A stretch of DNA of 64,000 bases from Candidatus Marinacidobacterales bacterium (GTDB lineage: Bacteria; Acidobacteriota; Vicinamibacteria; Marinacidobacterales; SMYC01). The stretch covers positions 2,002,567 through 2,066,566 of the forward strand of contig CBDFHB010000002.1 in NCBI GenBank assembly GCA_965247365.1, read 5' to 3'. A program made the position numbers and the translations under genes. Numbering within the stretch: the first letter of the stretch is position 1; each line of letters starts with the position of its first letter. This document shows, one piece after another, positions 1-64,000 of this stretch. The notes under the pieces were generated by a model that had not been told where the DNA came from, did not search any database, and saw nothing but the letters and a program-made list of their open reading frames with translations.

Positions 1-774
1 TGGAAGAACATCAGCAGCAATCTCCCCCGGCATCACCCGGTCTACGTACTCCACGAGGATCCGAAGAACCCCCATCTTCTACTCGTCGGCACCGAGTTCG
101 CAATCTTCTACTCGATTAATGGTGGCGAGTCCTGGACGAGGTTCAACAACAACCTGCCCACGGTGGCGATCCACGATCTGGTCATTCACCCTCGCGAGAA
201 CGACCTCATCGCTGGAACCCACGGTCGCGGGATCTGGGTCCTGGATGACATCTCGGCCCTTCAACGGGCGACGCCGGAGGTGCTGTCTTCGGAAGCGCAT
301 CTGTTCGACGTCCGCCGCGTGACCCAGTGGCTCGGGGTCGAGCCCCAGGGCAGGGGTGGCTCCCTGGCCTTCCGCGGAGAAAACCCCACCAAGAACGCTG
401 TCATTCAGTACTACATGGGTTCCGGAGCCGAGGGTGACGTTACGTTCGAGGTCGCCGGAGTCGCCGGAGAAAGAAAACGCACGTTAACCGTCTCCGCCGA
501 GCCCGGCATCAGCCGGCTCGAATGGGACCTGCGCTACGACCCGACGCCCGAGCAGGTGCGCGCATTCGAGGAGGGAATGGAGCGGGCTCGTCGTCGGGGT
601 TCCGGCGGCGGATCCGGCGGGCAGGAGGCGCAAGGCGATCGGGTCGAGCCGGGCCAATACGCGGTGACGATGACCGTCAAGGGCAAGCGATACACCAAGC
701 CGATCACGGTGCGCGCGGATCCCATGCTGACGGCGGTGACGTCGATGAGCCCGTCGGATGGCGGTTTGCGCTAG
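1..774 (+). CDS. C-terminal part (5'-partial) of a sortilin/Vps10-type BNR-repeat glycosyl-hydrolase-like protein; GC-rich paralog of 6689..9916
   Basis: Frame 1 is open from position 1 into the listed ORF 163..774. The C-terminus (WVLDDISALQ...HLFDVRRV) is co-linear with the end of the 1075-aa protein at 6689..9916 (LWILDDLTPLHQL...HLFKPRDAYRL). Confidence 0.6.
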   Translation, partial: WKNISSNLPRHHPVYVLHEDPKNPHLLLVGTEFAIFYSINGGESWTRFNNNLPTVAIHDLVIHPRENDLIAGTHGRGIWVLDDISALQRATPEVLSSEAHLFDVRRVTQWLGVEPQGRGGSLAFRGENPTKNAVIQYYMGSGAEGDVTFEVAGVAGERKRTLTVSAEPGISRLEWDLRYDPTPEQVRAFEEGMERARRRGSGGGSGGQEAQGDRVEPGQYAVTMTVKGKRYTKPITVRADPMLTAVTSMSPSDGGLR

Positions 775-847
775 TCACTTCGGAGGGCGGCAGCGGCTGA
801 AACCGGTGGCGGGTCCGGCGTAGCCACTGGCGGAGGCGGTCAAGCAG

Positions 848-1831
848 CTAGTGCGTTAGACGCTTCACGTTCGAGCCGTCCGCATCCATCACGTAAATGA
901 TCTGCGTGCCCTCGGCCATGCCCGCGGGCACGTCGACGTAGACGATCTTCGAACCGTCGGGCGAGAGCCTCGGGTCGATCACTGCACCGGTCGTCGTCCG
1001 CGTCAAACGCTTCTGGTCGGACCCGTCGGCGTTCATCATATAGATCTCAGTCTGGCCGTCGCGCCACGACATGAAGGCAATCTTCTTGCTGTCCGGCGAC
1101 CACGAGGGATACATGCCGTTATCGGGGTCGGTGGTCAGCTCGGCGAGTCCAGTGCCGTCCAGGTTCATCACGTTGACGTCCCGGCCGACGTGAAACGCGA
1201 GCCGAGTGCCATCGGGTGAGAATCGCGGAAACCAGTTCGACCCGGAATCGGTCAGGCGCTCGAGGTTCGATCCGTCGGCGTCGACCGCGTAGATCTCGAA
1301 CCCTCCGTCTCGATCGGACATGAAGGCGATGCGGGAACCGTCGGGCGACCAGGACGCGGAGACGTCGCGAGCGGGGTCGTTCGTCAGCCGCCTGGGATCG
1401 GAGCCGTCGGCGTTCATGACGTAGATATCGAAGTTGCCGTCGCGGTCGGTGTCGAAAGCGATCTTGCTTCCGTCGGGGGAGAACGTCGGATAGCCCTCGT
1501 CCGCTGGGTGGTTGGTCAGCCGCGTCGGATCCGAGCCATCGGCGTTTACCAGGTAGATCTCGCCGTTACCGTCCCGGTCCGAGTAGAAGACGATCTTCGA
1601 CCCGTCGGGGGACCAGGAGGGAGTACCGCTACGAACGACCCGATCGGAGCGAGATGCGTCGGGCACCGCTCGACCGTTCCAGTAAGCGAGTGCGGCAAGG
1701 CCTGCAACGCCGATCAGAGCCACCACGAGCAGCCGGCTTGTGAGCAAGCGCCTCCGGCGGTTGAGACAACAGTGCTTGAACTTCCTGCCGCTGCCACATG
1801 GGCAGGGCTCGTTGCGTCCGACATGGGCCAT
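848..1831 (-). CDS. Membrane-anchored TolB-like PD40 beta-propeller protein with an N-terminal SEC-C zinc-binding motif
   Basis: N-terminus reads [15 protein letters not shown] (SEC-C motif), followed by a hydrophobic TM segment and about seven repeats of [16 protein letters not shown] (PD40/TolB-type). Confidence 0.7.
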
Positions 1832-1939
1832 AGGGCTGCTGACAGTCTAGTCCCGGACGCGGAAGCTGGCCAAGCTCGATCCAGCGAGACCACCGTCGCG
1901 TTACTGACCCGTCAATAGACAAACCGACACTACGCCCGT

Positions 1940-2740
1940 ATGATGCCTTGGCGTGTAGCGCGAGCGGGGTTGGCCATGATATCTAGCGCAGCTCTTTCCA
2001 CGGCGTTGATGCTTCTCTCCGGGCTGGGCGCGGAGGAAGTGGAGCCGCTAAATGTCTATCTGTTTGCTAGGACTGTGGGAGAGCCCCTGTCTAGTTCCGA
2101 AAAAAAGGCCCGTGAGAAAGAGCTGAAGGCCAAGAGGGACGAAGCCAAGGACGCCCGCAAAGCATTAGATAAGAAACTCAAGGCCCTGTACGGCAAGGAC
2201 CGTTACGACTGGCCCGAGGAGGACCAAGAGGAGTACCGCCTAACTAAGGAGGCGGAGACGATGAGCCGCTTCGAGTATGACTACCTTAAGGACGGGGATG
2301 TCGCCAATGGGAATTGGCATTACCTGCACGCCTCGGTCGATGACATAACGCAAGCCATTGAAGGTAAGGGTGGCCGTAGGAAGAGAAAGTGGATCTCTCT
2401 CGTGCGCAACCGGGAGCAAGCTCATCTACTAGTCGAAGTTTGGGATCGCCGACACTCCTCTTCTTACGATCACTTCATCGCCGTGAGGATTGTGCCTGCT
2501 GAGACTCTCATTTCCAATCAACTTGGCGAGATCCGTCTCAAAGACAGTTCGTCGTGGCGGCTCCCCAGGGAGGTGGTGCATGCGTTCCGTGAACAGGAGC
2601 CATTTTGGATCATGGAGTGCAAGTACGGAAGCGACAAAATAACTGCCTGGGAGTACACAGCAGGGGCTGTGGCAGATACGATAAACGCGTTCATCAAGGA
2701 CAATCGGGCCGTCCGCATGGGAAAAGCTCCGGCCCAGTGA
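1940..2740 (+). CDS. Hypothetical secreted protein (signal peptide, K/E-rich coiled-coil segment, C-terminal globular domain)
   Basis: Complete 266-aa ORF with a hydrophobic N-terminus. Composition is slightly below the surrounding GC. No recognisable family. Confidence 0.45.
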   Translation: MMPWRVARAGLAMISSAALSTALMLLSGLGAEEVEPLNVYLFARTVGEPLSSSEKKAREKELKAKRDEAKDARKALDKKLKALYGKDRYDWPEEDQEEYRLTKEAETMSRFEYDYLKDGDVANGNWHYLHASVDDITQAIEGKGGRRKRKWISLVRNREQAHLLVEVWDRRHSSSYDHFIAVRIVPAETLISNQLGEIRLKDSSSWRLPREVVHAFREQEPFWIMECKYGSDKITAWEYTAGAVADTINAFIKDNRAVRMGKAPAQ

Positions 2741-3186
2741 CGGTGAGGTTCGTTCGTGCAAATCAGGCCTTGAACGGAACCCTCGGCAGCCCCCCCCCGA
2801 ACCCTTCTAACCTTTGTCGGCTTTGAGGAGCTTCGTCCTGCTCATGCTGAGGTATGGGCAAGCCCTCGAACGTCGCTTAGACGGCGACTGAGAGCTTCGT
2901 TTTATCGCAGCGAAAGATTCGAAGCCGCGCCCGGCTCGGGTCCGACCCGGCGCGAGAGCCCGTTTCCCATGTAAGACGAAATCCGGGGTGGAAAACCTCC
3001 CTGCCAACGCCGAAAATTCTCCCGCCGATTCCGTGCAATGAAAAGGGTGGTCACTTGCCCCTCGACTAGACTCGGTTTCGACCGCGAGAGACGAACATCC
3101 ATAAGTTCATGGGCGCGATTCTGCTCCATGGCTTTCGCCTGGCAAGCGCGAACGTATAGGATGCACAGATTGTCAGGAGGCTCCCA

Positions 3187-4547
<1,361 letters not shown>

Positions 4548-4551
<4 letters not shown>

Positions 4552-5816
4552 AGGCCCTTTGCTTGTTGCTGTTGTCGGCTTCCGCCGCGTCTGCTCAAAC
4601 CATTGCCATCGTCGGAGGTACGGTCCATACCGTCGACGGCGAGGTCATCGAGAACGGCATCGTTCTCATCGAGGACGAGCGCATCCAAAACGTCGGCCGT
4701 TCCCTCTCGATCCCGTCGAACGCCAGGCGGCTCGATGCCGATGGAAAAATCGTGACGCCGGGGCTCATCGACATCGGGACTTCTGTCGGCCTCATCGAGG
4801 TCCTAAGCCTTGCCGACACCCGCGACGCGAGCCTCGACAACGCAGACCCTTTCCGGCCCTCCTTTCGGGTGACCGACGGACTCAACCCGTACTCCATCGT
4901 CATTCCTGTCACGCGGCTCGGTGGCGTCACGACCGTGGCGAGCCTGCCCTCGGGAGGCATTCTCGCGGGGCAAGCGGCCGTCATCGACCTCACAGGATGG
5001 CGCGCCGCCGACATGATCGTGCGCGAACCGGCGGCGCTGGTCGGCGCGTTCAATCCCGCGGCCGCGGAAACGGTGGGAGGGGCCCGAGGTGCTCTTGGGC
5101 TTCGCCTGCGTGAAGCTCTCGACGACGCCCGTTTCTATGGCGAGAACGAGGAGGCGTTCGCCTCGGCCGCGCTCCGCGAGCTTTCGATGTCGAGGCTCGA
5201 CCTCGAGGCGCTGAAAAACGCTATGAGCACCGTGCTGCCCTTCGTCGTCCGCGCCTCTAGCACCGCGGATATCGATGCAGCGATGGCTCTCGCCGGCGAG
5301 TATGACCTCGATCTCGTCGTTCTCGGTGGCGAAGAGGCGTGGCGACGAAGCGGCGATCTCGCCGCGTCGGAAACGCCGGTGATCGTCAAAGCCTACGCGA
5401 ACGTTCCGGTGCAGTTCGATCGTCTCGGAACGCGTTTCGACAACGCCGCCCTCCTCGCAAGGGCAGGTGTACGCGTCGTGCTCTCCACGCTCGACACGCA
5501 CAATGCAAGAAATCTCCGTTTCGAGGCAGGGCAGGCCGTCCGCCACGGGATGAAGTGGGAGGAGGCGCTTCGCGCTGTGACGTTGACCCCTGCGGAAGTC
5601 ATGGGCATCGCGGACACGCACGGGTCACTCGAGACGGGCAAAACGGCGAACGTCGTCGTGTGGTCAGGCGATCCCTTCGAGCCCGCCTCCGCGGCGGAGC
5701 ACGTCTTCATCCGGGGCCGCGAGATCGAGCACGACTCCCGACAGATTCGACTGCTCGAGCGCTACAAGAACCTCGACGGCCGACCCGTGCAATACCTGGG
5801 AAACCCAACACCCTGA
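4548..5816 (+). CDS. Secreted amidohydrolase family protein (second gene of the pair)
   Basis: Start overlaps the upstream stop (ATGA). Has a signal peptide and the motif TPGLIDIGTSVGL. Same fold family as the upstream gene but divergent. Confidence 0.7.
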
Positions 5817-6025
5817 GAAAAGCAAAAGGCTAGGAAATTTCATACCTGTCCGGCCCCGGTCCGCACGAAAATTTGCCTCACTGGAAGGGGCCGTGCAGAC
5901 TGATTGAATCCTGGCAGACCGAGTTCCGCACTTCACCACTGCTTGCCGTTTCCATAACGAATCTAGTACGTGTGACCCACCTCAACCACCAGCGAATTGG
6001 GGACCTAACGCCGATTCAACAAGGC

Positions 6026-6550
6026 CTACAAGCTCCTGGATACGGCGAGCCTTCGATGGAGGCGCATCAACGCACCGGAGCTCGTCGCTCGAGCAAGTAG
6101 ACGATAGCGGCCTGTTGCTCGCGCTCGATCCAACCAGCGATGGCGACGACCAACAATGTCAAGGGCTGGATCGGCGTGCTCATGACCGAAGATTCTAGCT
6201 TGCATTGGCGAACCAAGCGTTGACAAGTCTATTCGAAACGTCCCGGCGCAAGCGGGTCTTGACTTCGTTTGCTTTTTTGGACACGACGGGTTTCGAATTG
6301 ACTGTCCACGGTTCCCGGTGTTACCACTCGTTTGGCCAAAACCGAAATCCAGCACCTTTACATGACCGCCGACCGTTAGCATGATGTTGGGCGGTTTCAA
6401 GTCTCGATGAACGATGTGCTCCCGATGAGCCGTGTCGAGTGCCTCGGCGATCTCCGAGGCGATGCGCTGCACGGCGACGAGCGACAAAGCCTCCGGCTTC
6501 AAGCGGTCGCCGAGCGTCTCACCTCCGATATACTCCATGGCTTGATCCAC
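6026..6550 (-). pseudogene. Ser/Thr protein kinase remnant (catalytic-loop fragment only)
   Basis: Contains HRDLKPPNIML (catalytic loop) and KVLDFG (DFG motif). The N-lobe is absent (stop immediately upstream). The sequence after DFG is nonsense in this frame, while an alternate frame gives LAKRVVTPGT... then a stop. Confidence 0.55.
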
Positions 6551-6688
6551 GCTCTCAAGTGTTGGGCAGGCTCAATACATAGTGTCTATCCGATATATTC
6601 TAGTGATGAGCCCAGCTAATCCAAAAGATTATATGCGGGTATTTAGAGAGCAGAGCGTAAGCCTTGGAAATGATAAAAGGAGGTAAAG

Positions 6689-9600
6689 ATGATTAGATTT
6701 AAGACATTCCCAAAATCAACTCTCTTATTCACTCTCTTTCTTGCACCATTGTTAGTGATAGCGATAGCTGAGCCAGTAACCACTTATGCGAACAATAATG
6801 ATAAGAGCAGTAATATTGTTTATGATCCCGATCTATATGCTGCAATGAAATATCGCTTAATCGGGCCCCACCGAGGCGGGCGAGTTACCGCAGTGGAAGG
6901 GATTCCGGACAAGCCTTTCACCTTTCTTATGGGAACAGTAGGCGGCGGTGTCTGGAAGACCACCGATGCCGGTGAAACCTGGAAAAATATTTCAGACGGG
7001 TACTTCAATGTGGGTTCTATAGGCGCGGTTACTGTCGCTCCATCCGACCACAATGTTATTTACGTTGGCGCTGGTTCTGCAGGTGTTCGCGGTTGTGTCT
7101 CTGTTGGCGACGGTGTCTACAAGTCGACTGATGGAGGCAGAACATGGAAACATACCGGTCTTCCTGAAGCCGGGCAGGTTAATGTGATCAGGGTTCACCC
7201 CAAAAATCCAGACTTGGTTTATGTAACAGCGTTGGGGCACATATTTGGACCAAATGAGGAACGCGGCATATATCGTTCAAAGGATGGAGGTCAAACGTGG
7301 GAGAAGGTGCTGTACCTGAGTGAGAAGACAGGAGCCATAGACCTGGTGATGAGCCCGGATAATCCACGAGAGCTATATGCGGCTATGTGGAGGGCAGAGC
7401 GGAAGCCATGGACCATGATCAGTGGAGGTAATGAAGGAGGAATATACAAAACAACCGATGGAGGAGATACATGGACCAGGTTGACAAATGGTATTCCGGA
7501 ATATCCTATTGGAAGAATAGGCCTGGCTATTTCCAAGGCGAATCCAGACCGTTTGTACGCACTTATCGAAGCTACAGGATGGAAAACAGGTCTTTATCGT
7601 TCTGAGGACAGGGGGAAGGAGTTTAATCTCATTAATCCGGATAAGAATTTAATGGCTCGCCCCTGGTATTACACGCATGTTGATGCTGACCCCCAGAACG
7701 CAGAGATTGTTTGGGTAAATAATGAACGTCTTTCAAAATCAATTGATGGAGGTAAGACTTTTAAGAGGGTAGCAACGCCACATGGGGACAATCACGATAT
7801 GTGGATAAACCCGGACAATCCGGATTTGATGATCCAGTCAAATGACGGTGGAGCTAATATTACGCTCAATGGAGGGGAAACATGGAGCACACAGTATAAC
7901 CAGCCAACTGCCGAGCTCTACACAGTGGAGGTAGACAACCAATTTCCTTACAGGGTTTACGCGCCTCAGCAGGACAACTCCACCATAAGTATTCCAAGCC
8001 GCGTTACTGGTAGGCCTCTTACACCCACTCAACTATGGTATGGAGTTGCTGGTGGCGAGTCAGGGCCTATTGCTGTTGATCCGGGAGATCCAAACATGAT
8101 CTATGGAGGAAAGTTTGGCAGAATCAGTCGACTTAATCTTAAAACCGGTCAGGAACGGGAAATCGCGGTATATCCGGAGGGTCTGCAATCCATGCCTAAC
8201 GCAGAGATTAAGTACCGCTTCCAGTGGGAATCCCAGATTTTAGTCTCCCCGCATAATCCGAACGTTATCTACCATCCATCTCACGTGGTACACAAGACGA
8301 CCGACCAAGGTCAGAGCTGGGAAGTTATAAGTTCTGACTTAACAAACTTCGAAAAACACAGAAATCTCCATTTGGATTTGCCCGGGGGGCCGATCACCCA
8401 TGATGCGACCGGAATAGAGATCTATGGAACTATTTTTGCTTTTGCAGAATCTCCACTTACCGAAGGCGAATTATGGGCTGGCAGCGATGATGGCTTGATT
8501 AATATCTCTCAAGATGGAGGCAAAACCTGGAACAATGTTACACCTAAAGGACTGGAGTTGCATAGCAAAGTCAAAGAAATTGCCTTGTCGAATCATCAAC
8601 CTGGCCGCGCTTTCGTAGCCGTAAACCGTTACCGTATGGATGACTTTAATCCTTACATTTACCGTACGCACGATTATGGAAATTCCTGGAAGCTATTAAC
8701 CAATGGAATTCCTGCAGGTCATCCACTCCGGTCCATAGCGGAAGATCCTGACCGCGAGGGATTAATATATGCCGGTACAGAGTTTGGGTTGTTTGTCTCG
8801 TTTGATAATGGTGACCACTGGCAATCATTTCAGCTCAACTTGCCAATAAGTCCTGTTATGGATTTGCAGGTGCATGAAAAGGATCTGGTTGTAGCAACGC
8901 AGGGCCGATCATTATGGATATTAGATGATTTGACCCCTCTCCACCAGCTAACAGACGAAGTGGCAAATGCAGATATCCATCTCTTTAAGCCTCGCGATGC
9001 CTATCGGCTGAGATTGAATCTTGGCCGGGCTGCAGCATCGCGTTCGCCTGAGAACCCGCCAAATGGAGCCATGATCTTCTATTCTTTCAAAGATGTGCCC
9101 AAAGATGTAGTTACCCTTGAAGTTCTGGATTCGAGTGGCAAAATTGTAAAATCGTTTTCCAGCAAAGACAAAAATGTTTTGCCTGTAAACAAGGGAATGA
9201 ACCGGTTCGTTTGGAATCTTAGATATCCGGGTCCGTATGTTACAAAAGGTGTAGATGAAGGCCGCAGCAGACCTATTCGAGGTTACCTGGGAGAAATCTC
9301 CGCCGCACCTGGGACATACAAGGTGAGACTTACGGTCGGCGAATGGAGCCACACGCAATCCCTTGAGGTTAAAAGAGATCCGCGTCTAGAAACAACTCAA
9401 GCAGAGTTACAGGAACAGTTCGATCTTATGGTTAAGGTGAGAGATAAAATAACTGAAACCCAGAAGAGCGTCACAAAGATCATGTCAGTGCGCGAACAGA
9501 TAAACAATAAAGCTGAACGCGCAGCGAAGCCTGATCTAAAGCAGCTTGCGGAAGCTATCAGTAAGAAGCTTTCAATAGTCGAAAGGAAACTCTGCATAAC

Positions 9601-9916
9601 AGAGCACGGTTCAGACGAAGCTTTCTATGCAGGGATGACCCAAAGATTAGCTGTTTTGTACTCGGTTATCGGAGCGTCGGATCATAAGCCTATAGATTCA
9701 GCCTATGAAAGATTTGAAGATTTGAAGAAAGTTTTGTCTGCATATTTGGAGCAACTTAAGGAAATCTTCGAGGTCGACGTCAAAACATTTAATGATAGAC
9801 TTCTGGAAAGTGGGATAGAACCAATTGGAACAGCCAACGGTCGGAAGCTGTCTCGCCCAGGGGAGGCTGGTACCCCCCTTCAAATACGCTATCTGCGAAA
9901 CGAAGCCAACGCCTGA
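6689..9916 (+). CDS. Sortilin/Vps10-domain BNR-repeat glycosyl-hydrolase-like protein (1075 aa), compositionally foreign
   Basis: Repeated S-x-D-G-G-x-T-W BNR/Asp-box motifs (TTDAGETW, STDGGRTW, SKDGGQTW, TTDGGDTW, SIDGGKTF, SQDGGKTW). Signal peptide present. RBS AAAGGAGG. GC is far below the flanks. Confidence 0.8.
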   Translation: MIRFKTFPKSTLLFTLFLAPLLVIAIAEPVTTYANNNDKSSNIVYDPDLYAAMKYRLIGPHRGGRVTAVEGIPDKPFTFLMGTVGGGVWKTTDAGETWKNISDGYFNVGSIGAVTVAPSDHNVIYVGAGSAGVRGCVSVGDGVYKSTDGGRTWKHTGLPEAGQVNVIRVHPKNPDLVYVTALGHIFGPNEERGIYRSKDGGQTWEKVLYLSEKTGAIDLVMSPDNPRELYAAMWRAERKPWTMISGGNEGGIYKTTDGGDTWTRLTNGIPEYPIGRIGLAISKANPDRLYALIEATGWKTGLYRSEDRGKEFNLINPDKNLMARPWYYTHVDADPQNAEIVWVNNERLSKSIDGGKTFKRVATPHGDNHDMWINPDNPDLMIQSNDGGANITLNGGETWSTQYNQPTAELYTVEVDNQFPYRVYAPQQDNSTISIPSRVTGRPLTPTQLWYGVAGGESGPIAVDPGDPNMIYGGKFGRISRLNLKTGQEREIAVYPEGLQSMPNAEIKYRFQWESQILVSPHNPNVIYHPSHVVHKTTDQGQSWEVISSDLTNFEKHRNLHLDLPGGPITHDATGIEIYGTIFAFAESPLTEGELWAGSDDGLINISQDGGKTWNNVTPKGLELHSKVKEIALSNHQPGRAFVAVNRYRMDDFNPYIYRTHDYGNSWKLLTNGIPAGHPLRSIAEDPDREGLIYAGTEFGLFVSFDNGDHWQSFQLNLPISPVMDLQVHEKDLVVATQGRSLWILDDLTPLHQLTDEVANADIHLFKPRDAYRLRLNLGRAAASRSPENPPNGAMIFYSFKDVPKDVVTLEVLDSSGKIVKSFSSKDKNVLPVNKGMNRFVWNLRYPGPYVTKGVDEGRSRPIRGYLGEISAAPGTYKVRLTVGEWSHTQSLEVKRDPRLETTQAELQEQFDLMVKVRDKITETQKSVTKIMSVREQINNKAERAAKPDLKQLAEAISKKLSIVERKLCITEHGSDEAFYAGMTQRLAVLYSVIGASDHKPIDSAYERFEDLKKVLSAYLEQLKEIFEVDVKTFNDRLLESGIEPIGTANGRKLSRPGEAGTPLQIRYLRNEANA

Positions 9917-9919
9917 ACG

Positions 9920-9946
9920 AAAGGGGCTACGATCTAGCCCTCCTAG
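9920..9946 (+). terminator. Putative intrinsic terminator after the BNR gene
   Basis: Perfect 8-bp stem aggggcta / tagcccct with a 4-nt loop, immediately 3' of the stop, followed by a T-containing tract. Confidence 0.35.
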
Positions 9947-10273
9947 CGTTTATGTTGGCATCATCGGCCGGCGGTACCAGAGCCGTCTGCAGTAAGAAAC
10001 CTGGTATCACGACAAAAATCCAATCTTGTCCAGCCAATTGGTCCTGGGGTGACGTGCGAACGGCTGAGATGGTTCCAACTTGGTTCCAAACCAGCGTGCC
10101 CTACGGTGCCCTAAGAGTCTTATCTCGCGCCGTCTTCCTTTGTTTAGGTGCTCTTAGGTTACGGTGGGTCTTCCTGGTTCGTAAGGGTGCAAATTCGTAA
10201 TCAGCAGGCCGGCGGTTCAAATCCGCCCGCCGGCGGAACATGTCAACAACATTGAGACACTCGCGAGCTGCAT

Positions 10274-11407
10274 TTAGTGAGCCTCGATTAACTTTCGGCG
10301 ACTGGTGATGTCCGCGTGGTCGACGTCTGCTTCGCTCGCGATCTCGTTGGGTGAAGCAGAAAAAGGGGGTACCCCAGGTATGGACGACGCCGAGAGAATG
10401 GCTCCTGCGGCATCCTGGAGCGTCGTTTTCTGCGGCGGCGGGTTGATCCAGGCCTGAGGAGGCAAAACGGGAGGTTGTGGCGTTCCGCGAACGAAGCGCT
10501 CGGGATGAGCACGCTGAGCCTCGAGAAGGATCTGGCGCCGAGCGGTGGTGAGTTGTTCGGCGCGACCGTAGTGAACGTCGGCCGGTGTCATAAGGCCGAC
10601 CCCCGAGTGCCGGTGGTCATTGTTGTAGTAGTCGAAGAAACCGCGGCAGAACAGCCGGCTGTCTTGGATGGAACCAAAACGGCTGGGGAACTGAGGGCAA
10701 TACTTGAGCGTTTTGAACTGAGACTCGGAGTAGGGATTGTCGTTCGAGACGTAGGGTCTGGAGTGGGTCTTGGTCACGCCGAGGTCTGCCAAGAGCAAAG
10801 CCACGGACTTGCTTCGCATCGAGCTGCCACGATCCGCGTGCATGGTGAGCTGGTCTGGTTCAATGTTTTGCTTGCGACAGCTCTCGGCGATGAGGCGTTT
10901 CGCGAGCTCGGCGCTTTCTCGGTGAGCCAGCATCCAGCCAACCACGTAGCGGGAGAAGATGTCGAGGATGACGTAGAGATAGTAGTAGGTCCACTTGACG
11001 GGGCCACGAAGCTTCGTGATATCCCACGACCAAACCTCGTTGGGCGCCTCGGCCAACAGCTCCGGCTTGGCGTAATTCGGATGGCGCAGTTGGTTCCGGC
11101 GCTCTCGGACCTCGCCGTACTTTTCCAAAATCCGATACATCGTGCGAATCGAGCAGAGGTAGATTCCCTCGTCCAGAAGCGTGGCCCACACCTGCGCGGG
11201 CGCCTTGTCGACGAAACGCTCACAGTGCAAGGCTCCGAGGACCTTCTCGCACTCGGTCTCGTCGAGGGCTCGGTGCGGCCGAGGACGACGCTTCGGTTTG
11301 GGCGTCACCAGCTGGCGCCTGCGATACAACGTGGAACGAGCCACACTCAGAGCCTCGCAGGCTTCCGCCGTCTGCCCAATCTGTCCCGCCAGCTCCTCGG
11401 CCGCCAC
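10274..11407 (-). CDS. IS transposase OrfB (DDE integrase-core/rve domain), 377 aa
   Basis: WSWDITKL...YLYVILDIFSRYVVGW...HADRGS...YNNDHRHSGVG are typical rve-domain DDE motifs. Protein is identical in all three copies. Confidence 0.8.
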   Translation of the reverse strand: MAAEELAGQIGQTAEACEALSVARSTLYRRRQLVTPKPKRRPRPHRALDETECEKVLGALHCERFVDKAPAQVWATLLDEGIYLCSIRTMYRILEKYGEVRERRNQLRHPNYAKPELLAEAPNEVWSWDITKLRGPVKWTYYYLYVILDIFSRYVVGWMLAHRESAELAKRLIAESCRKQNIEPDQLTMHADRGSSMRSKSVALLLADLGVTKTHSRPYVSNDNPYSESQFKTLKYCPQFPSRFGSIQDSRLFCRGFFDYYNNDHRHSGVGLMTPADVHYGRAEQLTTARRQILLEAQRAHPERFVRGTPQPPVLPPQAWINPPPQKTTLQDAAGAILSASSIPGVPPFSASPNEIASEADVDHADITSRRKLIEAH

Positions 11408-11409
11408 AA

Positions 11410-11877
11410 TCAGTCGTTCTCGTCGCTGTCGAGCGGATTCAGGGGGATCCCCAGCAGTTCGGAGGCTTTTTTTTGGATCTCCAACATCGTCTCCACTCGA
11501 GCCAGGCGACGTTGGAGCCGGGCGTTCTCGCGCTCGAGCTCCTTGACCCGTGGATCCTCTGCCTTCGCCTTCCGGCCTCGCTTTCTCGACGTCAACCCCG
11601 CCTTCGCGATCTCGTCACGTTGGCGGCGCCAACTCGATAGCTGCGACGAGTACAGGCCCTCTCGACGCAGAAGTGCCGCAATATCCCCGACACCCTTGCA
11701 GGCGTCGGCCTCGCGCACTAGCCGCAGCTTGTACTCCGCGGTAAAGCGTCGACGCTTCGCTTGCTCACTCACTTCCGTTTCCGGGACCCCCGCCGCATCG
11801 CGGCCGGCGGGATCTCCAGTCGCCCTACGGGCTCCTTCCGTTCCCGCCGGGGTCATTCTCTCAATCAATGAACTCAT
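11410..11877 (-). CDS. IS transposase OrfA (HTH transposase_8-like plus coiled coil), 155 aa
   Basis: RRRFTAEYKLRLVREA...GDIAALLRREGLYSSQLSSWRRQ HTH, followed by a leucine-zipper-like C-terminus. Lies 2 nt upstream of OrfB without overlap. Confidence 0.75.
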   Translation of the reverse strand: MSSLIERMTPAGTEGARRATGDPAGRDAAGVPETEVSEQAKRRRFTAEYKLRLVREADACKGVGDIAALLRREGLYSSQLSSWRRQRDEIAKAGLTSRKRGRKAKAEDPRVKELERENARLQRRLARVETMLEIQKKASELLGIPLNPLDSDEND

Positions 11878-11947
11878 TGATGATCCTCCTCCGCCCTACA
11901 CACTAATTTCAAGGGGCGAAGTGTCTCAAGGATGTTGGCACAGAGGG

Positions 11948-12141
11948 GCTTCGCTTGCTCACTCACTTCCGTTTCCGGGACCCCCGCCGCATCGCGGCCG
12001 GCGGGATCTCCAGTCGCCCTACGGGCTCCTTCCGTTCCCGCCGGGGTCATTCTCTCAATCAATGAACTCATTGATGATCCTCCTCCGCCCTACACACTAA
12101 TTTCAAGGGGCGAAGTGTCTCAAGGATGTTGGCACAGAGGG
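11948..12141 (-). mobile_element. Partial head-to-tail copy of the same IS (left end plus first ~41 codons of orfA, 194 bp) abutting copy 1
   Basis: The sequence from IRL through ...GAGCAAGCGAAGC is immediately followed by a fresh IRL (CCCTCTGTG...). This produces the short ORF 11874..12071. Confidence 0.7.
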
Positions 12142-12730
12142 CGGCTCCATTTAAATCAATTAGTTACAGAGAATCAGATATCAGCGAGATCGCCAATAGG
12201 GGACAATTAGGGGACGATTTCGCTAAATGTCAGGCACCGCTCAAAAGCGGGTGGTTGTTTCAAACGGTTTCACGCCGTTTCGTCCTAGCGAATAAGCTCA
12301 TTTTACGAAACGAACCCAATCTTGCTCTGCCAGGGTACTTGCCCAGCACACGCGATTATTTTCGATAAGTATCGTTCCCTCCGGCTGTGCTCGCGCGCCA
12401 AAGATGAGAGCCCCCGTTGCGCTACACGGTTCATAGGGCAACGATTTACGGATTTGATTCAGATGGTTTCGGAGCCGCCGATCGACAGGCCTGATGTGCT
12501 TCACGACGATGAGGGCGTTCTTCCAGTCGAACATTCTGGCCAGCGCCGCCATCATGAATCGCGTTGCGTTATCGGTACGGCGTGGCGTTTGCTCACGCTC
12601 GACGAAGAAGGTGAGCTGCATCGCTGGTGTTGTTTGGCTTAAGATACACTCTCCCGCCGGAAGCGCCACTTCCGTTTGGCCTTTGAGCGCTCCTGAACAA
12701 CGCTCGCGCGGGAGCCGAGGGTGAGGACGA

Positions 12731-13801
12731 ATGACGCTACGACAGCTCGGTTACTGGGTTCGCAAGGCGAAGGTGCAGCTCAAGGGTTGGTCCCCGGATA
12801 GAGATCGCGAATATCACGACTCGATATTTGCGGAAGCGCATCACGACCCTTTCAGTGATTCCTATCCCGGTCACATCACTATCCGCCGCTTTGCCGACCT
12901 CGTGTCCCCTCATCTGTCTGGCGCACATCATGTCCTGGATCTCGGGTGCGGTACGGGTGAGATCACCTGCCAGCTGGGCCGGTTCCACTCGGGCGTGAGC
13001 TTCGAAGGTATCGACCACAGTGAAGCGGGCATCGAGCGGGCAAGGGCCAACGCCGAGCGACTCGAGCTTTCGAACGTTTCCTTTCGGAAGGCCGACGTGG
13101 AGCATTTCGAGCCCGACCGCTCCGTCGATGTGCTGATGATGCTGGACGCGTTTCATCACCTCGTCGATCCGAAGCGATTTGTCGAGCGCCTGGGCGCGTT
13201 CACGAAAGCCTTTCTTCTGATCGAGCCTCGGGGCGACTGGAAGGGGACCTGGAACCGAGAGGTCGATTTCGACTGGTTGGTCCATGATCTGGAGAAGATT
13301 CGGGCCCGCATCGCTTACGCGACGGGAGAGTCGGAGTTGATGAAGCCCACCCTCCTGCCCAAAGGGGAGGAACAAGGAGAGCCCGTCGAGCATCGTTACA
13401 CGGTAGAGGACTTTCGACGGTTTTTCCGGGGCTACGGCCTTCAGATTCGAGGCACGATCGCCGGTATCGAGAGCTACCCTCCGAGCCCGGAGCTCGAGAG
13501 CCCCAGCCGTGAGCGGTTCGGACGGCTCGGCTACGAGCTCTATTCCGAAGTCGATGAGATGCTACGCGCGCGGAACCTCGATCTCTTAGCCAAACACCTG
13601 GTCATTCATGCCGAGCGGGGAGCTGCGGATTCTCTTCGCGCTCCGGCGGAAAAGCCGGAGGACGTGCCGTGGACGACACCCATCCAAGGGCCGTACGATG
13701 TGCTGTGGCTGAGCTACGACGGGACCGAACGAGGCTCCGGTAAGTCAAGAGTTCTTAGCTCAGGTGCGGCTGCGAAACACCAGCTCGCGCTCCTGGTCTA
13801 G
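12731..13801 (+). CDS. Class I SAM-dependent methyltransferase
   Basis: VLDLGCGTGE (motif I), ...FRKADVEHF..., DVLMMLDAFHHL. Corresponds to the Methyltransf_11/12-like fold. Confidence 0.75.
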   Translation: MTLRQLGYWVRKAKVQLKGWSPDRDREYHDSIFAEAHHDPFSDSYPGHITIRRFADLVSPHLSGAHHVLDLGCGTGEITCQLGRFHSGVSFEGIDHSEAGIERARANAERLELSNVSFRKADVEHFEPDRSVDVLMMLDAFHHLVDPKRFVERLGAFTKAFLLIEPRGDWKGTWNREVDFDWLVHDLEKIRARIAYATGESELMKPTLLPKGEEQGEPVEHRYTVEDFRRFFRGYGLQIRGTIAGIESYPPSPELESPSRERFGRLGYELYSEVDEMLRARNLDLLAKHLVIHAERGAADSLRAPAEKPEDVPWTTPIQGPYDVLWLSYDGTERGSGKSRVLSSGAAAKHQLALLV

Positions 13802-14497
13802 TGACGACCCCGAACGACCCGATTATCTCAGCTACCATTGGCTCGATCGACGGGGTGGCATCGTCGAGTTCGATGGACCGAGAACCGCGATACGCGTCCG
13901 GCCCGGTGAGGAAGTAGACGTCAGCCTCCATGCGAAGACGCTCGCCCAACCAGGTCGATACGTATTGGCGCTCGATCTCGTCCAGGAATCCAGAACCTGG
14001 TTCAGCAAGGCCGGCAGTCCCTGCCTGCGCGTCCCGTTCTTCGCTCGGAAACCGCGATAGCCCGCGCCGGCCCTCGTGGAGTCGCGGCGCGGGCGTTCGT
14101 GCACTAGGGCGATTCCGTGAGCTTTAGATCGTGACCGTGTTTTCGCGCGATCGCACCACATCGATGCGGACATGGGCGCGTTGCTACGCTTGGCCGTCGA
14201 CGCGGTGGACGGACGCGCGGCGGCTCATCCGAGATTGCCCAAGGCGACGGAGCCAACACCGAAGGCGTTACCAACGCGCTCGAGACTGCGATGAAGCTAC
14301 TCGTGTCGTAGCGCTTCGACCGCTTGGACACGAATCGCCCGTCGCGCCGCTTCTCGCCTCGGACGGGGCCGGGGCAGAGGTGCGGATCAACGAGGGGGCA
14401 CACCGGGGGCACAAAGTCACAGATGACCGACGATTATCGTAAAAAGAGCCGACTCCCGGAACAAGAATACGCGCGTCCGAATGAAAGGAGCTTTTCA

Positions 14498-14725
14498 ATG
14501 CCCGAGTATCCGCGAGTGACTATTCAGATTGCTGACAAACCCGACGAGCTTACTCTTACCCCCGGTCCAGTCCGTTCCGTGAAGTTCGACTTTCCGGATG
14601 GTCATTCCTTCACCGTCGAGTGTGAGTTTGAGGGGGATCTCCCGACCCTGGTCATTTCAGCCAACCGAAAGCTAGAGGAACCCAACAGGGGGCCTTTTGT
14701 TGTTGTGGTCAGGCCTGACAAGTAA
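14498..14725 (+). CDS. Small hypothetical protein (75 aa)
   Basis: ATG is preceded by GAAAGGAG. Same frame as the downstream GAF-Lon ORF but separated from it by TAA. Confidence 0.4.
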   Translation: MPEYPRVTIQIADKPDELTLTPGPVRSVKFDFPDGHSFTVECEFEGDLPTLVISANRKLEEPNRGPFVVVVRPDK

Positions 14726-14758
14726 GAGAGGCCCGCCCCCTCACTCGTACCCGTCACC

Positions 14759-16330
14759 ATGCATGGGATTCTGGAGGCAATGGCCCTCATCATTGAGGAC
14801 GAGCGTCCTGGCATGAAGTGCTCGGTGCTGCTCCTGGACGATGCAGGCCGTCGCGTCAGCGTGGGCGCGGGTCCGAGCTTGCCGGACGAATACAATAGCG
14901 CCGTCGAAGGTCTGTTGATCGGGCGTGGCGTGGGATCGTGTGGCACCGCTGCCTACTGGAATGAGCGTGTCATCGTGGAGGACATCCATCGGGGAAGTTC
15001 ATCCGGCGGAGGAGGTCCTGGAAGCGGGGTCGGAACGGAGGGGGTCGAACGAACCGGTCCAACCGCCAAGGCAAACGAGCATCGAACTGAGGGACATGAA
15101 CTCTACCGCTCGGCCAGTCCAGCATCATCCGCTTGCAGAAACGACTTCAAATCCGCCATCGATGAGAAGGTGTCTCGAATCGTGGGTGATGGGCGCGCAG
15201 CCGATGGTCGTAGCTCCGACGAACTCGGTGGGTTCTCGTCCGCGATGCTCGAGATCCTCGACCCGCAGCAAAACGACACGTTTCGTGACAACTACCTCGA
15301 TTTGCCGTTCGATCTATCGAGCGTTTTCTTCATTACGACCGCGAACACCCTCGATACTATTCCGCGCCCGCTCCTCGACCGCATGGAGGTGTTGTCGCTC
15401 ACCGGCTACAGCGAGGAAGAAAAACTAGGTATCGCCAAGAAGTATTTGTTGCCTCGCCAGCTCGAGGAGAGCGGCGTCACCGCGGAGCAGTGCGAGCTTC
15501 CCGATGACACGCTGTTACGGCTGATTCGTCGCTATACGCGTGAAGCCGGGCTCCGCCAACTCGAGCGCATCATCGGCCGGGTCGTACGCAAAGTTGCGGT
15601 CGGTTTCGCTGAGGGGAAAACAGATCCGGTCACGGTCACGCCCGACGACCTGGTCGACATGCTCGGACCAGAAACGTTTCACATCGAGAAGGCGCGCGAC
15701 GAGATGCCGGCTGGCGTCGCAGCCGGTCTCGCGTGGACGCCCGCCGGCGGTGACGTGCTCTACATCGAATCGGCGCTCCTTCCGGGAGGGAGCGGGCTGA
15801 CGATGACGGGGCAGCTCGGAAGTGTCATGCAAGAATCCGCCCGCGCCGCACAGAGCTATCTTTGGTCGCACGCGGAAGAGTTCGAGATCGATCCGGAGCG
15901 CTTCAAGAACACCGGTGTTCACCTTCACGTTCCCGCAGGAGCGATACCCAAAGACGGGCCGTCCGCCGGCATCACCATGGCGACCGCGCTCGCTTCTCTC
16001 TACTGCGGAAAGGCGGTGCGATTGGATACCGCCATGACGGGGGAGATCACCATCACCGGTCTCGTGCTCCCGATCGGGGGAGTGAAGGAGAAAGTCCTCG
16101 CGGCCCGCCGGGCGGAGTTCAAGCGCATCATTCTGCCGCGGCAGAACGAGGCGAATCTACACGACCTGCCCGATGACGTGCGCGCGGAGACGGAGTTTAT
16201 CTTCGTCGACCACGTCGACGAAGTTCTCCGTGCGGCGATTCCCGACCTAATAAGCCGTCCTAGCGAAGCTGCGCCCAGGTTAAGGCACGATTCGGCTTAC
16301 CGTGCAGAAACCGAGCCTTTTCTGGAGTAG
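14759..16330 (+). CDS. Chimeric GAF-domain / Lon-protease C-terminal protein (lacks the Lon N-domain and Walker A)
   Basis: N-terminus CSVLLLDDAGRRVSVGAG...GLLIGRGVGSCGTAAYWNERVIVEDI is GAF-like. From about aa 175, LEILDPQQNDTFRDNYLDLPFDLSSVFFITTANTLDTIPRPLLDRMEV...DGPSAGITMATALASL...GEITITGLVLPIGGVKEK is co-linear with the Lon AAA+ sensor region and the S16 protease domain (Ser-Lys dyad region). Confidence 0.7.
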   Translation: MHGILEAMALIIEDERPGMKCSVLLLDDAGRRVSVGAGPSLPDEYNSAVEGLLIGRGVGSCGTAAYWNERVIVEDIHRGSSSGGGGPGSGVGTEGVERTGPTAKANEHRTEGHELYRSASPASSACRNDFKSAIDEKVSRIVGDGRAADGRSSDELGGFSSAMLEILDPQQNDTFRDNYLDLPFDLSSVFFITTANTLDTIPRPLLDRMEVLSLTGYSEEEKLGIAKKYLLPRQLEESGVTAEQCELPDDTLLRLIRRYTREAGLRQLERIIGRVVRKVAVGFAEGKTDPVTVTPDDLVDMLGPETFHIEKARDEMPAGVAAGLAWTPAGGDVLYIESALLPGGSGLTMTGQLGSVMQESARAAQSYLWSHAEEFEIDPERFKNTGVHLHVPAGAIPKDGPSAGITMATALASLYCGKAVRLDTAMTGEITITGLVLPIGGVKEKVLAARRAEFKRIILPRQNEANLHDLPDDVRAETEFIFVDHVDEVLRAAIPDLISRPSEAAPRLRHDSAYRAETEPFLE

Positions 16331-17381
16331 GTGTGCTCTCAGAACCTGCTGACTATCTATCATCCGCCGGCCTAGAACTCTCTTTTCATGAATGCGTTCC
16401 AGGAAGCGGTCACCAGTCGGTCGCATCAAAACTGGTGCGAATCGCTGGGAGATTGCCAGTGGCCATGTTGGGGCTTCTGACGACCTAACGTGGCAAACTC
16501 GGCCTGCGGAAGAACCGGATGCCCTGGGAAACCAAAACCTTCACGCGCGAAGAACTGTATCAGTTGGTATGGGGGCGACCCGTCCAGCACGTGGCCGAGA
16601 GCATCGACGTCTCGGATGTGGCCCTTGGAAAAACGTGTCGGCGGCTCGGTATCCCAGTCCAGCCACAGCTCTCTCTCGATCGTCAAACTCCTCGAGAGCA
16701 GTTACCGCTCGCATCCATCATTCCTCGGCTTCATCCACGCGCCCCAATGCGGCCACCGTTTGTCCTAGTGCGAAACGATCCGCTGCCGCGTGGGAACCAG
16801 CAGGCAACTCGTCGCGAATCCGCAATCTCTGCCTGAAGCACTTCTCGGCCTGGTCGTAGTCCTTACGCCCTTGGGCGATATGTCCGGAAGTGCTGAGGAG
16901 ATTTGCGATCATATGGGGCTCGCGTGAAGCGGGGCATCTTGCAGTGACCTCAAAACATCGAGTAACGCGAATCAGTCAATCCGGTCGTCGCGTGCTGGCC
17001 TCTCCCGTGGAGCTCGAGACGATGCCAACGCATGTGACCCACGGAGTTGGGCGGGGACCGACGCCAACCTTCTTGCCGACCCCCGCCCTCCTTGCTCACA
17101 CTAGATATATACGACTTCCCGAGTCGAATTTTCTCCCCGAGAGAAGAAAGCTCAACGGCGCAGCCACCTGGAAGCGGGGTCAGTCCACAAGCGTCGTCGC
17201 TTCGTCGGCTCGATCGGTGAATACTGTGCCGAGGCTTTCGGAGTGGATAGGAAAGTACATGCGCACCGTACAACCCGCGGAACTCGGCCCACCGTTGGTC
17301 ACCGTGCCACCATGCCGGCGCACGATTCGCGACGACCACGGCGAGGCCAAGCCCCCCTCTTTCCTGGACAAGGCGCGTCCG

Positions 17382-17837
17382 CTACCAGGTCTTCTTAACC
17401 CATCCGCGATGGTTCAGAAAGAGGATGTGCTCGTGCGAGCGAATCAACTTGCCAACAAGTGCTGCGGTCAAGTCGACCTTCAAATGCCCCAAGGCGAACG
17501 CGCGCAATTTCCTCAACGCGTTGGACATGAGTATTCCTCCAAGGGCCTCGCGATCCATGGCATATCGCAAGATCAGCCCACGCGGAAAGGAGGCCAAGGA
17601 ACCCTTCCAGACGCTTACCTTGAACAGCACATGTTGCTGCGGATGCTCCTCCGTCTCGAACTTTCTGAACATCTGGATTCGCTCGAATCCCCGGACCTTC
17701 AGCGGCTCCCAGCTCTGCTCGGAGTCTGTCAGGCGAACGATGGGAGCGTTCGCGTCTTGGTCGAAAGCCAGGACGGCGGCGGCCTCCACGACGTCCATTG
17801 TCTTGAGGAAGGGATCAGTGTCGGGCACCGCCACCAC
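17382..17837 (-). CDS. Hypothetical protein (possibly a gene remnant) in an ORF-poor 2.3-kb stretch
   Basis: 151-aa ORF with plausible residue composition. No family recognised. Neighbouring ORFs look like noise. Confidence 0.25.
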   Translation of the reverse strand: MVAVPDTDPFLKTMDVVEAAAVLAFDQDANAPIVRLTDSEQSWEPLKVRGFERIQMFRKFETEEHPQQHVLFKVSVWKGSLASFPRGLILRYAMDREALGGILMSNALRKLRAFALGHLKVDLTAALVGKLIRSHEHILFLNHRGWVKKTW

Positions 17838-18696
17838 AACACCTCCAAGCCGCGACGTCCCCGCGTCGTGGGCGGCGGAGTGAGGGGACGAAACCTACCT
17901 CTCACCCCGCCGCCCATACAACAGGGTGGACTAATCCTTAGAATGCAACGGTCGTGCCATTCGTTCTGCAAGCAGGGGGCCGGGACAGTGGGATCACCGG
18001 AGCCGCTTTTCGTTCAAGAACTTCGACCGTATTCAGAGCACAGAAAACGTCGGCGCACATCGCACTGCGAGTGTCGCAACTGCGGTATCGGTCCCGCAGT
18101 CCCGTGGGCTGCTCCCCATACGGATTTCAACTCGAAACGGCGACTCGCAACGTGATCCGTCTGGCGCGCTGGGAGACAGGTGCCCGCATCTCTGTCGGCT
18201 ACCGGCTGAGCCCCGAGGCCCGGGGCCTGCGGGAGTAGCCGGCAGGCGAAGCTCAGTCAGACCGACTATCTCGAAGAAGCTGATTCTCGCGGATTCGGGA
18301 AAGAGGAAGCAAACGAAAGACGGGATGACGAAGTGTAGAAAAAAAATGGGGCGGCTTTGAAAGGCTTCGCAGCCGCCCCGAGGTGTCAACGACTCACGCC
18401 GTTACACGTGAATCGGGGTCCTGCGACCGTTGATCCTTTCGAGCGATTCGGCGCACTTAGGGCGCACGAATGGCGGCTTGCGGTAGTGGTCTAGTTTGAT
18501 TTATTCGGTTCCCAAAAGTGCCCCTTGCCCCCGAGCCCCCATTCCTTGATTTCCGTCCACTTTGCTCCGCCGCTATCGGTGCGATGCGAACAGAACCTCG
18601 CTAAACCGAATTTCCAGCGACAACTCGCTAGTTTCCCAATGGTGGCACGAGGTTTGCTTAATCTTCAGAACACAGATCCCAACTCGGGAGGTGCCC

Positions 18697-19731
18697 ATGG
18701 ACTCAACAGTGGAGAAGCAGGCAAGCGATTCTCTTTTCGTACTCGCGACGGAGAGCCAGGTTTACGCGTTCGACCTGGTCTATACCTTTCGTATCGCCCT
18801 CGGTAGACACGAATCGAACGACCTCATGCTCGAATCCCGTACCGTGTCCAACTACCATGCCGAGATCATGAACGAGAACCTGCAGTTGACCCTCCGCGAT
18901 CTCGGAAGCACCAACGGGACTTTCCTCAACGAGGTGCGGATTGACGAGCAGCGCGTGACGACCGGCGATCGCATCCGCATCGGTAGCCATGTGCTGATCG
19001 TGCAGAGGCGAGCTCCCGTCAGCAAGTACGAAAGGCTCTTGCGCATGCCGCGCGATCCGGACGTCTTCGGACCCGGAACGACGGGCTGCATCGTGCCCGT
19101 TCCAACCGCAGCCATCGACAACCAGAAGACCCTTAGACTCGGGGACCCGCATGATTTGCCTCTCTCGGACCTCCTGAAAGTACTCACTGTCAACAACACC
19201 CATTCCGTGCTGTTGACGCTGACGCAAAAGGACGAGCAAGCACGCGTATGGGTCCGAAAGGGCCGCATCGTGCACGCGGAGTACGGAGGCGTGACGGGCG
19301 CGAAGGCGCTCTACCGGCTTTTTGGCTGGCAAAACGCCTCCTACGAGGTCGACGAGCTCTCCGAGGATCGCTCGACGCATCGTAGTATCGAGTTACCCGT
19401 GGATAACTTGATCGTCGAAGGAATGAAGCACGCCCGCGAAATCGGGATGCTTCTCACTATGCTTCCGCCGCTGGATGCGTCATTGCAGTTGGCCGCTGGA
19501 TGCGTCATTGCAGTTGAAGGAGGATTGCACGTTGCCGCCGAGCGCCTATACGCCCGCGGAGCTCCAGATCTACCAGGCGGTCATTCGCCACGAGACCGCC
19601 GCACGGGTACTCGAGACGTCGCCCATGATGGATACGACGGTGCTGCGCCTCATCGATGCGCTCGTGCGCAAAGGGGTTTTCCACGTTGCGCGAGACGCGG
19701 ACGGCAGGATGGAAGGAACGTTCGTCCATAA
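18697..19731 (+). pseudogene. FHA-domain plus DUF4388-domain protein, frameshifted by a 25-bp tandem duplication
   Basis: ATG is preceded by GGGAGG. FHA motif GRHESNDLMLESRTVSNYHAEI...LRDLGSTNGTFLN. DUF4388-like LSDLLKVLTVNNTHSVLLTL...GRIVHAEYGGVTGAKALYRLFGW. The C-terminus continues in the other frame (19475..19747) after the duplicated 25-mer. Confidence 0.6.
19468..19517 (+). repeat. 25-bp perfect tandem duplication (CCGCTGGATGCGTCATTGCAGTTGG twice, last base differs)
   Basis: Two units are read directly from the sequence. Removing one unit restores a single ORF. Confidence 0.8.
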
Positions 19732-19902
19732 CAAGCCGCCCGCCTGATTCCGTCTGAAAGCAACCGCTAACTCGAAAGGAGGGACATCATGGAGTGTCCC
19801 CAGTGTGGTCACCAGCAACCGGATGGCCTGGACGAGTGCTAGGCGTGCTCGGTGATCATCTCCAAGTTCCTGGACACCCAGGACCCGCTGTGCCACGGCT
19901 GT

Positions 19903-20628
19903 CTATCCGAACTTCCCTTCCAGCTTGGGGTAGCAGCCCCGAAGACGCGAAAGACTGCTATTGGGACATTCGGGGAAGGAGAACGACAAGCTATGATTCT
20001 CCAGCATGTAGCGGACCGCCTTGCCGAAGTCGCTTCGCGGCAGTCCCCGCTGGGTCAGTGCCCATTCGCGGATCGAGCTCAAGATCGGCCGCGAACGTTC
20101 TTTGCGTAGACGAAGCCTCAGCTTCTGAGCCTCTTCATCGCCGGGAAACGGGCCTGGAACCAGACGCTCGACCTCGTAAAGCTCTCCGATCAGGCGAAGC
20201 ACTTCGGAGCAAGCCTGCGGGTAGTGCTCGCTGGCTTCATCGAACTTCCGTTTGACGTGCGCCCAGCAATGGGCGAGTCGAATCTCGGGGCCCGCACGGG
20301 CGAGCACTTCATAAACGGCGTAACCATCAACAACCGCGATGCCGCGATAGTTTCCCAAAACCTTCCGGCCATCCTCCGTCGATTTCGTCGGCAGCATCCG
20401 GTAGTACGCAATGTCGGGACTCGACACCCCCCAAACCGTGCCCGCCGATTTCTTCTTCGAGCCCATCAACGGCCACCGGGGTTTCGTCCGCGTGGATGGC
20501 GGGCGATTCCAGCACCTTCTTTCCCAGGGCGTCGTACACGGGTACAGACTTGTCACGACGGGGTGCGGCGAGTACTTACTGAACAGATGCAGCCTTTTGG
20601 CCACAGGCGTGCAGGTTTTTCGCCACAC
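19903..20628 (-). pseudogene. IS66-family transposase (TnpC) remnant, N-terminally truncated and frameshifted
   Basis: KKKSAGTVWGV...GIAVVDGYAVYEVL...RLAHCWAHVKRKFDEA is the IS66 TnpC core. The LHADETPV motif lies in a different frame (ORF 20327..20539). No zinc-finger N-terminus is present. Confidence 0.6.
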
Positions 20629-20753
20629 TTATCCGCACAACTCCCCTTGTAACTGCATTGCCGATGATTCCTTAAAGCACCCATTCATCACGGACTTGGA
20701 GCGAATCACCTGCGGGGGGGTCCTTTTGGTACGAATCCTGCTGCAACAGTGGA

Positions 20754-21155
20754 GTGCAAGCCATCCCCACCGGCGTGCGGGAGGGTTCGACAGTGGCGGA
20801 AAAGGTTTTTTCTCCTAGTCGCAAAGCCCAACGCTTCGCGCCCGACCAGCCTGTGACGGTGGCGATCTTGGATCAGGGCGTGCCCATGGCCTACGGTGTT
20901 GTGTTGGACATCTCCGAGAGCGGCACGTGCGTTCAAACGAACGTCGTGCCCAAACGTCAGAGCTTCGACGTGACACTGAGCTTCTACAATGGGGAGTACG
21001 TACGGGCGACCGGACGGGTCGTTTGGAGCGAGCCAAAAGGCGCCTTGGCTTCCGTGGGTATCGAGTTCACGGCGCTCCCTGATTCGGTCTCGCGAGAGCC
21101 TAAGAGCCGAGCTCAAGTCGACCGGTTTCGGTACGACCTGAGCTTAGAACGGTGA
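20754..21155 (+). CDS. PilZ-domain protein
   Basis: RKAQRFAPDQPV (RxxxR) and DISESGTCV (D-x-S-x-G-G-like) motifs with the expected spacing. Confidence 0.55.
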   Translation: MQAIPTGVREGSTVAEKVFSPSRKAQRFAPDQPVTVAILDQGVPMAYGVVLDISESGTCVQTNVVPKRQSFDVTLSFYNGEYVRATGRVVWSEPKGALASVGIEFTALPDSVSREPKSRAQVDRFRYDLSLER

Positions 21156-21466
21156 GGGGGGGGCGTCCTGCGACTCGCCAGAAAGTGACGGCATGGGAAT
21201 CAAGGACGTAGAAGCCACGCAGTTGCGCCGGCGATGGGGGGACAGAGCGTGCGAGCACCCGACCCTTGAGAGGGAATACCGACACCTCGTTCCAACGGGT
21301 GACTATGCTTGTTCAACCTGCGGCACGGCGCTGGTCGTCTCCGATCGGGACACCTCGATCCGACAGACCCGAGTCGGAACGGCAATGTTCTTCCCTGACG
21401 ACACCGAAACGCCTGGATAGGGGGGCCGCAATGCCCCCGCCAGCGTTTTGCCTCGAAGGGAATTCC

Positions 21467-21730
21467 TCATCCCGTGTTGCGTTCTTCGAGGTGGCGCACG
21501 AGATGCTTCTCGATGATGTCGGTCAAAGAGAGCCATGGGTCCCAGTCGTTGTCTCCGAAACGATCGCAAGCACGTCGCAACGTTTCGACGGCCTGTTCTC
21601 GCTCGGACTGAAGCCGCTCTGAAGAATAGTCGCGATACCCGAGTTCTAAGAGGCAGAGATTCAAAATGCGGGAAATCCCAGCCCGACGACCATTCGCGTA
21701 AGCCTTGTCGGAATCATCACTCACCGCCAT
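21467..21730 (-). CDS. Small hypothetical protein
   Basis: Internal Met MAVSDDSDK... of ORF 21467..21796. No family recognised. Confidence 0.3.
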   Translation of the reverse strand: MAVSDDSDKAYANGRRAGISRILNLCLLELGYRDYSSERLQSEREQAVETLRRACDRFGDNDWDPWLSLTDIIEKHLVRHLEERNTG

Positions 21731-21997
21731 ACCCCCTCCCCGCTCCCACAAACCCTGGGAGAGGATATTCGGAGTGCTGACAGTTTGCAATGACACGCAT
21801 GACGGTCCCAGAGCGAGCGTTCAAATCCCGGATTGGGTTGACCGGGTCGTCTCGGTACCACTGAAATTGCCTACACCAGCGACAGGTTGCCCCTGTAGTG
21901 GCGGACGCTGTACTCGGCCATCGCTATATCGTTCGTTGCGGTCCCCTGGCCCGTCAGCTTAGAGGTCTGAGACGATGTCAGCCATGCCGGTATTCGT

Positions 21998-22026
21998 GAT
22001 AGGGGGTCGCGAGGCCCCCACCAGCC
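21998..22026. repeat. GC-rich hairpin element GATAGGGGGTCGCGAGGCCCCCACCAGCC (copy 1), terminator-like, 3' of the interrupted OMP gene
   Basis: Palindromic GGGGG..CCCCC core. A near-identical 27-mer occurs at 24848..24874. Confidence 0.5.
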
Positions 22027-22298
22027 TTACCTTGCGGCTAGGTCGCCATGCAGAACCCCGCAAGCTCTTCTTCAATCCTCTAGAAACGTACCCCCGCTAG
22101 GACCGACCACAGCCAGCCGGCGTCACTCTCGAGGATTGTCTGACCCATGAATTCCACGGTGAACTGTCGATTCAACTCGACACCGCCCATGATCTGAACC
22201 CCAGGGTCCTTGAACCATTCGCTTTCGGCCCTCTGTGCCAACATCCTTGAGACACTTCGCCCCTTGAAATTAGTGTGTAGGGCGGAGGAGGATCATCA

Positions 22299-22766
22299 AT
22301 GAGTTCATTGATTGAGAGAATGACCCCGGCGGGAACGGAAGGAGCCCGTAGGGCGACTGGAGATCCCGCCGGCCGCGATGCGGCGGGGGTCCCGGAAACG
22401 GAAGTGAGTGAGCAAGCGAAGCGTCGACGCTTTACCGCGGAGTACAAGCTGCGGCTAGTGCGCGAGGCCGACGCCTGCAAGGGTGTCGGGGATATTGCGG
22501 CACTTCTGCGTCGAGAGGGCCTGTACTCGTCGCAGCTATCGAGTTGGCGCCGCCAACGTGACGAGATCGCGAAGGCGGGGTTGACGTCGAGAAAGCGAGG
22601 CCGGAAGGCGAAGGCAGAGGATCCACGGGTCAAGGAGCTCGAGCGCGAGAACGCCCGGCTCCAACGTCGCCTGGCTCGAGTGGAGACGATGTTGGAGATC
22701 CAAAAAAAAGCCTCCGAACTGCTGGGGATCCCCCTGAATCCGCTCGACAGCGACGAGAACGACTGA
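22299..22766 (+). CDS. IS transposase OrfA (copy 2)
   Basis: Identical protein to 11410..11877. Confidence 0.75.
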   Translation: MSSLIERMTPAGTEGARRATGDPAGRDAAGVPETEVSEQAKRRRFTAEYKLRLVREADACKGVGDIAALLRREGLYSSQLSSWRRQRDEIAKAGLTSRKRGRKAKAEDPRVKELERENARLQRRLARVETMLEIQKKASELLGIPLNPLDSDEND

Positions 22767-22768
22767 TT

Positions 22769-23902
22769 GTGGCGGCCGAGGAGCTGGCGGGACAGATTGG
22801 GCAGACGGCGGAAGCCTGCGAGGCTCTGAGTGTGGCTCGTTCCACGTTGTATCGCAGGCGCCAGCTGGTGACGCCCAAACCGAAGCGTCGTCCTCGGCCG
22901 CACCGAGCCCTCGACGAGACCGAGTGCGAGAAGGTCCTCGGAGCCTTGCACTGTGAGCGTTTCGTCGACAAGGCGCCCGCGCAGGTGTGGGCCACGCTTC
23001 TGGACGAGGGAATCTACCTCTGCTCGATTCGCACGATGTATCGGATTTTGGAAAAGTACGGCGAGGTCCGAGAGCGCCGGAACCAACTGCGCCATCCGAA
23101 TTACGCCAAGCCGGAGCTGTTGGCCGAGGCGCCCAACGAGGTTTGGTCGTGGGATATCACGAAGCTTCGTGGCCCCGTCAAGTGGACCTACTACTATCTC
23201 TACGTCATCCTCGACATCTTCTCCCGCTACGTGGTTGGCTGGATGCTGGCTCACCGAGAAAGCGCCGAGCTCGCGAAACGCCTCATCGCCGAGAGCTGTC
23301 GCAAGCAAAACATTGAACCAGACCAGCTCACCATGCACGCGGATCGTGGCAGCTCGATGCGAAGCAAGTCCGTGGCTTTGCTCTTGGCAGACCTCGGCGT
23401 GACCAAGACCCACTCCAGACCCTACGTCTCGAACGACAATCCCTACTCCGAGTCTCAGTTCAAAACGCTCAAGTATTGCCCTCAGTTCCCCAGCCGTTTT
23501 GGTTCCATCCAAGACAGCCGGCTGTTCTGCCGCGGTTTCTTCGACTACTACAACAATGACCACCGGCACTCGGGGGTCGGCCTTATGACACCGGCCGACG
23601 TTCACTACGGTCGCGCCGAACAACTCACCACCGCTCGGCGCCAGATCCTTCTCGAGGCTCAGCGTGCTCATCCCGAGCGCTTCGTTCGCGGAACGCCACA
23701 ACCTCCCGTTTTGCCTCCTCAGGCCTGGATCAACCCGCCGCCGCAGAAAACGACGCTCCAGGATGCCGCAGGAGCCATTCTCTCGGCGTCGTCCATACCT
23801 GGGGTACCCCCTTTTTCTGCTTCACCCAACGAGATCGCGAGCGAAGCAGACGTCGACCACGCGGACATCACCAGTCGCCGAAAGTTAATCGAGGCTCACT
23901 AA
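22769..23902 (+). CDS. IS transposase OrfB, DDE/rve (copy 2)
   Basis: Identical protein to 10274..11407. Confidence 0.8.
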   Translation: MAAEELAGQIGQTAEACEALSVARSTLYRRRQLVTPKPKRRPRPHRALDETECEKVLGALHCERFVDKAPAQVWATLLDEGIYLCSIRTMYRILEKYGEVRERRNQLRHPNYAKPELLAEAPNEVWSWDITKLRGPVKWTYYYLYVILDIFSRYVVGWMLAHRESAELAKRLIAESCRKQNIEPDQLTMHADRGSSMRSKSVALLLADLGVTKTHSRPYVSNDNPYSESQFKTLKYCPQFPSRFGSIQDSRLFCRGFFDYYNNDHRHSGVGLMTPADVHYGRAEQLTTARRQILLEAQRAHPERFVRGTPQPPVLPPQAWINPPPQKTTLQDAAGAILSASSIPGVPPFSASPNEIASEADVDHADITSRRKLIEAH

Positions 23903-24552
23903 ATGCAGCTCGCGAGTGTCTCAATGTTGTTGACATGTTCCGCGGACTCTCCAAATGCGCTGAGCTTCACATAGTTGGACAGGAGCCCGACACCACCGCC
24001 CACGTACGGGCGAATCTTTTCTTGCTCTGACTTCCATTTGACGTTTACGAAAACATTCGCCGGAACGGTTTTGAAATTGATGTCGCCTTCCGTTCTGCTA
24101 CGGTAGGCGCCTTGAAACTCCAACCCGATAAAGCCTTGGGGGCCGAATGCGCCCCAATCGCTTCCCACCGAGGCGAACCAGCGATCTGTAAATCCTCCAA
24201 GATCACTGTTCAAGTTGATGCCGAGCTTCAAGAAAGCATCCCCGGCCAGGAGAGCTGGCGGTGCAGACAGGAACGCGGCCGTCAAGATGATGGCGATTGT
24301 CCAGCGTGTCATTTTCTTGTCCCTTTCGTGCTCGACGAAGAGCGAGCTTCTAGCGATGCGAAACCGCCGAAAAGTGTCGGCCCTCACGCTTCTTCGTCTA
24401 AGGTAGTGTGCTGATAAAGAACATTGTCGCACAAATTTTTGAACCTGTCTCGTCAGTTGGTAGTGGTTTTAGTCTGATTAGACCACCCGTTTTTTCTCCT
24501 CGGCCGGGCCTTGATTTCCATAGATTTGACCCCCATCATTGAAATACAGGAA

Positions 24553-24852
24553 ATGGCTCTGATCTCGTGCAACGCGTGCCACCGCAAGAACAGGATCCCT
24601 GAGCATCCAAAAGGGACTGCCGTCTGTGGATCATGCGGAGCTAGGCTTCCCAATCAACTGCAAAGGGCTGCCGGTACGCTAGGGCTCGGTGTCGCCGCAG
24701 CATGGGCCTTCCCAGTCGCGTGCGTTGCCCCAATGGGGGCCCTCTCAATTGGAATGCTCGCGAGCATTCTACTGCTTTTCAAGGCCTCTACATGGGGGAC
24801 CACTAAACCCAAGAGGGACGCGAGCGGGACGAATATCGGGACGGTTGGATAG
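24553..24852 (+). CDS. Small membrane protein with an N-terminal zinc-ribbon (CxxC...CxxC) and two TM helices
   Basis: MALISCNACHRKNRIPEHPKGTAVCGSCGARL then hydrophobic segments. Followed by hairpin copy 2. Confidence 0.4.
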   Translation: MALISCNACHRKNRIPEHPKGTAVCGSCGARLPNQLQRAAGTLGLGVAAAWAFPVACVAPMGALSIGMLASILLLFKASTWGTTKPKRDASGTNIGTVG

Positions 24853-24874
24853 GGGGCCGCGAGGCCCCGCCAGC
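24848..24874. repeat. GC-rich hairpin element copy 2 (GATAGGGGGCCGCGAGGCCCCGCCAGC)
   Basis: 25 of 27 positions match 21998..22026. Lies immediately 3' of a + strand gene. Confidence 0.5.
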
Positions 24875-25206
24875 TTCAAACCTCATTGATATGAATATCG
24901 ATTTCCGCCTCGAGAATCTTGCCGAGAGTTGTCGTGATTTCGAACTCGAGGCGATGTATCTCACTATCTGCCCCGCCTTTAATCTTCTGAATCGCTTTCG
25001 TGCCGGGTAAGACCCCAGCCGTGCCGGCGACGAGTGAAAGCCGACCGCCAAGAGCGGGGTCAAGCCTCGCGCAAGGCTGGCACGCCTAGCGAGTTCACTT
25101 GGTGCGCCATTGCGTGCGTTCTCGCAGGATGGTAGCCTCGAATAGCTGCAGATTGTCAAGCTAGTCGAGTCGCGCAATAGCCACTCGAGAAACATGGGGG
25201 TCGACC

Positions 25207-25808
25207 ATGAAAAGGCTGGTACTGCTTTTGGCTCTCTTGATTTCCGCCTCTGCGTTTGGTCAGTCTCTCACCGAACTCGCGAAGAAGGAGAAGGAGCGGC
25301 GTAAGACCAACAACAAGGAAGCTGTCGTTGAGGTGAACCAGAGCGACGTCGCGGTAGATGAGACTCCGGTGTCGATCGCGGAAGGCGACGATGTAGAGAC
25401 GACAGGCGGAGAAACGACGACCACGAAAGACAAGCCGGAGGCAGAAGCAACATCGACCGGGGATGAGTGGTCCACAATCTTTAAAGGGTTCCAGGCACGA
25501 TACCGGGGGAAGCTAAGGCTGAGCACGACGAAGACGTCGCGACCGTCGAGCAGGTGAAAGCGCAGTGCTCTTACAACCACATCGGCGAGCCGACCGTCCG
25601 CGATAAGGAAAAAGGCGTCCGGCAAGAGGGGTTGCCCGTCGGCCTCATCATGGGCGGTACGATGCAATACGGCTCTTGTGACACCATAGATTACGACCTG
25701 AAAGCCGCAAAAGAGAAGCGTGCCGACAAGCTTCAAGCGATCCAGCAGGAGTGCTACAGCGAAGCGAAGGCCCGGGGCGTTTCGCTCCGTGAAGCGTATC
25801 TGCAATAA
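25207..25808 (+). CDS. Secreted acidic T/E-rich protein; two ORFs (25207..25557 and 25554..25808) that merge across a G5 tract
   Basis: Signal peptide MKRLVLLLALLISASAFG. Shifting the frame by one base at CCGGGGGA (25505..25509) gives a continuous ~200-aa protein (...FQARYRGEAKAEHDEDVATVEQVKAQCSYNHIG...). Confidence 0.45.
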
Positions 25809-25958
25809 ACTTCTGGCCTAGTCCCAAAGGGCAGCGCAACAGGTCGGGTAAGACCCGAGCCGGGCGGGGCTCCCTGCGGGTGGTCGCGCTTCCAACTGAA
25901 AGCGCCATCGCCGTTCACGTGGTGGCGGCACGAGCGCCACGGTCGTTCACCCAGACGC

Positions 25959-26702
25959 CTAGCCGGGAGCGGAACGTTTTTTCGCTTCGAGGAAGGCGTT
26001 CCTGTAGATGAACAACAACATCTTGCGGGATTCCGTGAATTCGGTCCGCTCCAAACGCTTGATAGCTTCTTGGGCTAGTGGGGTTGGCGAGTCGTTCTCG
26101 CGAAACACCTCTTCTGCCGTTTCCAGGATGTCTTTCAGCGATACTGTTTCAGCGAAGTTCCCAAACTCCGACTCCCGCCCGGCGATAGCGGCTTTGCGTG
26201 CCCGCCCGGCCTGGCGGGAATAGTGCATCACCATGGTCAATGGTTGTGCGAAGCCAAGCCGCTTAAGTTCCTTCCGCACGGCCTGGCCAACGGTGAAGAA
26301 CTTCGCTCCCGGTTTCGCTACCACCTCGATTTCTTGCTTGAGCAGTGTGTACCAGCGGGCATACCTTGCGGGTCGGTCGACGTTGGCGAGCTCGACGGTC
26401 ATGGCCCCTTTCGATACGTCCGTGAGGTGATAGGTCTGACCAGGACCACACGGATGGCGTCGGGCGGCGGCGTGCAAGATGAAGTCCTCCAGGGAGTAGC
26501 TGAAGTTCCGAAAACCCTCAGCGATACGTTTGCGGGCAGCTTCCGGTGTCTTGGCCCACTGACCCCGCGATGGTTCCATGCAGATGAGTACGTAATCAGC
26601 CGGTCCCTTGGGCCGGAAGTTGGGCAGGAACACGTCGCCGTCGCGGTCGGCAAGCTCCCGGGCTTGCTGTTCAAGGAGGCGCATGTAGGTGTCGACGTCC
26701 AT
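25959..26702 (-). CDS. Hypothetical protein (247 aa), no family recognised
   Basis: Complete ORF with good residue composition. Region is GC-typical. Confidence 0.45.
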   Translation of the reverse strand: MDVDTYMRLLEQQARELADRDGDVFLPNFRPKGPADYVLICMEPSRGQWAKTPEAARKRIAEGFRNFSYSLEDFILHAAARRHPCGPGQTYHLTDVSKGAMTVELANVDRPARYARWYTLLKQEIEVVAKPGAKFFTVGQAVRKELKRLGFAQPLTMVMHYSRQAGRARKAAIAGRESEFGNFAETVSLKDILETAEEVFRENDSPTPLAQEAIKRLERTEFTESRKMLLFIYRNAFLEAKKRSAPG

Positions 26703-26929
26703 TCTAGGTGCGTGGGGTCAGCGCTTCTGCCTAGTGCACGCTGACGATCGGGCCTTGTTGCGCAAGGTTCCCGCAGACTTGAACGGTTCGTGAAGGCCAC
26801 CGAAGGAGTCCCAATAGTCTCTCACCATGGGGATCTCGTGCTTGCTCATAATAGCCGTTCCCAGAGCTTGTTAGGTGTTGCGTGGAATCTACCACGGGCT
26901 ATTTGTAAGGAACACTTCTTTCTGGCCTA

Positions 26930-27490
26930 ATGGTCGCCGAGGCTCACGTGATCGCTAGGCTCGTTTTCTGCACAACGGCGGTCCTTACGGTTGCCACCTC
27001 GGTCCCCGCTCAGACCTTCCAGGCCAAGGTCGTCGGGATCTCCGATGGCGACACTATTAAGGTCTACGACATTAAGGTCTACGACGGCCAGACGCAGACC
27101 CGAATCCGCCTCGAAGGGATCGACTGCCCGGAGAGCGGGGCGGACTTCTCCAATCGAGCCAAGCAGCTCACATCCGATCTCGTCTTCGGCAAGCGGGTCC
27201 GCATCGAGGGCAAGGAGCGGGATCAGTACGGACGCCTAGTCGCTCGAGTCTTTGTTGGCGACATAGACCTCTCTCTCGCCCTGGTCGAAGCTGGACTTGC
27301 CTGGCACTACAAGCAGTATTCGGACGACGCGGTCCTCGCGGCTGCGGAGGTCGTCGCCAGGACAAAGAAACTCAGCATGTTCAGCGGGGCGAGACGCCCC
27401 TTCACGGGGCTGAATGCCGTGCTCCGGACCCCAACCGACGAGAGGCCGGTCACGCTCGACTCACGACGATCCAGCTCTACCTTTATATAG
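26930..27490 (+). CDS. Secreted thermonuclease (staphylococcal-nuclease-like, SNase fold)
   Basis: GISDGDTIKVYD...RIRLEGIDCPES...GKRVRIEGKERDQYGRLVARVFVGDIDLSLALVEAGLAWHYKQY matches SNase Ca-site and catalytic residues. Contains an in-frame 15-bp tandem duplication (27056..27085, IKVYD x2). Confidence 0.75.
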   Translation: MVAEAHVIARLVFCTTAVLTVATSVPAQTFQAKVVGISDGDTIKVYDIKVYDGQTQTRIRLEGIDCPESGADFSNRAKQLTSDLVFGKRVRIEGKERDQYGRLVARVFVGDIDLSLALVEAGLAWHYKQYSDDAVLAAAEVVARTKKLSMFSGARRPFTGLNAVLRTPTDERPVTLDSRRSSSTFI

Positions 27491-27752
27491 ACGAAAAAGC
27501 GGACAGTAGACCTCCCTCCAATGCGGCATTCAAAATGAAGATTGCCGATTTGACCGCCTGCCTGCAAAGGATATATACACCTGGGCATGTTTGCGGGAGG
27601 AATCTCGCGGCCAATCAATTTACCTGAAGACGTCGCGGATTCCGGGGGAAGGGAGTAGCTGGTCTGCGCCGAGTTGCTCTCGGTCTGCCCCTCGTTCACG
27701 AGGCGCTCCGACAAACGTGGCACACCCACCTGCCACCGGGAAGGAAAATCGC

Positions 27753-27871
27753 ATGCTGACTCAACATCTCATCAGGAATCTCGTCTCGGTCGGGCTAACT
27801 GTAGCCCTTTCCACTTTACTGGCTGCCCCAGCAAGTGCGGATACACCATGTCCAACGCTTCTATTCGATCT
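27753..27871 (+). pseudogene. 5' fragment of a secreted-protein gene truncated by the IS256-like element
   Basis: MLTQHLIRNLVSVGLTVALSTLLAAPASADTPCPTLLFDL, then the ORF reads into the IS256-like end (SRFPWK). Confidence 0.4.
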
Positions 27872-28167
27872 GTCCCGCTTCCCGTGGAAATAAGAATGGC
27901 GTAACCTCCGGTTAACCAAAACCAAACCGCGCCTGGAAAGGCGAGGAGGAGGATTACGCCATGAAGAAGCCTACCACCATATCGAACGAGTCAGTAAGCG
28001 AGTACCGGGAGTTCGTCCAGCTTCGGCTGCGCAAGCGGGTGCTGGAGGCGATCGAGGTCGTGCTCGAGGAGGAAGTGGAGCAAGCGCTGGGGTGTCGTAG
28101 CTACGAGCGTGCGGAAGGACGTCGTGGTTATCGCAACGGGGCCGAGACCCGTCGCGTGACGACGGCC
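27872..28167 (+). mobile_element. IS256-family element, 5' fragment (left IR plus first ~69 codons of the transposase), cut by IS3-like copy 3
   Basis: GTCCCGCTTCCCGTGGAAATAAGAATGGCG... and MKKPTTISNESVSEYREFVQLRLRKRVLEAIEVV...ETRRVTTA are co-linear with the intact copy at 32819..34174 (same left end, about 97% aa identity). Confidence 0.7.
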
Positions 28168-28237
28168 CCCTCTGTGCCAACATCCTTGAGACACTTCGCC
28201 CCTTGAAATTAGTGTGTAGGGCGGAGGAGGATCATCA

Positions 28238-28705
28238 ATGAGTTCATTGATTGAGAGAATGACCCCGGCGGGAACGGAAGGAGCCCGCAGGGCGACTGGA
28301 GATCCCGCCGGCCGCGATGCGGCGGGGGTCCCGGAAACGGAAGTGAGTGAGCAAGCGAAGCGTCGACGCTTTACCGCGGAGTACAAGCTGCGGCTAGTGC
28401 GCGAGGCCGACGCCTGCAAGGGTGTCGGGGATATTGCGGCACTTCTGCGTCGAGAGGGCCTGTACTCGTCGCAGCTATCGAGTTGGCGCCGCCAACGTGA
28501 CGAGATCGCGAAGGCGGGGTTGACGTCGAGAAAGCGAGGCCGGAAGGCGAAGGCAGAGGATCCACGGGTCAAGGAGCTCGAGCGCGAGAACGCCCGGCTC
28601 CAACGTCGCCTGGCTCGAGTGGAGACGATGTTGGAGATCCAAAAAAAAGCCTCCGAACTGCTGGGGATCCCCCTGAATCCGCTCGACAGCGACGAGAACG
28701 ACTGA
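28238..28705 (+). CDS. IS transposase OrfA (copy 3)
   Basis: Identical protein to the other copies. Confidence 0.75.
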   Translation: MSSLIERMTPAGTEGARRATGDPAGRDAAGVPETEVSEQAKRRRFTAEYKLRLVREADACKGVGDIAALLRREGLYSSQLSSWRRQRDEIAKAGLTSRKRGRKAKAEDPRVKELERENARLQRRLARVETMLEIQKKASELLGIPLNPLDSDEND

Positions 28706-28707
28706 TT

Positions 28708-29841
28708 GTGGCGGCCGAGGAGCTGGCGGGACAGATTGGGCAGACGGCGGAAGCCTGCGAGGCTCTGAGTGTGGCTCGTTCCACGTTGTATCGCAGGCGC
28801 CAGCTGGTGACGCCCAAACCGAAGCGTCGTCCTCGGCCGCACCGAGCCCTCGACGAGACCGAGTGCGAGAAGGTCCTCGGAGCCTTGCACTGTGAGCGTT
28901 TCGTCGACAAGGCGCCCGCGCAGGTGTGGGCCACGCTTCTGGACGAGGGAATCTACCTCTGCTCGATTCGCACGATGTATCGGATTTTGGAAAAGTACGG
29001 CGAGGTCCGAGAGCGCCGGAACCAACTGCGCCATCCGAATTACGCCAAGCCGGAGCTGTTGGCCGAGGCGCCCAACGAGGTTTGGTCGTGGGATATCACG
29101 AAGCTTCGTGGCCCCGTCAAGTGGACCTACTACTATCTCTACGTCATCCTCGACATCTTCTCCCGCTACGTGGTTGGCTGGATGCTGGCTCACCGAGAAA
29201 GCGCCGAGCTCGCGAAACGCCTCATCGCCGAGAGCTGTCGCAAGCAAAACATTGAACCAGACCAGCTCACCATGCACGCGGATCGTGGCAGCTCGATGCG
29301 AAGCAAGTCCGTGGCTTTGCTCTTGGCAGACCTCGGCGTGACCAAGACCCACTCCAGACCCTACGTCTCGAACGACAATCCCTACTCCGAGTCTCAGTTC
29401 AAAACGCTCAAGTATTGCCCTCAGTTCCCCAGCCGTTTTGGTTCCATCCAAGACAGCCGGCTGTTCTGCCGCGGTTTCTTCGACTACTACAACAATGACC
29501 ACCGGCACTCGGGGGTCGGCCTTATGACACCGGCCGACGTTCACTACGGTCGCGCCGAACAACTCACCACCGCTCGGCGCCAGATCCTTCTCGAGGCTCA
29601 GCGTGCTCATCCCGAGCGCTTCGTTCGCGGAACGCCACAACCTCCCGTTTTGCCTCCTCAGGCCTGGATCAACCCGCCGCCGCAGAAAACGACGCTCCAG
29701 GATGCCGCAGGAGCCATTCTCTCGGCGTCGTCCATACCTGGGGTACCCCCTTTTTCTGCTTCACCCAACGAGATCGCGAGCGAAGCAGACGTCGACCACG
29801 CGGACATCACCAGTCGCCGAAAGTTAATCGAGGCTCACTAA
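28708..29841 (+). CDS. IS transposase OrfB, DDE/rve (copy 3)
   Basis: Identical protein to the other copies. Confidence 0.8.
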   Translation: MAAEELAGQIGQTAEACEALSVARSTLYRRRQLVTPKPKRRPRPHRALDETECEKVLGALHCERFVDKAPAQVWATLLDEGIYLCSIRTMYRILEKYGEVRERRNQLRHPNYAKPELLAEAPNEVWSWDITKLRGPVKWTYYYLYVILDIFSRYVVGWMLAHRESAELAKRLIAESCRKQNIEPDQLTMHADRGSSMRSKSVALLLADLGVTKTHSRPYVSNDNPYSESQFKTLKYCPQFPSRFGSIQDSRLFCRGFFDYYNNDHRHSGVGLMTPADVHYGRAEQLTTARRQILLEAQRAHPERFVRGTPQPPVLPPQAWINPPPQKTTLQDAAGAILSASSIPGVPPFSASPNEIASEADVDHADITSRRKLIEAH

Positions 29842-29882
29842 ATGCAGCTCGCGAGTGTCTCAATGTTGTTGACATGTTCCGC

Positions 29883-30100
29883 AATCCGACGGTTTCCGCG
29901 CCGTCCCTCCAGTGGAGGAAGCGCTCTCCAATCCGTGGGGGCTTCCAGAGACGCTCTTCGAACTCGGGTTCGACGGTGGCAATGACTCCGCACCGCTTCG
30001 CCTCTACCGTTCTCCCTTCATCGTGAAGCGCGCAGAGCCACTTCAAGGTGGGCATCCGTAGCTCGCTGCGCTTCACCAAGAGCTTCGAGAAGTGTGTCAT
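29883..30100 (-). pseudogene. Hypothetical gene truncated at its 3' side by IS copy 3
   Basis: MTHFSKLLVKRSELRMPTLKWLCALHDEGRTVEAKRCGVIATVEPEFEERLWKPPRIGERFLHWRDGAETVG, then the reading frame runs into the IS end. Confidence 0.3.
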
Positions 30101-30503
30101 CAGGAAGACGCTTGGCGGTTCCACTTCGCCGTCAGAGGTAGATCGCCCCTCGAAGTTAGGAGGCGAACGTCCGCACTCGCACGTCCACCACAATGCGCAT
30201 TCGAGGAAGTTCCGAGACTTTCTTGACCAAGGTTGGCGCGGGGGGTCCTATGATCGCGAGCCAAAGGGGCTGGCTGCCGAGCTCGTTGGCAACGTAGGTG
30301 GCGACGACGACGCTGAAGGTTTCGAGGGCCGAGGAGAGAAGCACCGCCGGTTGCCTCAAGACTTGGGAAGAAGATTGGCTTCGCCACACCTCCCGATTTC
30401 TGCCGCGTGTTTCGACTGCGCGCTGGGAGATTCGGGACTGCCCCTGACACACCCCGCGAGGGCGTCGAATGTGTGTAAGTGATTAGAAGAGAGAGTATTA
30501 GAA

Positions 30504-30657
30504 GTTCCAAAGTAGTTGGAACTAGGTTGGAACTAAACGTCGACGCTGGCACTACTCGGCCGCAAGTTCCACGATGGTTCCAGCGTAGTTCCAAGCTGTT
30601 GGAACCGGGTAATGCGCTGAAAACAACGGCTCTAGCTCTCATTAGTTCCAAGTTCCC
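30504..30657. repeat. Iteron/operator-like cluster of about nine GTTCCAA / TTGGAAC heptamers, including two 4-nt-spaced palindromes
   Basis: AGTTCCAAagtaGTTGGAACT, taGGTTGGAAC, aaGTTCCAC, GGTTCCAG, GTTCCAAgctgTTGGAAC, GTTCCAAGTTCCC. Located just 3' of the RepA-like gene. Confidence 0.55.
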
Positions 30658-30664
30658 TCCCTTG

Positions 30665-31756
30665 CTATGGCCAGCGGAGGTACCTCCGCTTTCCTTTCTG
30701 ACCTTTCACCGTGATGACCCCGATCCGCTCAGCTTTTTCTAGGATTCGATGGAGAGAGGTTCTAGGGATGTCACGTTTCATTGCCTCCTCCCAAGTGAAG
30801 GGCTCGCCGAACGGCAGCTTGTCGAAATGCTTCTTCTCGGCAGGGGAAAAGGCTTTCGTGGCCAGGTCGGTGTTTGACGTGCGAACCCAGTGAGTTGGCG
30901 CGTGTTCGCCATCGATGGTGATGATGTTCTGGTCGAGGATGAGGGGTCCGAGTTCGGACTCGCCACGCCGAAAGCCCGCCAGAACGACGTACCCCTCCTC
31001 CTGCGACAAACCGAGTCGAACGTCAGTGTTGGAAATCCATGCGACTGAGCCCAGCACGTTGAAGAACCACGCCTTAGGATCCTTCAGAAGGCTGGGTCGT
31101 GGCTTCTTGCTGTCCGGCTTGCGGAGGTGGTGCGTGAACAAGATCGCCGGATACGGTTTCGTTCGGCGCAAGTGAGAAATGGTTTTGAGGAAGTCTCGCG
31201 TGCGCCACTCTTTCGCCGCTTCGAATGGTATTAGCTGAAGCGCCGTGTCGATTATGATCAGTCCGTAGTCACCTCCCGTGCTGAGGTTCGTCAACCATTT
31301 CAATCTTTCAGATTCACTCTCCGCGAGAACGCTTTCGAGCTCTTGGCTATTCCGATCCTTAGGATTCCCTCTAACGAACAAATCGATGTTGGGGCTCGCA
31401 TCGACTCCAAGGTGTTCAGATTGACGTCGAATCATCTTGTGACAGCGCTCTGCTCCAGACTCGAGGTCGATGATCAACACACGGGCCTCCTTGGTCTCGA
31501 ATCTCAAGAACTCCGTCCCCGAGGCGACCGAGAGCGCCGTTTGCGCGACCAAGGGTGTCTTCCCTACGTTCGGGTCGCTCGCCAAAATCGCAATTTCCCC
31601 TTTGTCCAAGATGTGGCATATCAGCGGAACTCTGGGCGGGGGACGGTTCTTGAGCGTTTCGCTGAGTGGGATTGGGCGGTTCTGCTTTCTCACTGGATCC
31701 TCCGCCACCCGCCTCGCCAGGACCCCCGGGGATTGGTCACGGTCCTCCAGACCCAC
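30665..31756 (-). CDS. RepA-like RecA-family AAA ATPase (AAA_25-like, mobile-element replication/primase-associated helicase type) with a C-terminal winged-helix
   Basis: Walker A ILASDPNVGKTPL, Walker B GLIIIDT. C-terminal SLHRILEKAERIGVITVKGQKGKRRY resembles a wHTH. Confidence 0.6.
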   Translation of the reverse strand: MGLEDRDQSPGVLARRVAEDPVRKQNRPIPLSETLKNRPPPRVPLICHILDKGEIAILASDPNVGKTPLVAQTALSVASGTEFLRFETKEARVLIIDLESGAERCHKMIRRQSEHLGVDASPNIDLFVRGNPKDRNSQELESVLAESESERLKWLTNLSTGGDYGLIIIDTALQLIPFEAAKEWRTRDFLKTISHLRRTKPYPAILFTHHLRKPDSKKPRPSLLKDPKAWFFNVLGSVAWISNTDVRLGLSQEEGYVVLAGFRRGESELGPLILDQNIITIDGEHAPTHWVRTSNTDLATKAFSPAEKKHFDKLPFGEPFTWEEAMKRDIPRTSLHRILEKAERIGVITVKGQKGKRRYLRWP

Positions 31757-31929
31757 TTCGCCTCTCCTTATTAATGGCCAGTCGGCCGGCGACCGCGGCT
31801 CTCGCGCACGGCACTATCCCGGGACGGATGTTCTTCTCTCGAACCCGAGAAACATCGAGGAAGAAGGAATCGTCCCAAGCAGGTTTGCCACATCGCCGCG
31901 GTTTGAAAGCTAGCGTTGTGCTCAAGCAA

Positions 31930-32130
31930 TTAGGCGTCCCGCGAGTTGTCGAGGAACGGCTTCGCCGATGAGCCAATTCCCGCGGCGCGCGAGCTCATCC
32001 ACTTCTCGACGTCGCTCTCAAGCCACGCTACCGCCGCGCGACCGATACGGCGTCGCTCAGGGAAGAGGCCGTCTCGCTCCAAACGCCAGGTCGTTACGCG
32101 CGAGAGACCTGTTTTTCTTATTACTTCGTT
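31930..32130 (-). CDS. AlpA-family HTH DNA-binding protein (phage/ICE regulator or excisionase-like), copy 2; start uncertain
   Basis: C-terminal ...EVIRKTGLSRVTTWRLERDGLFPERRRIGRAAVAWLESDVEKWM within ORF 31930..32301. No canonical ATG; a non-ATG start is likely. Confidence 0.4.
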   Translation of the reverse strand, partial: NEVIRKTGLSRVTTWRLERDGLFPERRRIGRAAVAWLESDVEKWMSSRAAGIGSSAKPFLDNSRDA

Positions 32131-32185
32131 AGATTTTGTTGCCTGCCCGGTCCTTCGCGCCGGAAGCGGGGCTTTTTTTACGAGT

Positions 32186-32401
32186 TCACACCTCCTCACG
32201 TGTGCTCCTCCTCCAGCCACCGTCGTGCGCCTTTCCGCCGCTTTTCGTCCACTCCTCCAGCTCTTCCTTCGAGAAGCGAATCCGACGTCCCAGGCGAACA
32301 CTCGGGATCAAGTTTTCCCGCGCCATTGCGTATATGTGCTGCTCAGTGGTCCTGAACAGCTGCGCGACTTCCTGAACCGTTAGGAACTCATTTTCGGACA
32401 T
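32186..32401 (-). CDS. AlpA/excisionase-family HTH DNA-binding protein, copy 1
   Basis: LTVQEVAQLFRTTEQHIYAMARENLIPSVRLGRRIRFSKEELEEW is an HTH_17/AlpA-type motif. Confidence 0.55.
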   Translation of the reverse strand: MSENEFLTVQEVAQLFRTTEQHIYAMARENLIPSVRLGRRIRFSKEELEEWTKSGGKAHDGGWRRSTREEV

Positions 32402-32485
32402 ACTGAGAGCTTCTCAACTCGCTGAGCTCAGAAAAAGGGCGGTTTCGCGACCCCTTGCGAAGTCGCCGTTTAGGAACGACGGGAA

Positions 32486-32752
32486 CTAGAGATTTGTCGG
32501 TCTCCGCCGTCGTCCCTTTTTTGACGGTGGGTCTGGGAGGTTCAAGAGTTCACGCGCGCTCTTCACCGCGTCTTCCACAGTTTTTCTCTTCGGGACTGAG
32601 TCAGGATATGCTGGACGAGTCCCTCCAAAGTACTGGAGTGCGATATCAGAAGTGCTAGTTCCGAGTTGGTGGAGTACCAACCACTCGAGGTCGCGAAATT
32701 TCATTCGAGTCGGAGCCTTCTTCCATCCCCGGCTCTGGGCCAGCTCGAGCAT
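32486..32752 (-). CDS. Small hypothetical protein, possible HTH regulator
   Basis: 88-aa ORF upstream of the AlpA genes on the same strand. Weak LuxR/sigma-region-4-like segment LEWLVLHQLGTSTSDIAL. Confidence 0.25.
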   Translation of the reverse strand: MLELAQSRGWKKAPTRMKFRDLEWLVLHQLGTSTSDIALQYFGGTRPAYPDSVPKRKTVEDAVKSARELLNLPDPPSKKGRRRRPTNL

Positions 32753-32818
32753 TTCCGAACGGTGACGTTTGAGGGCGCGTTGGAACCCGGACGTTATCCT
32801 GTCCTTCGCAGCGGATGT

Positions 32819-34174
32819 GTCCCGAGGTCCGTGGAAAAAGAACAGCGCACCTCCACTCCGTCATCAGGGTATCAGATCAGGCGGCAACCTCCGCGTGTTC
32901 GAGAACCTCGCTCAGACGTTGGTAGCCGTCGATGCGTCGTAGTTGAATCTGTCCAGAGGCGATAAGCCCAAACAGCAAAGCGACCGCGGACTCCTCGCTG
33001 GAGAACGACGCTTGGGTTTTCGTCCGGCGTCGAAACTCGCGGTTGAGATTCTCCAGAGCATTGGTCGTGCGAATCGATTTCCACATGGCACGAGGGAATT
33101 CGTAGAAGGTCAGCAGCTGATTACCGGCCTCCTCTAGGCTTCGGACGACGGCCGGCGCGAGAGGCGTCCACTTGGCGACGAGCTCGTCATAGGCTTTGCG
33201 AGCATCGATACCGTTCTTGGCGTAGACGATCCGGTTGTAGTCACGCCGGAGCTCACGGCGTGCGTGCGCCGGGCAATGTTCGAGCAAGTTGGCGCGCTTG
33301 TGCTCGGTACATCGCTGCAACCGGCACCCCGGCCACTTCTCGAGCGCTTTCGTCAGCCCCTTGTGGCCGTCGCTGATCACTAGCTTGGGAGCCCGGAGTC
33401 CTCGAGCCTGGAGTCCCTCCAGCACGGAGCCCCAATGCGTCGAGGCTTCGCTCACCGCCAGACGCAATGACAACAGACGTTTCTGCCCGTCTGGCGCGAC
33501 CCCGAGCGCGGCCAGTACGGGTACGCTGATCACACGCTTCGCCATTCGCACTTTCAGGTGGAAGCCGTCCAGGTAAACGATCGCGTAGACCTCCTCGCTG
33601 AGATCACGGTTCTGCCATTCTTCGAAGCGCTCCTTCAGCCGGCTAACCACGCGAGACACCGCGCTCTTCGATAGGTGCTCCTCACCGAGCAGTGGTTTCA
33701 GCGCTTTGCGGATCCGGCGGCTATTCGCGCCCGACAAGTACGTCCCCAAGATCGCTTCGTCGACCTCACGAGTCCGGCGCGCGTACCGGGGCAACAGCTC
33801 GCTCCTGAACTCTGTCGTCTCTCCCGTTTCCTCGTCTCGCACGCGGGCTCGTGGCACCCGGAGCTCGCGAGTTCCCACCGCCGTCGTCACGCGACGGGTT
33901 TCGGCTCCGTTGCGATATCCACGGCGGTCTTCCGCACGCTCGTAGCTACGACACCCCAGCGCTTGGTCGACTTCTTCCTCGAGCACGACCTCGATCGCCT
34001 CCAGTACCCGCTTACGCAGACGAAGTTGGACGAACTCCCGGTACTCGCTTACAGACTCCTTCGATATGGTGGTAGGCTTCTTCATGGCGTAATCCTCCTC
34101 CTCGCCTTTCCAGGCGCGGTTTGGTTTTGCTTAACCGGAGGTTACGCCATTCTTATTTCCACGGGAAGCGGGAC
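32819..34174 (-). mobile_element. Intact IS256-family insertion sequence (~1356 bp)
   Basis: Terminal inverted repeats GTCCCGAGGTCCGTGGAAAAAGAAC (32819..) and GTCCCGCTTCCCGTGGAAATAAGAAT (reverse complement at 34174). Encodes the full 402-aa transposase. Confidence 0.75.
32877..34085 (-). CDS. IS256-family (mutator-type) transposase
   Basis: 402 aa. VYLDGFHLKV..., SDGHKGL..., CTEHKRANLL... are IS256 DDE-region signatures. Confidence 0.8.
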   Translation of the reverse strand: MKKPTTISKESVSEYREFVQLRLRKRVLEAIEVVLEEEVDQALGCRSYERAEDRRGYRNGAETRRVTTAVGTRELRVPRARVRDEETGETTEFRSELLPRYARRTREVDEAILGTYLSGANSRRIRKALKPLLGEEHLSKSAVSRVVSRLKERFEEWQNRDLSEEVYAIVYLDGFHLKVRMAKRVISVPVLAALGVAPDGQKRLLSLRLAVSEASTHWGSVLEGLQARGLRAPKLVISDGHKGLTKALEKWPGCRLQRCTEHKRANLLEHCPAHARRELRRDYNRIVYAKNGIDARKAYDELVAKWTPLAPAVVRSLEEAGNQLLTFYEFPRAMWKSIRTTNALENLNREFRRRTKTQASFSSEESAVALLFGLIASGQIQLRRIDGYQRLSEVLEHAEVAA

Positions 34175-35020
34175 GGATCCCTGATTCTCGTGAACCCAGA
34201 TACGGTGATTCGGTGGCACCGGGCTGGCTTTCGGGCGTTCTGGCGTTGGAAGTCACGGTCGCGAGGCCGACCGACAACCAGTACGGAAATTCGCGACCTG
34301 GTTCGTCGGATGGCCAGGGAGAACGAATTGTGGGGCGCTCCTCGGATCCACGCCGAGCTCTTGAAGCTGGGATTTATCGTGTCTGAGCGCACGGTATCCC
34401 GTTACATGCCAAAACGGCTATCCGAACCTGACGCGATCGAACGTTGGAAGACCTTCCTGCGCAATCATCGAGAGCTCATCGCAGCCATGGATTTCTTCAC
34501 CGTGCCTACCGTCACCTTCGATGTACTCTATGTGCTTTTTGTCATTCATCACGCCAGGCGCCTTATCCTCCACTTCAACGTCACGACGAATCCCGGCGCG
34601 GACTGGGTGATGCAACAGCTACGGGAAGCCTTTCCTTACGACACCGCTCCCCGTTTCCTAATCTTCGACCGCGACGCGAAGTTCTCCCGCGCGGTGGTAG
34701 CAACCATCACAGCCGTGGGTACCGAACCGTCACAAAGTGCCTTCCGCAGTCCATGGCAGAACGGAGTCGCGGAGCGATGGGTCGGCTCGGTCCGCCGCGA
34801 GCTCCTCGAGCATGTCGTCATTCCGAACGAGCGCCATCTGCTTCGACTTCTACGTGATTACGTAAGTTACTACCACGCGGATCGAACGCACCTTGGGCTC
34901 GGAAAGGATACTCCCTCGAGCCGTGTGGCGACTCCCAAGCCGTGTAACCGAACGACAGTCGGTTCATTGCCTCGGGTTGGTGGACTTCATCACCGCTACG
35001 AGTGGCGAGCGGCAGCCTGA
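34175..35020 (+). pseudogene. IS481-like (integrase-core/rve) transposase gene, 5'-truncated by the IS256 insertion
   Basis: The listed ORF 34121..35020 begins inside the IS256 end. Host part begins ...LVNPDTVIRWHRAGF..., then the rve core (DFFTVPT...FLIFDRDAKF...HADRTHLGLG). No N-terminal HTH. Confidence 0.6.
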
Positions 35021-35121
35021 TTACCCGAACAAAAAATCACGCGTTGGAAAAGCTCCCTGACCGATCGCAACAAGCTTCCGTCACATAGGTCTAATGCGCC
35101 GGCCTCGGCGGTCGCCACGAT

Positions 35122-35385
35122 TTGCTGCTTGGCGAACCGGCTTCAAACGATGTGAACGGCTGTTGCCCATTCACCCCGAAGTGTGAGCGTTGCGGGCATG
35201 AGGCCGCTGAAAACTTCGGAAGCTCCTTTAACGGAGAGCAAATTTGTCAGGTCTGTCGCTATGAAGAAGAACACCATCCGCTTTTCGAAGAAGCGCGACG
35301 ACGCGAAATCGAAGAGTTGAATCGCGGGAATTTCGACTTCGAGGGGATCGGCCTCCCTCCCGAGCTTCGGGTGAAGGACGACTAG
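35122..35385 (+). CDS. Small Cys-rich (zinc-ribbon-like) hypothetical protein
   Basis: CCPFTPKCERCGHEA...CQVCRYEEE gives two CxxC pairs. Confidence 0.35.
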   Translation: MLLGEPASNDVNGCCPFTPKCERCGHEAAENFGSSFNGEQICQVCRYEEEHHPLFEEARRREIEELNRGNFDFEGIGLPPELRVKDD

Positions 35386-35871
35386 GGACGTGTTGATGAA
35401 GACGGATCGGGTTGGAGCGGCCCTTCGGACTATCTCGAGCGGCTCGATGGTCTTCTGGTCGTTCGCGGACAGGACGCAGAACACGTAGGCATCCGATTGC
35501 CGCCGCTGGGTCGTCTCAAACTCATCGCTCCCGGCCTGTGGTTCGCCAAAAGTGGATCGACGCCGATCCTGGGGCTCGACCACAAGCCATCCCTGGCAGC
35601 CGCAACGATTAGAACAACCGTTGCGAGAAGATATGCCCGTTTCGACAGCGTCACATCACCTCGCGCCGAAGTCGCACTACGGACTCACGCCGCCCGCTCG
35701 CTCAAAACCGAGACGCCCATTCTTGGGCTCATAGTACCAGCTTCTCGGTCTGGCGGCCTTTACGCCGAAGGGTCTGAGCCGTCTGACTTTGCCCGTCTTG
35801 CTGGGGGTTGTGGTCGGTTCTGGTCGCTTCCGCCTTCGCGGAGGCTCATAAGGGAAAGGAAACAAACCAAA

Positions 35872-35956
35872 ACCGACCAGAAGCGACCAGCAGAGACCAC
35901 GTGCGCAAGCCCTGAAAATCCTTGCGTCGCCAATTCAATTCTGGCCGCCGGCACCA
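35872..35956 (+). repeat. Interspersed repeat family copy A (~85 bp), ending in a tRNA-like T-arm plus ACCA
   Basis: ...CGACCAGCAGAGACCACGTGCGCAAGCCCTGAAAATCCTTGCGTCGCCAATTCAATTCTGGCCGCCGGCACCA. Copy B at 41601..41685 is ~85% identical. Confidence 0.5.
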
Positions 35957-36160
35957 CCAAGATCCAACCCGGCTCAACACTTTCCAAGCGTTGGCGTTTT
36001 TCGGTCCGGACACGAAACGTCGGTTCACTTTGCCCCTTCGTCAGTCGGCACTGAGACGGCGCTGACGGCACCTAGGATAAGGTGTCTGAGTCCAGGGAGG
36101 CACGCCATTCTCGACGTAGGAATCATCCTTGCGTATTTCGCCATTATCCTGGGGATAGGT

Positions 36161-37663
36161 TTGTTCTCTCGGGTGTCCAAGGACGTGACCGCCGAGGAAT
36201 ACTTCCTCAGTTCGCGTTCTCTGCGGTGGCCGACCATCGCAATGTCGACCATCGCAACCAACATTCAGGCCGGCCATTTCATGGGCATGGCGGGCAGCGC
36301 GTATATCTACGGCCTGGCCCAAGCCAATCTCGAAATCAATGCGATCTTTGGCATCGTCATCTGCGTCTTCTTCTTTGTGCCTCTTTTCATCCGAATGCGG
36401 GCGGTCACCATAACTCAGTTCTTTGAGAGCAAGTTCGGGCCGGGTGTGGCCCTGGCCTACTCAACTCTCATGATCGCTCTGTATGGCATCCTCATGCTCG
36501 GCGGTGCTCTCTACTGGGCGGCTTACGCGGTCGAGACGTTGTTCGTCGGTCAGGTAGGTGTGCTTGGCGGCGACGTGCGCCTACGGCTGTTGATCATCAT
36601 CATCGCCCTCGGGATGTTTTCGGCGTTTTATACATATCTCGGGGGTTTGACCGCAGTCGTTCGCACGGATGTAGCGCAGCTGGTGCTGCTCCTTGTGGGA
36701 GGCGTCATCACCGTGGTCCTGGCAATCCAGCACCTCGGCGGTTGGGATCAACTCTGGGAGAAGACGCCCGATCTCATGCACCTGCATTTACCCGCGAACC
36801 ACGACACATTGCCTTGGACCGCCATCATTGGCATGAACCTGCTCAACCTCAACTACTGGGGGGCCAATCAGGTGATCCTGCAGCGCGCCCTGGCGGCGAA
36901 GGACAAGCGGCATGCGCAGCTAGGGCTTCTCGTCGGTGGGGTCATGAAATATGTCATGGCCATCATCGTGATCGTTCCTGGGATTGCACTAGCGGGCATG
37001 CTGCTGGATCAACCCCTGAAAGATCCCGATGCGGCCTATGCAACTCTGGTCAACATGTTGCTCCCTCCGGGTCTCCGAGGCTTGATCCTATGCGGCCTGT
37101 TCGCATCCCTGATGAGCACCGTCGACTCCATTTTTAACTCCATTTCGACCATGTGGTCCATCGATATTTATAAACGTCATCTGCGTCCCGATGCGTCTGA
37201 CGCCGATATCGTTCGCGCGGGCAAACGGGCCATCATTGCCACGCTGATCACGGGGGTGGGCTTCGCCTTTGTCATGGTGCTGGTCAAATACAGCAATCCC
37301 GACACAGCATTCACCCACTGGTTCAACCAAGCGACGTACTTCATCAAGAATGGGTTCGTGCTGCTGATTCTCTCCGCCGCATTCCTCTACCAACCGAGTC
37401 GACGTCTGGTATTGGCCGGTTTGCTGGCCTCTGTACCCCTGACAGCGCTGTTCACCTGGGGCTTCGCAGACATGAACTACTTCGTTAGCTCTGGCTGGGT
37501 TATTCTTCTGAGCTTCGGCGTTGTCGCGTTGCCTGCCGCGATTGCCTCGCGCGGCAAGCGCTTGGTACCCGAGGGCCTGATCGACCTGTCCGACCGCACC
37601 GTGAACCGCTTTGGAGCGATTCTATTGGGGTCCTTGGTACTCGTACACATCGTTCTGTCGTAA
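36161..37663 (+). CDS. Sodium:solute symporter (SSS family) transporter; true start probably ~50-75 nt upstream (non-ATG)
   Basis: Multi-TM. ...EEYFLSSRSLRWPTIAMSTIATNIQAGHFMGMAG is the SSS N-terminal signature. The frame stays open upstream through AILDVGIILAYFAIILGIG, which belongs to TM1. Confidence 0.75.
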   Translation: MFSRVSKDVTAEEYFLSSRSLRWPTIAMSTIATNIQAGHFMGMAGSAYIYGLAQANLEINAIFGIVICVFFFVPLFIRMRAVTITQFFESKFGPGVALAYSTLMIALYGILMLGGALYWAAYAVETLFVGQVGVLGGDVRLRLLIIIIALGMFSAFYTYLGGLTAVVRTDVAQLVLLLVGGVITVVLAIQHLGGWDQLWEKTPDLMHLHLPANHDTLPWTAIIGMNLLNLNYWGANQVILQRALAAKDKRHAQLGLLVGGVMKYVMAIIVIVPGIALAGMLLDQPLKDPDAAYATLVNMLLPPGLRGLILCGLFASLMSTVDSIFNSISTMWSIDIYKRHLRPDASDADIVRAGKRAIIATLITGVGFAFVMVLVKYSNPDTAFTHWFNQATYFIKNGFVLLILSAAFLYQPSRRLVLAGLLASVPLTALFTWGFADMNYFVSSGWVILLSFGVVALPAAIASRGKRLVPEGLIDLSDRTVNRFGAILLGSLVLVHIVLS

Positions 37664-37796
37664 TCACTCCCCTTGACAGAGATAGGAGATAGAGATTCCT
37701 CTCACGGGTGGTGCGGGCGGCGGTGCAGGCGATGTGGGAAAACCGGGGCGATTCAGGCTAATCACTGGTATTGGCCTCTTCCGGTGCCTGCACCGA

Positions 37797-39308
37797 CTAA
37801 TAAGGATTCGACGGCATCATGTCCCACGCCTCAAGTTTAGGAATCTTCACAGAACCGCCTTTTGAAAAAACAACTACATTGACACTGTCTTTCCTCGTGG
37901 GATAAATACGACGTATCACAGCCTGGCGATTGTTTGCAAAAACTTCCACAACGGATTTATCCACAAACACTCTCAGCCTCAGTGTCTCACGCCGCTTGAG
38001 TTCCAGCGGGCCTGCCTCGACGGACTTCGGACCCTCGCCAAGACTGGACTTCTTGGTATCGATCTTGAGCTTCATATCGTTCGTATCGAAATAGACAAGC
38101 GTCTCTTCCTGGCCATCAGGCGAAGCAGACACCTTGACTCCGAACTGCTGCGCACCTTCGGGCACCATCTCTATCGAAATCTCAATGCTGTTACCGCGAA
38201 TATCGTTTAATGGCAACTCGGAATCGGCTTTGACAGTAAGATTCTTCATCTTTTTCGGATTGTATCGCAGCATTTTGAGTTCTTCAGGCGGAGACATCCG
38301 AAGGGTGTCGTCTTTTGCTAGCCAAAGCACCCGCGGCAGACTCATGGTTCCCCGCCAGCCGCTTTCGATGTGTATTTCCTTGCTTCTGGTGTCGCGTATC
38401 CAGGCAAACATAATCCGGCGGCCCTTGTCGTCCAGCAAACTCTCGGGAGAGAAAAACGCATTGTCAACCCAGCTCATTTGCTCGTGGAATTCAGGATAGA
38501 ACTGCTCGTTCTTCCATTCGCCTAGGTAATAACGAACGCCAAGCCTGTGACTGATACCCAGAAGCATGTGCTTATTGCCTAGCTTGAAAAAATCGGCGCA
38601 GGATACGTCTTCGTCAATGCTCACATCGCCGACAGTGTGTGCAAATAAGTCACCAACATACTTCCACGGTCCTTCCAGGCTTTTGGACTTGACGATTGCG
38701 GGCCTTTTCCCGCCGAAGATAGCGTAGTAGGTGTCCCCCTCAAGCCAGCCGTAAGGATCCCATGAACCGTACTTGCCATGATGAGGGTCGCCCTGGGCGG
38801 TTTTCGGAGTAATGGGGTTTGAATCTAGCTTCTTCCAGGTGTCCAGATTGTCATCTAGCGCAACTGCCATAGCATTGCCTGACATAGCATTGCCCTGTTG
38901 AGCGAAGTCTCGGTCCAAATTCGTCTCGTGGTAGCACATGGTCGGCACGCCGTCTTTATTGAGAAAACAGTTTCCGCTGAACATACCAGTCACCAGTCCC
39001 GTCGGGTGATGACGCCAGTGCATCAGGTCTATACTCGAAGCATGTCCCCAGTTGTGACCCCGGTAGTCCTGGAAAATATAGAAAATATGGTATCTGCCTT
39101 TCCAGAAGATTGCGCCGTTAGGATCAAAAGGCGAAGCTCGCCCCTCGAGTATGGCGAAATGATACCCTGGCCGATGCGGATCAACGAGCAGCTTCTCCCT
39201 TAGAGCACGCACTTGCTCATTGAGACTCTCCTGCGCCGCCAACGGGCGAGAAGCGGCGGCCAAGCCCGCGGCACTGGATGCCAGGAACGCTCTTCGGTCG
39301 AGTTTCAT
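37797..39308 (-). CDS. Tat-secreted glycoside hydrolase family 32-like (beta-fructofuranosidase/levanase-like)
   Basis: Tat motif RRAFLASSAAGLAAA. HFAIL...FDPNGAIFWKGRYHIFY...WGHASSIDLMHW parallels the GH32 WMNDPNG / YHLFYQ / WGHA blocks. Later FSG..., RDP-like and EC-like segments are also present. Confidence 0.65.
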   Translation of the reverse strand: MKLDRRAFLASSAAGLAAASRPLAAQESLNEQVRALREKLLVDPHRPGYHFAILEGRASPFDPNGAIFWKGRYHIFYIFQDYRGHNWGHASSIDLMHWRHHPTGLVTGMFSGNCFLNKDGVPTMCYHETNLDRDFAQQGNAMSGNAMAVALDDNLDTWKKLDSNPITPKTAQGDPHHGKYGSWDPYGWLEGDTYYAIFGGKRPAIVKSKSLEGPWKYVGDLFAHTVGDVSIDEDVSCADFFKLGNKHMLLGISHRLGVRYYLGEWKNEQFYPEFHEQMSWVDNAFFSPESLLDDKGRRIMFAWIRDTRSKEIHIESGWRGTMSLPRVLWLAKDDTLRMSPPEELKMLRYNPKKMKNLTVKADSELPLNDIRGNSIEISIEMVPEGAQQFGVKVSASPDGQEETLVYFDTNDMKLKIDTKKSSLGEGPKSVEAGPLELKRRETLRLRVFVDKSVVEVFANNRQAVIRRIYPTRKDSVNVVVFSKGGSVKIPKLEAWDMMPSNPY

Positions 39309-39521
39309 GATCTTGCCTCCAAAGACTTCACCATTCTAAGCGCACGCTGCCCGGATAGGTACTCGCCTACCCCGTCGCGGAGACGAAATCCGTGGCGCGT
39401 GAAAAACTGTTGCGCCCTCGAGTTCCCTTCGGCGACCACGAGCCACACTTCGCGCGCCGGTGTCTAGCTTAAGAAGAGCCAAACCCACCAAACCTTCCTA
39501 GAGAGTTCTTGGCACCTTCTT

Positions 39522-39740
39522 TTGAGGCGCTACAGGGAGGTAGCCCAACTTATGAAGAAGACAGAACGACAGCGACTGGCGAATTGGCGGGTGAACATCA
39601 TTCGCTACGCAGCCGAAACAACTCAGAATGTCTCAAGAACCTGTAGATATTTCGGGATCTCGCGGAAGACTTTCTACAAATGGCTTTCTGGGTACGAGGC
39701 CCATGGTGAGGCTCGCCTCAAAAACGCAGGCCTGCGCTGA
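39522..39740 (+). pseudogene. Orphan N-terminal HTH fragment of an IS481/IS3-type transposase
   Basis: TCRYFGISRKTFYKWLSGYEAHGEARLKN is a typical transposase HTH. The ORF stops after 72 aa and overlaps the convergent OMP gene. Confidence 0.4.
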
Positions 39741-40320
39741 AGGTGAGCTTCAGGTTGCCTCCCCAGAAGGCGTCCTCGGCGACCGCCTCGCGATCTCGAG
39801 TCATCGCGGGGCCGGGATAGCGTAGCAGCAGGCTGGACACGTCGATCCGCACGAGCGTTCGCTCCGTCGGATAGAGCTCGACCCCACCTCCGAGATCCAG
39901 CGCCAGCACGGTTTCGCCCCTCGCGAGGACGCAGTTGAGCGGCGGAGGAAAGATCGCGATACAGGCAATCGGCTCGGGGGCACTCGAGAAACGGACGAAG
40001 CCCGGACGGGCCTTCCCAAAGACCGAAAAGCGGTCGTAGCGAGGACCGATCTTGACCCCGAAAAGGCCCTCGAGGCGAGACTCCGTAACGGGAACCCCCT
40101 CGGGAATGTTGGATGGATAGAAGCTCATCTCGGCTTCAATCGCAAAGAGCGGCGTGGCCTGGAAGCCGATTCGCCCTCCGAAGCCGAGATCGGTGGAGTC
40201 GAGCTCGTGTTGGAACGTCGTTGCGAGAATCGCCGCGACGTCGAGGCGGTTTTCCTGGGAACGGACCTCGCTCGCGAAAAGAAACAGTAGGCCTGCGACA
40301 ACCGTGATGATGTTTTTCAT
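39718..40320 (-). CDS. Outer-membrane beta-barrel protein (OMP_b-brl family)
   Basis: Signal peptide MKNIITVVAGLLFLFASEVRSQ, alternating hydrophobic strands, C-terminal ...LKLTFSAGLRF. Confidence 0.6.
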   Translation of the reverse strand: MKNIITVVAGLLFLFASEVRSQENRLDVAAILATTFQHELDSTDLGFGGRIGFQATPLFAIEAEMSFYPSNIPEGVPVTESRLEGLFGVKIGPRYDRFSVFGKARPGFVRFSSAPEPIACIAIFPPPLNCVLARGETVLALDLGGGVELYPTERTLVRIDVSSLLLRYPGPAMTRDREAVAEDAFWGGNLKLTFSAGLRF

Positions 40321-40730
40321 GGTGGTAGCTCCAACGGTTGCTTACATTCTAGACATTCGGAGCTGATCGAGCAAGACGTCGTGTCGTTAGCGAGAACTGC
40401 GAATTCAATCCAGCGATATCACCGGACGGATTTTTCGTGATGCCGACGCGCTGCAGTGCGGAGGACACGAACAGGCGAGCCTTGAGGCATGTCTTGAAAT
40501 TGACTAACTTTTCTCCTGGCAGTATTCTTGCCCGGTGAAGACGGGTTTCTGCACGATCTGTCGGTCTGCAAAATGACAGGACTCTACAGACAAGAATGAG
40601 AGAACCTAACGGAAATCTTGGTACGGTATTGGCTTCTGGGCCATTTCGCCGTGGCTTGGAGGTGCGCTTCCAGCGCGCTCATGCGGGCGCGCGGAATCTC
40701 CAGCGGGCGGAGCTGTGGCGTTCTGTGCGG

Positions 40731-41600
40731 ATGAAGGCGGTGGGCCTAGCCGTCGCGGGTCTTTCCCTCGTGCTTCTGCAGGGCTGTGGGGGGGGGACCA
40801 CTGCGCGCACCGGAGAGCCCGGCGAGACCACAACTTCGGCGAACGCCGCGTCGGGAACAACCGCCCCGACGACTCCGGCACCGGGTGCTGAGCTGACTAT
40901 CATCATCGATGCAAGCGCACCAGCAGCGTGGGTGGAGGAGTTCAACGGTGTGATGGAAAACTTGAAGCCCCTGCTAGCCCCAAGTCGTCCGAAGCCTCTG
41001 ACGATCCGAGCTTGGCTCGACACGGTTGCGCCTCCAGCAGGTTTCCAGAACGGGCAGTATCTAACAAGCAAAGATGGCGAGTTGGTTCTCGCACTAGAGA
41101 TCAGTTCGTTTGAAATTGAGCATCAGCATGATCACCGCCTGTCAGTTATAGCCCACGAATATTTCCACTGGTATCAGCACTCGCTTCACTCAGGGGATGG
41201 GTTTAGCTTCGAGTGTAAATGGATGATCGAAGGAGCGGCCGCGGCATTTGAATCGATGTACCTTGCTCAATATAACGATATCAATACTTACTTTGAGGAT
41301 GCTCAGCTGCAACATATTCCGTCTGGAGATCCCAACCCTGCTGAGTATGAACTTTACAGCACCTCGGAGACGAATTACGGATATTCGGTATACATGATGC
41401 TCATTCTTGCCCAACACACCTCATTTCAGAAAATCTTTGTAGATTTCTGGGAACAGACGCCTCAAAGTGCGAATTGGAAGAATATATTCTCGGACACCTT
41501 CGGCATGTCTGTCGATGCCTTTTACGACATTGTGAGAACAAAGCCAGACAAGAGTAGTCTTATTCCCTCTCAAGGCACACTGCTCACCGTTCAGTTCTGA
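40731..41600 (+). CDS. Lipoprotein with an HExxH zinc-metallopeptidase motif
   Basis: Lipobox LVLLQGC. T/A/P-rich linker. VIAHEYFHWYQH (HExxH) plus a downstream Glu. Confidence 0.5.
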   Translation: MKAVGLAVAGLSLVLLQGCGGGTTARTGEPGETTTSANAASGTTAPTTPAPGAELTIIIDASAPAAWVEEFNGVMENLKPLLAPSRPKPLTIRAWLDTVAPPAGFQNGQYLTSKDGELVLALEISSFEIEHQHDHRLSVIAHEYFHWYQHSLHSGDGFSFECKWMIEGAAAAFESMYLAQYNDINTYFEDAQLQHIPSGDPNPAEYELYSTSETNYGYSVYMMLILAQHTSFQKIFVDFWEQTPQSANWKNIFSDTFGMSVDAFYDIVRTKPDKSSLIPSQGTLLTVQF

Positions 41601-41685
41601 CCGACCAAAATCGACCAGCAGCGACCACATGCGCGAGCCCTGAAAATCCTTGCGTCGCCAGTTCAATTCTGGCCTCTGGCACCAC
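41601..41685 (+). repeat. Interspersed repeat family copy B (perfect T-arm GCCAG-TTCAATT-CTGGC, then CTCTGGC-A-CCA)
   Basis: Shares ...CCGACCA..CGACCAGCAGCGACCAC.TGCGCGAGCCCTGAAAATCCTTGCGTCGCCAGTTCAATTCTGGCC with copy A. Confidence 0.5.
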
Positions 41686-41801
41686 ATTAGATGCGGCGAC
41701 TGCATGGCCGACTGTTTTCTGCGCTGTTTTACCTGCGTGCGATCATCGGGCGGCGCTGGACCACCATCGACAATTCGTCCTGCGGGCTTTACGATGGTTT
41801 T

Positions 41802-42362
41802 ATGGTTCAACGAGGTACATGGCTCGGGTTGACCGTCTTGCTGGCGATCGCTCTGTGCGATGACGCGCCGGGCTACGCGAAAGCAGCGCAGGAACCGGAG
41901 TCCGAAGCCGCCATGTCCGAAGACGTGCGACGAATGCACGAACGTTTGATTGCCTTGAGCAAGGGCGAGGGCTCAACGTCGGGTCTCCGCATCGAGTTCA
42001 TGGATGGGAGCGGGATGTCTTCGCACCGCAGTTTCAATCTCGAGGCGGGTAGGCTCGTCAGCAAAGAGTGGAAATCTCCCGGCTCCCCGATGATTCACCG
42101 TGAAGGGAATGTGACGGACTCGAGAGTTTCCGAGCTGCTCCAACAGCTGATTGCAAAGCAATACTGGACCTTTCAGGGCACCCGATTCATCCCGGACGCC
42201 CCGATGTTCCTGTTCCGTTTCTACTACGGGGACTTGAAGCATGTAGACTTTCGGTGTGGCGCTGAGGAGGTTCGAGAATCTGAGGCGCGTAGCGCGATCC
42301 GCAGCCTGTTCCTGAAATTTGTTTCCGAAACCAAGATGAAGACCGTTCCGGCTAAGTCGTAG
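41802..42362 (+). CDS. Hypothetical secreted protein
   Basis: Internal Met MVQRGTWLGLTVLLAIALC (signal peptide) of ORF 41691..42362. Confidence 0.4.
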   Translation: MVQRGTWLGLTVLLAIALCDDAPGYAKAAQEPESEAAMSEDVRRMHERLIALSKGEGSTSGLRIEFMDGSGMSSHRSFNLEAGRLVSKEWKSPGSPMIHREGNVTDSRVSELLQQLIAKQYWTFQGTRFIPDAPMFLFRFYYGDLKHVDFRCGAEEVRESEARSAIRSLFLKFVSETKMKTVPAKS

Positions 42363-42379
42363 TCTGGATACCTTGCCCG

Positions 42380-42420
42380 TCCGCGAGCCCTGAAAATCCT
42401 CAGTCCGCGATTCGCCCTGC
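42380..42420 (+). repeat. Interspersed repeat family, degenerate partial copy C
   Basis: GCGAGCCCTGAAAATCCT is shared with copies A and B, then diverges. Confidence 0.35.
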
Positions 42421-42464
42421 CCACGATCGACAAGATACAGTGCGTTCAAGCAAGGGGGACGGTC

Positions 42465-42833
42465 ATGCAACTTGGCGCATTTTCGATCAGCTTGGCGGTC
42501 AAGGACCTCCAGACTTCGCAGGCCTTTTACGAGAAGCTTGGTTTCGAAGTCTTCAGCGGTGATGCCTCGACGAACTACCTCATCTTGGAGAACGGCGAGA
42601 CAACAGTCGGACTCTTCCAAGGGATGTTCGACAAGAACATCCTGACCTTCAATCCGGGCTGGGATCAGCATGCCCGGAAGCTCGACAGTTTCACGGATGT
42701 GCGTGAGCTTCAACGCCAACTCCAGGAGCAAGGCGTGGATCAAAGGTAGATGCTGACGAGAGCACTGAGGGCCCGGCGAGCTTCATCGTCGAAGACCCGG
42801 ACGGAAATCCCATCCTCGTCGATCAGCACGTCT
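42465..42833 (+). CDS. VOC/glyoxalase-family protein with an apparent 1-nt frameshift at an A3 run (42742..42744)
   Basis: ORF 42465..42749 ([24 protein letters not shown]...). The next frame continues ...[29 protein letters not shown], the usual VOC C-terminus. Confidence 0.5.
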
Positions 42834-43044
42834 GACTGGACACAGGTCGAGCGTCTTGGTCCATCTCAGCTGAAAACACTGCTCTAGGGCTGCATCTCGG
42901 ACTTGCGACAGTGCGAGCTTGCAACTTGCGGCTCCAGCAGGCATCCTATTTCCTAATCGGTTAACAACAGATCGTTCGTCTTGGCCCTTGACGCCAGTGC
43001 AAGGGTCTTCACCTTTTTTGTGGAGCGTGGAGCACGATTCCCGA

Positions 43045-43512
43045 ATGGACTCCCCTTATCGCATTCCGACGCGCCCGGTGAGCGCGAAGCTCGTCGTGGA
43101 GGGTGGACGCCACGAGTCGGTATTTTTCTATCTGTCGACGGTGTCCGAGACCCACGCGGGCGCCGAAACGGTAGAAGAAGCGTTGAACCGCCGGCGAGAG
43201 TTCGTTCCTGTCGGCCTGGCCGAAGGTGGAAAGAATCTGTTGATACGCCGACGCGCCATCGAGAGGGTGACGGTGGCGAGCAGCGAGCCGGACCTGTTCG
43301 AGCTCTCTGAGCTCGCCCCTTGCGTCGATCTCGTTCACCTGGAGCTCAGAGGCGGCGAGATCATCGAAGGTACCCTCGCGACTATCCTGCCTGCGGAGCA
43401 CCCGAGGCTGTCCGACTACTTCAACCTGGAACACGCCCTGTTTGTTCCCATCGCCGTCGACGATGCCGTCACCTTTGTGAACCGTGACTTCATCTCGATC
43501 GTACGGCTGTAG
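43045..43512 (+). CDS. Hypothetical protein immediately upstream of the PilT-like gene
   Basis: Internal Met MDSPYRIPTRPV... of ORF 42919..43512. No family recognised. Confidence 0.35.
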   Translation: MDSPYRIPTRPVSAKLVVEGGRHESVFFYLSTVSETHAGAETVEEALNRRREFVPVGLAEGGKNLLIRRRAIERVTVASSEPDLFELSELAPCVDLVHLELRGGEIIEGTLATILPAEHPRLSDYFNLEHALFVPIAVDDAVTFVNRDFISIVRL

Positions 43513-43529
43513 ATTCTGGAGGATTCGAC

Positions 43530-45088
43530 GTGATGCGAATGGAGCCTCTTCTGGACGCGCTCCGACAATCGGGTGGGGAGGTAATGAAGCTCGAGCCGGG
43601 CGAGAAGATCTACGTGCTCAAGTCTGGAAGCCGCCTCGACGTGGGGCGCGAGCCTCTCTCCCATGCGACGTTACTCCAGATAGTGACCGAGACCCTGAAT
43701 CCGCTCGGGCTCTCCGGCCTCGGCGAGCAGTCGCGCACCATCGCGCGCCGTCACCACGAGGACGACTTCGAGCTCGAGTTCGGAAAGACGAACGGATCCA
43801 TCAGCATCTCGATTCGTCGAAAGAATCCGTCGCTGGGCGAGCCCGTCGCCGCCGCATCTTTCTCCAGCGCACCGACGCCCACCGAACCCACGCCGCCATC
43901 GCCCACGCCGCCATCGCCCATGCCGCCATCGCCCATGCCGCCCAGCGCCGCTCTTCGACCGAGCGTTAGCCTTGCTTCGGCGGCCGGCAGCGCCGAGATG
44001 GACGAGCTGCTGCGGTTGATGGTGTCGGAGGAGGCCTCGGACCTGCATTTGAGCGCCGACGCCTATCCGGTGTTGAGGGTCCACGGAGAGATCCGATTCC
44101 TCGAGGAGCGCGGCGCGATGGCGTCGGAGGATATTCGACGACTGGTCTACGGGATCCTTGAAGAGGACGTGCGTCAGGCGTTCGAAGCGAAGCGGGACGC
44201 GGACTGTGCCTACGAGATTCCAGGCCTGTCCCGATTTCGCGTAAACGTGTTCGAAGACCGCAAAGGAGTCGGAGCCGTCATCCGCCAGATCCCAGTAGAA
44301 ATCCTCAGCGCGGAGCAGCTCGGGCTACCCCCTTCCGTGCTCGACTCTGTTTTCTTACGAAGGGGCTGGTCCTCGTTACCGGTCCGACGGGCTCGGGCAA
44401 ATCGACGACCCTGGCCGCGATGGTCGACCACATCAACAAGAATCGCAGTGACCACATGATCACCATCGAGGATCCGATTGAGTTCGTTCACGAGAACCAG
44501 CAATGTCTCATCAACCAGAGGCAGGTCGGCGATCATACCGAGAGCTTCAAGGCGGCCCTTCGCGCCGCGCTTGGTGAAGACCCCGATGTGGTCTTGGTTG
44601 GTGAAATGCGCGATCTGGAGACGATTGCCATCGCGATCGAGACGGCGGAGACGGGTCACCTCGTTTTCGGAACGCTGCACACGACCACGGCGATGGCCAC
44701 CATCGACCGCATCATCGATCAGTTTCCGCCGGACCAGCAGGCGCAGATTCGGGTCATGCTCTCCGACTCACTCAAAGGGGTGGTCGCGCAGGTTCTCTGC
44801 AAGAAGAAAGGCGGCGGGCGCGTGGCGGCGCTCGAGGTTCTTCTGGGAAACTCGGCTTTGGCGAGCCTGATCCGCGAAGGCAAGACCTTTCAGATCCCGT
44901 CGGTGATGCAAACGTCCAAACGGCAGGGCATGTTTACCATGAACGACAGTCTCCTGAGACTCGTGAAAGAAAACCTCGTCGAGCCGAAGGAGGCGTGGAT
45001 GAAGGCGGTGGACAAGAGCGGGCTTTTGGGCCTGTACCGAAGTGGCGGGATCCCCGTGGACTTCACTGGGGGAGACGGCGGGAAGTGA
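43530..45088 (+). CDS. pilT: PilT/PilU-like type IV pilus retraction ATPase with a ~140-aa N-terminal extension and Pro-rich linker; frameshifted near 44354-44360
   Basis: ASDLHLSADAYPVLRVHGEI...FRVNVFEDRKGVGAVIRQIP matches the PilT N-domain. After a 1-nt shift: KGLVLVTGPTGSGKSTTLAAM (Walker A), ...DPDVVLVGEMRDLETI (Walker B), ...GHLVFGTLHT (His box). ORFs 43530..44459 and 44420..45088. Confidence 0.7.
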
Positions 45089-45432
45089 GTTGATTCGCTG
45101 ATGAGGTCGCCAATCTAGGATTGGCATTCGGGAGGTTGCGACTTCCAGAATCTCCGCGCTTTACGAAGGGCTGCCAGGGTCCTTGCAGGGCCCACTTCTT
45201 TTGCACCGTGCCGACCGTCACCGTCGAGAGAAGCCGCCAGGCACACTCCGAGCTTTCTACGATGGGCCGGGAGGTGGCGGCGAAGCCCGCGCGGCGAGTG
45301 ATCCTCGGGGCTGGAACGACTTGGACATTGAATATCGGAGACCTCCACAACACGCTACTTGACCCATTTTCAGCCCATGAGGAGACAGGCCGATTCTTCG
45401 TGACTCAGAAAAGCCTTACTAAGAGGTGTTAG

Positions 45433-45473
45433 TGGTGCCGGGGGCCAGAATTGAACTCGCAACGCAAGGATTT
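45433..45473 (-). repeat. Interspersed repeat family copy D (inverted orientation, 3' T-arm/ACCA part)
   Basis: The reverse complement reads AAATCCTTGCGTTGCGAGTTCAATTCTGGCCCCCGGCACCA. Confidence 0.45.
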
Positions 45474-45539
45474 GCTGCTCTGTCCCAGCCGGGGACGTGC
45501 TCCGAGGACGAAGGCAAGCCTTTGCTTCTCACGTGCCGA

Positions 45540-45797
45540 GATTCAGTGTCGATTAGATGCTCTCGAGAACGTCGGGAAACTTCACCGTTTGGCAGTTCTA
45601 GCTAAACTATTGATAAGAAAAGATTAACGCACTATCAGGCGAGCTCGGCGTAAGGTTATCCGACAGTTTCCGCTCGGTCACATTCGTCAGGAACCGAGTA
45701 ACTCATTGACATAAAAGGTTTAACGTCTCTTGGCACCTCTCTTGCTTGACTGCATCGTGGTATCAAACGTGAACGACATTACCTCGGGAGAACAACG
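45540..45797 (+). promoter_or_regulatory. AT-rich intergenic region upstream of the PEP-CTERM gene (probable promoter/regulatory region)
   Basis: GC drops sharply. Contains TTGACA-like (cattgacataaaag) and TATCAAAC-like elements. RBS GGGAGAACAACGATG. Confidence 0.3.
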
Positions 45798-46409
45798 ATG
45801 AAACTCATCCGGCTACTTGCAGTTGTCGTGTTTGCGACGATGGTTGCTGGGACGGGAAGCGCCGCGTTCATTGACCTGACCGCACTCGATGTCGCGTGCT
45901 CGGACGGGCAAGCCAACATAATCGTGGTCGAAGACGTCACAGGAAACAACGGGGGCGCGACGGATTGCTGGGGTGCGTTCGACGGAAACGACCCTGGCCC
46001 AAACGGTGGATTCAATATCACCATGAACAATGAGGAAATGACGTTCAACTACCTGGCGAAAAAGGACATTGACAACGGGATGCTCGACGATCCGGAGGGG
46101 ATCAATCTCGTCGTCGGCGGCACCCCTGGCATAGCGGGAACGTGGGAGTTCACTGAGGGTGCCTTGAGCACCGATTTCTTGATCGTCCTGAAAGCGGCCA
46201 ACTCGCCGGGATATGGCGTCTGGCTTTTCTCCGGCCCTGACAATGCCTCCTACAACGGTAGGTGGTCTGCGGCGTGGGAGCAAGACCTTTCCCACCTTGC
46301 GATCTACGACAAGGAGTCCAACGGCAACGGCAACGGCCTGCCGGAGCCGAGCTCCATTGCCCTCATTGGCCTTGGGTTGCTCGCGCTTGCTAGACTCCGC
46401 CGCCGCTAA
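45798..46409 (+). CDS. PEP-CTERM sorting-domain protein (exosortase substrate)
   Basis: Signal peptide. C-terminus ends LPEPSSIALIGLGLLALARLRRR, which is PEP, then a TM helix, then an Arg cluster. Confidence 0.75.
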   Translation: MKLIRLLAVVVFATMVAGTGSAAFIDLTALDVACSDGQANIIVVEDVTGNNGGATDCWGAFDGNDPGPNGGFNITMNNEEMTFNYLAKKDIDNGMLDDPEGINLVVGGTPGIAGTWEFTEGALSTDFLIVLKAANSPGYGVWLFSGPDNASYNGRWSAAWEQDLSHLAIYDKESNGNGNGLPEPSSIALIGLGLLALARLRRR

Positions 46410-46866
46410 ATCGAGTCGACGGCACACGAACTACGACGCGCTAGGCAGGCGCAAAGCTCACGCGATCTGACCCACATCGCCCCTTCCATCTCAGCTGAAA
46501 ACACTGCTCTACGGCTGCATCTCCGGCTATCGCCAATCTAGGGTCCACATTCGGGAGGTTGCGACTTCGACCCGAGCTCGCTGAGAGCAGCTGTTTCAAA
46601 TCGAACCAACTGTTCCGAAAGTGAACTGAGTTGGTGGGCGACCTGCGAACGAAAAAAAAGAAGCGAGACTGGATTCACCCAACCAATGGAACAGGATGTT
46701 CCAGAATCCAGCCTCGCCACTTTACCGGAGACCGATCTGATACGGGCTCCCCCTCGGACTGTCCCGTATCGGAACGATTGCGACCCCAAATGGAGTCTAA
46801 TCGAGTAACCTTGCAAACGGAGTGCCAACGCCGGGTCGGCAAGACTCGTATAATGGGGACTGAATC

Positions 46867-47433
46867 ATGGATCACCTCTTGAGCGTCGGGCTTGGGCTGG
46901 GGCTCGCGGCAGCTTGCGGCTTCCGCGTCTTCGTGCCTCTGCTGGTTATGAGCGCCGCCTCTTACTCCGGACACCTCGAGCTCGGCACGAGCTTCGAATG
47001 GGTCGGTTCGTTCCCGGCTCTCATCGCCTTCGCTTCCGCGACCGCGGTAGAGATCGCGGCCTACTACATTCCGTGGGTGGACAACCTATTGGACTCGGTG
47101 TCTGGGCCCCTCGCGATCGTGGCCGGTACAATTGTGACCGCGTCATCTCTCGTCGACGTGGACCCCTTTCTGAAATGGAGCCTCGCGATCATCGGCGGGG
47201 GTGGGCTTGCGGGCCTCGTGAAAGGCTCGACGACGCTCGCGCGCGGCGCTTCGACGCTTGCAACGGGTGGCCTGGCGAATCCGCTGGTCTCCACGGTGGA
47301 AGTGGGAACTTCGATCGTCCTGTCGGTCCTCGCGGTGCTCCTACCGCTTGTCGCGCTCGTCGCAGTCGTGATCCTCAGCTTCTTTGCCTGGCGAATGGTT
47401 TTGCGCTGGAGGAATCGTCGTACACAACCCTAG
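46867..47433 (+). CDS. DUF4126-family integral membrane protein
   Basis: MDHLLSVGLGLGLAAACGFRVFVPLLV... is the characteristic DUF4126 N-terminus. Four to five TM helices. Confidence 0.6.
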   Translation: MDHLLSVGLGLGLAAACGFRVFVPLLVMSAASYSGHLELGTSFEWVGSFPALIAFASATAVEIAAYYIPWVDNLLDSVSGPLAIVAGTIVTASSLVDVDPFLKWSLAIIGGGGLAGLVKGSTTLARGASTLATGGLANPLVSTVEVGTSIVLSVLAVLLPLVALVAVVILSFFAWRMVLRWRNRRTQP

Positions 47434-47702
47434 GGGCGCTTCACGTAGTCGTGAAGCTTGGCCTCGATCGCGCTGCACGGCACGAAGAACGGCTTGTCGG
47501 TGACTTCGAGCAGGATGGCGCTTCCCGAGATCTGATAGTACCCCTTGAAGTCTCCCACCGGAGTCGGGAGGTGAAAGGTCCCGTCCGATGCCGAGCCGAC
47601 GAACGAGCCTCCCGCTCCGTCAACGCGCGCACGAATCCGCGAAACGAGCGTCTCACTCGAGACGTTGAAGTCGAACTCGAAGCGGCAAATCGACAAAATC
47701 AA
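47430..47702 (-). CDS. Small hypothetical protein
   Basis: 90-aa ORF convergent with DUF4126 (4-nt overlap). Confidence 0.3.
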   Translation of the reverse strand: MILSICRFEFDFNVSSETLVSRIRARVDGAGGSFVGSASDGTFHLPTPVGDFKGYYQISGSAILLEVTDKPFFVPCSAIEAKLHDYVKRP

Positions 47703-47741
47703 TAGAGGCTTCGCCCGGAAAGGCGATCGCTCATCGGGACT

Positions 47742-47957
47742 TCAGCTCTTCCGTCCCTTCTTGGGTTTCTCCGCTTCCGCGAGAAGCTTGGCGATGTCCG
47801 CGGCTGGCATCGTTCGAGAACCGACTTCGCTGATCAGCTCCTCGTCCGAGAGCGTCGACAGGCGAAGCTGGCGTTTCTCCAGGAGCTGGATCATGCGGCG
47901 TAGGCGGCGCTTGATTCGATCCAGCTCGCGCTCGATGTCTTTGAGCTCATCCAGCAT
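47742..47957 (-). CDS. Small coiled-coil hypothetical protein
   Basis: 71 aa with a charged heptad pattern (LDELKDIERELDRIKRRLRRMIQLLEKRQ). Confidence 0.3.
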   Translation of the reverse strand: MLDELKDIERELDRIKRRLRRMIQLLEKRQLRLSTLSDEELISEVGSRTMPAADIAKLLAEAEKPKKGRKS

Positions 47958-48059
47958 TGCAGTTTGATCCCAGCCTCAAGATGCAAGAGAAAACGACCGC
48001 GTCATTCTACCGTCATACTTCCTTCGAGACCACATCGTATTGAACTCGATGGCGCGGGC

Positions 48060-49912
48060 GTGCAGAATCAGTCGGTGCAGAGTGGGGGACCCGAAACCGT
48101 TCGAACTCCAGAGGACGTCCTCCGGGCGGTGTTCGGCTATCGGTCGTTTCGCGGCCAGCAAGCGAGCGTCATCGAGCACGTGCTGCGCGGCGCGGACGCT
48201 CTCGTGCTGATGCCAACGGGCGGCGGCAAGAGCCTCTGTTATCAGATCCCGGCCATCCTACGAGACGGAGTAGGTATCGTCGTCTCGCCCCTCATCTCTC
48301 TGATGCAGGACCAGACCAATGCGCTTCGGGAAGCAGGAGTAGAGGTTGCCTTCGTGAACTCTACGCTCTCCCCGCGGGACGCCTTCCGCATCGAAGACGA
48401 GATGGTCGCGGGTCACTACGACGTCGTCTACGTGGCTCCCGAGCGGCTCACGACCGAGCGATTTCTGGAGCGGCTCGACGGGACGAAGTTGGCACTCTTC
48501 GCCATCGACGAGGCGCACTGCGTCAGTCAGTGGGGACACGACTTCCGTCCCGAGTATCGAAAGCTCGACGTGCTCTACGAGCGTTTCAAAGGGGTGCCGC
48601 GAATCGCCCTTACCGCGACCGCGGACGAACCGACTCGGAGGGAGATTCTCGAGCACCTCCACCTAGCCGCATCGGGCATGTTCGTGTCCGGCTTCGACCG
48701 CCCGAACATCCGCTACGAGGTCGTCCCGAAGGCGAGTGCCCGGCAACAGCTCTTTCGCTTCCTGCAGTCTCGACACGTCGGCGAGAGCGGCATCGTCTAT
48801 TGCATGAGCCGCAAGAAAGTCGAACAGACCGCGGCCTGGCTCGAGGGGCAGGGGATTCGGGCGCTCGCCTACCACGCAGGTCTCGACAAATCCGTCCGTC
48901 GAGAACGCCAGGAGCGATTCGCCAAGGAAGAGGCCGTCGTGATCGTCGCGACCATCGCTTTCGGGATGGGCATCGACAAGCCGGATGTACGCTTCGTCGC
49001 TCACCTGGATCTCCCGAAGAGTCTCGAGGCTTACTACCAGGAGACGGGCCGTGCGGGCCGGGACGGCCTGCCCGCGGACGCATGGATGTGCTACGGGTTC
49101 GGCGATGTCGTTTTGATCCGACAGTTGATGGAGCGCTCTGAGGCTTCCCTGGAGCGAAAGCGCGTCGAGCAACTCAAGCTAAACACGCTTCTCGGTTATT
49201 GCGAGAGTGCCTCGTGTCGGCGGGCCGTCCTCCTGAGGCACTTCGGAGAGGCCCATGGGGGAGACTGCCGCAATTGCGACAATTGCCTGAATCCGGTCGA
49301 AACCTACGATGGGACGACCGAAGCGCAGAAGGCGCTCTCGAATGTGTACCGCACTGGTCAGCGCTTCGGTGCGGCCTATCTGACGGCCGTGCTGCTCGGA
49401 GAGGATGACGCGCGCATTCGTCGAAGCGGCCACGACAATTTATCGACTTACGGCATCGGCTCAGAGCTCGACAAAAGTGGCTGGATGAGCGTTTATCGGC
49501 AGCTCATCGCGGCGGGGATGCTGAGCGTCGAGCCTCAGCATGGAGGACTCAGTCTATCGGAAACCGCCTGGCCGGTCATGAAGGGCAAGGCCCCGGTCAC
49601 CTTGCGACAGGATTCTCGGGTCCGAAGAGTCAAGGGACCAAAGCCAAGGCCGGACCGCGGGACCGCGCTCGCGGAAACGTTGAGCTCGTCCATCGAACGC
49701 GAGACCTTCGAAGCGCTACGCAACAAGCGGCTCGAGCTCGCTCGCGCGAAAACCTCCCCCCTTACGTCATCTTCCATGACAAAACGCTCATGGAGATGGC
49801 TAGAGAGAGGCCGGAATCCCTGGAGGCGATGTCGGCGATTTCCGGGGTGGGGCAAGCGAAGCTCGAGGCTTATGGCGAGCTGTTTCTGGCCGTGCTGCGC
49901 GGAGAGGCTTGA
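48060..49912 (+). CDS. recQ: ATP-dependent DNA helicase RecQ; C-terminal HRDC region is read through a frameshift at a C6 tract (49756..49761)
   Basis: LVLMPTGGGKSLCYQ (motif I), DEAHCVSQWGHDFR (II), TATA (III), zinc-binding CxxC..CDNC, RQC. After the frame change: ...ENLPPYVIFHDKTLMEMARERPESLEAMSAISGVGQAKLEAYGELFLAVLRGEA*, an HRDC domain. Probable GTG start at 48060. Confidence 0.8.
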
Positions 49913-49940
49913 GACCTGTTGCCCCGAGAAACCCTCCCGA

Positions 49941-50552
49941 TCAAGATCGCTTTCGAAGGACCCACGTCGTCATACAACGTTGGTCCTGAACGACGGTCGT
50001 CTTTAGCGGGTCGAGAAGGTCGGCGCCGAGGGACGCCGTTGCCTCCATCAACATCGGCTCGTCGACGAGGTAGCGCTCGCTTCCATCCGGCAGGCGGAAG
50101 CGTCGACCCTCGAGGCGCTGCATCCGATCCTCCATCCCGATCGTCGAGGCAAGCCGGCAAAAGAAGAGCCCCCTCGGCCGCAGGACTCTCCATGCTCCTC
50201 GCAGCATGGCCCAAAACTGCTCGTCGTCGCGGGCGAAGTGCAGGACCGCACTGCTGACGAGCACGTCGACCGAGGCCTCCGCAAAGGACATGGACTCGAT
50301 GTCCTCGAGGCGGAAGTTCTCCTCCGGTAGGCGTGGACCGAGACGGGCCGCGAGCGAGCGGACGGACGCTACGGCCTCGGGATTTTGGTCGACCGCGAAG
50401 ACGTCGTGGCCGGCACGAAGGAAATATTCGAGATTGCGTCCGGCGCCCGAGCCCGCGTCGAGCACACTCATGTCCGACGTGATCCGGCCCCGAAGGATCT
50501 GGTCGAGCAGGTAAATGTCGATCCGGCCGAGAAGCGAGGCTAGGTCCTGCAT
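49941..50552 (-). CDS. Class I SAM-dependent methyltransferase
   Basis: VLDAGSGAGRN (motif I), DVFAVDQNPEAV, VDVLVSSAVLHF. Confidence 0.7.
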   Translation of the reverse strand: MQDLASLLGRIDIYLLDQILRGRITSDMSVLDAGSGAGRNLEYFLRAGHDVFAVDQNPEAVASVRSLAARLGPRLPEENFRLEDIESMSFAEASVDVLVSSAVLHFARDDEQFWAMLRGAWRVLRPRGLFFCRLASTIGMEDRMQRLEGRRFRLPDGSERYLVDEPMLMEATASLGADLLDPLKTTVVQDQRCMTTWVLRKRS

Positions 50553-50616
50553 AGAGAGGTAGTTTCGAGATGCGACGCATCGATGTCAACCGATCGAGCC
50601 GTGAGTAGAATGTACG

Positions 50617-52017
50617 ATGCTCCGTAGAGACGCTTCGGCCCTGGGGTTGGTCCTGCTCGTCTACGGGCTCGTCTTGTCGTGCTCCTTCCTCGAGGCGGAT
50701 GAGGACCTGTGGGGCCGCATGGCGATGGGCCGTCTCATCGTCTCTGGGAGAGAGATTCCTCGCCAGGACGTCTTCGCTTACGTTCCGACGAAGCCCCTCT
50801 GGATCGATCACGAGTGGCTTGCGGGCCTCGTCTTCTTCGGGGTCTACGAACATCTGGGCGGCGGGGGTCTCGTCCTGCTTCGATCGCTTCTCGGTCTCGC
50901 TGCCTTGGGCTTCGCCTACGCGGCGGGACGCCTCGTGGGTGGGGCGCCTCTCGCGGTGGGGGGAGTCGCGCTCGCGGTGTCGCCACTCCTGCTCCAGGGG
51001 TTCAACACGGTCATTCGCGCCCAGGCCTTCTCCTTCGTGTTTTTCGCACTGTTTCTCGCCGTGCTCGAGAGCGGGAAAGGACGCTTGCTCGCGCTGCTCG
51101 TCGTTGCGAGCGCGCTCTGGGGGAATCTGCACGGCGGAGTCGTGACCGGAGTTCTCCTTCTGTCCGTTTACATGGTCCGCGATAGGAGGCTCGTCATCGT
51201 TCTACCACTCGGTCTGCTCGCGACCCTCGTAAATCCCTACGGGCTCGCCTATTGGAGCTATTTGGCGGAGGCTCTCACCATGCCCCGGCCCGAGATCGTC
51301 GAATGGCGTTCGGTGAATCTCTCGGGTCTCGAGGACCTTCACCTGAAGCTCGTGACGGGTCTCGTCGTCCTCGTCGCCGGTTTCGGGCGCTCGGTGGACC
51401 TTCGTCGACTCCTCGTCCTCGGGGGCACGCTGGCCGCGAGCCTGCTCCACGTTCGCTTCGCCCCCTTTCTCGCCATCGCCTGTATCGTCCTTATTCCTGG
51501 CCCCCTTCGCGCGGCTTTCGAGTGGGGTGCTCGGCACCTCCCGCAACGTTTCCTGCCCAGCCTCGTGCCGCTCACGGCCATGTTGTCGCTCCAGGCACTC
51601 TGTTTGCTCGGGTTTGCCGCCTCCTGGCAGAGGAGGGATCGCCCACTGACGATGGCGATTAGAGAGACTCGCTATCCCGTCCTTGCGGTCGAAGAGCTCG
51701 CTCGCCTGGGAGCGAGCGGCCGTTTGGCCGTGTTCTTCAATTGGGGCGAGTTTGCCCTCTATCACCTCTATCCTCGCCTCCGGGTCTCGATAGATGGACG
51801 CTACGAGACCGTCTATACGGATGATGTGGCGCGAGCGAATTGGGACTTTACCTTCGGGCGAGAGGGCGCCGCGCGGCTTCTCGACCTCTACGGCGCCGAC
51901 TTCGCCCTCTATCCCGGAGACAGCGGTGCTGCTCGCTGGCTGGCCCGCGAGCCATCCTGGGAGCTTGTTTCCGCGGACGACCTCGCGGCGCTCTACCAGC
52001 GACTCCCTACCCGTTGA
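50617..52017 (+). CDS. Large polytopic membrane protein with a C-terminal soluble domain (possible GT-C-type glycosyltransferase or polymerase)
   Basis: About 10 predicted TM helices, then a ~150-aa hydrophilic tail. No diagnostic motif recognised. Confidence 0.5.
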   Translation: MLRRDASALGLVLLVYGLVLSCSFLEADEDLWGRMAMGRLIVSGREIPRQDVFAYVPTKPLWIDHEWLAGLVFFGVYEHLGGGGLVLLRSLLGLAALGFAYAAGRLVGGAPLAVGGVALAVSPLLLQGFNTVIRAQAFSFVFFALFLAVLESGKGRLLALLVVASALWGNLHGGVVTGVLLLSVYMVRDRRLVIVLPLGLLATLVNPYGLAYWSYLAEALTMPRPEIVEWRSVNLSGLEDLHLKLVTGLVVLVAGFGRSVDLRRLLVLGGTLAASLLHVRFAPFLAIACIVLIPGPLRAAFEWGARHLPQRFLPSLVPLTAMLSLQALCLLGFAASWQRRDRPLTMAIRETRYPVLAVEELARLGASGRLAVFFNWGEFALYHLYPRLRVSIDGRYETVYTDDVARANWDFTFGREGAARLLDLYGADFALYPGDSGAARWLAREPSWELVSADDLAALYQRLPTR

Positions 52018-52084
52018 CAGGGCGGAAGTTGGTCCGCTACCATGCTTGAGTTCGCTCCTCGGCATCCAACTGAGAATGAAAACT

Positions 52085-52294
52085 CCGATACCGATCGGTC
52101 GGTTTCGCTCTAGGCTCGCGTCGGGCCTGTCCCCGCGCTCGGCCGAGGGCGAGCGTGGTCAAGCGCTTCTCGAGACCGTGATGTCCGTGGGTTTCCTCGT
52201 CGCTATCGCGATCGTCATCAACGAGATGCTGCCGCCGGTCGTTGTCGAGGCCTTCGAGAAAATTGCTCGAGCCCTTTCCTCGGTAGGTCCCTGA
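52085..52294 (+). CDS. Flp/TadE-like prepilin (70 aa)
   Basis: Leader then ERGQALLETVMSVGFLVAIAIVI; this is a G/xxxxE(T) processing-site-like motif plus a hydrophobic helix. Confidence 0.45.
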   Translation, partial: PIPIGRFRSRLASGLSPRSAEGERGQALLETVMSVGFLVAIAIVINEMLPPVVVEAFEKIARALSSVGP

Positions 52295-52299
52295 ACCTC

Positions 52300-52482
52300 A
52301 TGCGGTGGAAACCCTTAAGAGACGAGCGGGGCGTGACGACCATCGAGTACATGATGGTCGTTGGGTTCATGTCTTCCATTTCCATTTTCGCCGCGATCTG
52401 GCTCATCGGGGTTCTTCGCAACATGGTGGCCATTCTCGCGATAAAAATTTCCATTTACCTGACTGGGTTTCCAAGTTCCTAG
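52300..52482 (+). CDS. flp: Flp-family type IVb pilin
   Basis: MRWKPLRDERGVTTIEYMMVVGFMSSISIFAAI matches the Flp G/xTxIEY motif. Confidence 0.7.
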   Translation: MRWKPLRDERGVTTIEYMMVVGFMSSISIFAAIWLIGVLRNMVAILAIKISIYLTGFPSS

Positions 52483-52498
52483 CCTAGGAGGTCTTCTC

Positions 52499-52759
52499 AT
52501 GCTGGATCGGATTCTGCCGCGTTTTTCGTCCTGGACTCGTCTGAGCTTCATCCGCGCGGAATCGGGGTGGAGACGCGTCGAAGGCAAGCTCCGTGACGAG
52601 CGTGGTGCGATAACCATCGAGTACATCCTGATCATCGCCCTCATCGCCATCATCATTATTACGGTCTTCACGGTCCTCCTGTGGCCGTTCCTGAAGGATG
52701 CCGTTGCGAACCTGGTCGACAGAATCACCAACGCCATCAACGGCGGCAATATCAGCTAG
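52499..52759 (+). CDS. flp: Flp-family pilin paralog (long leader; start uncertain)
   Basis: ...LRDERGAITIEYILIIALIAIIIITVF. Confidence 0.6.
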   Translation: MLDRILPRFSSWTRLSFIRAESGWRRVEGKLRDERGAITIEYILIIALIAIIIITVFTVLLWPFLKDAVANLVDRITNAINGGNIS

Positions 52760-53190
52760 TGCCTAGACGGCCTCGGCGCAACGACCAAAGGGGCGTAAGC
52801 GCCCTGGAGCTGATGATGACGATGTCTTTCGTCTTCTTCCTGCTCTTTGCGATGGTGCACATTTCCTTGATTTGCAGCACGAAGCTTCTGACCAACTATG
52901 CCGCCTGGATCGCGGCCCGAGTGTGGGCGGTCAACGAGGACGACGGGGTCGGCAAAGCTCAGCAAGCCGGTGTGGCGATTCTCGAGATCATGCAATTCGG
53001 TCCCGTGAGCTCGAGCTTCATCGACGTTCAGGAAGGAAACGAGGGCGTCGAAGTGAACTACGAGACGACGCTCGGGGTTCCTTTTCTCTTGACGAACAAC
53101 CAGGCGGGGCACGTGACGACGAGAGGCTGGGGGGCCGTTCCCCGCGACCCGAGGGGCTTCGACGAGCAAGGAGACAATCGAGAGCGATGA
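52760..53190 (+). CDS. TadE-like pseudopilin
   Basis: GTG start immediately after the flp stop. QRGVSALELMMTMSFVFFLLFAMV is a TadE N-terminal motif. Confidence 0.55.
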
Positions 53191-54134
53191 ACGCTGGGAC
53201 GGAGACTCGATGGCCTGCGCGGTTTCGCGACGAGTCGGGACAGACGACGTTTTTCGTCCTCTGCAGCTTCTTCACATTCTTCATGTTCTTCGCTCTCGTG
53301 GCGAACGTGGGCCAGGCGGTGAACCGCCGCGTGCTGCTCCAGATGGTGGCGGATACAGGAGCCTTTTCCGGAGCTTCGGCCCAGGCCTCCGCCATGAACA
53401 CGATCTCGGAGTTCAATCAGATCATCGATACCTCTTGGGACGTAACCCAGGGGCTCATGCTGTACTTCACCTTCCAGTTCTGCGGCGTGGACGACGCGAT
53501 CACGGGCATCTATCGCGTGATCGAAACCGTCATGTCGGTCATGATTCGCGTAACGAACCACGGCGGCGCGGTCTGGGCGATCATGGAAGCGGAAATGGTC
53601 ACGCGCCAGAACATCAGCCATCTGTTTCGCGATGGGTCGGTGCACACGCCGCTGCAGTCGATTCCCTCGTTGCTCTCGAGCCCCGGCTCGGCGGCGATGG
53701 GTGGCTCCCACGTCGCCAATTTGCTCGAGGCTTGGCCGGCCCTCACGAGCCTCTCGCTCGTGCGACTGGAACAGGACTCGGTTACGAAGAACTGGATTTG
53801 CTATACGCCGCCGTACAGTCTGAGCTCCAAATCGGGCTCGTTCAACCTTCCATGGGAGAAATCCGACGACGATGAGGTGACCCGCTTTTATTGGTGGGTC
53901 ACGGCCGACCCGGTGGATGCGCTCGTCCTGGCGAAACGACCCTGGTTTCCCTTCGGTTTTCCTCAAGTGCCGGAAATGCACGCGGTCGCTCTTGCCAAAC
54001 CGGTAGGGGGTGAGATCGAACCGGACGGCCGAGGCGACGAGTACGTCGCGAAGATGATCCCGCTGTCCATCATCGACGCGACGTTTCTCAACCTTGGCGG
54101 CGACTTGCCGAGCCTGACGGAGGTCCTGCATTGA
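53187..54134 (+). CDS. TadG/Tad-like pilus-assembly protein
   Basis: ESGQTTFFVLCSFFTFFMFFALVANVGQAVNRRVLLQMVAD resembles the Tad N-terminal motif (pfam13400-like). ATG overlaps the upstream stop. Confidence 0.55.
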   Translation: MNAGTETRWPARFRDESGQTTFFVLCSFFTFFMFFALVANVGQAVNRRVLLQMVADTGAFSGASAQASAMNTISEFNQIIDTSWDVTQGLMLYFTFQFCGVDDAITGIYRVIETVMSVMIRVTNHGGAVWAIMEAEMVTRQNISHLFRDGSVHTPLQSIPSLLSSPGSAAMGGSHVANLLEAWPALTSLSLVRLEQDSVTKNWICYTPPYSLSSKSGSFNLPWEKSDDDEVTRFYWWVTADPVDALVLAKRPWFPFGFPQVPEMHAVALAKPVGGEIEPDGRGDEYVAKMIPLSIIDATFLNLGGDLPSLTEVLH

Positions 54135-54910
54135 GATTCCCGAAGGGCGAAGGCGGACAGGCGTTCATCGAGACGCTCCTGATGATTTGGCTTCTCACGC
54201 TCTTGCTCTCGGCCATCATTCAAGTTTTTCTCATCCACAATTACACATTCCAAATGGCGAACAACGCCTACTACAGCCTGTTCAAGGACAAGGCCTACGG
54301 GGAGTACAACACGCCCAGCAAGGCGTTCTCGGGCTTTCCCAACTGGACGCCGACGAGGAAGCCTCTCCGCACGGTCAAGGCCTTGCAGCAGGCGGGGGGA
54401 AAGGTTCACGTGATCGCGGGCCACGACGTCAATTGGAGTGAAGACGATCGGGCGGCGGTCCCGATGATGCCGTTCTACGAAGAGCCCATCAAGGAGCAGC
54501 TCCAGAACTTCGGTGTCACTCGCGCTCCCGTGCGACTCAAGATTGGCAACCCCTCAGACGGCCAGAACTATCTAGAAATGAAGTTTCTCCACATGTCGAT
54601 GGGGACGGAAGGCGGGTTTGCGGCCTTCTTCGAGATGATCGGATCGATCATTTCAATCTCGGGAGAGCTCGGCGAGAACTATACCGACTTCACTGGCGGC
54701 TATTCGGACGGCGACCTGGACGACATGTTCGGCGACTACGAGGGTGCCGACGACGATCTCGATAATCAGGATGGAGACAGCGGACAGAAGGCCAAGAATC
54801 AGTGGGACAACGAGCACGGTGACTTCAATCACGACGGCTACGGCGACGCCTGCGAGGCCCTCCAAGGCAATAACGATCCTGGCTGTCGTACCAATCGACC
54901 CTGGGAATAA
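54131..54910 (+). CDS. TadE-like pseudopilin with an acidic Asp/Gly-rich C-terminal tail
   Basis: GQAFIETLLMIWLLTLLLSAIIQV N-terminus. C-terminal DGDLDDMFGDYEGADDDLDNQDGDSG. Confidence 0.5.
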   Translation: MRFPKGEGGQAFIETLLMIWLLTLLLSAIIQVFLIHNYTFQMANNAYYSLFKDKAYGEYNTPSKAFSGFPNWTPTRKPLRTVKALQQAGGKVHVIAGHDVNWSEDDRAAVPMMPFYEEPIKEQLQNFGVTRAPVRLKIGNPSDGQNYLEMKFLHMSMGTEGGFAAFFEMIGSIISISGELGENYTDFTGGYSDGDLDDMFGDYEGADDDLDNQDGDSGQKAKNQWDNEHGDFNHDGYGDACEALQGNNDPGCRTNRPWE

Positions 54911-54919
54911 GGAGCGTTC

Positions 54920-55741
54920 ATGAAGGGCAAGCCTGCCATCATCATCTCGATATTGTTCGGCATTCTGGCTTGGGTGTTCGTCTGGCTCTATTTGACGACT
55001 CGCGAGGCGGAGCTGCTTCAGATTGCCGACTCGCGACCGGTCGTCGTGGCGGCGACGGACATTCTTCCGGGAACGGCCATCGAAGAGAACATGATTGCGG
55101 AGACGCAAGTGCCCCTGAAATTCCTTCAGCCGAGCGCCTTTGGTTCGATTCGGGATGCCGTGGGGCAGGTTCCCGCCGTGCCCATTCAGGAAGGCAGCCA
55201 GCTTGTGGGGACGTCGATGACGGGCGTCGGCCGCTCTCTCTCAACCAAAATTCCGAGAGGCCAGCGCGCGGTCTCGATCGCGATAACCGACGTCACCGGT
55301 GTGGCGAGCTTGATCCGCCCGAGCAACTACGTCGATATCCTGGCAACTTTGAAGCTCGGAAGCGGTCTCGGTTCCTCCGACCAGCGAACGATAGTCGCGA
55401 CGCTGTTTCAAAACGTGCTCGTGCTCGCGGTCGGCAGCGATACGGGCGAGATCGCGCAGCGGGCCGAGGCCGATGGCGACACCCTCGCGGCGCTTTCGGG
55501 GCAGAACCGGGATCAGCGTTTCAGCACCGTGACGGTCGCACTTACGCCGAAACAGGTCCAGGACCTCGTCCTGGCGCAGGAAGTGGGCGACCTTTCCTTT
55601 TCGCTCCGCTCCTTCCGCGAGGGGGAGGCACCGCTCGACATACCTCGCTCGAATCCGAGCGGCTCATTCGGGATCGCCGACACCGAGCTCGTCCCGCGCC
55701 GGGCTCCCTCGTGGCAAGAGATTCGCGGGAACGTTCGTTGA
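54920..55741 (+). CDS. cpaB: Flp pilus assembly protein CpaB/RcpC (SAF domain)
   Basis: N-terminal TM helix, then a SAF-like region (VVVAATDILPGTAIEENMI). Confidence 0.7.
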   Translation: MKGKPAIIISILFGILAWVFVWLYLTTREAELLQIADSRPVVVAATDILPGTAIEENMIAETQVPLKFLQPSAFGSIRDAVGQVPAVPIQEGSQLVGTSMTGVGRSLSTKIPRGQRAVSIAITDVTGVASLIRPSNYVDILATLKLGSGLGSSDQRTIVATLFQNVLVLAVGSDTGEIAQRAEADGDTLAALSGQNRDQRFSTVTVALTPKQVQDLVLAQEVGDLSFSLRSFREGEAPLDIPRSNPSGSFGIADTELVPRRAPSWQEIRGNVR

Positions 55742-55761
55742 ACAATTCAAGGAGAGCGACG

Positions 55762-57051
55762 ATGACAAGGACGATGTTCCGAAGCAGTCTTCCCGCCTTG
55801 GGCCTCGGTCTGCTATGGGCCTCGCTGGGCCTCGCACAGCAACCCCAACCTGCGGCGGAAGTGGTGACGGTAGGCGGGCAGACGTTGATTCGTGTGGACT
55901 TCTCGATTGGGCGCACGGCTCTCGGCAACGACAACGTGGCGGACTTTCGCGTACTCGACAGCCGTCGGGAAGTGCTCGTTCTCGGCCGCACCCCGGGAGA
56001 GACGACACTGACACTCTGGGATCAAGACGGTAACCTGCGGCGTGAGATCACCCTCCGCGTGCGTCCCTCCTCCGGTACGGCCAAGCAGATCATCGACGAG
56101 CTCGAGCAGCTCATCGGCGGCATCGAGGGTATCGAGTATCGGGAGGTGGGTGGCACCGTCTGGCTGGAAGGTGAGGTGCTCACCGAGCGGGACATGGCTC
56201 GCATCGAGCGCGTGCTCGAAAGCTACCCCGAGGTCCGGAGCCTGGTGGAGCTCTCGCCCATGACTCAGGTGATGATGGACCGGGCCGAGGCCGACTCCAT
56301 CAAGACCGTCCAATTGGACGTTACGATCATGGAAGTCGACAAGAGCTTGATGAGGAATCTGGGCGTTCGCTGGTCGAGCTCCATCTCGCTGAGCTCCAGT
56401 CTGCCGTTCGAGGGGGGCAGCGGTGGCAGCTTCGGCCCGATAACCGGCGTCATCGACAATCTCCTTCCGAGCATCGACATGCTGACGAGCTCCGGCCAGG
56501 CGCGGGTGCTCGCTCGACCGACCCTCATCACCAGGAGCGGACAGAAGGCGGAGCTTTTCGTGGGAGGCGAGATCCCCATTCCCGTCGCCCAGGGCAGCGG
56601 GGCGGTGAGCGTCGAGTACAAGGAGTACGGAGTCAAGCTCGAGTTCGAGCCGCACGTGGACACACAAGACAATATCGATACGACGATCTTCGTCGAAATG
56701 AGCAATCTGGGAGGCCCCTCTCCCGGTGGCAACGCGCCCGGGCTCATCACCAATCGGGTGATGACCAACGTCTTTGTCAAGCAGGGGCAGAGCATCACCC
56801 TCGGCGGACTCGTGAAGTCAGAGGACGCAGAGAACGTCGACAAGGTCCCGGGACTCGGCAGTATTCCCGTACTCGGGAACCTCTTCAAGTCGAAGGGCTA
56901 CATGCGGAACCAGACCGAGATGGTCATTTTCGCGACGCCGACCATCGTCTCCGCCGACGAAGCGGGGCGGGAATTGCGCGAGTACGTCACCGCCGAGTTC
57001 GAGGAATTCGAGGAGATCGACACCCACAAGGTGAAGAAAAAAAAGCCGTGA
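55762..57051 (+). CDS. cpaC: Flp pilus secretin CpaC/RcpA
   Basis: RBS AAGGAGAG. Signal peptide. Secretin core ...ARPTLITRSGQKAELFVGGEIPIP...VPGLGSIPVLGNLFKS. Confidence 0.8.
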   Translation: MTRTMFRSSLPALGLGLLWASLGLAQQPQPAAEVVTVGGQTLIRVDFSIGRTALGNDNVADFRVLDSRREVLVLGRTPGETTLTLWDQDGNLRREITLRVRPSSGTAKQIIDELEQLIGGIEGIEYREVGGTVWLEGEVLTERDMARIERVLESYPEVRSLVELSPMTQVMMDRAEADSIKTVQLDVTIMEVDKSLMRNLGVRWSSSISLSSSLPFEGGSGGSFGPITGVIDNLLPSIDMLTSSGQARVLARPTLITRSGQKAELFVGGEIPIPVAQGSGAVSVEYKEYGVKLEFEPHVDTQDNIDTTIFVEMSNLGGPSPGGNAPGLITNRVMTNVFVKQGQSITLGGLVKSEDAENVDKVPGLGSIPVLGNLFKSKGYMRNQTEMVIFATPTIVSADEAGRELREYVTAEFEEFEEIDTHKVKKKKP

Positions 57052-57064
57052 GGTATCGGGGCTG

Positions 57065-59197
57065 ATGGCAGGCAAGGCGATTAGCGTCTTCTCCGTCAAA
57101 GGGGGAGGGGGCGCGAGCCTGCTCGCCGCGAACCTCGCGGTATCGCTCAAACGGGAGACCCGAGGGACGGTCGCTCTCGTCGACTTGGCTCACCCGGTTC
57201 CGGGAACGGTCGCGCTCTATTTGGGCCTTTCCGATCCGAAGGCAGTGGCGGATGTCGTGTCGCTTTTGGATCGACTTCAGCCGGCGCTTCTGAAGGGCTA
57301 TCTCACGACCCACTCGTCGGGGGTCACCGTCGTGCCGGCGGCCAACGACGCGCTCCAGGAAAAGGTGCTCTCTCGCGACAAGCTAGAGCGTTTCGTCGAG
57401 CTGCTTCTGCGCGCCTACGACTACGTGGTCGTCGATCTCGGGTCCATCGTTTCCGCCGATTCGATACCGATCCTGGATCTGAGCGCTGCCGTTTGCGTCG
57501 TGGTGACGCCGGAGGTGGCCTCGGTGACCCAGGCGCGGCGCGCGATCGAGTATCTCCAGTCCTACCACTTCTCCCGCGACATGATGCGCCTCGTGCTCAA
57601 TCGTTACGGGACGCGCATGGCCTTTCCGCCGGAGACCATCGAGGAGAGCACCGGTCTTGCGATCGCCCTCTACTTGCCGGAGGACGTCGACTTGGTGGAG
57701 CAGTCCATCTCGGATGCCGAGCCCTTCGTTTCGAGCTCGCCCCGGCATCCGGTGAGCAAAGCCCTCGATGGCTTCACGCAGCAGCTCGTCGCGGACTTCG
57801 GTCAGGGTGGCCTCGATTTCATGGGCAGCGCACGGCGGGCCCGAGGCGAGGCCGGTCGTCGATCCGGCCTTCCTACCGAGCCCGAGGTTCTGGCTCCTCC
57901 GGACGAGCGGGACGAGATCCGGGATATCAAGATTCGCATTCACCGTCGCTTGATCGACGAGATCGATTTCAAGAAAGCCGACCTCGAGCTGGCCAAGGAT
58001 CCGAAGAAGAAGTCGAAGCTTCGTGGCAAGACCGAAGTCAAGATCGTCAGCCTGCTGGACGAGGAGGCAAAGGGACTCTCGGACCGTACGGTCAGGAAGC
58101 AGCTGGTAAAGGAGATTCTCGACGAGGCGCTCGGCCTCGGCCCACTGGAGGAGCTCCTGCGCGATCCGGACGTCAGCGAGATCATGGTCAACGGAATCGA
58201 TCAGGTCTACATGGAGCGCGGCGGGAAGATCGTCCTCACCGACCACAGGTTTCTGACCGAGGATCAGCTTCGAGCCATCATCGAGCGCATCGTGGCGCCA
58301 CTGGGGCGTCGCATCGACGAGAAGTCACCGATGGTGGACGCGCGCCTCGAGGACGGCTCGCGCGTCAATGCCATCATCCGTCCGCTCGCCATCGACGGTC
58401 CCAGCGTGACGATACGCAAGTTCTCCAAGACGCCGCTAACCGTCGCGGACCTGATTCGCTTTGGCGCCTTTACGCCTCAGATGGCTCAGTTTTTCGAGGC
58501 TTCTGTTCTCGCGCGCCAGAACGTCGTGATCTCCGGGGGCACCGGCTCGGGAAAGACGACGTTTCTGAACGTATTGTCTTCATTCATCCCCGCCGACGAG
58601 CGGATCGTGACGATCGAGGACTCCGCTGAGCTTCAGCTTCCACAAGAGCACGTCGTGCGCCTCGAGTCGCGCCCTCCCAATATCGAGGGTGAGGGGGCGG
58701 TGACGATCCGCGATCTCGTGCGAAACTCCCTCCGGATGCGGCCCGATCGCATCGTCGTGGGCGAGTGTCGCGCCGGAGAAGCGCTCGACATGCTTCAGGC
58801 GATGAACACGGGCCACGACGGGTCTCTGACGACCGTGCACGCGAATACGCCGCGGGACGCCCTGTCTCGTCTGGAGACGATGAGCTTGATGGCAGGGCTC
58901 GACTTGCCATCGCGCGCGATTCGCGAGCAGATAGGCTCGGCGGTCGACCTCGTGTTTCAGCAAACTCGGCTCTCCGACGGAAGCCGGCGCGTCACTCACG
59001 TGTCGGAGGTGACAGGACGGGAAGGGGACGTCTTCACGATGGCCGACATTTTCCTCTTCAAGCAGACGGGTTTGACGCCGGAGAACAAGGTGCTCGGGCA
59101 GTTCGTACCGACGGGGATGATTCCGAAGTTCATCGAAACTCTACAGCGTCGCGGTATCAAGGTGCCGCGTGAGATCTTCCTTCACCAGACGGCGTGA
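57065..59197 (+). CDS. cpaE-cpaF: Single 710-aa ORF combining TadZ/CpaE-like (ParA/MinD-type, aa 1-~260) and TadA/CpaF secretion ATPase (aa ~285-710)
   Basis: N-terminus [18 protein letters not shown] (deviant Walker A), ...DYVVVDLG. C-terminus [19 protein letters not shown]...[14 protein letters not shown] (Walker A)...[33 protein letters not shown]. About 30-aa R/G-rich junction. Confidence 0.7.
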
Positions 59198-59203
59198 GGT
59201 AGC

Positions 59204-60062
59204 GATGTCGGCGATTCTGAAACTCGTCGTTCCCATCATGGTGGCGGCCGCCGCGGCCTTCATCACCTGGAGCATTCTGCAACCGCTCTCGGAGTGGTGG
59301 GACCGCTACTTGACGAAGTGGAGCCGTTGGATGCAGCTCGAGCTCGAGGCGATGCATCGGGAAGTGCCGCGCCACCGTTGTCGTCAGATCCTCGCCTATA
59401 CCGTTCTCTTTATGGCGGTGCTCGGGTTTCTCGTCAATTACAGCCCGTTCTTGGCGCTCGTTTTCGCCGGGCTAGGGCTCCTCGTCCCGCGGTGGGGCAT
59501 CGGATTTCTGAGGAGCCGCCGGCTCGCGAGGCTCAACGCTCAGCTCGGAGAAGCGCTCACCCTAGTCTCTAACTCTCTGCGCTCCGGGCTTAGCCTCCAA
59601 CAGGGCGTCGAGCTGGTCGTGGAAGAAATGGAAGCACCGATCTCGGAGGAGTTCGCGACGGTCGTGAAGGAGACGAAGCTCGGATTGCCGCTCGACGACG
59701 CGCTCCAGAACCTCGCCGATCGTGTTCCGACGCCGGATCTGGATATGGTGGTGACCGCCATCATCACGATTCGGGAGACGGGCGCGAATCTCGCCGAGGT
59801 TTTCGACGTCATCGCCCATACGGTGCGCGAGAGGAAGAAAGTCGAAGGCAAGGTCCAGGCGATGACTGCCGAGGGGATGACGCAGGGTGTGATGATGTGC
59901 GGCGTTCCGCCGGTGTTGATCGTTACGTTCTTCTTCCTAGACCCGACGCTCGTCGAGCCCCTGTTCAACTCCATTCTCGGAATCCTGATGCTGATGATCA
60001 TCGCGGGGATGGACGCGATGGGTATGTGGATGATCCTCAAAGTGGTGAAAATCGATGTCTGA
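59204..60062 (+). CDS. tadB: TadB (T2SS-F family inner-membrane platform protein)
   Basis: T2SSF-domain pattern (LSNSLRSGLSLQQGVELVVEE...) with three to four TM helices. Confidence 0.7.
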
Positions 60063-60285
60063 GGCGGGCACCGAGCGGGTCCGGGAGGCGGGCGCCGTTC
60101 TCGTCGAGTACGTCATGCTGCTCGGCTTCGTCACCGCACTGGTCCTTTTTCTCATGAAGCTCCTCTATCCGAATGCGAATACGAACTTCGAGACCCTCAT
60201 CAACCAGTGGGGCGACAAGATCGCGACCGAGATCGCGGGAGACAAGATCTCGGAAGACAACGAGGACGCCTGGGGCATGGACTGA
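60055..60285 (+). CDS. Flp-like small pilin-type protein sitting between tadB and tadC
   Basis: EAGAVLVEYVMLLGFVTALVLFLM, a G/AxxxEY-like motif plus a hydrophobic helix. 76 aa. Confidence 0.45.
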   Translation: MSEAGTERVREAGAVLVEYVMLLGFVTALVLFLMKLLYPNANTNFETLINQWGDKIATEIAGDKISEDNEDAWGMD

Positions 60286-60293
60286 ACGACGTC

Positions 60294-61187
60294 ATGCAAC
60301 TATCGACTCTACTTTTGTTTCTGGCATACGGGACGATTTTCCTCTCGGCGACCATGATGGTCTACCTCTTGTTGCCGGACTTTCGCGCCCGCGCCGCGAT
60401 GGCGCGCCTCGGAGCGGCCGAGGGGAAGGACCCGCTCGAATCGCCTCTTCTCCAGATCATGCACCCGTTGCTCCGGGCGATAGCGCCTTTCGTGTCTCAC
60501 TACGAGCTCTCGAGCTATCGGGCGTCGAAGGAGAAGCAGATCTCGGCCGCGGGGATGCGGGATGGGCTTTCGACGGACGAGTTTCTCGCCTGGAAGATCG
60601 CCTTCGCCGTCATCGGGCCGCTCGTGATGTCGGTGATCTTCCAGTTCGCCCGTCACCCGATCATGATCGCCCTCCTGGCCATCGTTTTCTCCTTTCTTCC
60701 GGACTTCCTTCTGCGGGACATGGTGACCAAACGTCAGCGAGCGATTGTGAGGGCGCTTCCGTTCTCCGTGGATCTTCTGACGCTCGTCGTCGAAGCGGGG
60801 CTCGATTTTTCGCAGGGACTGCAACGGGTTGTCGAGCGCGGCCCCCAGGGACCGCTCAGCGACGAGCTCTCGTTGATGATGAGGGAGATTCGGTTGGGAA
60901 CGACACGCTCGGCGGCTTTGCGAAGTCTCGCGGATCGATGCGGTGTCCCCGAAGTCTCCAGTTTCACCGCGGTTCTGATCCAGGCGGACCGTCTCGGCGC
61001 ATCGATCGGCTCCGTACTCCGATCTCAGGCAGATGTCATGCGCACCGAGAGATTCCAACGCGCGGAAAAGGCGGGCGCTCGCGCCTCGAGTCTCATGTTG
61101 ATGCCCCTGGTCATCTTCATTCTGCCAGCGGCGCTACTCGTCATCGTAGGTCCGGTGCTGCTCCGCTTCATCTACGGAATCGGCTAG
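60294..61187 (+). CDS. tadC: TadC (T2SS-F family)
   Basis: T2SSF domain (VDLLTLVVEAGLDFSQGLQRV...) with TM helices. Confidence 0.7.
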   Translation: MQLSTLLLFLAYGTIFLSATMMVYLLLPDFRARAAMARLGAAEGKDPLESPLLQIMHPLLRAIAPFVSHYELSSYRASKEKQISAAGMRDGLSTDEFLAWKIAFAVIGPLVMSVIFQFARHPIMIALLAIVFSFLPDFLLRDMVTKRQRAIVRALPFSVDLLTLVVEAGLDFSQGLQRVVERGPQGPLSDELSLMMREIRLGTTRSAALRSLADRCGVPEVSSFTAVLIQADRLGASIGSVLRSQADVMRTERFQRAEKAGARASSLMLMPLVIFILPAALLVIVGPVLLRFIYGIG

Positions 61188-61200
61188 CAAAGAAAAACCC

Positions 61201-63051
61201 TTGAAACGACTCATCATCAAACACGGCGAGCGAGTCATTCGACACGAGCTTTCCGACCAGTCCGTGACCATCGGACGGGACCCGAGTTGCGACCTCTTTT
61301 TCAGCGACTCCCGACTCTCACGGCGGCATGCCCTCATCGAGCCCGGGGAGGGGGGAATGCGTTTCATCGATTTGGGAAGCCGCAACGGGAGCTTCGTCGA
61401 GTCGAAGAGGGTCGAGGAGTACAAATTGGTGCCGGGGTCCGAAGTCCGCTTCGGAGGTCTCCTACTGTCCTATGAGGATGACTCGCCACCGCCACCGCCC
61501 GCAGTGGAGCCGGACGACACGGCGACGATCCTATTGACTGCGCCTCCGAAACCATCCCCGGATGACTCGGCGACGATCATGCTGAAAGCGACTCCCGGGT
61601 CGCTGCCGCTCCAGACGCCCGAAGAGCCCGATGCGCCCGAAAAAGACGACGCGACGGTCATGCTTCCGGCACAGCTCGGCAAGCCGGCAACGGTCGCCGA
61701 GGCTGCACAAGACGACAAGACGATGATGCTCGTGCCGAAGCCCGAGACCAAGACGCCCGATGATACGGGAACGCTGTTGATGAAGCCGGAAGCCCCGGCT
61801 GCCGCCAGGGGCTCGTCGGACACGAGGATTCTCACGCCGCAAGATTTCGCGCCGCCGTCTCCGGAACGGCTACCAGCCGAGCCGCCACCGATCCCCGACG
61901 AGGACGTGGATGGCGGCGCCGCGGGATGGACGAGCTCTCTATCGTGGTCTGCGAAGTTTCTCCTGATCACCTCGAGCCTTGCGCTGCTCGTCTACTTCAT
62001 GTTGGCGATGCCCCTGGTGAGGACTCTGGGCAACGCCCTTCGGGAGGAGTCGCTTCGCCGCGGGCGCGTCATTCTCGAGCTCTTGACGGAAGCGAACGGA
62101 AGCATCGTCGGAGAGGGACGCTTGCGCGACCTCACTGTCGAGGGAGTGTTGCGTGAGGAGCGGGTAAAGGAAGCCATCTTGATCGACTTGGAGGGGAACG
62201 TACTGGCCCCCTCGAATCGGACCGACGAAGTTCTCGACTCGATCGAGGGCATCGGAGCGCCCATTGACGACATCCGTACGTTTTATCTCGGACGCCGCGG
62301 ATCCGATTACGTCCTCGTACAACCCCTCCTGCACCGGAGCCGACGTGTTGGAGTTGCGGTCGTCGTCTACGAAGTGGCGACCGCTTCGGCGAGTTGGGCG
62401 ACGGCGGTATTGTCTCTCGCGTTCGTCGTTCTGCTTCTCGGAATCGCCACGGCGCTCGTGGTGGGCCGGCGCATGACCCTCGAGCCACTTTCGAGCCTTC
62501 GGGACGACGTCGAAGCGATCGTCAAAGGCGACGCGGATTATCTGCCGGCACGGCAGGCCTTCACCGAGCTCTCGGAGGTGGCGAGGAGCGTCAATCGGCT
62601 CGTGGCACGCTCGTTCGAGCTCGCCGCTCAGCGGCCGGCTACCGCACCGCCTTCGAGACCGTCGCCTACCAAGTCGAGGTCTCGGGAGCCCTCGGTGCAG
62701 CCCATCGCCGGCGCTCCTGCCTCCGTATCCGGGGATCGAGTCGCTTCCGAGTCGATTCCGGATGCTCGTCAGCAAGCGGGGTCGGCCGAAGGCGCGCGGT
62801 TCTGGGTCGACGAGAATTTCGTCGTGATCCGTGCCGAAGACGAGGCCGCGGGGCTGGTCGGTGCGTCGGCTTCCGCGATGGAGGGTAGCCACCTGATCGA
62901 AGCGGTCGCGGACCAGAAGCTTCTAGAGGTCATTCTCGATGCCATCAATGCGCTCGGAGACGCCGCCACGGCGGACGCCGAGACCGAGCACGTGAAGGTC
63001 ACGGCGGCGAGGGAGCAGGATGCGATCGTTGTCGGGCTGCGGAAGCTGTGA
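61201..63051 (+). CDS. FHA-domain membrane protein with five DDxT(I/V/M)(M/L)L repeat modules and a periplasmic/HAMP-like C-terminal region
   Basis: FHA motif SVTIGRDPSCDLFFSDSRLSRRHALIE...FIDLGSRNGSFV. Repeats DDTATILL, DDSATIML, DDATVML, DDKTMML, DDTGTLLM. TM helix LLITSSLALLVYFMLAMPLV. A second TM helix lies near aa 400. Confidence 0.65.
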   Translation: MKRLIIKHGERVIRHELSDQSVTIGRDPSCDLFFSDSRLSRRHALIEPGEGGMRFIDLGSRNGSFVESKRVEEYKLVPGSEVRFGGLLLSYEDDSPPPPPAVEPDDTATILLTAPPKPSPDDSATIMLKATPGSLPLQTPEEPDAPEKDDATVMLPAQLGKPATVAEAAQDDKTMMLVPKPETKTPDDTGTLLMKPEAPAAARGSSDTRILTPQDFAPPSPERLPAEPPPIPDEDVDGGAAGWTSSLSWSAKFLLITSSLALLVYFMLAMPLVRTLGNALREESLRRGRVILELLTEANGSIVGEGRLRDLTVEGVLREERVKEAILIDLEGNVLAPSNRTDEVLDSIEGIGAPIDDIRTFYLGRRGSDYVLVQPLLHRSRRVGVAVVVYEVATASASWATAVLSLAFVVLLLGIATALVVGRRMTLEPLSSLRDDVEAIVKGDADYLPARQAFTELSEVARSVNRLVARSFELAAQRPATAPPSRPSPTKSRSREPSVQPIAGAPASVSGDRVASESIPDARQQAGSAEGARFWVDENFVVIRAEDEAAGLVGASASAMEGSHLIEAVADQKLLEVILDAINALGDAATADAETEHVKVTAAREQDAIVVGLRKL

Positions 63052-63121
63052 TAAATTTTAACTTTAGAGCACTGTCGCTCCACCCCCCTCAATAAATTCG
63101 GGCCTCGAGCCCCAAGAGCCC

Positions 63122-64000
63122 ATGAAGCCCAAGACGAAGGACAGGACAGTTCGGGCGTTGGATGTACCGCGGCTCGTGGTGCAGCTTCCCGACGGCAAGG
63201 AAATCCACCATCACGTAGTCGGAAGCGAGCTCACGATCGGTCGGGACGCGACGAACCGCATCTCAATTCCCGATCACTTCGTGAGCAAGTTTCACGCCAA
63301 GCTTCTCGTCTCCCAAACGAGCATGACGCTAGTGGATCTCGAAAGCGCCAACAAGACCTATGTGAATGGACGCCAGATCCAGGAGTCCCCCGTGCGTTTC
63401 GGGGACGAGCTACGCTTCGCGGGCGTGACCTGCCGTCTCGATGCCCCGGCGATCCAAGAGAAGAAACCAGCTGAAGCCGCGGCGGTCACGCCCTCTCCGC
63501 CGCCTGCCGCCAAAGGGCCGCCGCCTGCCGCCAAGGTGCCGCCCGTTTCGCCGAGGCCACAACGGCAGCCGTCGGCCCCAAAGCCCAAGACCCCCGTAGC
63601 CGCGGGGCAGGCCCGCTCGACTCCGCCCAAAGTGGAAGCCGATCCCATGCGACGCTTGTTCGTTGTCGGAGGGCTCCTGATCGCGATATCCCTCGTGCTC
63701 GCGATCTTCTTGCGGATTTTGCTCGTTCCTTCCGAGACGACGGAGGAGGGGGGCGGAGAGTCGAGCACGAGCGCATCGGCACCGGTGGTGAGCCCGCCGT
63801 CTGCGCCCATCGCTCGTGAAGCCCCCGTGCCTGCGCCGGCGACAACCTCCTCAGTCGCGTCCGTTCAGAGCGCGGATGGGCGGGACGGCGAGTTCTACTT
63901 CGACGAGGCGCTCGCTCATCTCGACACCGGACGCCTCAAGGAGGCGCAAAGGAGCTTCGAGAGGGTACTGGAGCTCGACCCCGATCACGCGCGCGCGCGT
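63122..64000 (+). CDS. Second FHA-domain membrane protein (3'-partial, runs off the window end) with a P/A-rich linker, TM helix and TPR-like C-terminus
   Basis: Not in the supplied ORF track (no stop before the window end). ELTIGRDATNRISIPDHFVSKFHAKLL...LVDLESANKTYVNG is FHA. TM helix LFVVGGLLIAISLVLAIFL. C-terminus ...EAQRSFERVLELDPDHA (TPR). Confidence 0.6.
   Translation, partial: MKPKTKDRTVRALDVPRLVVQLPDGKEIHHHVVGSELTIGRDATNRISIPDHFVSKFHAKLLVSQTSMTLVDLESANKTYVNGRQIQESPVRFGDELRFAGVTCRLDAPAIQEKKPAEAAAVTPSPPPAAKGPPPAAKVPPVSPRPQRQPSAPKPKTPVAAGQARSTPPKVEADPMRRLFVVGGLLIAISLVLAIFLRILLVPSETTEEGGGESSTSASAPVVSPPSAPIAREAPVPAPATTSSVASVQSADGRDGEFYFDEALAHLDTGRLKEAQRSFERVLELDPDHARAR

Follow-up and report, generated by a model that had tools for sequence, protein, structure and literature searches.

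In classical members of the IS3 family, such as IS911, IS3, IS150 and IS2, an orfA with an HTH precedes a −1-frame orfB that encodes a DDE domain; where the two frames overlap, a slippery heptamer of the A6G/A7 type leads to an OrfAB fusion transposase (PMC6211511, PMC4066793). A6G/C/A motifs drive −1 programmed ribosomal frameshifting (PRF) in IS3 members (PMC6211511), A_AAA_AAA and A_AAA_AAG being proven shift motifs (PMC4066793). Among named elements, the one nearest to the sequence described here is ISAzs23, which is the ISfinder name used in the RefSeq annotation of the Azospirillum sp. B510 plasmid pAB510b (NC_013856.1, about 152795–154390). PGAP annotates ISAzs23 with one CDS of 1484 nt; since this length is not divisible by 3, the CDS is joined across a frameshift.

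The window, i.e. the whole stretch of 64,000 nucleotides from a Candidatus Marinacidobacterales bacterium analysed in the present study, very probably harbours a 1714-bp IS3-family element of the ISAzs23 clade, present as three full copies and a 194-nt left-end fragment, which would produce OrfAB by a −1 shift and would have been active recently. Biologically the element is ordinary, a recently active member of a known IS3 subclade.

Position within the IS3 family

The architecture of IS3 elements is present in the window: an orfA containing an HTH is partly overlapped by orfB, which is offset by −1 and encodes a DDE (rve) domain; the overlap contains a slippery heptamer of the A6G/C/A type, from which frameshifting is predicted. 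The NCBIfam model NF033516 ('IS3 family transposase', cutoff 160 bits), a curated model, is matched by OrfB alone with 184.8 bits and by the conceptual −1 OrfAB fusion with 228.5 bits. OrfA aligns with model positions 1–85 and OrfB with positions 103–369, and the fusion covers positions 1–369 of 369 in one stretch. The IS481 family was rejected as an assignment, the model of its single-ORF rve transposase (NF033577) giving 92–93 bits against a cutoff of 224. The IS1447 subgroup, whose orfB occupies the +1 frame and is reached via +1 transcriptional slippage, was rejected as well. IS1447 resembles the window element in belonging to the IS3 family, in using a long run of A (A9 in IS1447) where orfA ends to gain access to the orfB frame, and in being abundant in certain genomes, but its orfB needs a +1 change by transcriptional slippage (PMC6211511), whereas the orfB of the window lies in the −1 frame and its motif fits the ribosomal heptamer.

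The OrfB of ISAzs23 is ~59 % identical to that of the window over 88 % of its length, and the tips 5'-CCCTCTGTGCCAA... and ...GTTGACACGTTCCG-3' are common to both elements, as is an A8 run shortly before orfA ends. ISAzs23 is shorter (~1596 bp versus 1714 bp); in the window element, OrfA is extended by ~45 aa at its N-terminus and OrfB has a longer C-terminal tail. The hosts belong to different phyla, that of ISAzs23 to the Alphaproteobacteria and that of the window presumably to the Acidobacteriota. The next nearest named relative, ISAs20, is ~40 % identical, IS3 and IS600 are 28–30 % identical, and the aa identity to IS3, IS600, ISKpn18 and ISEc15 taken together is only 25–32 %. When the traits of the ISAzs23-like clade were compared over ISAzs23 and relatives from six or more phyla, those also found in the window element were the tips CCCTC[T/C][G/C]TGCC... 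and ...TTGACA-N3-TCCG and an A7–A9 run ~60–70 nt upstream of the orfB start.

Hundreds of relatives with 80–92 % aa identity occur in Candidatus Marinacidobacterales genomes, and distant ones (62–69 %) are found in the Planctomycetota, Nitrospiria, Thermodesulfobacteriota and Omnitrophota. Copies from Marinacidobacterales (OZ253507.1, OZ240210.1, OZ250169.1 and others) agree with the window element in length (1708–1719 bp), ends, 3-bp target-site duplication (TSD) and shift site, their identity to it being 80–92 % at the aa and 86–91 % at the DNA level. Dozens of near-identical copies, often clustered or nested, occur per genome in the Marinacidobacterales MAGs, each genome having a separate sequence lineage of its own; within each of three related genomes, identity among the copies is 99–99.9 %, against 86–91 % to the window element. 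In the surroundings of the relatives, copies are commonly clustered, fragmentary or nested. The exact OrfB of the window (P0121) is on record from one separate contig only.

Copies, termini and target-site duplications

All three full-length copies lie inside 20 kb of the window, together with one partial copy. An earlier note on this DNA had placed three near-identical copies of 1715 bp at 10233–11947 (−), 22229–23943 (+) and 28168–29882 (+), and pairwise comparison found all of them, without substantial divergence. With the boundaries corrected to 1714 bp, copy 1 occupies 10234–11947 (−; orfA 11410–11877, orfB 10274–11407, A8 run 11467–11474), copy 2 22229–23942 (+) and copy 3 28168–29881 (+; orfA 28238–28705, heptamer 28642–28648, orfB 28708–29841). 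Copies 1 and 2 are 100 % identical from end to end, and the sole difference among the three is a T>C change at IS nt 121 of copy 3 (window 28288, +), which converts CGT to CGC (Arg) in OrfA; the single synonymous SNP reported earlier for this copy was thus recovered. The translations also agreed with the reported identity of the proteins, OrfA (155 aa, HTH_Tnp_1) and OrfB (377 aa, rve + rve_3) being the same in all three copies. The count of three holds for full copies, but a partial fourth copy had been missed at 11948–12141 (−). It corresponds to IS nt 1–194 (the left end and the start of orfA), agrees with the same segment of copy 1 at 194/194 positions and abuts the left end of that copy in head-to-tail arrangement.

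The copies share their termini as previously claimed, but the right end had been set one base too far: the final C counted as the 1715th base already belongs to a 3-bp TSD, as its first base, and the last base so defined varies among 49 related copies. The imperfect terminal inverted repeats of ~32 bp are located in copy 2 at 22229–22260 (IRL, +; tip CCCTCTG) and 23911–23942 (IRR, +; ending in ...GTTGACATGTTCCG), and match in register at 19 of 32 positions. Imperfect repeats with a TG...CA core and a short TSD are likewise features of classical IS3 members. The 5'-TG...CA-3' usual for the family is, however, absent from the extreme tips of the window element, which read 5'-CCCTCTG...GTTCCG-3', i.e. 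5'-CC...CG-3'; the core lies 7 nt internally, its TG beginning at nt 8. The left tip is kept across phyla and in ISAzs23, and because ISAzs23, an IS3 member listed in ISfinder, ends likewise, TG/CA at the tips is to be seen as a tendency and no criterion. IS3 members are usually 1.2–1.55 kb long, and the window element is somewhat longer than most of them.

Target-site duplications of the IS3 family measure 3–5 bp. A 3-bp TSD was found at copy 2, with CGG on the left (22226–22228, +) and on the right (23943–23945, +), and at the composite of copy 1 and the partial copy, which are together flanked by one matching pair, CCG in IS orientation, at 10231–10233 (right-end side, −; CGG on the + strand) and 12142–12144 (left-end side, −). 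No TSD is present at copy 3, the flanks of which differ (GCC/CAA). With the 1714-bp boundaries, a perfect 3-bp TSD is found in 30 of the 49 related copies, against a chance expectation of ~0.8 (binomial P ~1e-41).

By analogy with characterised IS3 members, the element may move by a copy-out/paste-in route through a circular intermediate with abutted ends. In the IRR, a TTGACA hexamer faces outward at a distance of 7 nt from the tip, and a hypothetical IRR–IRL circle junction has this as a perfect −35 together with a poor −10.

Reading frames and the predicted shift site

In copy 2, orfA (22299–22766, +) follows a strong Shine-Dalgarno sequence, GGAGGAGGA, and encodes a DNA-binding/regulatory protein of 155 aa with a match to HTH_Tnp_1 (Pfam PF01527, 37.8 bits). 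The orfB reading frame (22562–23902, +) is −1 relative to orfA and is open from 22562, the called ORF of 377 aa with rve + rve_3 starting at GTG 22769. The gap of 2 nt between OrfA and OrfB in the earlier description is therefore correct for the called ORFs only, as the reading frames overlap by 205 nt. That description had also seen no obvious −1 slippery fusion and regarded the arrangement as atypical for classic IS3 members, while advising a look for an A6G or similar slippery site. Such a site, A_AAA_AAA_G, is found at 22703–22710: the heptamer (22703–22709, +) lies in the orfA zero frame inside the overlap, within an A8 run (22702–22709) followed by G at 22710, and the −1 frame is open across it. 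Neither statement can be upheld, since orfB is offset by −1 from orfA, the fusion fits the IS3 model over its entire length, and the A-run is kept in relatives of other phyla down to 62 % aa identity. Of ~79 related loci, almost all have an A7–A9 run at this offset, including the relatives with 62–69 % aa identity. From its sequence and frame, the heptamer at 22703–22709 is the predicted site of the −1 shift into orfB.

OrfA would thus be translated conventionally, and a −1 shift at A_AAA_AAA_G near the end of orfA would give an OrfAB transposase of 534 aa composed of the HTH, a leucine-zipper-like segment and the rve catalytic core with DD(35)E. We infer this triad in OrfB by motif recognition inside the rve match, the candidate residues being D129, D192 and E228 in the motifs WSWD(129)IT, HAD(192)RGS and YSE(228)SQFKTLK, with spacings of 63 and 36 residues.

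Programmed ribosomal frameshifting is most likely the cause of the predicted shift, and RNA polymerase could contribute to the frame change by adding one extra A on the A8 run. That such slippage (+1 A) makes most of the fusion and the ribosome does not shift at all is possible, though doubtful. The conserved run of A8–A9 exceeds the heptamer needed for a ribosomal shift, AAAAAAA is a known source of mRNA indels (PMC4066793), and IS1447 slips transcriptionally on nine A, of which seven suffice, at ~16 % (PMC6211511). Moreover, no conserved RNA structure was detected 3' of the shift site, RNAalifold giving 0 pairs over 25 sequences and the single-sequence z-score being −0.26; as a downstream stimulator such as a stem-loop or pseudoknot is common in IS3 members, PRF efficiency is uncertain and transcriptional slippage a live alternative. 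A ribosomal event is favoured by the exact frame of the motif, A_AAA_AAA and A_AAA_AAG being classic ribosomal −1 sites of IS3 elements (PMC4066793), by the A8 followed by G in many relatives, which fits X_XXY_YYZ, and by a GGAG a few nt upstream of the heptamer that could serve as an internal Shine-Dalgarno stimulator. Both routes give the same protein (...IQKK-SLRT...), so that the sequence alone leaves ribosomal versus transcriptional undecided. Hardly credible, by comparison, is the reading as an atypical IS3-like element whose OrfA and OrfB would be distinct genes without overlap, each translated on its own and without frameshift. The 2-nt spacing of the called ORFs and the possible GTG start would suit it, but GTG 22769 has no convincing ribosome-binding site, the −1 frame has no stop in the 205 nt upstream, a stretch that includes the conserved heptamer, and the fusion scores higher and more continuously against the IS3 model than OrfB does. 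Furthermore, relatives are known both as frameshift-joined annotations and as single fused ORFs, the latter spanning 100 % of the conceptual fusion with 74–88 % identity.

Insertion history and the near-identity of the copies

Copy 2 represents a clean, simple and recent insertion that splits a small outer-membrane-protein-like gene. The N-terminal part of this gene (23946–24312, −) has a signal-peptide-like start, MTRWTIAIILTAAFL..., and the C-terminal part (22080–22228, −) ends in ...LAGVRF. In silico excision of 22229–23945 restores one open frame, and an OMP_b-brl match, which is weak (E 6.5e-4, below the gathering score), spans the rejoined junction. Contiguous pre-insertion sequence is likewise restored at the site of the copy-1 composite. 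Here a tRNA-like 3' fragment may have been the target of a first element, into which a second copy would then have inserted at nt 194/195; one of these two direct copies would have been deleted when they underwent homologous recombination with each other. The reconstructed product is [IS 1–194][IS 1–1714] flanked by one TSD pair.

At the left end of copy 3 an IS256-like element (Transposase_mut) is cut off after its first 300 bp (27867–28166, +). The fragment is 94 % identical to a full copy at 32877–34179 (−), the remainder of the truncated element is absent from the window, and the right flank of copy 3 is unrelated. TSD-less IS copies arise through IS–IS recombination or adjacent deletion (PMC11708052), and copy 3, which has no TSD and truncates the IS256-like element, marks a recombination or deletion junction. 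A possible course is insertion into the IS256-like element, with subsequent loss of one of the original flanks when copy 3 recombined with another copy or when the DNA next to it was deleted. As to the suggestion in the earlier note that the IS copies could explain rearrangements nearby, an association with a local rearrangement is supported for at least one copy, copy 3. A composite transposon formed by copies 2 and 3 or 1 and 2 was rejected, because copy 2 and the copy-1 composite are bordered by separate TSD pairs, and the sequences on the outer sides of copies 2 and 3 do not match (CGG versus CAA).

The near-identity of the copies is consistent with recent activity of one master lineage, and the 0–1 difference per 1714 bp fits the recent transposition proposed earlier. 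Gene conversion among old copies, i.e. concerted evolution, appears quite improbable as the source of this uniformity. It would agree with the related genomes in which dozens of copies are homogeneous within the genome (99–99.9 %) and divergent between genomes (86–91 %), and with the 19 of 49 relatives without TSD, which show frequent recombination between copies. However, neither half of the gene interrupted by copy 2 has acquired a frameshift or a stop, and the two rejoin as one ORF, which indicates a young insertion; two sites out of three still have an intact TSD; and the IS256-like copies of the same region have diverged to 94 %, so that homogenisation is no general property of the region.

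An assembly artefact affecting part of the arrangement, with copies made uniform by polishing, an untrimmed contig overlap behind the 194-nt partial copy or a chimeric join at copy 3, is unlikely. The order flank–IS[1–194]–IS[1–1714]–flank with a single TSD pair is the outcome expected of an untrimmed end-to-end join between a contig that stops 194 nt inside the IS and one that begins at the IS end, and a misjoin through a 1.7-kb repeat would give a copy without TSD. Evidence against an artefact comes from the exact TSDs at two sites, where sensible pre-insertion sequences are restored, from the private SNP of copy 3, which indicates that the copies were resolved individually, and from the IS256-like element, whose truncation point coincides exactly with the IS tip. 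Similar fragments and clusters are also found around relatives in independently assembled closed genomes.

Copies and exact ends of the insertion sequence

A repeat search and a three-way alignment confirmed the three full copies of the insertion sequence (IS) described in the earlier note, copy 1 at 10234-11947 (-), copy 2 at 22229-23942 (+) and copy 3 at 28168-29881 (+). Copies 1 and 2 are identical across the 1715 bp originally delimited, and copy 3 has the one synonymous change already noticed there, located at nt 121 of the element (window position 28288; CGT>CGC, Arg, in OrfA). Pairwise alignment gave 0-1 difference and no substantial divergence, and the same 155-aa OrfA and 377-aa OrfB are encoded by each of the three. 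The repeat search also revealed a partial fourth copy that the original inventory had overlooked, the first 194 nt of the IS being present again at 11948-12141 (-), where they abut the left end of copy 1.

With OrfB as the query, a scan of species-representative genomes yielded at least 578 related stretches, the best 79 loci of which were kept; ends and target-site duplications (TSDs) were analysed in the 49 of these with both ends locatable. The left end, CCCTCTGTGCC..., is invariant across the related copies (n=49), and the right end of the window element terminates ...GTTGACATGTTCCG. The final base of the right end as first drawn is A, C, G or T among the relatives and matches the third-last base of the left flank. 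With the right boundary set at ...GTTCCG, a perfect 3-bp direct repeat flanks 30/49 copies (chance expectation ~0.8 of 49; binomial P ~1e-41), whereas a one-base displacement of a boundary, or a different TSD length, leaves at most 11/49 matches if sub-strings of this 3-bp repeat are disregarded. This fixes the length of the element at 1714 bp, with 3-bp TSDs, and assigns the last of the 1715 bases to the TSD. In 19/49 relatives the TSD is absent; those present are diverse, CCC being the commonest.

The terminal inverted repeats are imperfect, with 19/32 terminal positions matching in register, and their TG...CA core sits 7 nt inside the element tips. The tips themselves (5'-CCCTC[T/C][G/C]TGCC... 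and ...TTGACA-N3-TCCG-3') are kept in relatives from Planctomycetota, Nitrospiria, Thermodesulfobacteriota, Vicinamibacteria, Chromatiaceae and Azospirillum. Copy 2 is flanked by CGG/CGG, and the composite of the partial copy and copy 1 (10234-12141, -) by CCG/CCG in IS orientation, both pairs being TSDs; the flanks of copy 3, GCC/CAA, do not form one. On the + strand the TSD triplets at 10231-10233, 12142-12144, 22226-22228 and 23943-23945 all read CGG, although in IS orientation the composite has CCG and copy 2 CGG; the shared + strand triplet is probably a coincidence or a mild GC-rich target bias.

Frameshift site and family assignment

Relative to orfA (start 22299), orfB (start 22769) occupies the -1 frame. 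This frame is open from 22562, so that the two overlap by 205 nt. A search for a slippery site found, within this overlap, an A8 run (22702-22709) read in the orfA frame as CAA AAA AAA GCC, i.e. the heptamer A_AAA_AAA followed by G. In the IS3 family the transposase is produced through a -1 frameshift at A6G/C/A motifs (PMC6211511), and A_AAA_AAA, like A_AAA_AAG, is among the shift sites proven for IS3 elements (PMC4066793). Pfam-type domains were HTH_Tnp_1 in OrfA, and rve together with rve_3 in OrfB. On NF033516, the NCBIfam IS3 transposase model, OrfA covers positions 1-85 and OrfB positions 103-369, the pattern expected of a split OrfAB; the conceptual -1 shift product of 534 aa matches the model continuously over positions 1-369 of 369 with 228.5 bits (cutoff 160), above the 184.8 bits of OrfB alone. 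The offset of the A-run is shared by nearly all relatives, even by those from other phyla with only 62-69 % aa identity, in which the run is mostly A8G as in the window. Furthermore, a protein search recovered relatives encoded by a single ORF (516-560 aa), which align with the conceptual fusion over 100 % of its length at 74-88 % identity. The -1 frame, the heptamer, the fusion match, the relatives and the literature together contradict the claim that the element lacks a slippery site and is atypical of IS3; as read from the sequence, the arrangement of orfA and orfB is the canonical IS3 layout. Thus, while the observation of the copies in the earlier note stands, the sole feature flagged there as unusual does not. 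Gene callers will report the transposase as two ORFs, or occasionally as one fused ORF.

On sequence criteria the element belongs to the IS3 family, since domain order, -1 frame, slippery heptamer, curated HMM, DD(35)E spacing and 3-bp TSD all agree. The IS3 trait of inverted repeats ending in TG...CA at the very tips is missing from the window element. ISAzs23 likewise lacks TG...CA at its tips, though it is listed in the IS3 family, so the off-tip position is taken as a clade trait and gives no reason for exclusion. The likeness to ISAzs23 comprises ~59 % OrfB identity, the same A8 run and the same tips; in RefSeq, ISAzs23 is represented by one CDS of 1484 nt, a length not divisible by 3 and hence indicative of a CDS joined across the frameshift. 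The classical members IS3, IS600, ISKpn18 and ISEc15 are only 25-32 % identical to the window element. The IS481 model does not fit the transposase, nor does the +1 arrangement of IS1447, orfB here being in the -1 frame. The window IS is a recently active, mechanistically conventional and new member of a known clade.

Transcriptional slippage on the A-run, instead of or besides a ribosomal -1 shift, is a real alternative source of OrfAB, because the run is long and no conserved RNA structure was detected 3' of the shift site (RNAalifold on 25 diverse sequences, 0 pairs), where folding a single sequence gave no improvement over its shuffled versions (z = -0.26). Slippage on an A-run has been demonstrated for the IS3-family element IS1447 (PMC6211511), and both routes yield the same protein (...EIQKK-SLRTAG...). 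Among the related loci of the genome scan (L001-L080) the run varies from A7 to A10 (e.g. L001:2936-2942), and the neighbouring C-run is also variable. These length variants could be slippage mutations that switch copy states, or homopolymer sequencing errors. In locus L080 an A10 run (L080:1264-1273) brings orfA and orfB into phase, giving an in-frame OrfAB of 535 aa; as contig coverage is only 2x, this run is possibly a homopolymer error.

A broader reading, which we consider rather improbable, would make the ISAzs23-like clade an unrecognised IS3 subgroup that combines CC...CG-tip cleavage, stimulator-free OrfAB and A-run switching. Cleavage would fall 7 nt beyond the usual TG/CA, at tips of the form 5'-CC...CG-3', and OrfAB would be produced from a conserved A8-A9 run without a downstream RNA stimulator, possibly via transcriptional slippage. 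Heritable changes in run length, for which the A7-A10 range and the existence of fused 534-535-aa variants are cited, might toggle individual copies among three states (silent, regulated or constitutively fused), and such switching could fuel the very large Marinacidobacterales expansions.

No sigma-70-type promoters were found in or around the IS. A perfect, outward-facing -35-type hexamer, TTGACA, lies 7 nt from the right tip at 23930-23935 (+) and is conserved across phyla, at the equivalent position in all relatives; if the ends were joined in a circle with 3 bp between them, TGCCAA would stand in the -10 position, where it matches poorly. An IS911-like junction promoter is not supported by the consensus alone.

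Histories of the individual copies

Copy 2 is a simple insertion into a gene, because its in silico excision together with one TSD fuses two minus-strand fragments into one open frame. The restored frame encodes a protein of 171 aa with a signal-peptide-like N-terminus and the C-terminal ...GVRF, with a weak, sub-threshold OMP_b-brl match across the rejoined junction. Both halves of the split gene are still undecayed.

At the copy 1 site a single TSD pair encloses the structure [IS 1-194][IS 1-1714], for which a nested history in three steps is the simplest reading. One element would have inserted at the site, a second copy would have inserted into the first at nt 194/195, and homologous recombination between the direct copies would then have deleted one. 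An untrimmed contig join, that is, an assembly effect, would give the same picture; however, fragments beside full copies, tandems, clusters and interrupted copies are common around the relatives, in independently assembled genomes.

Excision of this composite with one TSD joins the flanks as GGCGGTTCAAATCCGCC-CGCCGGC-T-CCA. The rejoined flanks, 10211-10233 plus 12145-12149 (+), give GGCGG-TTCAAAT-CCGCC-CGCCGGC-T-CCA, which reads as the T-arm, acceptor 3' strand, discriminator base and CCA of a tRNA. Only this 3' part is present, without the 5' half. ARAGORN detected no tRNA or tmRNA at the site in the window or in the excised sequences (0-5 bp of TSD removed), Rfam gave nothing there at the gathering threshold or E<=1, and no second copy of the fragment occurs within the window. 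With both searches negative and the 5' half missing, an intact tRNA or tmRNA was rejected; the fragment may represent an att-type relic bordering an integrated element.

The left flank of copy 3 consists of the first 300 bp of an IS256-like element (27867-28166, +), ending at the IS tip. This fragment is 94 % identical to an intact IS256-like element at 32877-34179 (-), which carries a Transposase_mut ORF of 402 aa (32877-34085). On its right side, copy 3 is flanked by unrelated sequence. The rest of the truncated element (next bases GTGGGAACTCGC...), sought as an inversion partner of copy 3, is absent from the window. Documented causes of TSD-less IS copies are recombination between copies and adjacent deletion (PMC11708052), and the best reading of copy 3, which lacks a TSD, is that one of these two events produced it. 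The proposed tie between the copies and local rearrangement is accordingly supported for copy 3 alone, with its missing TSD and truncated IS256-like flank. An inversion between the inverted copies 1 and 2 was rejected because their TSDs (CCG and CGG) differ, yet pair on both sides of each copy. A composite-transposon reading of the copy pairs was rejected on the TSD evidence as well.

Surroundings and spread among relatives

The window is rich in mobile-element genes between ~10 and 35 kb. This stretch holds an IS66-family transposase fragment (19903-20628, -), a staphylococcal-nuclease-like gene (26930-27490, +), an AAA_25 gene (30665-31756, -), an rve_3/HTH_21 ORF that adjoins the IS256-like element (34121-35020, +) and, at 14759-16330 (+), a Lon_C/Lon_lid ORF of 523 aa that matches AAA only in part; these genes are of mobile-element type or possibly truncated. 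The two IS256-like sequences lie in it as well. It is flagged as mobile-element-rich, with a recent disruption of an OMP-like gene and at least one recent deletion or recombination; repeats of this kind are breakpoints both for assembly and for genuine rearrangements.

The nearest relatives (80-92 % aa identity) are found in closed MAGs of Candidatus Marinacidobacterales (Acidobacteriota, Vicinamibacteria), an order name for which a literature search found no papers. Within each of three related genomes the copies share 99-99.9 % identity, but only 86-91 % with the IS of the window, as is usual for IS families that are specific to a lineage and recently active; the near-identity within genomes could be due in part to gene conversion. 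Each of the three best-sampled MAG chromosomes contains dozens of copies. The main value of the analysis concerns annotation and genome interpretation, as it gives the precise boundaries, the size of the TSD and the frameshift site for an IS lineage highly expanded in these large genomes of uncultivated Acidobacteriota. In an otherwise ordinary IS, some mild interest remains in the non-canonical tips, the failure to detect any frameshift stimulator, the variation in homopolymer length among relatives, and how far the element has expanded in Marinacidobacterales genomes.

At eleven of the related loci (L003, L007, L017, L018, L024, L026, L035, L036, L037, L038 and L048) copies lie within a few kb of one another, have fragments beside them, or are split by other insertions. 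Together with the share of TSD-less relatives, this clustering points to frequent IS-mediated rearrangement in the 8-10-Mb Marinacidobacterales genomes. An OrfB identical to that of the window (database protein P0121) comes from a contig of 5.87 Mb that also holds an OrfB E95G variant and a 534-aa fused variant, and the genome of the window therefore probably contains more copies than the three seen here. In the fused variant, orfA is put into the orfB frame by one additional G (CTGGCT>CTGGGCT), which lies ~30 nt 5' of the A-run, and 12 residues of the OrfA C-terminal region are replaced.

Follow-up and report, generated by a model that had tools for sequence, protein, structure and literature searches.

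A 523-codon open reading frame with GAF and Lon protease sequences in an IS-rich region is likely a recent mosaic of gene fragments

Results

The locus and its features

The reading frame studied here lies on the plus strand of a 64-kb stretch of DNA, which was analyzed over its whole length and is called the window below. It was found exactly where one continuous frame of 523 codons had been proposed, and it begins with an ATG (Table 1). Base-by-base alignments divided this ORF into four mutually unrelated DNA segments, all with abrupt borders: a fragment of a sensor gene with a GAF domain (the GAF piece), a stretch of orphan DNA (the filler), a fragment of lon (the lon piece) and a short tail. 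At the junctions, covered by sequence stretches such as VIVEDIHRGSSS and GGFSSAMLEILDPQQ, a search for repeats, target-site duplications and inverted repeats returned only short matches at chance level. Pfam searches with every small ORF at 13.8-14.9 kb and 16.3-16.9 kb yielded no further gene fragments.

The surrounding region is rich in insertion sequences, as had been suggested, with three IS3-family copies, a fragment of an IS66 transposase and an IS256-family transposase. The three IS3-family copies share 99.9-100% identity with one another, and copies 1 (left) and 2 (right) bracket the fragment-rich segment that includes the ORF.

Table 1. Features annotated at the locus and in the surrounding window
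Feature	Position	Strand	Description
IS3-family copy 1	10233-11947	-	1715 bp; its end is tandemly duplicated over the next 194 bp (to 12141)
Small upstream ORF	14498-14725	+	75 aa from ATG 14498; mechanical ORF begins at 14324
Junction zone between upstream segment and GAF fragment	14726-14745		G+C-rich short hairpin at 14726-14742
GAF piece	14746-14991	+	246 bp from inside a PAS-GAF(-histidine kinase) sensor gene
ORF	14759-16330	+	523 aa, ATG start
Filler ('G/S-rich linker', residues 79-159)	14992-15236	not assigned	Orphan, 245 bp
lon piece	15237-16271	+	3' fragment of housekeeping lonA, ~1.03 kb
Lid	15464-15622	+	Within the lon piece
S16 protease domain	15635-16240	+	Ser402 codon at 15962-15964; Lys445
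Tail	16272-16330	+	Foreign; replaces the native Lon C-terminus and supplies the stop TAG
IS66 transposase fragment	19903-20628		
IS3-family copy 2	22229-23943	+	100% identical to copy 1, inverted
IS3-family copy 3	28167-29882	+	1715 bp
IS256-family transposase	32877-34085		

Upstream ORF and expression signals

The small upstream ORF is preceded by a strong Shine-Dalgarno sequence (AAAGGAG) 8 nt 5' of its ATG. At the ATG of the chimera no Shine-Dalgarno sequence lies within reach, and no sigma-70-like promoter was found between 13.9 and 16.7 kb. This ATG corresponds to an internal methionine of the parent GAF genes that is conserved in the closest homologues. The frame of the upstream ORF (14324-14725) is that of the chimera, from which it is separated by a TAA and a further 33 nt before the ATG, in agreement with what had been noted earlier. 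Although in frame with the chimera, the upstream ORF is unrelated to it. It has no Pfam match, and it was rejected as a candidate for the PAS part that the sensor-gene fragment lacks, with no similarity detected and with tblastn matches beginning at 14717-14771 only. Being well signalled and located just 5' on the same strand, this small ORF could supply transcription, an observation that counts against a mosaic of gene fragments.

The GAF piece

Residues 1-77 of the ORF are 82% identical (E=1e-37) to the start of the GAF domain in a family of PAS-GAF sensor proteins (P0121-P0138), which consist of a PAS-like region followed by GAF and, in P0122 and P0138, a histidine-kinase H-box after the GAF domain. 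On the DNA level the similarity forms an island with sharp ends, 88.6% identical to an internal stretch of the gene in L002 (positions 6399-6644). When compared with P0122, an intact relative in which GAF_2 covers residues 26-169 (profile 3-136), the piece keeps the equivalent of residues 23-103, or ~54% of the domain, and the homologues run for ~75 GAF residues past the break at which it ends. Neither the PAS region before the piece nor the remainder of GAF after it is present in any frame.

A GAF-like fold had been proposed for residues 1 to ~80, and this proposal does not hold beyond homology to the first half of the domain. The N-terminal 162 residues alone match GAF_2 (PF13185) with E=0.09 and 13.4 bits, over profile positions 19-75 of 136 (57 positions), against a Pfam cut-off of 28.6 bits. 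With the full ORF and default thresholds, no GAF family of Pfam was reported. The N-terminus therefore does not contain a complete domain of ~140 residues at the Pfam gathering score (PF13185 or PF01590). One substitution affects a conserved motif, since the Pro of IGPGVGSCG, found in 15 of 17 homologues, is an Arg in the ORF (IGRGVGSCG). Over its 81 codons the piece has an uninformative dN/dS of 0.27 and a GC content by codon position of 0.68/0.45/0.73. With no more than the first ~78 of ~144 GAF residues retained, a ligand pocket would not be expected to form, and binding of a small molecule by this half domain would be structurally implausible.

The filler and the open frame

Residues of about 78-160 are indeed rich in Gly and Ser, as described in the original prediction. 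No credible homologue of the filler was found in the ORF frame or in the five other frames (concatenated), and JGI metagenomes contained neither an exact 24-mer nor a locus with its peptide pattern. A HMMER search over 1.84 billion representatives gave one match, P0139 (E=4e-6). It rests on the motif HELYRSxxPA, which is matched five times in a protein made of 55-aa repeats, and is regarded as a chance match inflated by the repeats. We also rejected the filler as a hypermutated remnant of the lon 5' part, an idea prompted by a MAFFT alignment that placed its GGPGSGVG under the Walker A motif GPPGVGKT; local protein and DNA alignment scores were at or below the means of shuffled sequences.

In the ORF frame, the three codon positions of the filler have GC contents of 0.65/0.63/0.53, versus 0.67/0.43/0.75 in the lon piece. 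This profile is unlike that of both the lon and the GAF pieces, and the filler therefore does not look like DNA with a coding history in this frame. Judging by this composition, it is probably non-coding there.

Stops are absent across the filler in two of the three plus-strand frames. For comparison, 25% of all 82-codon windows in the ~60%-GC 64-kb stretch are free of stops, and the chance that the GAF and lon pieces share a frame is estimated at one in three. On these figures a chance in-frame join is estimated at several percent per junction set. As a rough figure, the a priori chance of an in-frame join through an open filler would be about 5-10%. That two coding pieces share a frame through an open filler is an observation that counts against a mosaic of gene fragments. 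Such a chance join would nevertheless be unremarkable in a fragment-rich region that was scanned for oddities.

The lon piece

The lon piece is 94.7% identical in DNA to L001 (over 15237-16269) and 93.9% identical to L003 (over 15237-16271). L001 is a MAG contig encoding P0002, an intact Lon of 791 aa, and L003 (OZ250169) is a complete MAG chromosome from Candidatus Marinacidobacterales (class Vicinamibacteria, Acidobacteriota) with a full-length lon. Intact lon genes of the Candidatus Marinacidobacterales MAGs compared encode 791-804 aa. P0002 is also the closest protein, with 94% identity over 68% of the query. The piece corresponds to its residues ~437-778, with homology beginning at about SAMLEIL, and the last ~13 or more codons of native lon, including the stop, are missing.

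As to domain content, the two C-terminal Pfam families were matched over residues 236-288 (Lon_lid, E=5e-18) and 293-494 (Lon_C, E=1.2e-80, profile 2-203 of 205). The motifs of the Ser/Lys dyad, DGPSAG and GGVKEK, are present, and alignment A3 shows no variation at S402 or K445; we take these residues to be equivalent to S679 and K722 of E. coli Lon. The S16 domain had been called complete, which is correct for the Lon_C profile. The native C-terminal tail of lon has been replaced. Of the AAA domain (P0002 residues 352-489) the window keeps 437-489, or ~53 of 138 residues, and Pfam matches the tail of AAA only (ORF residues 149-212, profile 74-126 of 131). The proposed Lon AAA+ remnant is thus present, but it begins after Walker B rather than at about the Walker B/sensor region. 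Neither a P-loop nor Walker B was found in the ORF. From established knowledge of Lon structure and function, the Walker A and Walker B motifs have been lost together with pore loop 1, in every frame, and two of five core strands are kept, while sensor-1 (ITTAN), the Arg finger (LLDRMEV) and sensor-2 (YTREAGLR) are intact. The absence of Walker A and of the Lon N-domain had been stated correctly: PF02190, the N-terminal LON domain, has no match in the ORF, and tblastn with a full-length Lon of a relative found residues 426-778 only, with residues 1-425 nowhere in the 64 kb in any frame.

Among NCBIfam families the best match is lon/LonA, although scores remain below the full-length cut-offs: the match to TIGR00763 (LonA equivalog) spans profile positions 434-794 of 795, with E=1.5e-136 and 456.9 bits versus a cut-off of 608, and NF008053 scores 342 bits versus 891. 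The nearest other Lon-family model is TIGR02903 (spore_lon_C, 'Lon family ATP-dependent protease') at E=8e-19, and the BrxL model TIGR02653 (BREX defence) scores 33 bits versus a cut-off of 628. Solved structures matched by the ORF include 6u5z (E. coli Lon, at residues 426-772) and 4ypl (M. taiwanensis LonA). In an AlphaFold2 model, pLDDT stayed below 50 over residues 1-215 (20-37 in the GAF part), reached 83-91 in the lid and was moderate in the protease domain. The model is weak evidence because the underlying alignment was shallow and uninformative for the N-terminus.

Selection on the lon piece

When compared with L001 and L003, the lon piece shows dN/dS of 0.09-0.13, versus 0.105-0.123 between the intact genes of L001 and L003. 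Three-way subtraction of pairwise distances gives ~0.09 for the window's own branch, and the coding pieces contain no internal stops. Since dN/dS equals that of intact genes, nearly all of the divergence accumulated in a functional lon. For the same reason dN/dS was set aside as a test of pseudogenisation: a very recent truncation, a lon piece recently copied from the intact lon of the same genome, and continued function are equally compatible with these values. Taken by itself, the lack of relaxed selection together with intact catalytic motifs counts against a mosaic of gene fragments and fits a very recent event.

Genomic context of lon in relatives

Intact lon in L001 has 14 flanking genes, among them TonB_C, HSP20, SDRs and UvrD. 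The window contains no homologue of any of them, and the lon piece was therefore moved or copied rather than decaying in place. The original prediction had held that full-length Lon at this locus in relatives would imply a deletion here. Full-length Lon does occur in relatives, and the N-terminus does not score as GAF, so that both observations named in advance as refuting the original prediction were made. The lon of relatives lies in a different neighbourhood, however, so that the window carries a translocated fragment and not the product of a simple in-place deletion.

Degraded lon genes were also noted on contigs of related MAGs. With frameshifts, L005 lacks residues ~281-452 and L006 lacks ~283-416 (ATPase core), while L007 retains residues 481-771 only. 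Their dN/dS is slightly raised (0.15-0.22). The lesions may in part be sequencing errors, because these are low-coverage long-read assemblies. Some neighbours of intact lon in L001 are shared by L006 (TonB_C and HSP20) and L007 (MacB_PCD, UvrD and a 5'-3' exonuclease), so that the remnants in these two probably decay in place.

Uniqueness of the architecture

Orthologs with the same architecture were sought and none was found in protein, representative-genome or JGI metagenome searches. Each of the 120 best protein matches, out of 5.8 billion proteins, covers at most 70% of the query, so that no protein with the chimeric architecture is among them. Neither 185,579 GTDB representative genomes nor JGI metagenomes contain the junction peptides. 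Searches of the literature returned no paper on a GAF-Lon fusion and none on Marinacidobacterales.

Discussion

A mosaic of gene fragments

In all likelihood the ORF is a mosaic of gene fragments left by a recent rearrangement, amounting to a pseudogene with a frame that happens to be open. Its coding pieces are internal parts of genes that are intact elsewhere, their borders are sharp and their flanks foreign, and essential parts are missing. The second of two alternatives in the original prediction, a rearrangement product in an IS-rich region, is borne out by these borders and flanks and by the full-length lon found elsewhere in relatives. Rather than a novel ligand-gated protease, the ORF is most probably a dead mosaic, stitched together from gene remnants among mobile elements. 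We suggest that a recent event of illegitimate recombination or IS-associated rearrangement, in an IS-rich segment of a genome related to Candidatus Marinacidobacterales, would have brought side by side 246 bp from within a PAS-GAF sensor-kinase gene, the 245-bp orphan filler and 1.03 kb from the 3' part of lonA. By chance the two coding pieces would have come to lie in a common frame and the filler would have been free of stops. Given the shared frame and the stop-free filler, an ORF finder reads 523 codons from the internal Met of the parent GAF gene. The ORF would then be non-functional and of recent origin, or its lon piece would have been copied not long ago from an intact lon at another place in the genome. 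If the ORF were translated, residues 1-215 would be unfolded, and at most the lid and S16 domain would form a weak ATP-independent peptidase lacking ligand control of the GAF type.

Alternative explanations

The sharp junctions would also be expected if the contig joined non-contiguous pieces and the ORF were absent from the organism, and the close relatives do come from low-coverage long-read metagenome assemblies (7x-13x) whose lon loci show frameshifts and deletions. However, assembly chimeras join blocks of read or k-mer scale at shared repeats, whereas two pieces of ~245 bp are found here with no repeat at the junctions. In addition, the pieces are 5-11% diverged from every sequence in the databases, a level that would be expected of a native genome but not of contamination from another sample. 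We therefore regard an assembly or consensus artefact as unlikely. Ligand gating, the first alternative of the original prediction, would make the ORF an ATP-independent Lon-like protease controlled by GAF. It agrees with the true homology of the N-terminus to GAF-domain sensors and with the complete protease domain, and is nonetheless extremely improbable: about half of the GAF domain (~54%, ~78 of ~144 residues) is present and carries the Pro to Arg change, its pLDDT is 20-37, two of five AAA+ core strands remain, the linker is orphan DNA that lacks a coding signature and the architecture is unique.

There is a better, though still small, chance that the ORF is a young functional gene, in which the lid and S16 domain fold and assemble into a ring behind 215 disordered N-terminal residues, with a predicted role either in peptide cleavage independent of ATP or, as a subunit, in poisoning or modulating the intact Lon of the cell. 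The frame is open, and the catalytic and oligomerisation parts (Lon_lid and Lon_C) are present in full, without an excess of amino-acid substitutions. High pLDDT values were obtained for the lid, structures of isolated lid-protease or protease-domain fragments of Lon have been solved (5e7s, 4ypm, 1rr9), and ATP-independent Lon-like proteases exist in nature (LonC, PMC3391209). Yet a recent copy would give an equally low dN/dS, no conservation was found among proteins, representative genomes or JGI metagenomes, translation signals are missing at the ATG and coding signatures in the filler, and the partial Rossmann fold would expose its hydrophobic core. A newborn and expressed gene formed by fragment shuffling seems very unlikely to us; it would carry a disordered N-terminal extension (half GAF, filler and AAA remnant) on a foldable Lon lid/S16 ring and is predicted to act as an ATP-independent peptidase or as a modulator co-assembling with intact Lon. 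If true, it would mean that the birth of a bacterial gene by shuffling of domain fragments had been caught in the act, and it would serve as a natural experiment on a Lon ring that has no motor.

As a mosaic of fragments, the ORF has little biological weight, being one more case of gene remnants accumulating at active insertion sequences. It also gives reason for caution, since fragments joined in frame by chance can produce a long open frame that carries two domain signatures, especially at ~60% GC.

Comparison with known systems

The ORF shares the GSCGTAA motif and the start of GAF (residues 1-77) with PAS-GAF sensor histidine kinases (P0121-P0138). In contrast to the ORF, these proteins have a PAS-like N-terminus, the second half of GAF and, in P0122 and P0138, HisKA/HATPase domains. 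With LonA (P0002, 4ypl, 6u5z) it has in common the lid, the S16 domain and the Ser-Lys dyad, and over residues ~160-504 it shares 93-95% identity with the LonA proteins of close relatives. However, the LonA features up to E. coli residue ~436 (the N-terminal substrate-binding domain, the long helix, Walker A/B and pore loop 1) are all missing, as is the native C-terminal tail. Thus, the ORF has the lid and the S16 dyad expected of a LonA member, but not the N-domain, the complete AAA+ module (GPPGVGKT, DEIDK) or a full-length score.

LonC resembles the ORF in combining S16 with the lack of a working ATPase, and an ORF product that folded would be functionally similar to it, cleaving unfolded substrates independently of ATP. 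MtaLonC, however, represents an old separate clade with a complete but degenerate AAA-like domain fused to S16 (PMC3391209), whereas the ORF contains a 94%-identical slice of ordinary LonA with a truncated AAA core and falls outside that clade. The degraded lon genes of L005, L006 and L007 are similar to the lon remnant of the ORF in being truncated or internally deleted, with near-normal dN/dS and in a context of mobile elements. They differ in that those of L006 and L007 probably decay in place, whereas the remnant in the ORF was translocated and fused in frame to other fragments. In kind, the ORF belongs with what is already known, namely gene remnants in an IS-rich region.

Mobile elements around the chimera

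Three IS3-family elements of 1715 bp each, composed of an HTH_Tnp_1 ORF and an rve ORF, share 99.9-100% identity within the window, and were therefore recently active. Copies 1 and 2, which are mutually inverted, flank a gene-poor segment of about 10 kb. Directly after copy 1, the last 194 bp of this element occur a second time in tandem (11948-12141). The IS66 family is represented by a transposase fragment. At the upstream end of the IS256/Mutator-family transposase lies one copy of a 300-bp repeat (33880-34179), whose second, inverted copy (27867-28166; 94% identity) adjoins IS3 copy 3.

Features in the window and in related MAG contigs
Feature	Contig	Position	Strand	Remarks
BNR/Sortilin-Vps10 repeat protein	window	6689-9916		1075 aa; inside low-GC island
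IS3-family copy 1	window	10233-11947	-	HTH_Tnp_1 + rve ORFs
Class-I SAM methyltransferase ORF	window	12731-13801		seeming continuation in different frame, 13764-14060
75-aa ORF, upstream of chimera	window	14498-14725	+	strong Shine-Dalgarno AAAGGAG, 8 nt spacing
ORF directly downstream of chimera	window	16519-16836		conserved-looking N-terminus TREELYQLVWGRPVQHVAESIDVSDVALGKTCRRLGIP, then low-complexity sequence
IS66-family transposase fragment	window	19903-20628	-	profile positions 83-241 of 284 only
IS3-family copy 2	window	22229-23943	+	HTH_Tnp_1 + rve ORFs
IS3-family copy 3	window	28167-29882	+	HTH_Tnp_1 + rve ORFs
IS256/Mutator-family transposase	window	32877-34085	-	intact-looking
Degraded lon	L005 (acidobacterial MAG)	9176-10962		
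Degraded lon	L006 (acidobacterial MAG)	3150-5053		
Degraded lon	L007 (acidobacterial MAG)	3986-4858		residues 481-771 only
P0121, closest PAS-GAF relative, with the small ORF after it	L002	6001-7084		241 aa; GAF domain broken off (profile 3-93/136)

ORFs and composition near the chimera

The 75-aa ORF upstream of the chimeric GAF-lon ORF has coding-like positional GC, and no Pfam family was found for it; transcription driven from this ORF could read through into the chimera. The downstream ORF, with a weak RWP-RK match (E=1.7e-4), is probably a further gene fragment. Farther upstream, the class-I SAM methyltransferase gene (12731-14060) probably contains a frameshift. The region at 6000-10000 has a GC content of 0.47-0.52, compared to approximately 0.60 elsewhere, and this island was possibly acquired horizontally.

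Relatives of the fused gene fragments

P0121 ends inside its GAF domain and its gene is followed by a small ORF, which suggests a frameshift in the L002 MAG too. The lon genes of both L005 and L006 lack the ATPase core and carry frameshifts; their deletions start at nearly coincident points (residue ~281-283) and end differently, at residue 452 in L005 and 416 in L006. Several database Lon proteins (P0010-P0012, 609-619 aa) begin near residue 173, suggesting a recurrent frame break at this point. Degradation of lon in L005, L006 and L007 could reflect errors of low-coverage long-read assemblies, or it could represent the true decay of one lon paralog in the relatives.

Follow-up and report, generated by a model that had tools for sequence, protein, structure and literature searches.

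The 64-kb window, by which we mean the whole stretch of DNA analysed here, contains four genes that are each interrupted by exactly one lesion, namely those of a RecQ helicase, a PilT/PilU-family ATPase, a glyoxalase/VOC protein and a conserved secreted protein (Table 1). The frameshifts described in the first-pass annotation have been found in all four genes: the downstream frame equals the upstream frame minus one at each site, as expected if one base has been lost, and one inserted base gives a full-length protein in every case. When the repaired proteins have been used for profile searches, the family match has run uninterrupted across the junction for RecQ, PilT/PilU and VOC. The good conservation that had been attributed to both halves applies to these three proteins, but in the secreted protein it is limited, within the N-terminal half, to the last ~15 residues. 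The four lesions have all been classed as single-base deletions, with zero nonsense mutations among them.

Table 1. Disrupted genes, their lesions and mobile elements in the window, sorted by position.
Feature	Position	Strand	Basis or remarks
Ser/Thr protein kinase fragment	6026..6550	-	Pkinase profile 77-151 of 263 only
IS3-family element copy 1, orfA/orfB with A8/T8 slippery run	10233..11947	-	
lon remnant	14726..16330	+	profile positions 434-794 of 795 only; score below family cutoff
FHA-DUF4388 gene, restored extent	18697..19747	+	homologue comparison
Perfect 25-nt tandem duplication in the FHA-DUF4388 gene, GCCGCTGGATGCGTCATTGCAGTTG x2, giving a +1 frameshift	19467..19516	+	
IS3-family element copy 2	22229..23943	+	100% identical to copy 1
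Gene of the secreted protein (signal peptide, variable linker, C-terminal domain that is conserved and contains Cys), restored extent	25207..25808	+	HMMER homologues
Secreted-protein lesion within CGGGGGAA; -1 or +2 both possible	25502..25510	+	homologue alignment
IS3-family element copy 3	28168..29882	+	1 SNP, 0 indels vs other copies
Glyoxalase/VOC-family gene, restored extent	42465..42836	+	PF00903 residues 8-117 across junction
VOC lesion, one base lost plus one substitution	42741..42744	+	alignment to relatives
PilT/PilU-family ATPase gene with ~156-aa N-terminal extension, restored extent	43533..45088	+	T2SSE residues 164-426
PilT lesion, CTCGAC vs CTCGAAC (AA→A)	44343..44344	+	4/4 aligned relatives; just upstream of Walker A
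RecQ helicase gene, restored extent	48060..49913	+	DEAD, Helicase_C, RecQ_Zn_bind, RQC, HRDC
RecQ lesion, A4 run (A5 when intact)	49749..49752	+	alignment to L001/L021/L022

The four sites had been labelled as homopolymers, which fits the G5 run at 25505..25509 as described, whereas the other three sites have been relocated by orthologues of ~95% identity that place the lost bases at A5→A4 (49749-49752), GAAC→GAC (44343/4) and CTGAAG→C-AAAG (42741-4). Counted over the window, runs of three or more nucleotides number 2,772 in 64 kb (~one per 23 nt) and are thus so frequent that nothing can be concluded from an A3 or T4 run in the vicinity of a junction. Of the four lesions, two lie within runs of intact length 5 or more (A5, G6) and two do not (AA, CTGAAG). 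Since runs of at least that intact length account for only ~1% of coding positions by a rough estimate, the enrichment of lesions in them is real, and it is expected from sequencing error and true slippage alike.

In the deposited sequence of RecQ, the wrong frame continues to 50006 and yields a product of 648 aa (P0168), while the repaired protein reaches 799.6 bits against TIGR01389 (cutoff 640) over profile positions 3-589 of 591. The shift does not lie in the C6 run 49756..49761, to which it had been assigned, and the base has been lost from the A run 4-7 nt upstream of it, where relatives (L001/L021/L022) read ACTAAAAACCTTCCCCC and a JGI homologue (P0169) reads ARAKNLPPYVIF. The junction does not precede the HRDC model (residues 580-645) but falls within it, after ~19 residues. 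The suggested loss of RecQ function is overstated, because the disruption is limited to this domain and leaves the helicase, Zn and RQC domains unaffected. By a rough per-site estimate, the odds that the RecQ deletion is real are even. For the PilT/PilU ATPase, the repaired protein scores 453 bits against TIGR01420 (cutoff 319) over profile positions 2-341 of 343, across the junction, and the alignment of the site holds one 1-nt gap, in the window only, with CTCGAACTC in all four aligned relatives and CTCGACTC in the window. The T4 run 44350..44353, near which this shift had been placed, lies 6-10 nt downstream of the actual site, which is outside any run of three or more; the deletion is, roughly estimated, rather probably real.

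At the VOC site, relatives carry GATCTGAAGG and the window carries GATCAAAGG, and the lesion generates a TAG stop at 42747-42749. It does adjoin the A3 run 42742..42744 that had been named as its location, but it consists of a deletion plus a substitution without contraction of the run, and a rough estimate for this site makes a real deletion possible, at somewhat less than even odds. Homologues of the secreted protein with 212-280 aa (HMMER) align on either side of the junction (EWSTIFKGFQARY | KAEHD...), with the invariant column Y99 preceding it and KAEHD after it, while zero Pfam matches have been obtained for the repaired protein and zero homologues by word-index search. The original placement of this shift in the G5 run is consistent with the alignment, which confines it to the stretch given in Table 1, and we roughly estimate the chance of a real lesion here at a little under one half.

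A fifth disrupted gene, absent from the first-pass annotation, encodes an FHA-DUF4388 protein, whose repaired form of 341 aa covers 98-100% of homologues of 334-349 aa. The 25-nt duplication that shifts its frame is not an error of the homopolymer type. Remnants of lon and of a kinase gene, likewise missing from the earlier description, are found in the window together with an IS66 fragment and three IS3-family elements, of which copy 1 is adjoined by a tandem repeat, 194 bp long, of the IS end (11948-12141) and copy 3 interrupts an IS256-family transposase gene (fragment 27916-28206). With 0-1 SNP between the three copies of 1,715 bp each, the IS expansion is recent.

Lesions common to assemblies from different samples have been observed in sister strains that are ~95% identical to the window. 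In the PilT gene, a TAG stop at codon 181 is common to L025/L026/L028 and another, independent one at codon 393 to L021/L022; a CGA→TGA change in hyp186 is common to L025/L026, a +1 shift in the patatin gene to L001/L025/L026/L028 and a +1 shift in hyp155 to L001/L028. The recQ gene is interrupted by IS3 in L021/L022, with a junction matched at 100% by the Logan contig L023, and the FHA gene by IS3 in L029. The PilT-like gene is broken in L030 as well, and a 58-aa fragment of the PilT-like protein is present on 13 contigs. For VOC, a gene inactivated by a cross-validated lesion has not been found in the sister lineages compared. The cross-validated small lesions of the sisters comprise three nonsense mutations and two one-base insertions, and each sister strain holds about three of the shared lesions in a 16-kb block, in which the window also has three. 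Being common to separate assemblies, the sister lesions indicate that real decay is common in the clade. If the window lesions are real, the PilT-like ATPase has been knocked out at least 4-5 times and RecQ and FHA-DUF4388 twice each, a tally that we offer tentatively.

The four frameshifts would be explained differently by indel errors in the consensus of a long-read metagenome assembly, with genes that are intact in the organism and a contig that has dropped one base four times. IDEEL-type length-ratio tests reveal gene-fragmenting long-read indels. That such errors occur in long-read (ONT/PacBio) assemblies is well recognised (PMC12007338, Kastor). One contig of 5.87 Mb is the source, which implies long-read assembly, and the four lesions, all one-base deletions that occur once per gene and are reversed by one base, resemble such errors; two of them lie in the longer runs. 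Moreover, substitutions still fit the restored frame: downstream of the shifts, those on the window branch amount to S10/N4 (PilT S6/N4, RecQ S4/N0), and the RecQ differences by codon position are 0/0/11. A relaxed constraint after the lesion has not been found, in that neither a raised N/S ratio nor secondary lesions have been seen. The lesions are therefore either very recent or artefactual, and the genes have spent no time as pseudogenes, precisely as expected of an artefact. Sister assemblies with 99.9-99.99% identity also show indels in excess of what their SNP counts would suggest. L021 and L022 differ by 2 SNPs and 3 indels (C4/C5, T8/T7, G1/G2) in 14.5 kb, L028 has a G insertion and A8→A7 as singletons, a Tad gene of L001 is frameshifted by a singleton G7→G8, and the motif GGCCCG has lost a base three times in L030 (GGCCCG→GGCCG). 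From pairwise counts, we estimate roughly 3-10 one-base indel disagreements per 100 kb per assembly, which would give about four frameshifts in 64 kb, as seen, and to which the lesion density in the window (~6 per 100 kb) is similar.

Several observations, however, fit poorly with assembly error. Neither the AA→A change in PilT nor the deletion plus substitution in VOC is a homopolymer contraction, and half of the sites are outside runs of three or more. The long runs of the window are correct: G9 at 40788, which no coding homopolymer exceeds in length, keeps the frame between a lipobox and the HExxH body of the protein, and over a dozen coding runs of at least six, many of them G6, lie in open ORFs, eight of these runs in Pfam-supported ORFs. 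The three IS copies are without indels and identical in their A8 run, a comparison of low power with ~0.3 errors expected. The window contains deletions only, whereas the candidate errors of the sister assemblies are bidirectional, about half of them being insertions, and no shared error motif of the L030 kind has been seen in the window. The 25-nt duplication and the structural remnants represent real decay here anyway, sister strains have lesions in the same genes that are common to separate assemblies, and a contig of Mb scale implies good coverage. In a related project, identity of 100.000% over 7,109 nt has been observed between a Logan contig and an assembly whose contig name bears an 8x label. 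A search for an independent assembly or read set of the lineage, JGI metagenomes included, has found none, and the closest relatives reach 95% identity, or 98% along a stretch of just 950 bp; the truncated products (the VOC and secreted N-terminal fragments and the PilT C-terminal fragment) have each been found on one contig only. To uncorrected long-read indels, the reading favored by the first-pass annotation, we give somewhat less than an even chance. The support for real pseudogenes alongside the IS expansion is no weaker.

Two translationally coupled small genes without any frameshift might be supposed at the secreted-protein site, where GTG 25554 overlaps TGA 25555-25557 in a GTGA start/stop arrangement, a gene caller has made an 84-aa product from this GTG (P0031) and the word search is without a homologue. 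This is very improbable, as homology in the downstream frame sets in 45 nt before the GTG (nt ~25509, residue 9 in the stop-to-stop ORF), the 212-280 aa homologues also match the upstream ORF over its last ~15 residues, Y99 included, and the single 108-aa match (P0034) begins with L and looks truncated. Programmed -1 ribosomal frameshifting or transcriptional slippage, by which the shifts would be functional and full-length proteins restored, shares the -1 geometry of all four sites with the genuine programmed orfA/orfB frameshift at the A8 run in the three IS3 copies of the window, but is scarcely credible and effectively refuted by in-frame orthologues, since RecQ, PilT and VOC are in one frame at the site in every close relative compared, as are distant full-length homologues of the secreted protein, an X XXY YYZ heptamer has been read in the zero frame at none of the four host sites (contexts aacctCCCCCCttacg, ctctgTTTTcttac, ggatcAAAggtag, ataccGGGGGaagct), and A/T runs of 8 or more are absent from them (A4, A1, A3, G5).

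Taken together, we consider most of the lesions to be probably genuine, very recent inactivating mutations, with a rough probability of 0.5, and we infer that the four single-base deletions are present in cells and not only in the consensus, although at least one of the four is quite likely an assembly error. Genuine decay is supported by the non-homopolymer lesions in the window, i.e., the duplication, the lon remnant, the kinase fragment and the IS66/IS256 sequences. The genome would then be that of a marine member of the Vicinamibacteria in early decay and overrun by insertion sequences, with a MAG labelled Candidatus Marinacidobacterales as the closest relative. Replication slippage or small deletions would have taken one base from RecQ (A5→A4), the PilT-like ATPase (AA→A) and the VOC gene, and a similar event may have altered the G run of the secreted-protein gene by -1 or +2, while the FHA-DUF4388 gene would have been struck by the tandem duplication. 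Selection would no longer purge such mutations from dispensable genes.

Under either reading, the phenomenon is ordinary and well known. Early genome decay accompanied by IS expansion is familiar from Shigella, Yersinia pestis, Burkholderia mallei and Sodalis, which resemble the present case in their many near-identical IS copies, IS-cut genes, single-lesion pseudogenes of dispensable function (pilus ATPase, accessory enzymes, signalling proteins) and parallel loss in sisters; by contrast, the window is without nonsense lesions, and its lesions are known from the consensus alone. Slippage at poly-A tracts is known from Buchnera. Homopolymer indels in an endosymbiont and their rescue by transcriptional slippage have been described for Blochmannia (PMC3622351). 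Both systems share with the window frameshifts that concentrate at mononucleotide runs in otherwise functional-looking genes, but rescue requires A/T tracts of ~9 or more, whereas the runs here measure 1-5 nt in a genome of ~60% GC.

Frameshifts near short runs are not assignable to assembly error by sequence alone, and in annotation the four, really five, genes need a frameshift flag and should not be entered as separate fragment "proteins". Artefactual lesions would mean that the 5.87-Mb MAG requires polishing and that neither its completeness nor its pseudogene count is reliable. Real lesions would add to the clear evidence from the sister strains for an acidobacterial clade that is shedding its PilT-like ATPase, RecQ and signalling genes as insertion sequences proliferate. 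That the lesions are real and belong to a clade-wide, early, IS-driven decay, in which the same dispensable genes are lost in parallel by different lesions, appears possible, though short of an even bet; a transition from a free-living to a restricted state would then be under way, and the repeated loss of RecQ/HRDC might feed IS-mediated rearrangement.

The four frameshifted genes (RecQ, a PilT-like ATPase, a VOC protein and a secreted protein) each appear, in this window of about 60% GC, as a same-strand ORF pair in which the frame of the downstream ORF is that of the upstream ORF minus one, and one inserted base yields a single protein at each of the four junctions. Profile matches have been found to cross the junction unbroken in the repaired RecQ, PilT-like and VOC proteins (see table). 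The secreted protein has no Pfam family and a word-index search has returned only its own fragment; a full HMMER scan has recovered homologues of 212-280 aa, whose alignments take in the last part of the upstream ORF (EWSTIFKGFQARY; one Tyr is invariant) as well as the downstream ORF, where the homology begins 45 nt before the GTG. Since homologues align on both sides, this site is a frameshift, and the orthologue evidence has ruled out two coupled genes. As the first-pass annotation had stated, the deposited sequence does contain all four frame breaks, and one-base repair gives proteins matched across the junctions by profiles or homologues.

The missing bases have been placed by alignment to relatives, namely a MAG labelled Candidatus Marinacidobacterales (class Vicinamibacteria; L001), found by genome scan and ~95% identical to the window with gene order kept over 41.7-57.8 kb, and, from protein look-ups, further sister-species assemblies (L021/L027, L022, L025, L026 and L028) and a third lineage (L024, L030 and L031). 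In RecQ, GCACTAAAAACCTTCCCCC of the relatives stands against GCGCGAAAACCTCCCCCC in the window, and the site in a JGI homologue encodes ARAKNLPPYVIF; therefore, one A has been lost from an A5 run (49749-49752), and not a base from the C6 run to which the lesion had been assigned. The HRDC domain is affected as had been claimed, but the junction lies ~19 residues inside it rather than before it. For the PilT-like gene, all relatives have shown CTCGAACTC and the window CTCGACTC, an AA to A change at 44343/4 instead of a shift at the T4 run first proposed. The VOC site (42741-42744) has passed from GATCTGAAGG to GATCAAAGG by one deletion and one substitution, and the shift in the secreted protein has been bounded to CGGGGGAA (25502-25510), in keeping with the G5 run originally named. 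Runs of 3 or more occur once per ~23 nt in the window, so that an A3 or T4 near a junction carries little meaning. The homopolymer association holds for the two of the four lesions that lie in runs of intact length 5 or more, a real enrichment expected under both error and true slippage, and is lost for the A3 and T4 attributions.

Three further lesions (FHA-DUF4388, lon and kinase genes) had been overlooked at first. Once one repeat copy is removed, the product of the FHA-DUF4388 gene is 341 aa long and spans 98-100% of homologues that measure 334-349 aa. The lon remnant, whose ORF carries an unrelated ~160 aa N-terminal to the lon part, is a rearrangement product or pseudogene. The kinase fragment adjoins a low-GC segment, with a transposase-like remnant in another frame. 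The low-GC island at 6689-9916 has probably been acquired horizontally. An IS3-family element is present in three 1,715-bp copies with 0-1 SNP between them, and one copy sits within a transposase gene of the IS256 family; a fragment of IS66 also occurs. A Pfam pass has detected no further frameshift in the other large ORFs of the window. Several candidates have been rejected: the amidohydrolase pair (3160-5816) is two genes, RcpC/secretin (54911-57051) are neighbouring genes, and the PilZ region (20405-21155) holds a separate small gene. The indels at 42912 and 43012 lie 5' of the hyp155 start inferred from the sister gene length and have therefore been treated as intergenic, the hyp155 indel at 43232 is a polymorphism within the sister species with the intact state in the window, and at 54400 the window is intact, the G7 to G8 shift being that of L001. 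In the Tad/Flp operon of sister strains, an IS insertion has been seen at the position equivalent to 54834.

Features of the window discussed in the text, in order of position
Feature	Position	Strand	Description
Ser/Thr protein-kinase fragment	6026-6550	-	Pkinase positions 77-151 of 263
Low-GC island	6689-9916		GC 0.47-0.50; one intact 1,075-aa Sortilin/VPS10-BNR repeat protein
IS3-family end	11754-12141		194-bp end in two tandem units, 100% identical, next to copy 1 of the element
lon remnant	14726-16330		Endopeptidase La profile positions 434-794 of 795 only (C-terminal 45%)
FHA-DUF4388 gene	18697-19747	+	Frameshifted by tandem duplication
Tandem duplication	19467-19516		Perfect, 25 nt, GCCGCTGGATGCGTCATTGCAGTTG x2, in FHA-DUF4388 gene
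Secreted protein	25207-25808		
G9 run	40788-40796		Gly-Gly-Gly after lipobox Cys of putative HExxH metalloprotease lipoprotein
VOC protein	42465-42836		Repaired: Glyoxalase, residues 8-117
PilT-like ATPase	43533-45088		Repaired: T2SSE, residues 164-426; TIGR01420 PilT/PilU, 453 bits (cutoff 319)
Region with PEP-CTERM gene	45175-46580		Product of 203 aa; all relatives have a ~2.1-kb patatin gene at this place, missing from the window
RecQ	48060-49913		Repaired: DEAD, Helicase_C, RecQ_Zn_bind, RQC, HRDC (Pfam); equivalog TIGR01389, 799.6 bits (cutoff 640), profile positions 3-589 of 591
Tad/Flp pilus operon	52463-63051		Complete and intact; Flp pilin, TadE/G-like, RcpC, secretin, fused ParA-like/TadA ATPase, TadB, TadC, FHA proteins

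Regarding the age of the shifts, the differences between window and sister species 3' of the breaks, counted at codon positions 1/2/3 of the restored frame, amount to 0/0/11 in RecQ, 3/5/14 in the PilT-like gene and 2/1/8 in the VOC gene. With the third lineage as outgroup, the window branch carries 10 synonymous and 4 nonsynonymous changes in these stretches, a ratio equal to that of intact-gene branches, and therefore, together with the third-position bias, the lesions must have arisen right at the end of the branch or be artefacts. A recent burst of decay would account for this timing, given that the IS copies remain identical; errors in the consensus fit the same data equally well.

Judged from the sequences of the relatives, real decay is common in the clade. 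Lesions common to sister-species assemblies of different samples include, in the PilT-like gene, a TAG at codon 181 (L025/L026/L028) and another at codon 393 (L021/L022), as well as CGA to TGA in a hypothetical gene (L025/L026), a +1 shift in patatin (L001/L025/L026/L028) and a +1 shift in a 155-aa gene (L001/L028); thus, each sister strain has about three cross-validated small lesions in a 16-kb block in which the window has three. An IS3-family element splits RecQ in L021/L022 (L021 11548-12805), and this junction has been matched at 100% by L023, a Logan contig assembled from raw reads. In L029 (98% identity with the window across 950 bp), an IS lies in FHA-DUF4388 ~30 nt from the window's duplication. 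The PilT-like gene is broken in L030, too, is reduced on 13 contigs to a 58-aa fragment, and is intact in L001 and L024/L031; across these genomes, the ATPase would have been inactivated independently at least 4-5 times. Its lesions in the clade, in which both nonsense codons are TAG, also comprise a 2-nt insertion besides the 1-nt deletion of the window. The overlap between genes broken in the window and in sister strains would, by a hand estimate, arise by chance with a probability of ~0.3 and is not significant.

Comparable assemblies are also noisy. Over 14.5 kb, L021 is separated from L022 by 2 SNPs but 3 one-base indels (C4/C5, T8/T7, G1/G2), L028 has singleton indels, and L001 alone has G8 for G7 in a Tad gene, resulting in a frameshift. 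An M50 peptidase gene has, at one 3'-terminal site, three different lengths in the near-identical L028 (1475), L025 and L026 (CCTCGTCGTCG, CCTTCGTCG and CCTTGTCG). Relative to L031 (99.75% identical), L030 has three one-base deletions that all fall in GGCCCG/CGGGCC (L031 20366, 20448 and 21686), which looks like a systematic basecalling error in L030, a 7.3-Mb assembly, and is perhaps linked to methylation. From assembly pairs, we estimate that each assembly carries some 3-10 indel errors per 100 kb, a rate that would predict about four frameshifts, as in the window. Pointing the other way, L031, whose contig name gives 8x, agrees with the Logan contig L024 at 100.000% over 7,109 nt. Among the IS3-family copies of the window there are 0 indels, which by itself says little, with only ~0.3 errors expected. 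Also on the side of an accurate consensus in the window, more than 12 runs of 6 or more lie within open ORFs, eight of them in Pfam-supported ORFs, and the G9 run, which could be prone to slippage, is in frame between lipobox and HExxH body.

We put at about 0.5 the probability that the four lesions are mostly real recent pseudogenes. That they are mostly assembly errors, as the first reading had favored, is a serious possibility just short of even odds, and a mix of both is quite plausible. All four lesions are deletions, compared with about half of the apparent errors in sister assemblies; none is a nonsense mutation, compared with three of five validated sister lesions. Deletion bias and lesion spectrum point in opposite ways and, with the gene overlap, roughly cancel. 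Recoding, by which the shifts would be read through, has been ruled out at the four sites by the orthologue evidence and has a negligible probability. Exact-protein look-ups, cluster listings and site-specific pattern scans of JGI metagenomes (two) have turned up neither another assembly nor reads of the lineage, the closest records being 95% identical, save L029, and searches by taxon name or accession have returned no publication on it. The sequencing platform has been guessed from contig names and from agreement with Logan contigs.

The RecQ lesion is real in the sequence, but the proposed loss of RecQ function has been overstated, as the catalytic core is untouched and HRDC is the only domain affected. 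In E. coli, HRDC tunes the rates of translocation and unwinding, motor activity having no need of it (PMC4464074), and mediates structure-specific functions tied to the suppression of illegitimate recombination (PMC6773442). Single-base frame breaks are an ordinary phenomenon, whether real or error, and these four are of practical use in flagging annotation and quality problems; of modest interest is that inactivation has struck the PilT-like ATPase, RecQ and FHA-DUF4388 in parallel across an IS-rich clade.

Follow-up and report, generated by a model that had tools for sequence, protein, structure and literature searches.

What function can be assigned to a RepA-like ATPase gene that is directly followed by an array of short repeats and is enclosed between two insertion sequences? 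The question is raised by a small module in a stretch of 64,000 nucleotides (the 64-kb window), which an initial annotation had described as the remnant of an integrative or satellite-like element carrying a candidate origin of replication. The ATPase gene and the array probably constitute the replication module of a small integrative element, namely an initiator-helicase together with its origin. This gene-plus-array pair recurs in many distant soil bacteria and thus most likely represents an undescribed type of replication origin. The relevant features of the window are as follows.

10071..10089, plus strand: two GGTTCCAA copies, at 10072 and 10083, 11 bp apart
28168..29882, plus strand: IS3-family element with an rve domain, lower boundary of the module
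30156..30452, minus strand: 98-aa ORF downstream of the array, fragment or pseudogene
30470..30503, no strand assigned: moderately AT-rich tract, TTCTAATACTCTCTCTTCTAATCACTTACACACA in gene orientation, adjoining the last iteron
30504..30656, no strand assigned: iteron array of nine GGAAC/GTTCC cores, consensus about YTGGAACY
30665..31756, minus strand: 363-aa AAA_25 ATPase with a RepA/DnaB-like RecA fold, the proposed initiator-helicase
31930..32199, minus strand: AlpA-family HTH gene, 89 aa from a GTG at 32199 preceded by the ribosome-binding site GGAGGAGGAG
32186..32401, minus strand: HTH_17/excisionase-family gene, 71 aa
32486..32752, minus strand: 88-aa ORF with no family match
32812..34179, minus strand: IS256-family element with a 402-aa transposase ORF, upper boundary of the module

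The ATPase and its repeat array

The ATPase matches AAA_25 (PF13481) over residues 33-215 (E = 2.1e-19, 70.4 bits, cut-off 27) and carries all the residues that are invariant in the family (K66, E99, D170, R247, R263 and R264); the spacing of the first four resembles that of what we take to be the catalytic residues of RepA. RSF1010 RepA is the best match both in the PDB profile search and in Foldseek (1nlf, E = 6e-10; target-normalised TM of 0.74 to 1g8y), in agreement with the RepA-like assignment made initially. RAD51, DnaB, RadA and KaiC score only slightly below RepA in the fold search; nevertheless, the protein does not group with housekeeping RecA/KaiC proteins, the outcome named in advance as adverse to this assignment, RepA being the best match, with primase-fused relatives and recombinase neighbours. 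PHROG matches include primase and primase-helicase families, and on these grounds the protein looks like a replicative helicase. PADLOC returned no defence-system match for the ATPase, and a role in defence was discarded on this basis.

The C-terminal winged helix that had been proposed for this protein is predicted at residues about 305-361 in the AlphaFold2 model of the full-length ATPase (pLDDT 80.6), and it is found again in a model of the C-terminal domain (CTD, residues about 286-363) by itself (pLDDT 84). The best fold matches of this domain are DNA-binding winged helices, i.e., the MCM5 WH, CodY, IclR and MarR. Its predicted recognition helix covers residues 332-345 and includes R337.

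The array starts 9 nt past the ATPase stop codon and, in gene orientation, its cores are arranged as > > | < > > > | < < > (> = GGAAC, < = GTTCC). The heptamer array described earlier is therefore present, with exact GTTCCAA at six of the nine cores (within 30504-30651), as are both quoted palindromes, AGTTCCAAagtaGTTGGAACT at 30503-30523 and GTTCCAAgctgTTGGAAC at 30588-30605. Spacings are of 11, 11, 11, 13 and 14 nt (about 11 bp); the repeat unit is 5-7 nt long, with 11-nt phasing. The GGAAC/GTTCC core occurs 9 times in the 230 nt past the stop codon, against 0.52 times per 230 nt elsewhere (Poisson P = 4.5e-9). Of the 39 copies of GTTCCA on both strands of the window, 8 lie in 30504-30650. 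Exact matches to GTTCCAA number 13 over the 64 kb, where 6.6 +/- 2.4 are expected and no shuffle got to 13. The seven matches lying outside the array equal the chance expectation; the heptamer is thus not a common word in the window, this being the other outcome named in advance as adverse to the initial reading. Folding of the array as single-stranded DNA gives z = -3.1, a value that is expected because of the inverted repeats and is not taken as evidence of a structured element. A paralogue of the ATPase in the same genome (P0002, 84% to the window protein P0001) ends in GRELGTNES, the translation of the window's first two iterons, and the second copy, which may belong to an intact element, therefore keeps at least the start of the array.

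The tract at 30470..30503 overlaps the most AT-rich 30-mer of the region and is a candidate DNA-unwinding element. Its AT content is 70%, whereas the GC content of the window is about 58%; the tract is weak in this respect and counts against the origin reading.

The pair of GGTTCCAA copies, also reported in the initial annotation, exists with its 11-bp spacing at a distance of 144 nt from another IS3 copy, beside a T-arm/acceptor-like fragment. It is possibly a scrap of a related array. A similarity search of the pair against all loci gave nothing significant, and a second piece of the element is at best a tentative reading of it. The region has no RNA family match, no tRNA or tmRNA reading was found, and no Rfam family reached the gathering score; the tRNA-like fragments were rejected as RNA, E-value scans having given only chance microRNA matches.

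A decayed copy between two insertion sequences

Upstream of the ATPase, the two minus-strand HTH genes, whose starts were refined by start-codon analysis, were assigned by HMM search to Phage_AlpA and HTH_17, one each, in line with the HTH pair annotated at the outset. The gene at 31930..32199 matches Phage_AlpA (PF05930; E = 8.6e-14, 51.6 bits, cut-off 21) and phrog_2790, an excisionase/transcriptional regulator. That at 32186..32401 matches HTH_17 (PF12728; E = 2.8e-15, 56.8 bits, cut-off 27) and the TIGR01764 excisionase (E = 2.3e-14, 53.5 bits, cut-off 28.8), and its product is 41-43% identical to those of the HTH_17 genes of two related loci, L008 and L010, the latter of which adjoins a tyrosine integrase. 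For both genes, PADLOC gave only the generic HTH of mad1, under the NCBIfam cut-off. The frame of the 88-aa ORF runs on without a stop as far as the IS256 boundary (32811), and the insertion may therefore have removed the 5' part of this gene. On the other side of the array, the 98-aa ORF has no Pfam or PADLOC match, and positions 30240-30401 resemble residues 38-96 of a 424-aa protein of L008 (32% over 59 aa, E = 4e-5, tblastn).

As annotated, an IS element lies on each side of the module. The IS3 element occurs three times in the window, in identical form. The copy at the lower boundary of the module is flanked on its left by a truncated IS256 copy, which makes the junction chimeric, and no target-site duplications are recognisable around the IS3 copies. 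The terminal inverted repeats of the IS256 copy were located. Integrase, primase and structural genes, all stated to be missing, were indeed not found in the module or in the scanned neighbouring ORFs, and there is no recombinase between the two IS elements or in adjacent ORFs. The proposal of a decayed element is borne out by the missing recombinase, by the 98-aa fragment of a 424-aa homologue and by the chimeric IS3 junction. These observations support the view that the window copy is a remnant, whose recombinase and flanking genes were lost to IS activity and which, for this reason, cannot excise. Judging from their sequences, its ATPase and array look intact.

The array in related loci and what it could be

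An array lies downstream of the ATPase in every relative with readable downstream DNA, in most cases with the same syntax, and this comparison lends strong support to the candidate origin put forward initially. In thirteen relatives (L001, L002, L004, L007, L008, L009, L010, L011, L014, L016, L048, L052 and L059) an array of 5-6-nt repeats begins 4-40 nt past the ATPase stop codon, and in L016 it is still present where the ATPase is reduced to a fragment. The array of L036 is split by an inserted IS1595, with the first repeat behind the stop codon and the others past the insertion. Identity to the window protein, where measured, is 24-47% for the ATPases of the relatives. In each locus the core is enriched over the 230 nt past the stop codon, with P values from 6e-3 to 2e-11. 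In the shared syntax, a lone repeat and a spacer precede the dyad core, whose spacings are 13/14-11-8/11; the AT-rich tract comes next, and in some cases there are distal repeats as well. Most relatives have the dyad core (< > > >)(< < < >), and in most the AT-rich tract then follows, reaching 83-90% AT at the matching position in L002, L007 and L008.

A further indication comes from the proteins themselves. In P0006 and P0009, which are close relatives, the arrays are made of CGAAC and the Arg of the recognition helix is lost, the protein reading SSAKLL/ASAKLL in place of the S-x-x-x-R-[LIF] of the other relatives whose arrays are GGAAC/GTTCC; in P0010 the Arg is absent and the array is a degenerate NGAAC. 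The repeat core and the ATPase recognition helix thus change together, in one clear evolutionary event plus one degenerate case, and Arg337 of the recognition helix is predicted to pair with a guanine of the repeat core.

The distribution of the pair was explored by several scans. A DNA-only scan of GTDB genomes with the pattern GTTCCAN{6,7}TGGAACNNNNNTGGAAC gave 68 loci, six of which encode a family ATPase, all in Acidobacteriota; in five of these six the match lies no more than about 110 nt from the 3' end of the ATPase gene. GTTCC-rich arrays also adjoin unrelated genes (L078, L019 and L057), and the word itself is consequently not diagnostic. Protein-pattern scans yielded nothing in GTDB genomes (with alignment A1) or in IMG/VR, and in metagenomes no loci beyond the relatives described. 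Moreover, tblastn found no homologue in 72,556 plasmids or in 50,697 phage records, and the family thus has no known member that maintains a free replicon. The loci come mainly from Acidobacteriota, plus other soil or sediment metagenomes.

The neighbourhoods of the relatives contain a large serine recombinase in L002 and L011 and a tyrosine recombinase in L010, L036 and L052. Since the recombinase is tyrosine or large serine depending on the locus, the array goes with the ATPase and not with the recombinase. These recombinases support the integrative part of the initial description. Its satellite-like part did not hold in the same way: the likeness to P4 and PICIs is an analogy, and genes for hijacking a helper phage (capsid remodelling, small terminase, packaging or interference) are absent both from the module and from the neighbourhoods annotated for L002, L004, L008, L010, L011, L036, L052 and L059. 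At their N-termini, longer relatives of the ATPase have a Prim-Pol, PriCT_1 or DUF3854 domain, and fusion to the NrS-1 polymerase helix bundle also occurs; most loci, the window included, do not encode a primase.

Could the array instead be a transcriptional operator, to which the HTH_17/AlpA proteins or the CTD of the ATPase bind cooperatively and so control a promoter in the AT-rich tract for the downstream genes? HTH_17 genes adjoin relatives of the ATPase, and an HTH_17-like gene accompanies it in almost every locus, so frequently that co-occurrence cannot tell which protein reads the repeats. Furthermore, a co-oriented gene starts beyond the array, about 110-300 nt past the ATPase stop codon, in L002, L004, L009, L010 and L011, and the AT-rich tract could be a promoter. 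However, a consensus scan detected no sigma-70-like promoter in the window array, and five to thirteen helically phased sites with a dyad core and an AT-rich tract fit an origin better. The HTH gene also varies in type (AlpA in the window, different HTH_17 subtypes elsewhere) and in distance, with 3.2 kb between it and the ATPase in L008 and a second ATPase in L052, whereas the array stays at the 3' end of the ATPase gene. Finally, it is in the recognition helix of the ATPase that the change from Arg to Leu coincides with that from GGAAC to CGAAC. A purely regulatory array is thus unlikely, although it deserves to be kept in view; origins and operators often overlap, and the operator reading is in this respect compatible with the origin reading.

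We regard as quite improbable that the array is a centromere-like site for partition or maintenance, served by the ATPase as a segregation or DNA-handling motor. Plasmid centromeres, too, have phased short repeats in opposed blocks, in L078 of Fischerella an unrelated 405-aa ORF is preceded by a GTTCC/GGAAC dyad array of 13 copies, and the rarity of primase genes in these loci would agree with a non-replicative role. Against this, the ATPase is not of the ParA/ParM type, hexameric helicases are its best matches and its relatives are primase-fused; in addition, partition is not needed for elements integrated beside recombinases. As for an attP-like recombination site, with arm-type or enhancer repeats for integrase and excisionase, the adjoining excisionase-family genes and the occurrence of clustered recombinase and RDF sites in integrative elements lend it very little probability, and it was rejected, because recombinase type, distance and position vary while array and core are constant, the array is never at the element end beside the recombinase gene and large serine recombinases are not known to use arm-type sites.

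The proposed origin and its meaning

Among known systems, RSF1010 RepA belongs to the same Pfam family, AAA_25, and is the nearest in structure. RSF1010 RepA has no DNA-binding C-terminal domain; it relies on the RepB' primase and on a separate initiator, RepC, whose iterons measure 20 bp. In the window protein, by contrast, the helicase is predicted to carry its own winged helix, and the repeat length is 5-6 nt. Helicase and origin-binding domain are joined in one polypeptide in P4 alpha, SV40 large T antigen and papillomavirus E1, and here as there short inverted-pair repeats form a dyad that would place two hexamers. These proteins, however, are SF3 AAA+ helicases unrelated in sequence to the window ATPase, and the P4 iterons are TGTTCACC octamers in ori and crr. 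The primase-helicase-winged-helix layout of P4 alpha is resembled by the longer relatives, but not by the window protein, which has no primase domain. Classical iteron plasmids (Rep_3 / RepA WH1-WH2) also have direct repeats, to which the initiator binds, beside an AT-rich unwinding element and the rep gene; their iterons are typically 17-22 bp, and Rep_3-type initiators have no ATPase domain and recruit host DnaB through DnaA/DnaC. In contrast, the repeat unit here is 5-7 nt, and none of the ORFs of the module has a Rep_3-type domain.

The closest parallel in layout is offered by SaPIs, whose Rep helicases bind 6-12 penta- or hexanucleotide iterons directly downstream of rep via a C-terminal winged helix, with opposed iterons flanking an AT-rich region (PMC9371898). 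The likeness extends from the predicted winged helix to the nine cores close behind the stop codon, which form opposed blocks beside an AT-rich tract, and to a module located in a small integrative element with integrase and Xis/AlpA-type genes (PMC9371898). The two differ in that SaPI Rep is an AAA+ ATPase related to SF3/MCM and the window ATPase has a RecA fold of RSF1010 RepA/DnaB (SF4-like) type; no sequence relationship between them was detected, and neither the PDB sequence matches of the ATPase nor its 50 listed fold matches include a SaPI Rep chain. The AT-rich region is central in SaPIs, while the strongest AT tract here comes after the dyad core. Packaging, capsid and interference genes were seen in none of the relatives, and nothing therefore points to a satellite life style. 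Tycheposons are likewise small integrative elements; their recombinase is of the tyrosine or, less often, the large serine type, and they combine an excisionase with a compact replication module of 2-4 kb that has a primase and/or helicase (10.1101/2020.12.28.424599). They differ in that the word "iteron" is absent from the main text of this description, and they are defined by a lineage-specific tyrosine recombinase, tRNA targets and marine cyanobacterial hosts, unlike the loci described here, with their mainly acidobacterial, soil or sediment origin.

The origin reading suggests the following course of events. In intact relatives, the tyrosine or large serine recombinase would excise the element as a circle, probably with the aid of the HTH_17/AlpA-type protein. 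The repeats would be read by the ATPase and not by the HTH_17 protein, its C-terminal winged helix binding GGAAC pentamers phased about one helical turn apart, and the dyad core (< > > >)(< < < >) would place two opposed oligomers, probably hexamers. These would melt the adjoining AT-rich tract and load themselves in the manner of RepA/DnaB-type helicases, so that the ATPase would act as a self-loading helicase and the array would fire as an origin. Priming would be left to the host primase or, in some relatives, to the fused Prim-Pol, PriCT or DUF3854 domain.

A broader proposal, which we advance tentatively and with slightly more doubt than confidence, is that proteins combining AAA_25 and a winged helix are an undescribed class of self-loading RecA-fold (SF4-like) initiator-helicases, whose CTD reads a 3' GGAAC dyad. 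Such a system would be a bacterial counterpart of the double-hexamer origins known from SV40 and papillomavirus and a convergent twin of the AAA+ SaPI Rep/ori pair, serving as the replicon of a family of small integrative elements in Acidobacteriota and other soil phyla. A helicase with its own origin-reading domain and with the origin right behind its gene has been worked out for the AAA+ proteins SaPI Rep and P4 alpha and for viral SF3 helicases. If the proposal is true, the same logic evolved independently on the RepA/DnaB-type RecA fold, the other main helicase fold, and the module, at about 1.3 kb (the gene plus a 190-bp array and AT tract), would be a compact system for studying self-loading of an SF4-type ring that has no loader. 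The array would provide a simple DNA signature for annotating these elements and their remnants. In Acidobacteriota, for which few genetic tools are known, a native minimal Rep + ori cassette could seed replicating vectors.

Genes and repeat array of the module

The genes of the module lie on the minus strand, and their starts were set from start-codon and ribosome-binding-site analysis.

Genes and boundaries of the module (window coordinates)
28168-29882: IS3-family copy, module boundary (the window holds three such copies, all identical)
30665-31756, minus strand: AAA_25 ATPase, 363 aa (AAA_25 E = 2.1e-19)
31930-32199, minus strand: AlpA, 89 aa (Phage_AlpA E = 8.6e-14)
32186-32401, minus strand: HTH_17/excisionase family, 71 aa (HTH_17 E = 2.8e-15, TIGR01764 E = 2.3e-14)
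32486-32752, minus strand: ORF without family match, 88 aa
32812-34179: IS256-family copy, other module boundary

The family matches and the two insertion sequences bear out what the initial annotation had read here, namely two AlpA/excisionase-type HTH genes and an AAA ATPase between IS flanks. As it also stated, integrase, primase and structural genes are absent: neither the module nor the ORFs around it contain a recombinase, primase or structural gene, and those ORFs encode ordinary chromosomal functions (Lon protease, FHA protein, methyltransferase, GH32 and solute symporter).

The array of repeats described 3' of the ATPase gene, including both of its palindromes, was recovered. Over the 230 nt following the ATPase stop codon the core GGAAC/GTTCC occurs nine times, versus 0.52 times per 230 nt elsewhere (P = 4.5e-9); the spacings of 11, 11, 11, 13 and 14 nt approximate one turn of the helix. 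The heptamer GTTCCAA is not a common word: there are 13 copies in the window versus 6.6 +/- 2.4 expected, six of which fall in 30504-30651, and the seven outside the array correspond to chance. For the hexamer GTTCCA, eight copies lie inside the 147 bp of the array versus a window total of 39 on both strands.

Three further signals were observed in the window. A perfect 18-nt palindrome, AGCGGAGGTACCTCCGCT, occupies 30673-30690 in the last ATPase codons, just ahead of the stop codon and the first iteron. A lone TGGAAC-N5-GTTCCA palindrome at 46687-46703, with the same hexamer as the array, may be due to chance. The same may apply to a plus-strand hairpin of terminator type with a TTTTTTT run behind it (32153-32171), which falls in the 5' region of the AlpA gene on the minus strand; no gene on the plus strand lies near it, and the scan gave fewer such sites than shuffled sequences.

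The ATPase family and its arrays

The AlphaFold2 model of the ATPase (pLDDT 80.6) consists of a RecA-like core and a C-terminal domain of the type H-H-strand-H-H-hairpin. RSF1010 RepA, a hexameric replicative helicase, is the best solved-structure match by sequence profile (E = 0.011) and also the best match by fold (1nlf, E = 6e-10; 1g8y, target-normalised TM 0.74), with RAD51, DnaB, RadA and KaiC close behind in the fold search. A separate model of the C-terminal 78 residues is a winged helix (pLDDT 84), whose nearest structures are the DNA-binding winged helices of MCM5, CodY, IclR and MarR. Among 1.84 billion representative proteins, a profile search found 101 relatives below E = 1e-30 and 1062 below E = 1e-10. 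In longer relatives the ATPase domain is preceded by Prim-Pol, PriCT_1 or DUF3854 domains, and the relative P0018 has the helix-bundle domain of the NrS-1 primase-polymerase; PHROG matches of the ATPase include primase and primase-helicase families, and no PADLOC model matched it. The family-invariant residues (K66, E99, D170, R247, R263 and R264) are all kept. Because of the RepA matches, the primase-domain fusions, the PHROG matches and these residues, the ATPase belongs with the replicative helicases of mobile elements; clustering with housekeeping RecA/KaiC proteins, which would have spoken against the initial annotation, was tested and is not so.

In every relative with readable downstream DNA a repeat array begins 4-40 nt after the ATPase stop codon, which strengthens the earlier reading of the array as a candidate origin. 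Such arrays are found in the metagenome loci L001, L002, L004, L007, L008, L009, L010 and L011, whose ATPases are 24-47% identical to that of the window, and, locus by locus, the core is enriched over the 230 nt that follow the stop codon, with P values from 6e-3 to 2e-11. What the loci have in common is the arrangement and not just the repeat word.

Array syntax in gene orientation (> is GGAAC, < is GTTCC; numbers give the offset from the stop codon)
Window: >11 >18, <62 >75 >86 >97, <134 <145 >159, then AT-rich tract
L008: >15, <58 >71 >82, <100 <121 <132 >145, then a tract of ~50 nt, 90% AT at its richest
L052: >20, <82 >96 >107 >115, <128 <135 <146 >160, AT-rich tract, <203 <211

The arrays of L059, L048 and L016 are nearly superimposable on that of L052. 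The core of the array is a dyad, in which one block (< > > >) is followed by its reverse complement (< < < >). In L001 and L007 CGAAC replaces GGAAC with the syntax unchanged, and the predicted recognition helix of their ATPases (P0006 and P0009) reads SSAKLL/ASAKLL; other relatives with GGAAC/GTTCC arrays, including P0018 (24-27% identical), carry S-x-x-x-R-[LIF]. P0010 is without the Arg, and its array is degenerate (NGAAC). Within the genome under study, the window ATPase has a paralogue, P0002, 84% identical to it, whose C-terminal residues GRELGTNES are what the first two iterons of the window encode when translated; therefore, at least the beginning of the array is preserved in this second copy.

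A DNA-first scan of 185,579 GTDB genomes for the pattern GTTCCAN{6,7}TGGAACNNNNNTGGAAC, using no protein information, gave 68 loci, with roughly 35 estimated by chance. A family ATPase is encoded at six of them, all Acidobacteriota. In five of the six the match and the 3' end of the ATPase gene are at most ~110 nt apart, and in the sixth (L036) an IS1595 is inserted between the two. A Gemmatimonadaceae MAG (L017:6940-7090) met the pattern by coincidence, through an unrelated simple tandem repeat, (GGAACGGCGGT)n, of ~13 units.

The word GTTCC alone is not diagnostic, since genomes of Fischerella, Fibrobacteria and Flavobacteria also have GTTCC-rich arrays beside unrelated genes. In a Fibrobacteria MAG (L019:1620-1860), GGTTCCAA/TTGGAAC repeats directly follow the stop codon of an unrelated 535-aa ORF in two clusters, one on each side of an AT-rich stretch, and could represent another pairing of a gene with a 3' array on a different protein. 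In a Fischerella MAG (L078:5200-5345), an ORF of 405 aa with no relation to the ATPase family is preceded by 13 GTTCC/GGAAC copies in a dyad (six, then seven), an array with the look of a centromere or origin belonging to another system.

Kind of element and state of the window copy

The related loci have the appearance of small integrative elements that carry a compact module for replication. They differ in the type of recombinase: the enzyme of L002/L003 and L011/L012 is of the large serine type, and L010, L036 and L052 encode a tyrosine integrase. No relaxase, capsid or terminase genes were seen at the loci, and neither PLSDB plasmids nor INPHARED phages contain homologues of the ATPase. 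In outline they resemble tycheposons, which likewise are small and integrative and have a compact replication module, and PICI-type islands, but no evidence for a satellite life style was found. In L052 (Bryobacterales) a second, more divergent AAA_25 ATPase of 307 aa (3931-4854, minus strand) is found directly upstream of the family ATPase (2767-3930, minus strand), preceded by two HTH genes, with the tyrosine integrase transcribed divergently.

In the window the ATPase and the array look intact and the flanking genes are truncated. A 98-aa ORF lying between this array and the IS3 copy is a gene fragment, with a match to residues 38-96 only of a 424-aa protein encoded at a related locus. A second, truncated IS256 copy (27867-28167) forms the left flank of the IS3 copy at 28168-29882, which cuts it off after 300 nt, the remainder being missing from the window; this junction is therefore chimeric and marks a rearrangement. 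The complete IS256 copy is in turn inserted in an rve-type transposase gene (34180-35020), so that the insertion sequences are nested. The region is an IS graveyard that has been rearranged at least once. As there is no recombinase, the flanking genes are truncated, IS elements lie on both sides and the junction is chimeric, the window copy is a remnant that cannot excise, in agreement with the decayed element initially proposed. Five loci (window, L001, L036, L052 and L059) have insertion sequences of different families (IS21, IS1595, DDE_3, rve/IS3 and IS256) no more than ~1 kb from the array, whose neighbourhood may be an insertion hot spot.

Elsewhere in the window, another IS3-family copy (10233-11947) has its terminal 194 nt exactly duplicated in tandem (11754-11947 = 11948-12141), the duplicate being a partial second copy or an assembly artefact. 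Repeats resembling tRNA 3' halves (T-arm and acceptor, ending ...TTCAATTCTGGCCGCCGGCACCA) lie at 35872-35957, 41600-41685, 45429-45473 (minus strand) and 42378-42400, and also at 10210-10233. Two of them, of 86 nt and 91% identical, are 5.7 kb apart in direct orientation, and one T-arm/acceptor-like fragment adjoins an IS3 copy. ARAGORN and Rfam made no call on these fragments, which could be att-site scars of integrated elements.

Proposed mechanism

The closest worked-out system is the SaPI replicon. The Rep helicases of SaPIs bind penta- or hexanucleotide iterons through a C-terminal winged helix; 6-12 iterons lie immediately downstream of rep, in opposed orientations around an AT-rich region, and Rep self-loads (PMC9371898). 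By analogy, we propose that the ATPase and its array would follow the same Rep/ori logic. The working would be similar, but the ATPase falls outside the SaPI Rep family because its fold differs; RSF1010 RepA, unlike the window ATPase with its predicted winged helix, is without an origin-binding domain. The winged helix, with R337 on the recognition helix, would dock on the phased GGAAC repeats, the dyad core would set up two opposed oligomers, the AT-rich tract beside the array would melt and RepA-like rings would load, with priming by the host primase or by the fused primase domains seen in relatives. From the observed array, its position, conservation and core change, together with predicted folds, domain fusions and gene neighbourhoods, we infer that the ATPase reads the repeats and loads itself, and that the array fires as an origin.

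An HTH_17-like gene is located upstream of the ATPase in nearly all loci, and because of this presence its product is a real alternative binder of the repeats. The ATPase is favoured since the HTH gene is not constant in subtype (in the window it is AlpA that directly precedes the ATPase gene, and other loci have different HTH_17 subtypes), since its distance varies as well (3.2 kb in L008, a second ATPase in between in L052) and since the array stays at the ATPase 3' end throughout. That the array serves as an operator for downstream genes seems to us unlikely, and such a role would be compatible with an origin, not exclusive of it. A centromere-like site is considerably less probable still, given that the ATPase is not a Par-type motor, and recombination arm sites, contradicted by the interchange of serine and tyrosine recombinases, can hardly be expected.

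The interpretation of the module as a replication module with a candidate origin is thus supported and considerably strengthened. No description of an AAA_25 and winged-helix initiator with a 3' iteron dyad was found in the literature searched. The proposed system is of relevance for the mechanism of helicase loading and provides a candidate replicon for Acidobacteriota.
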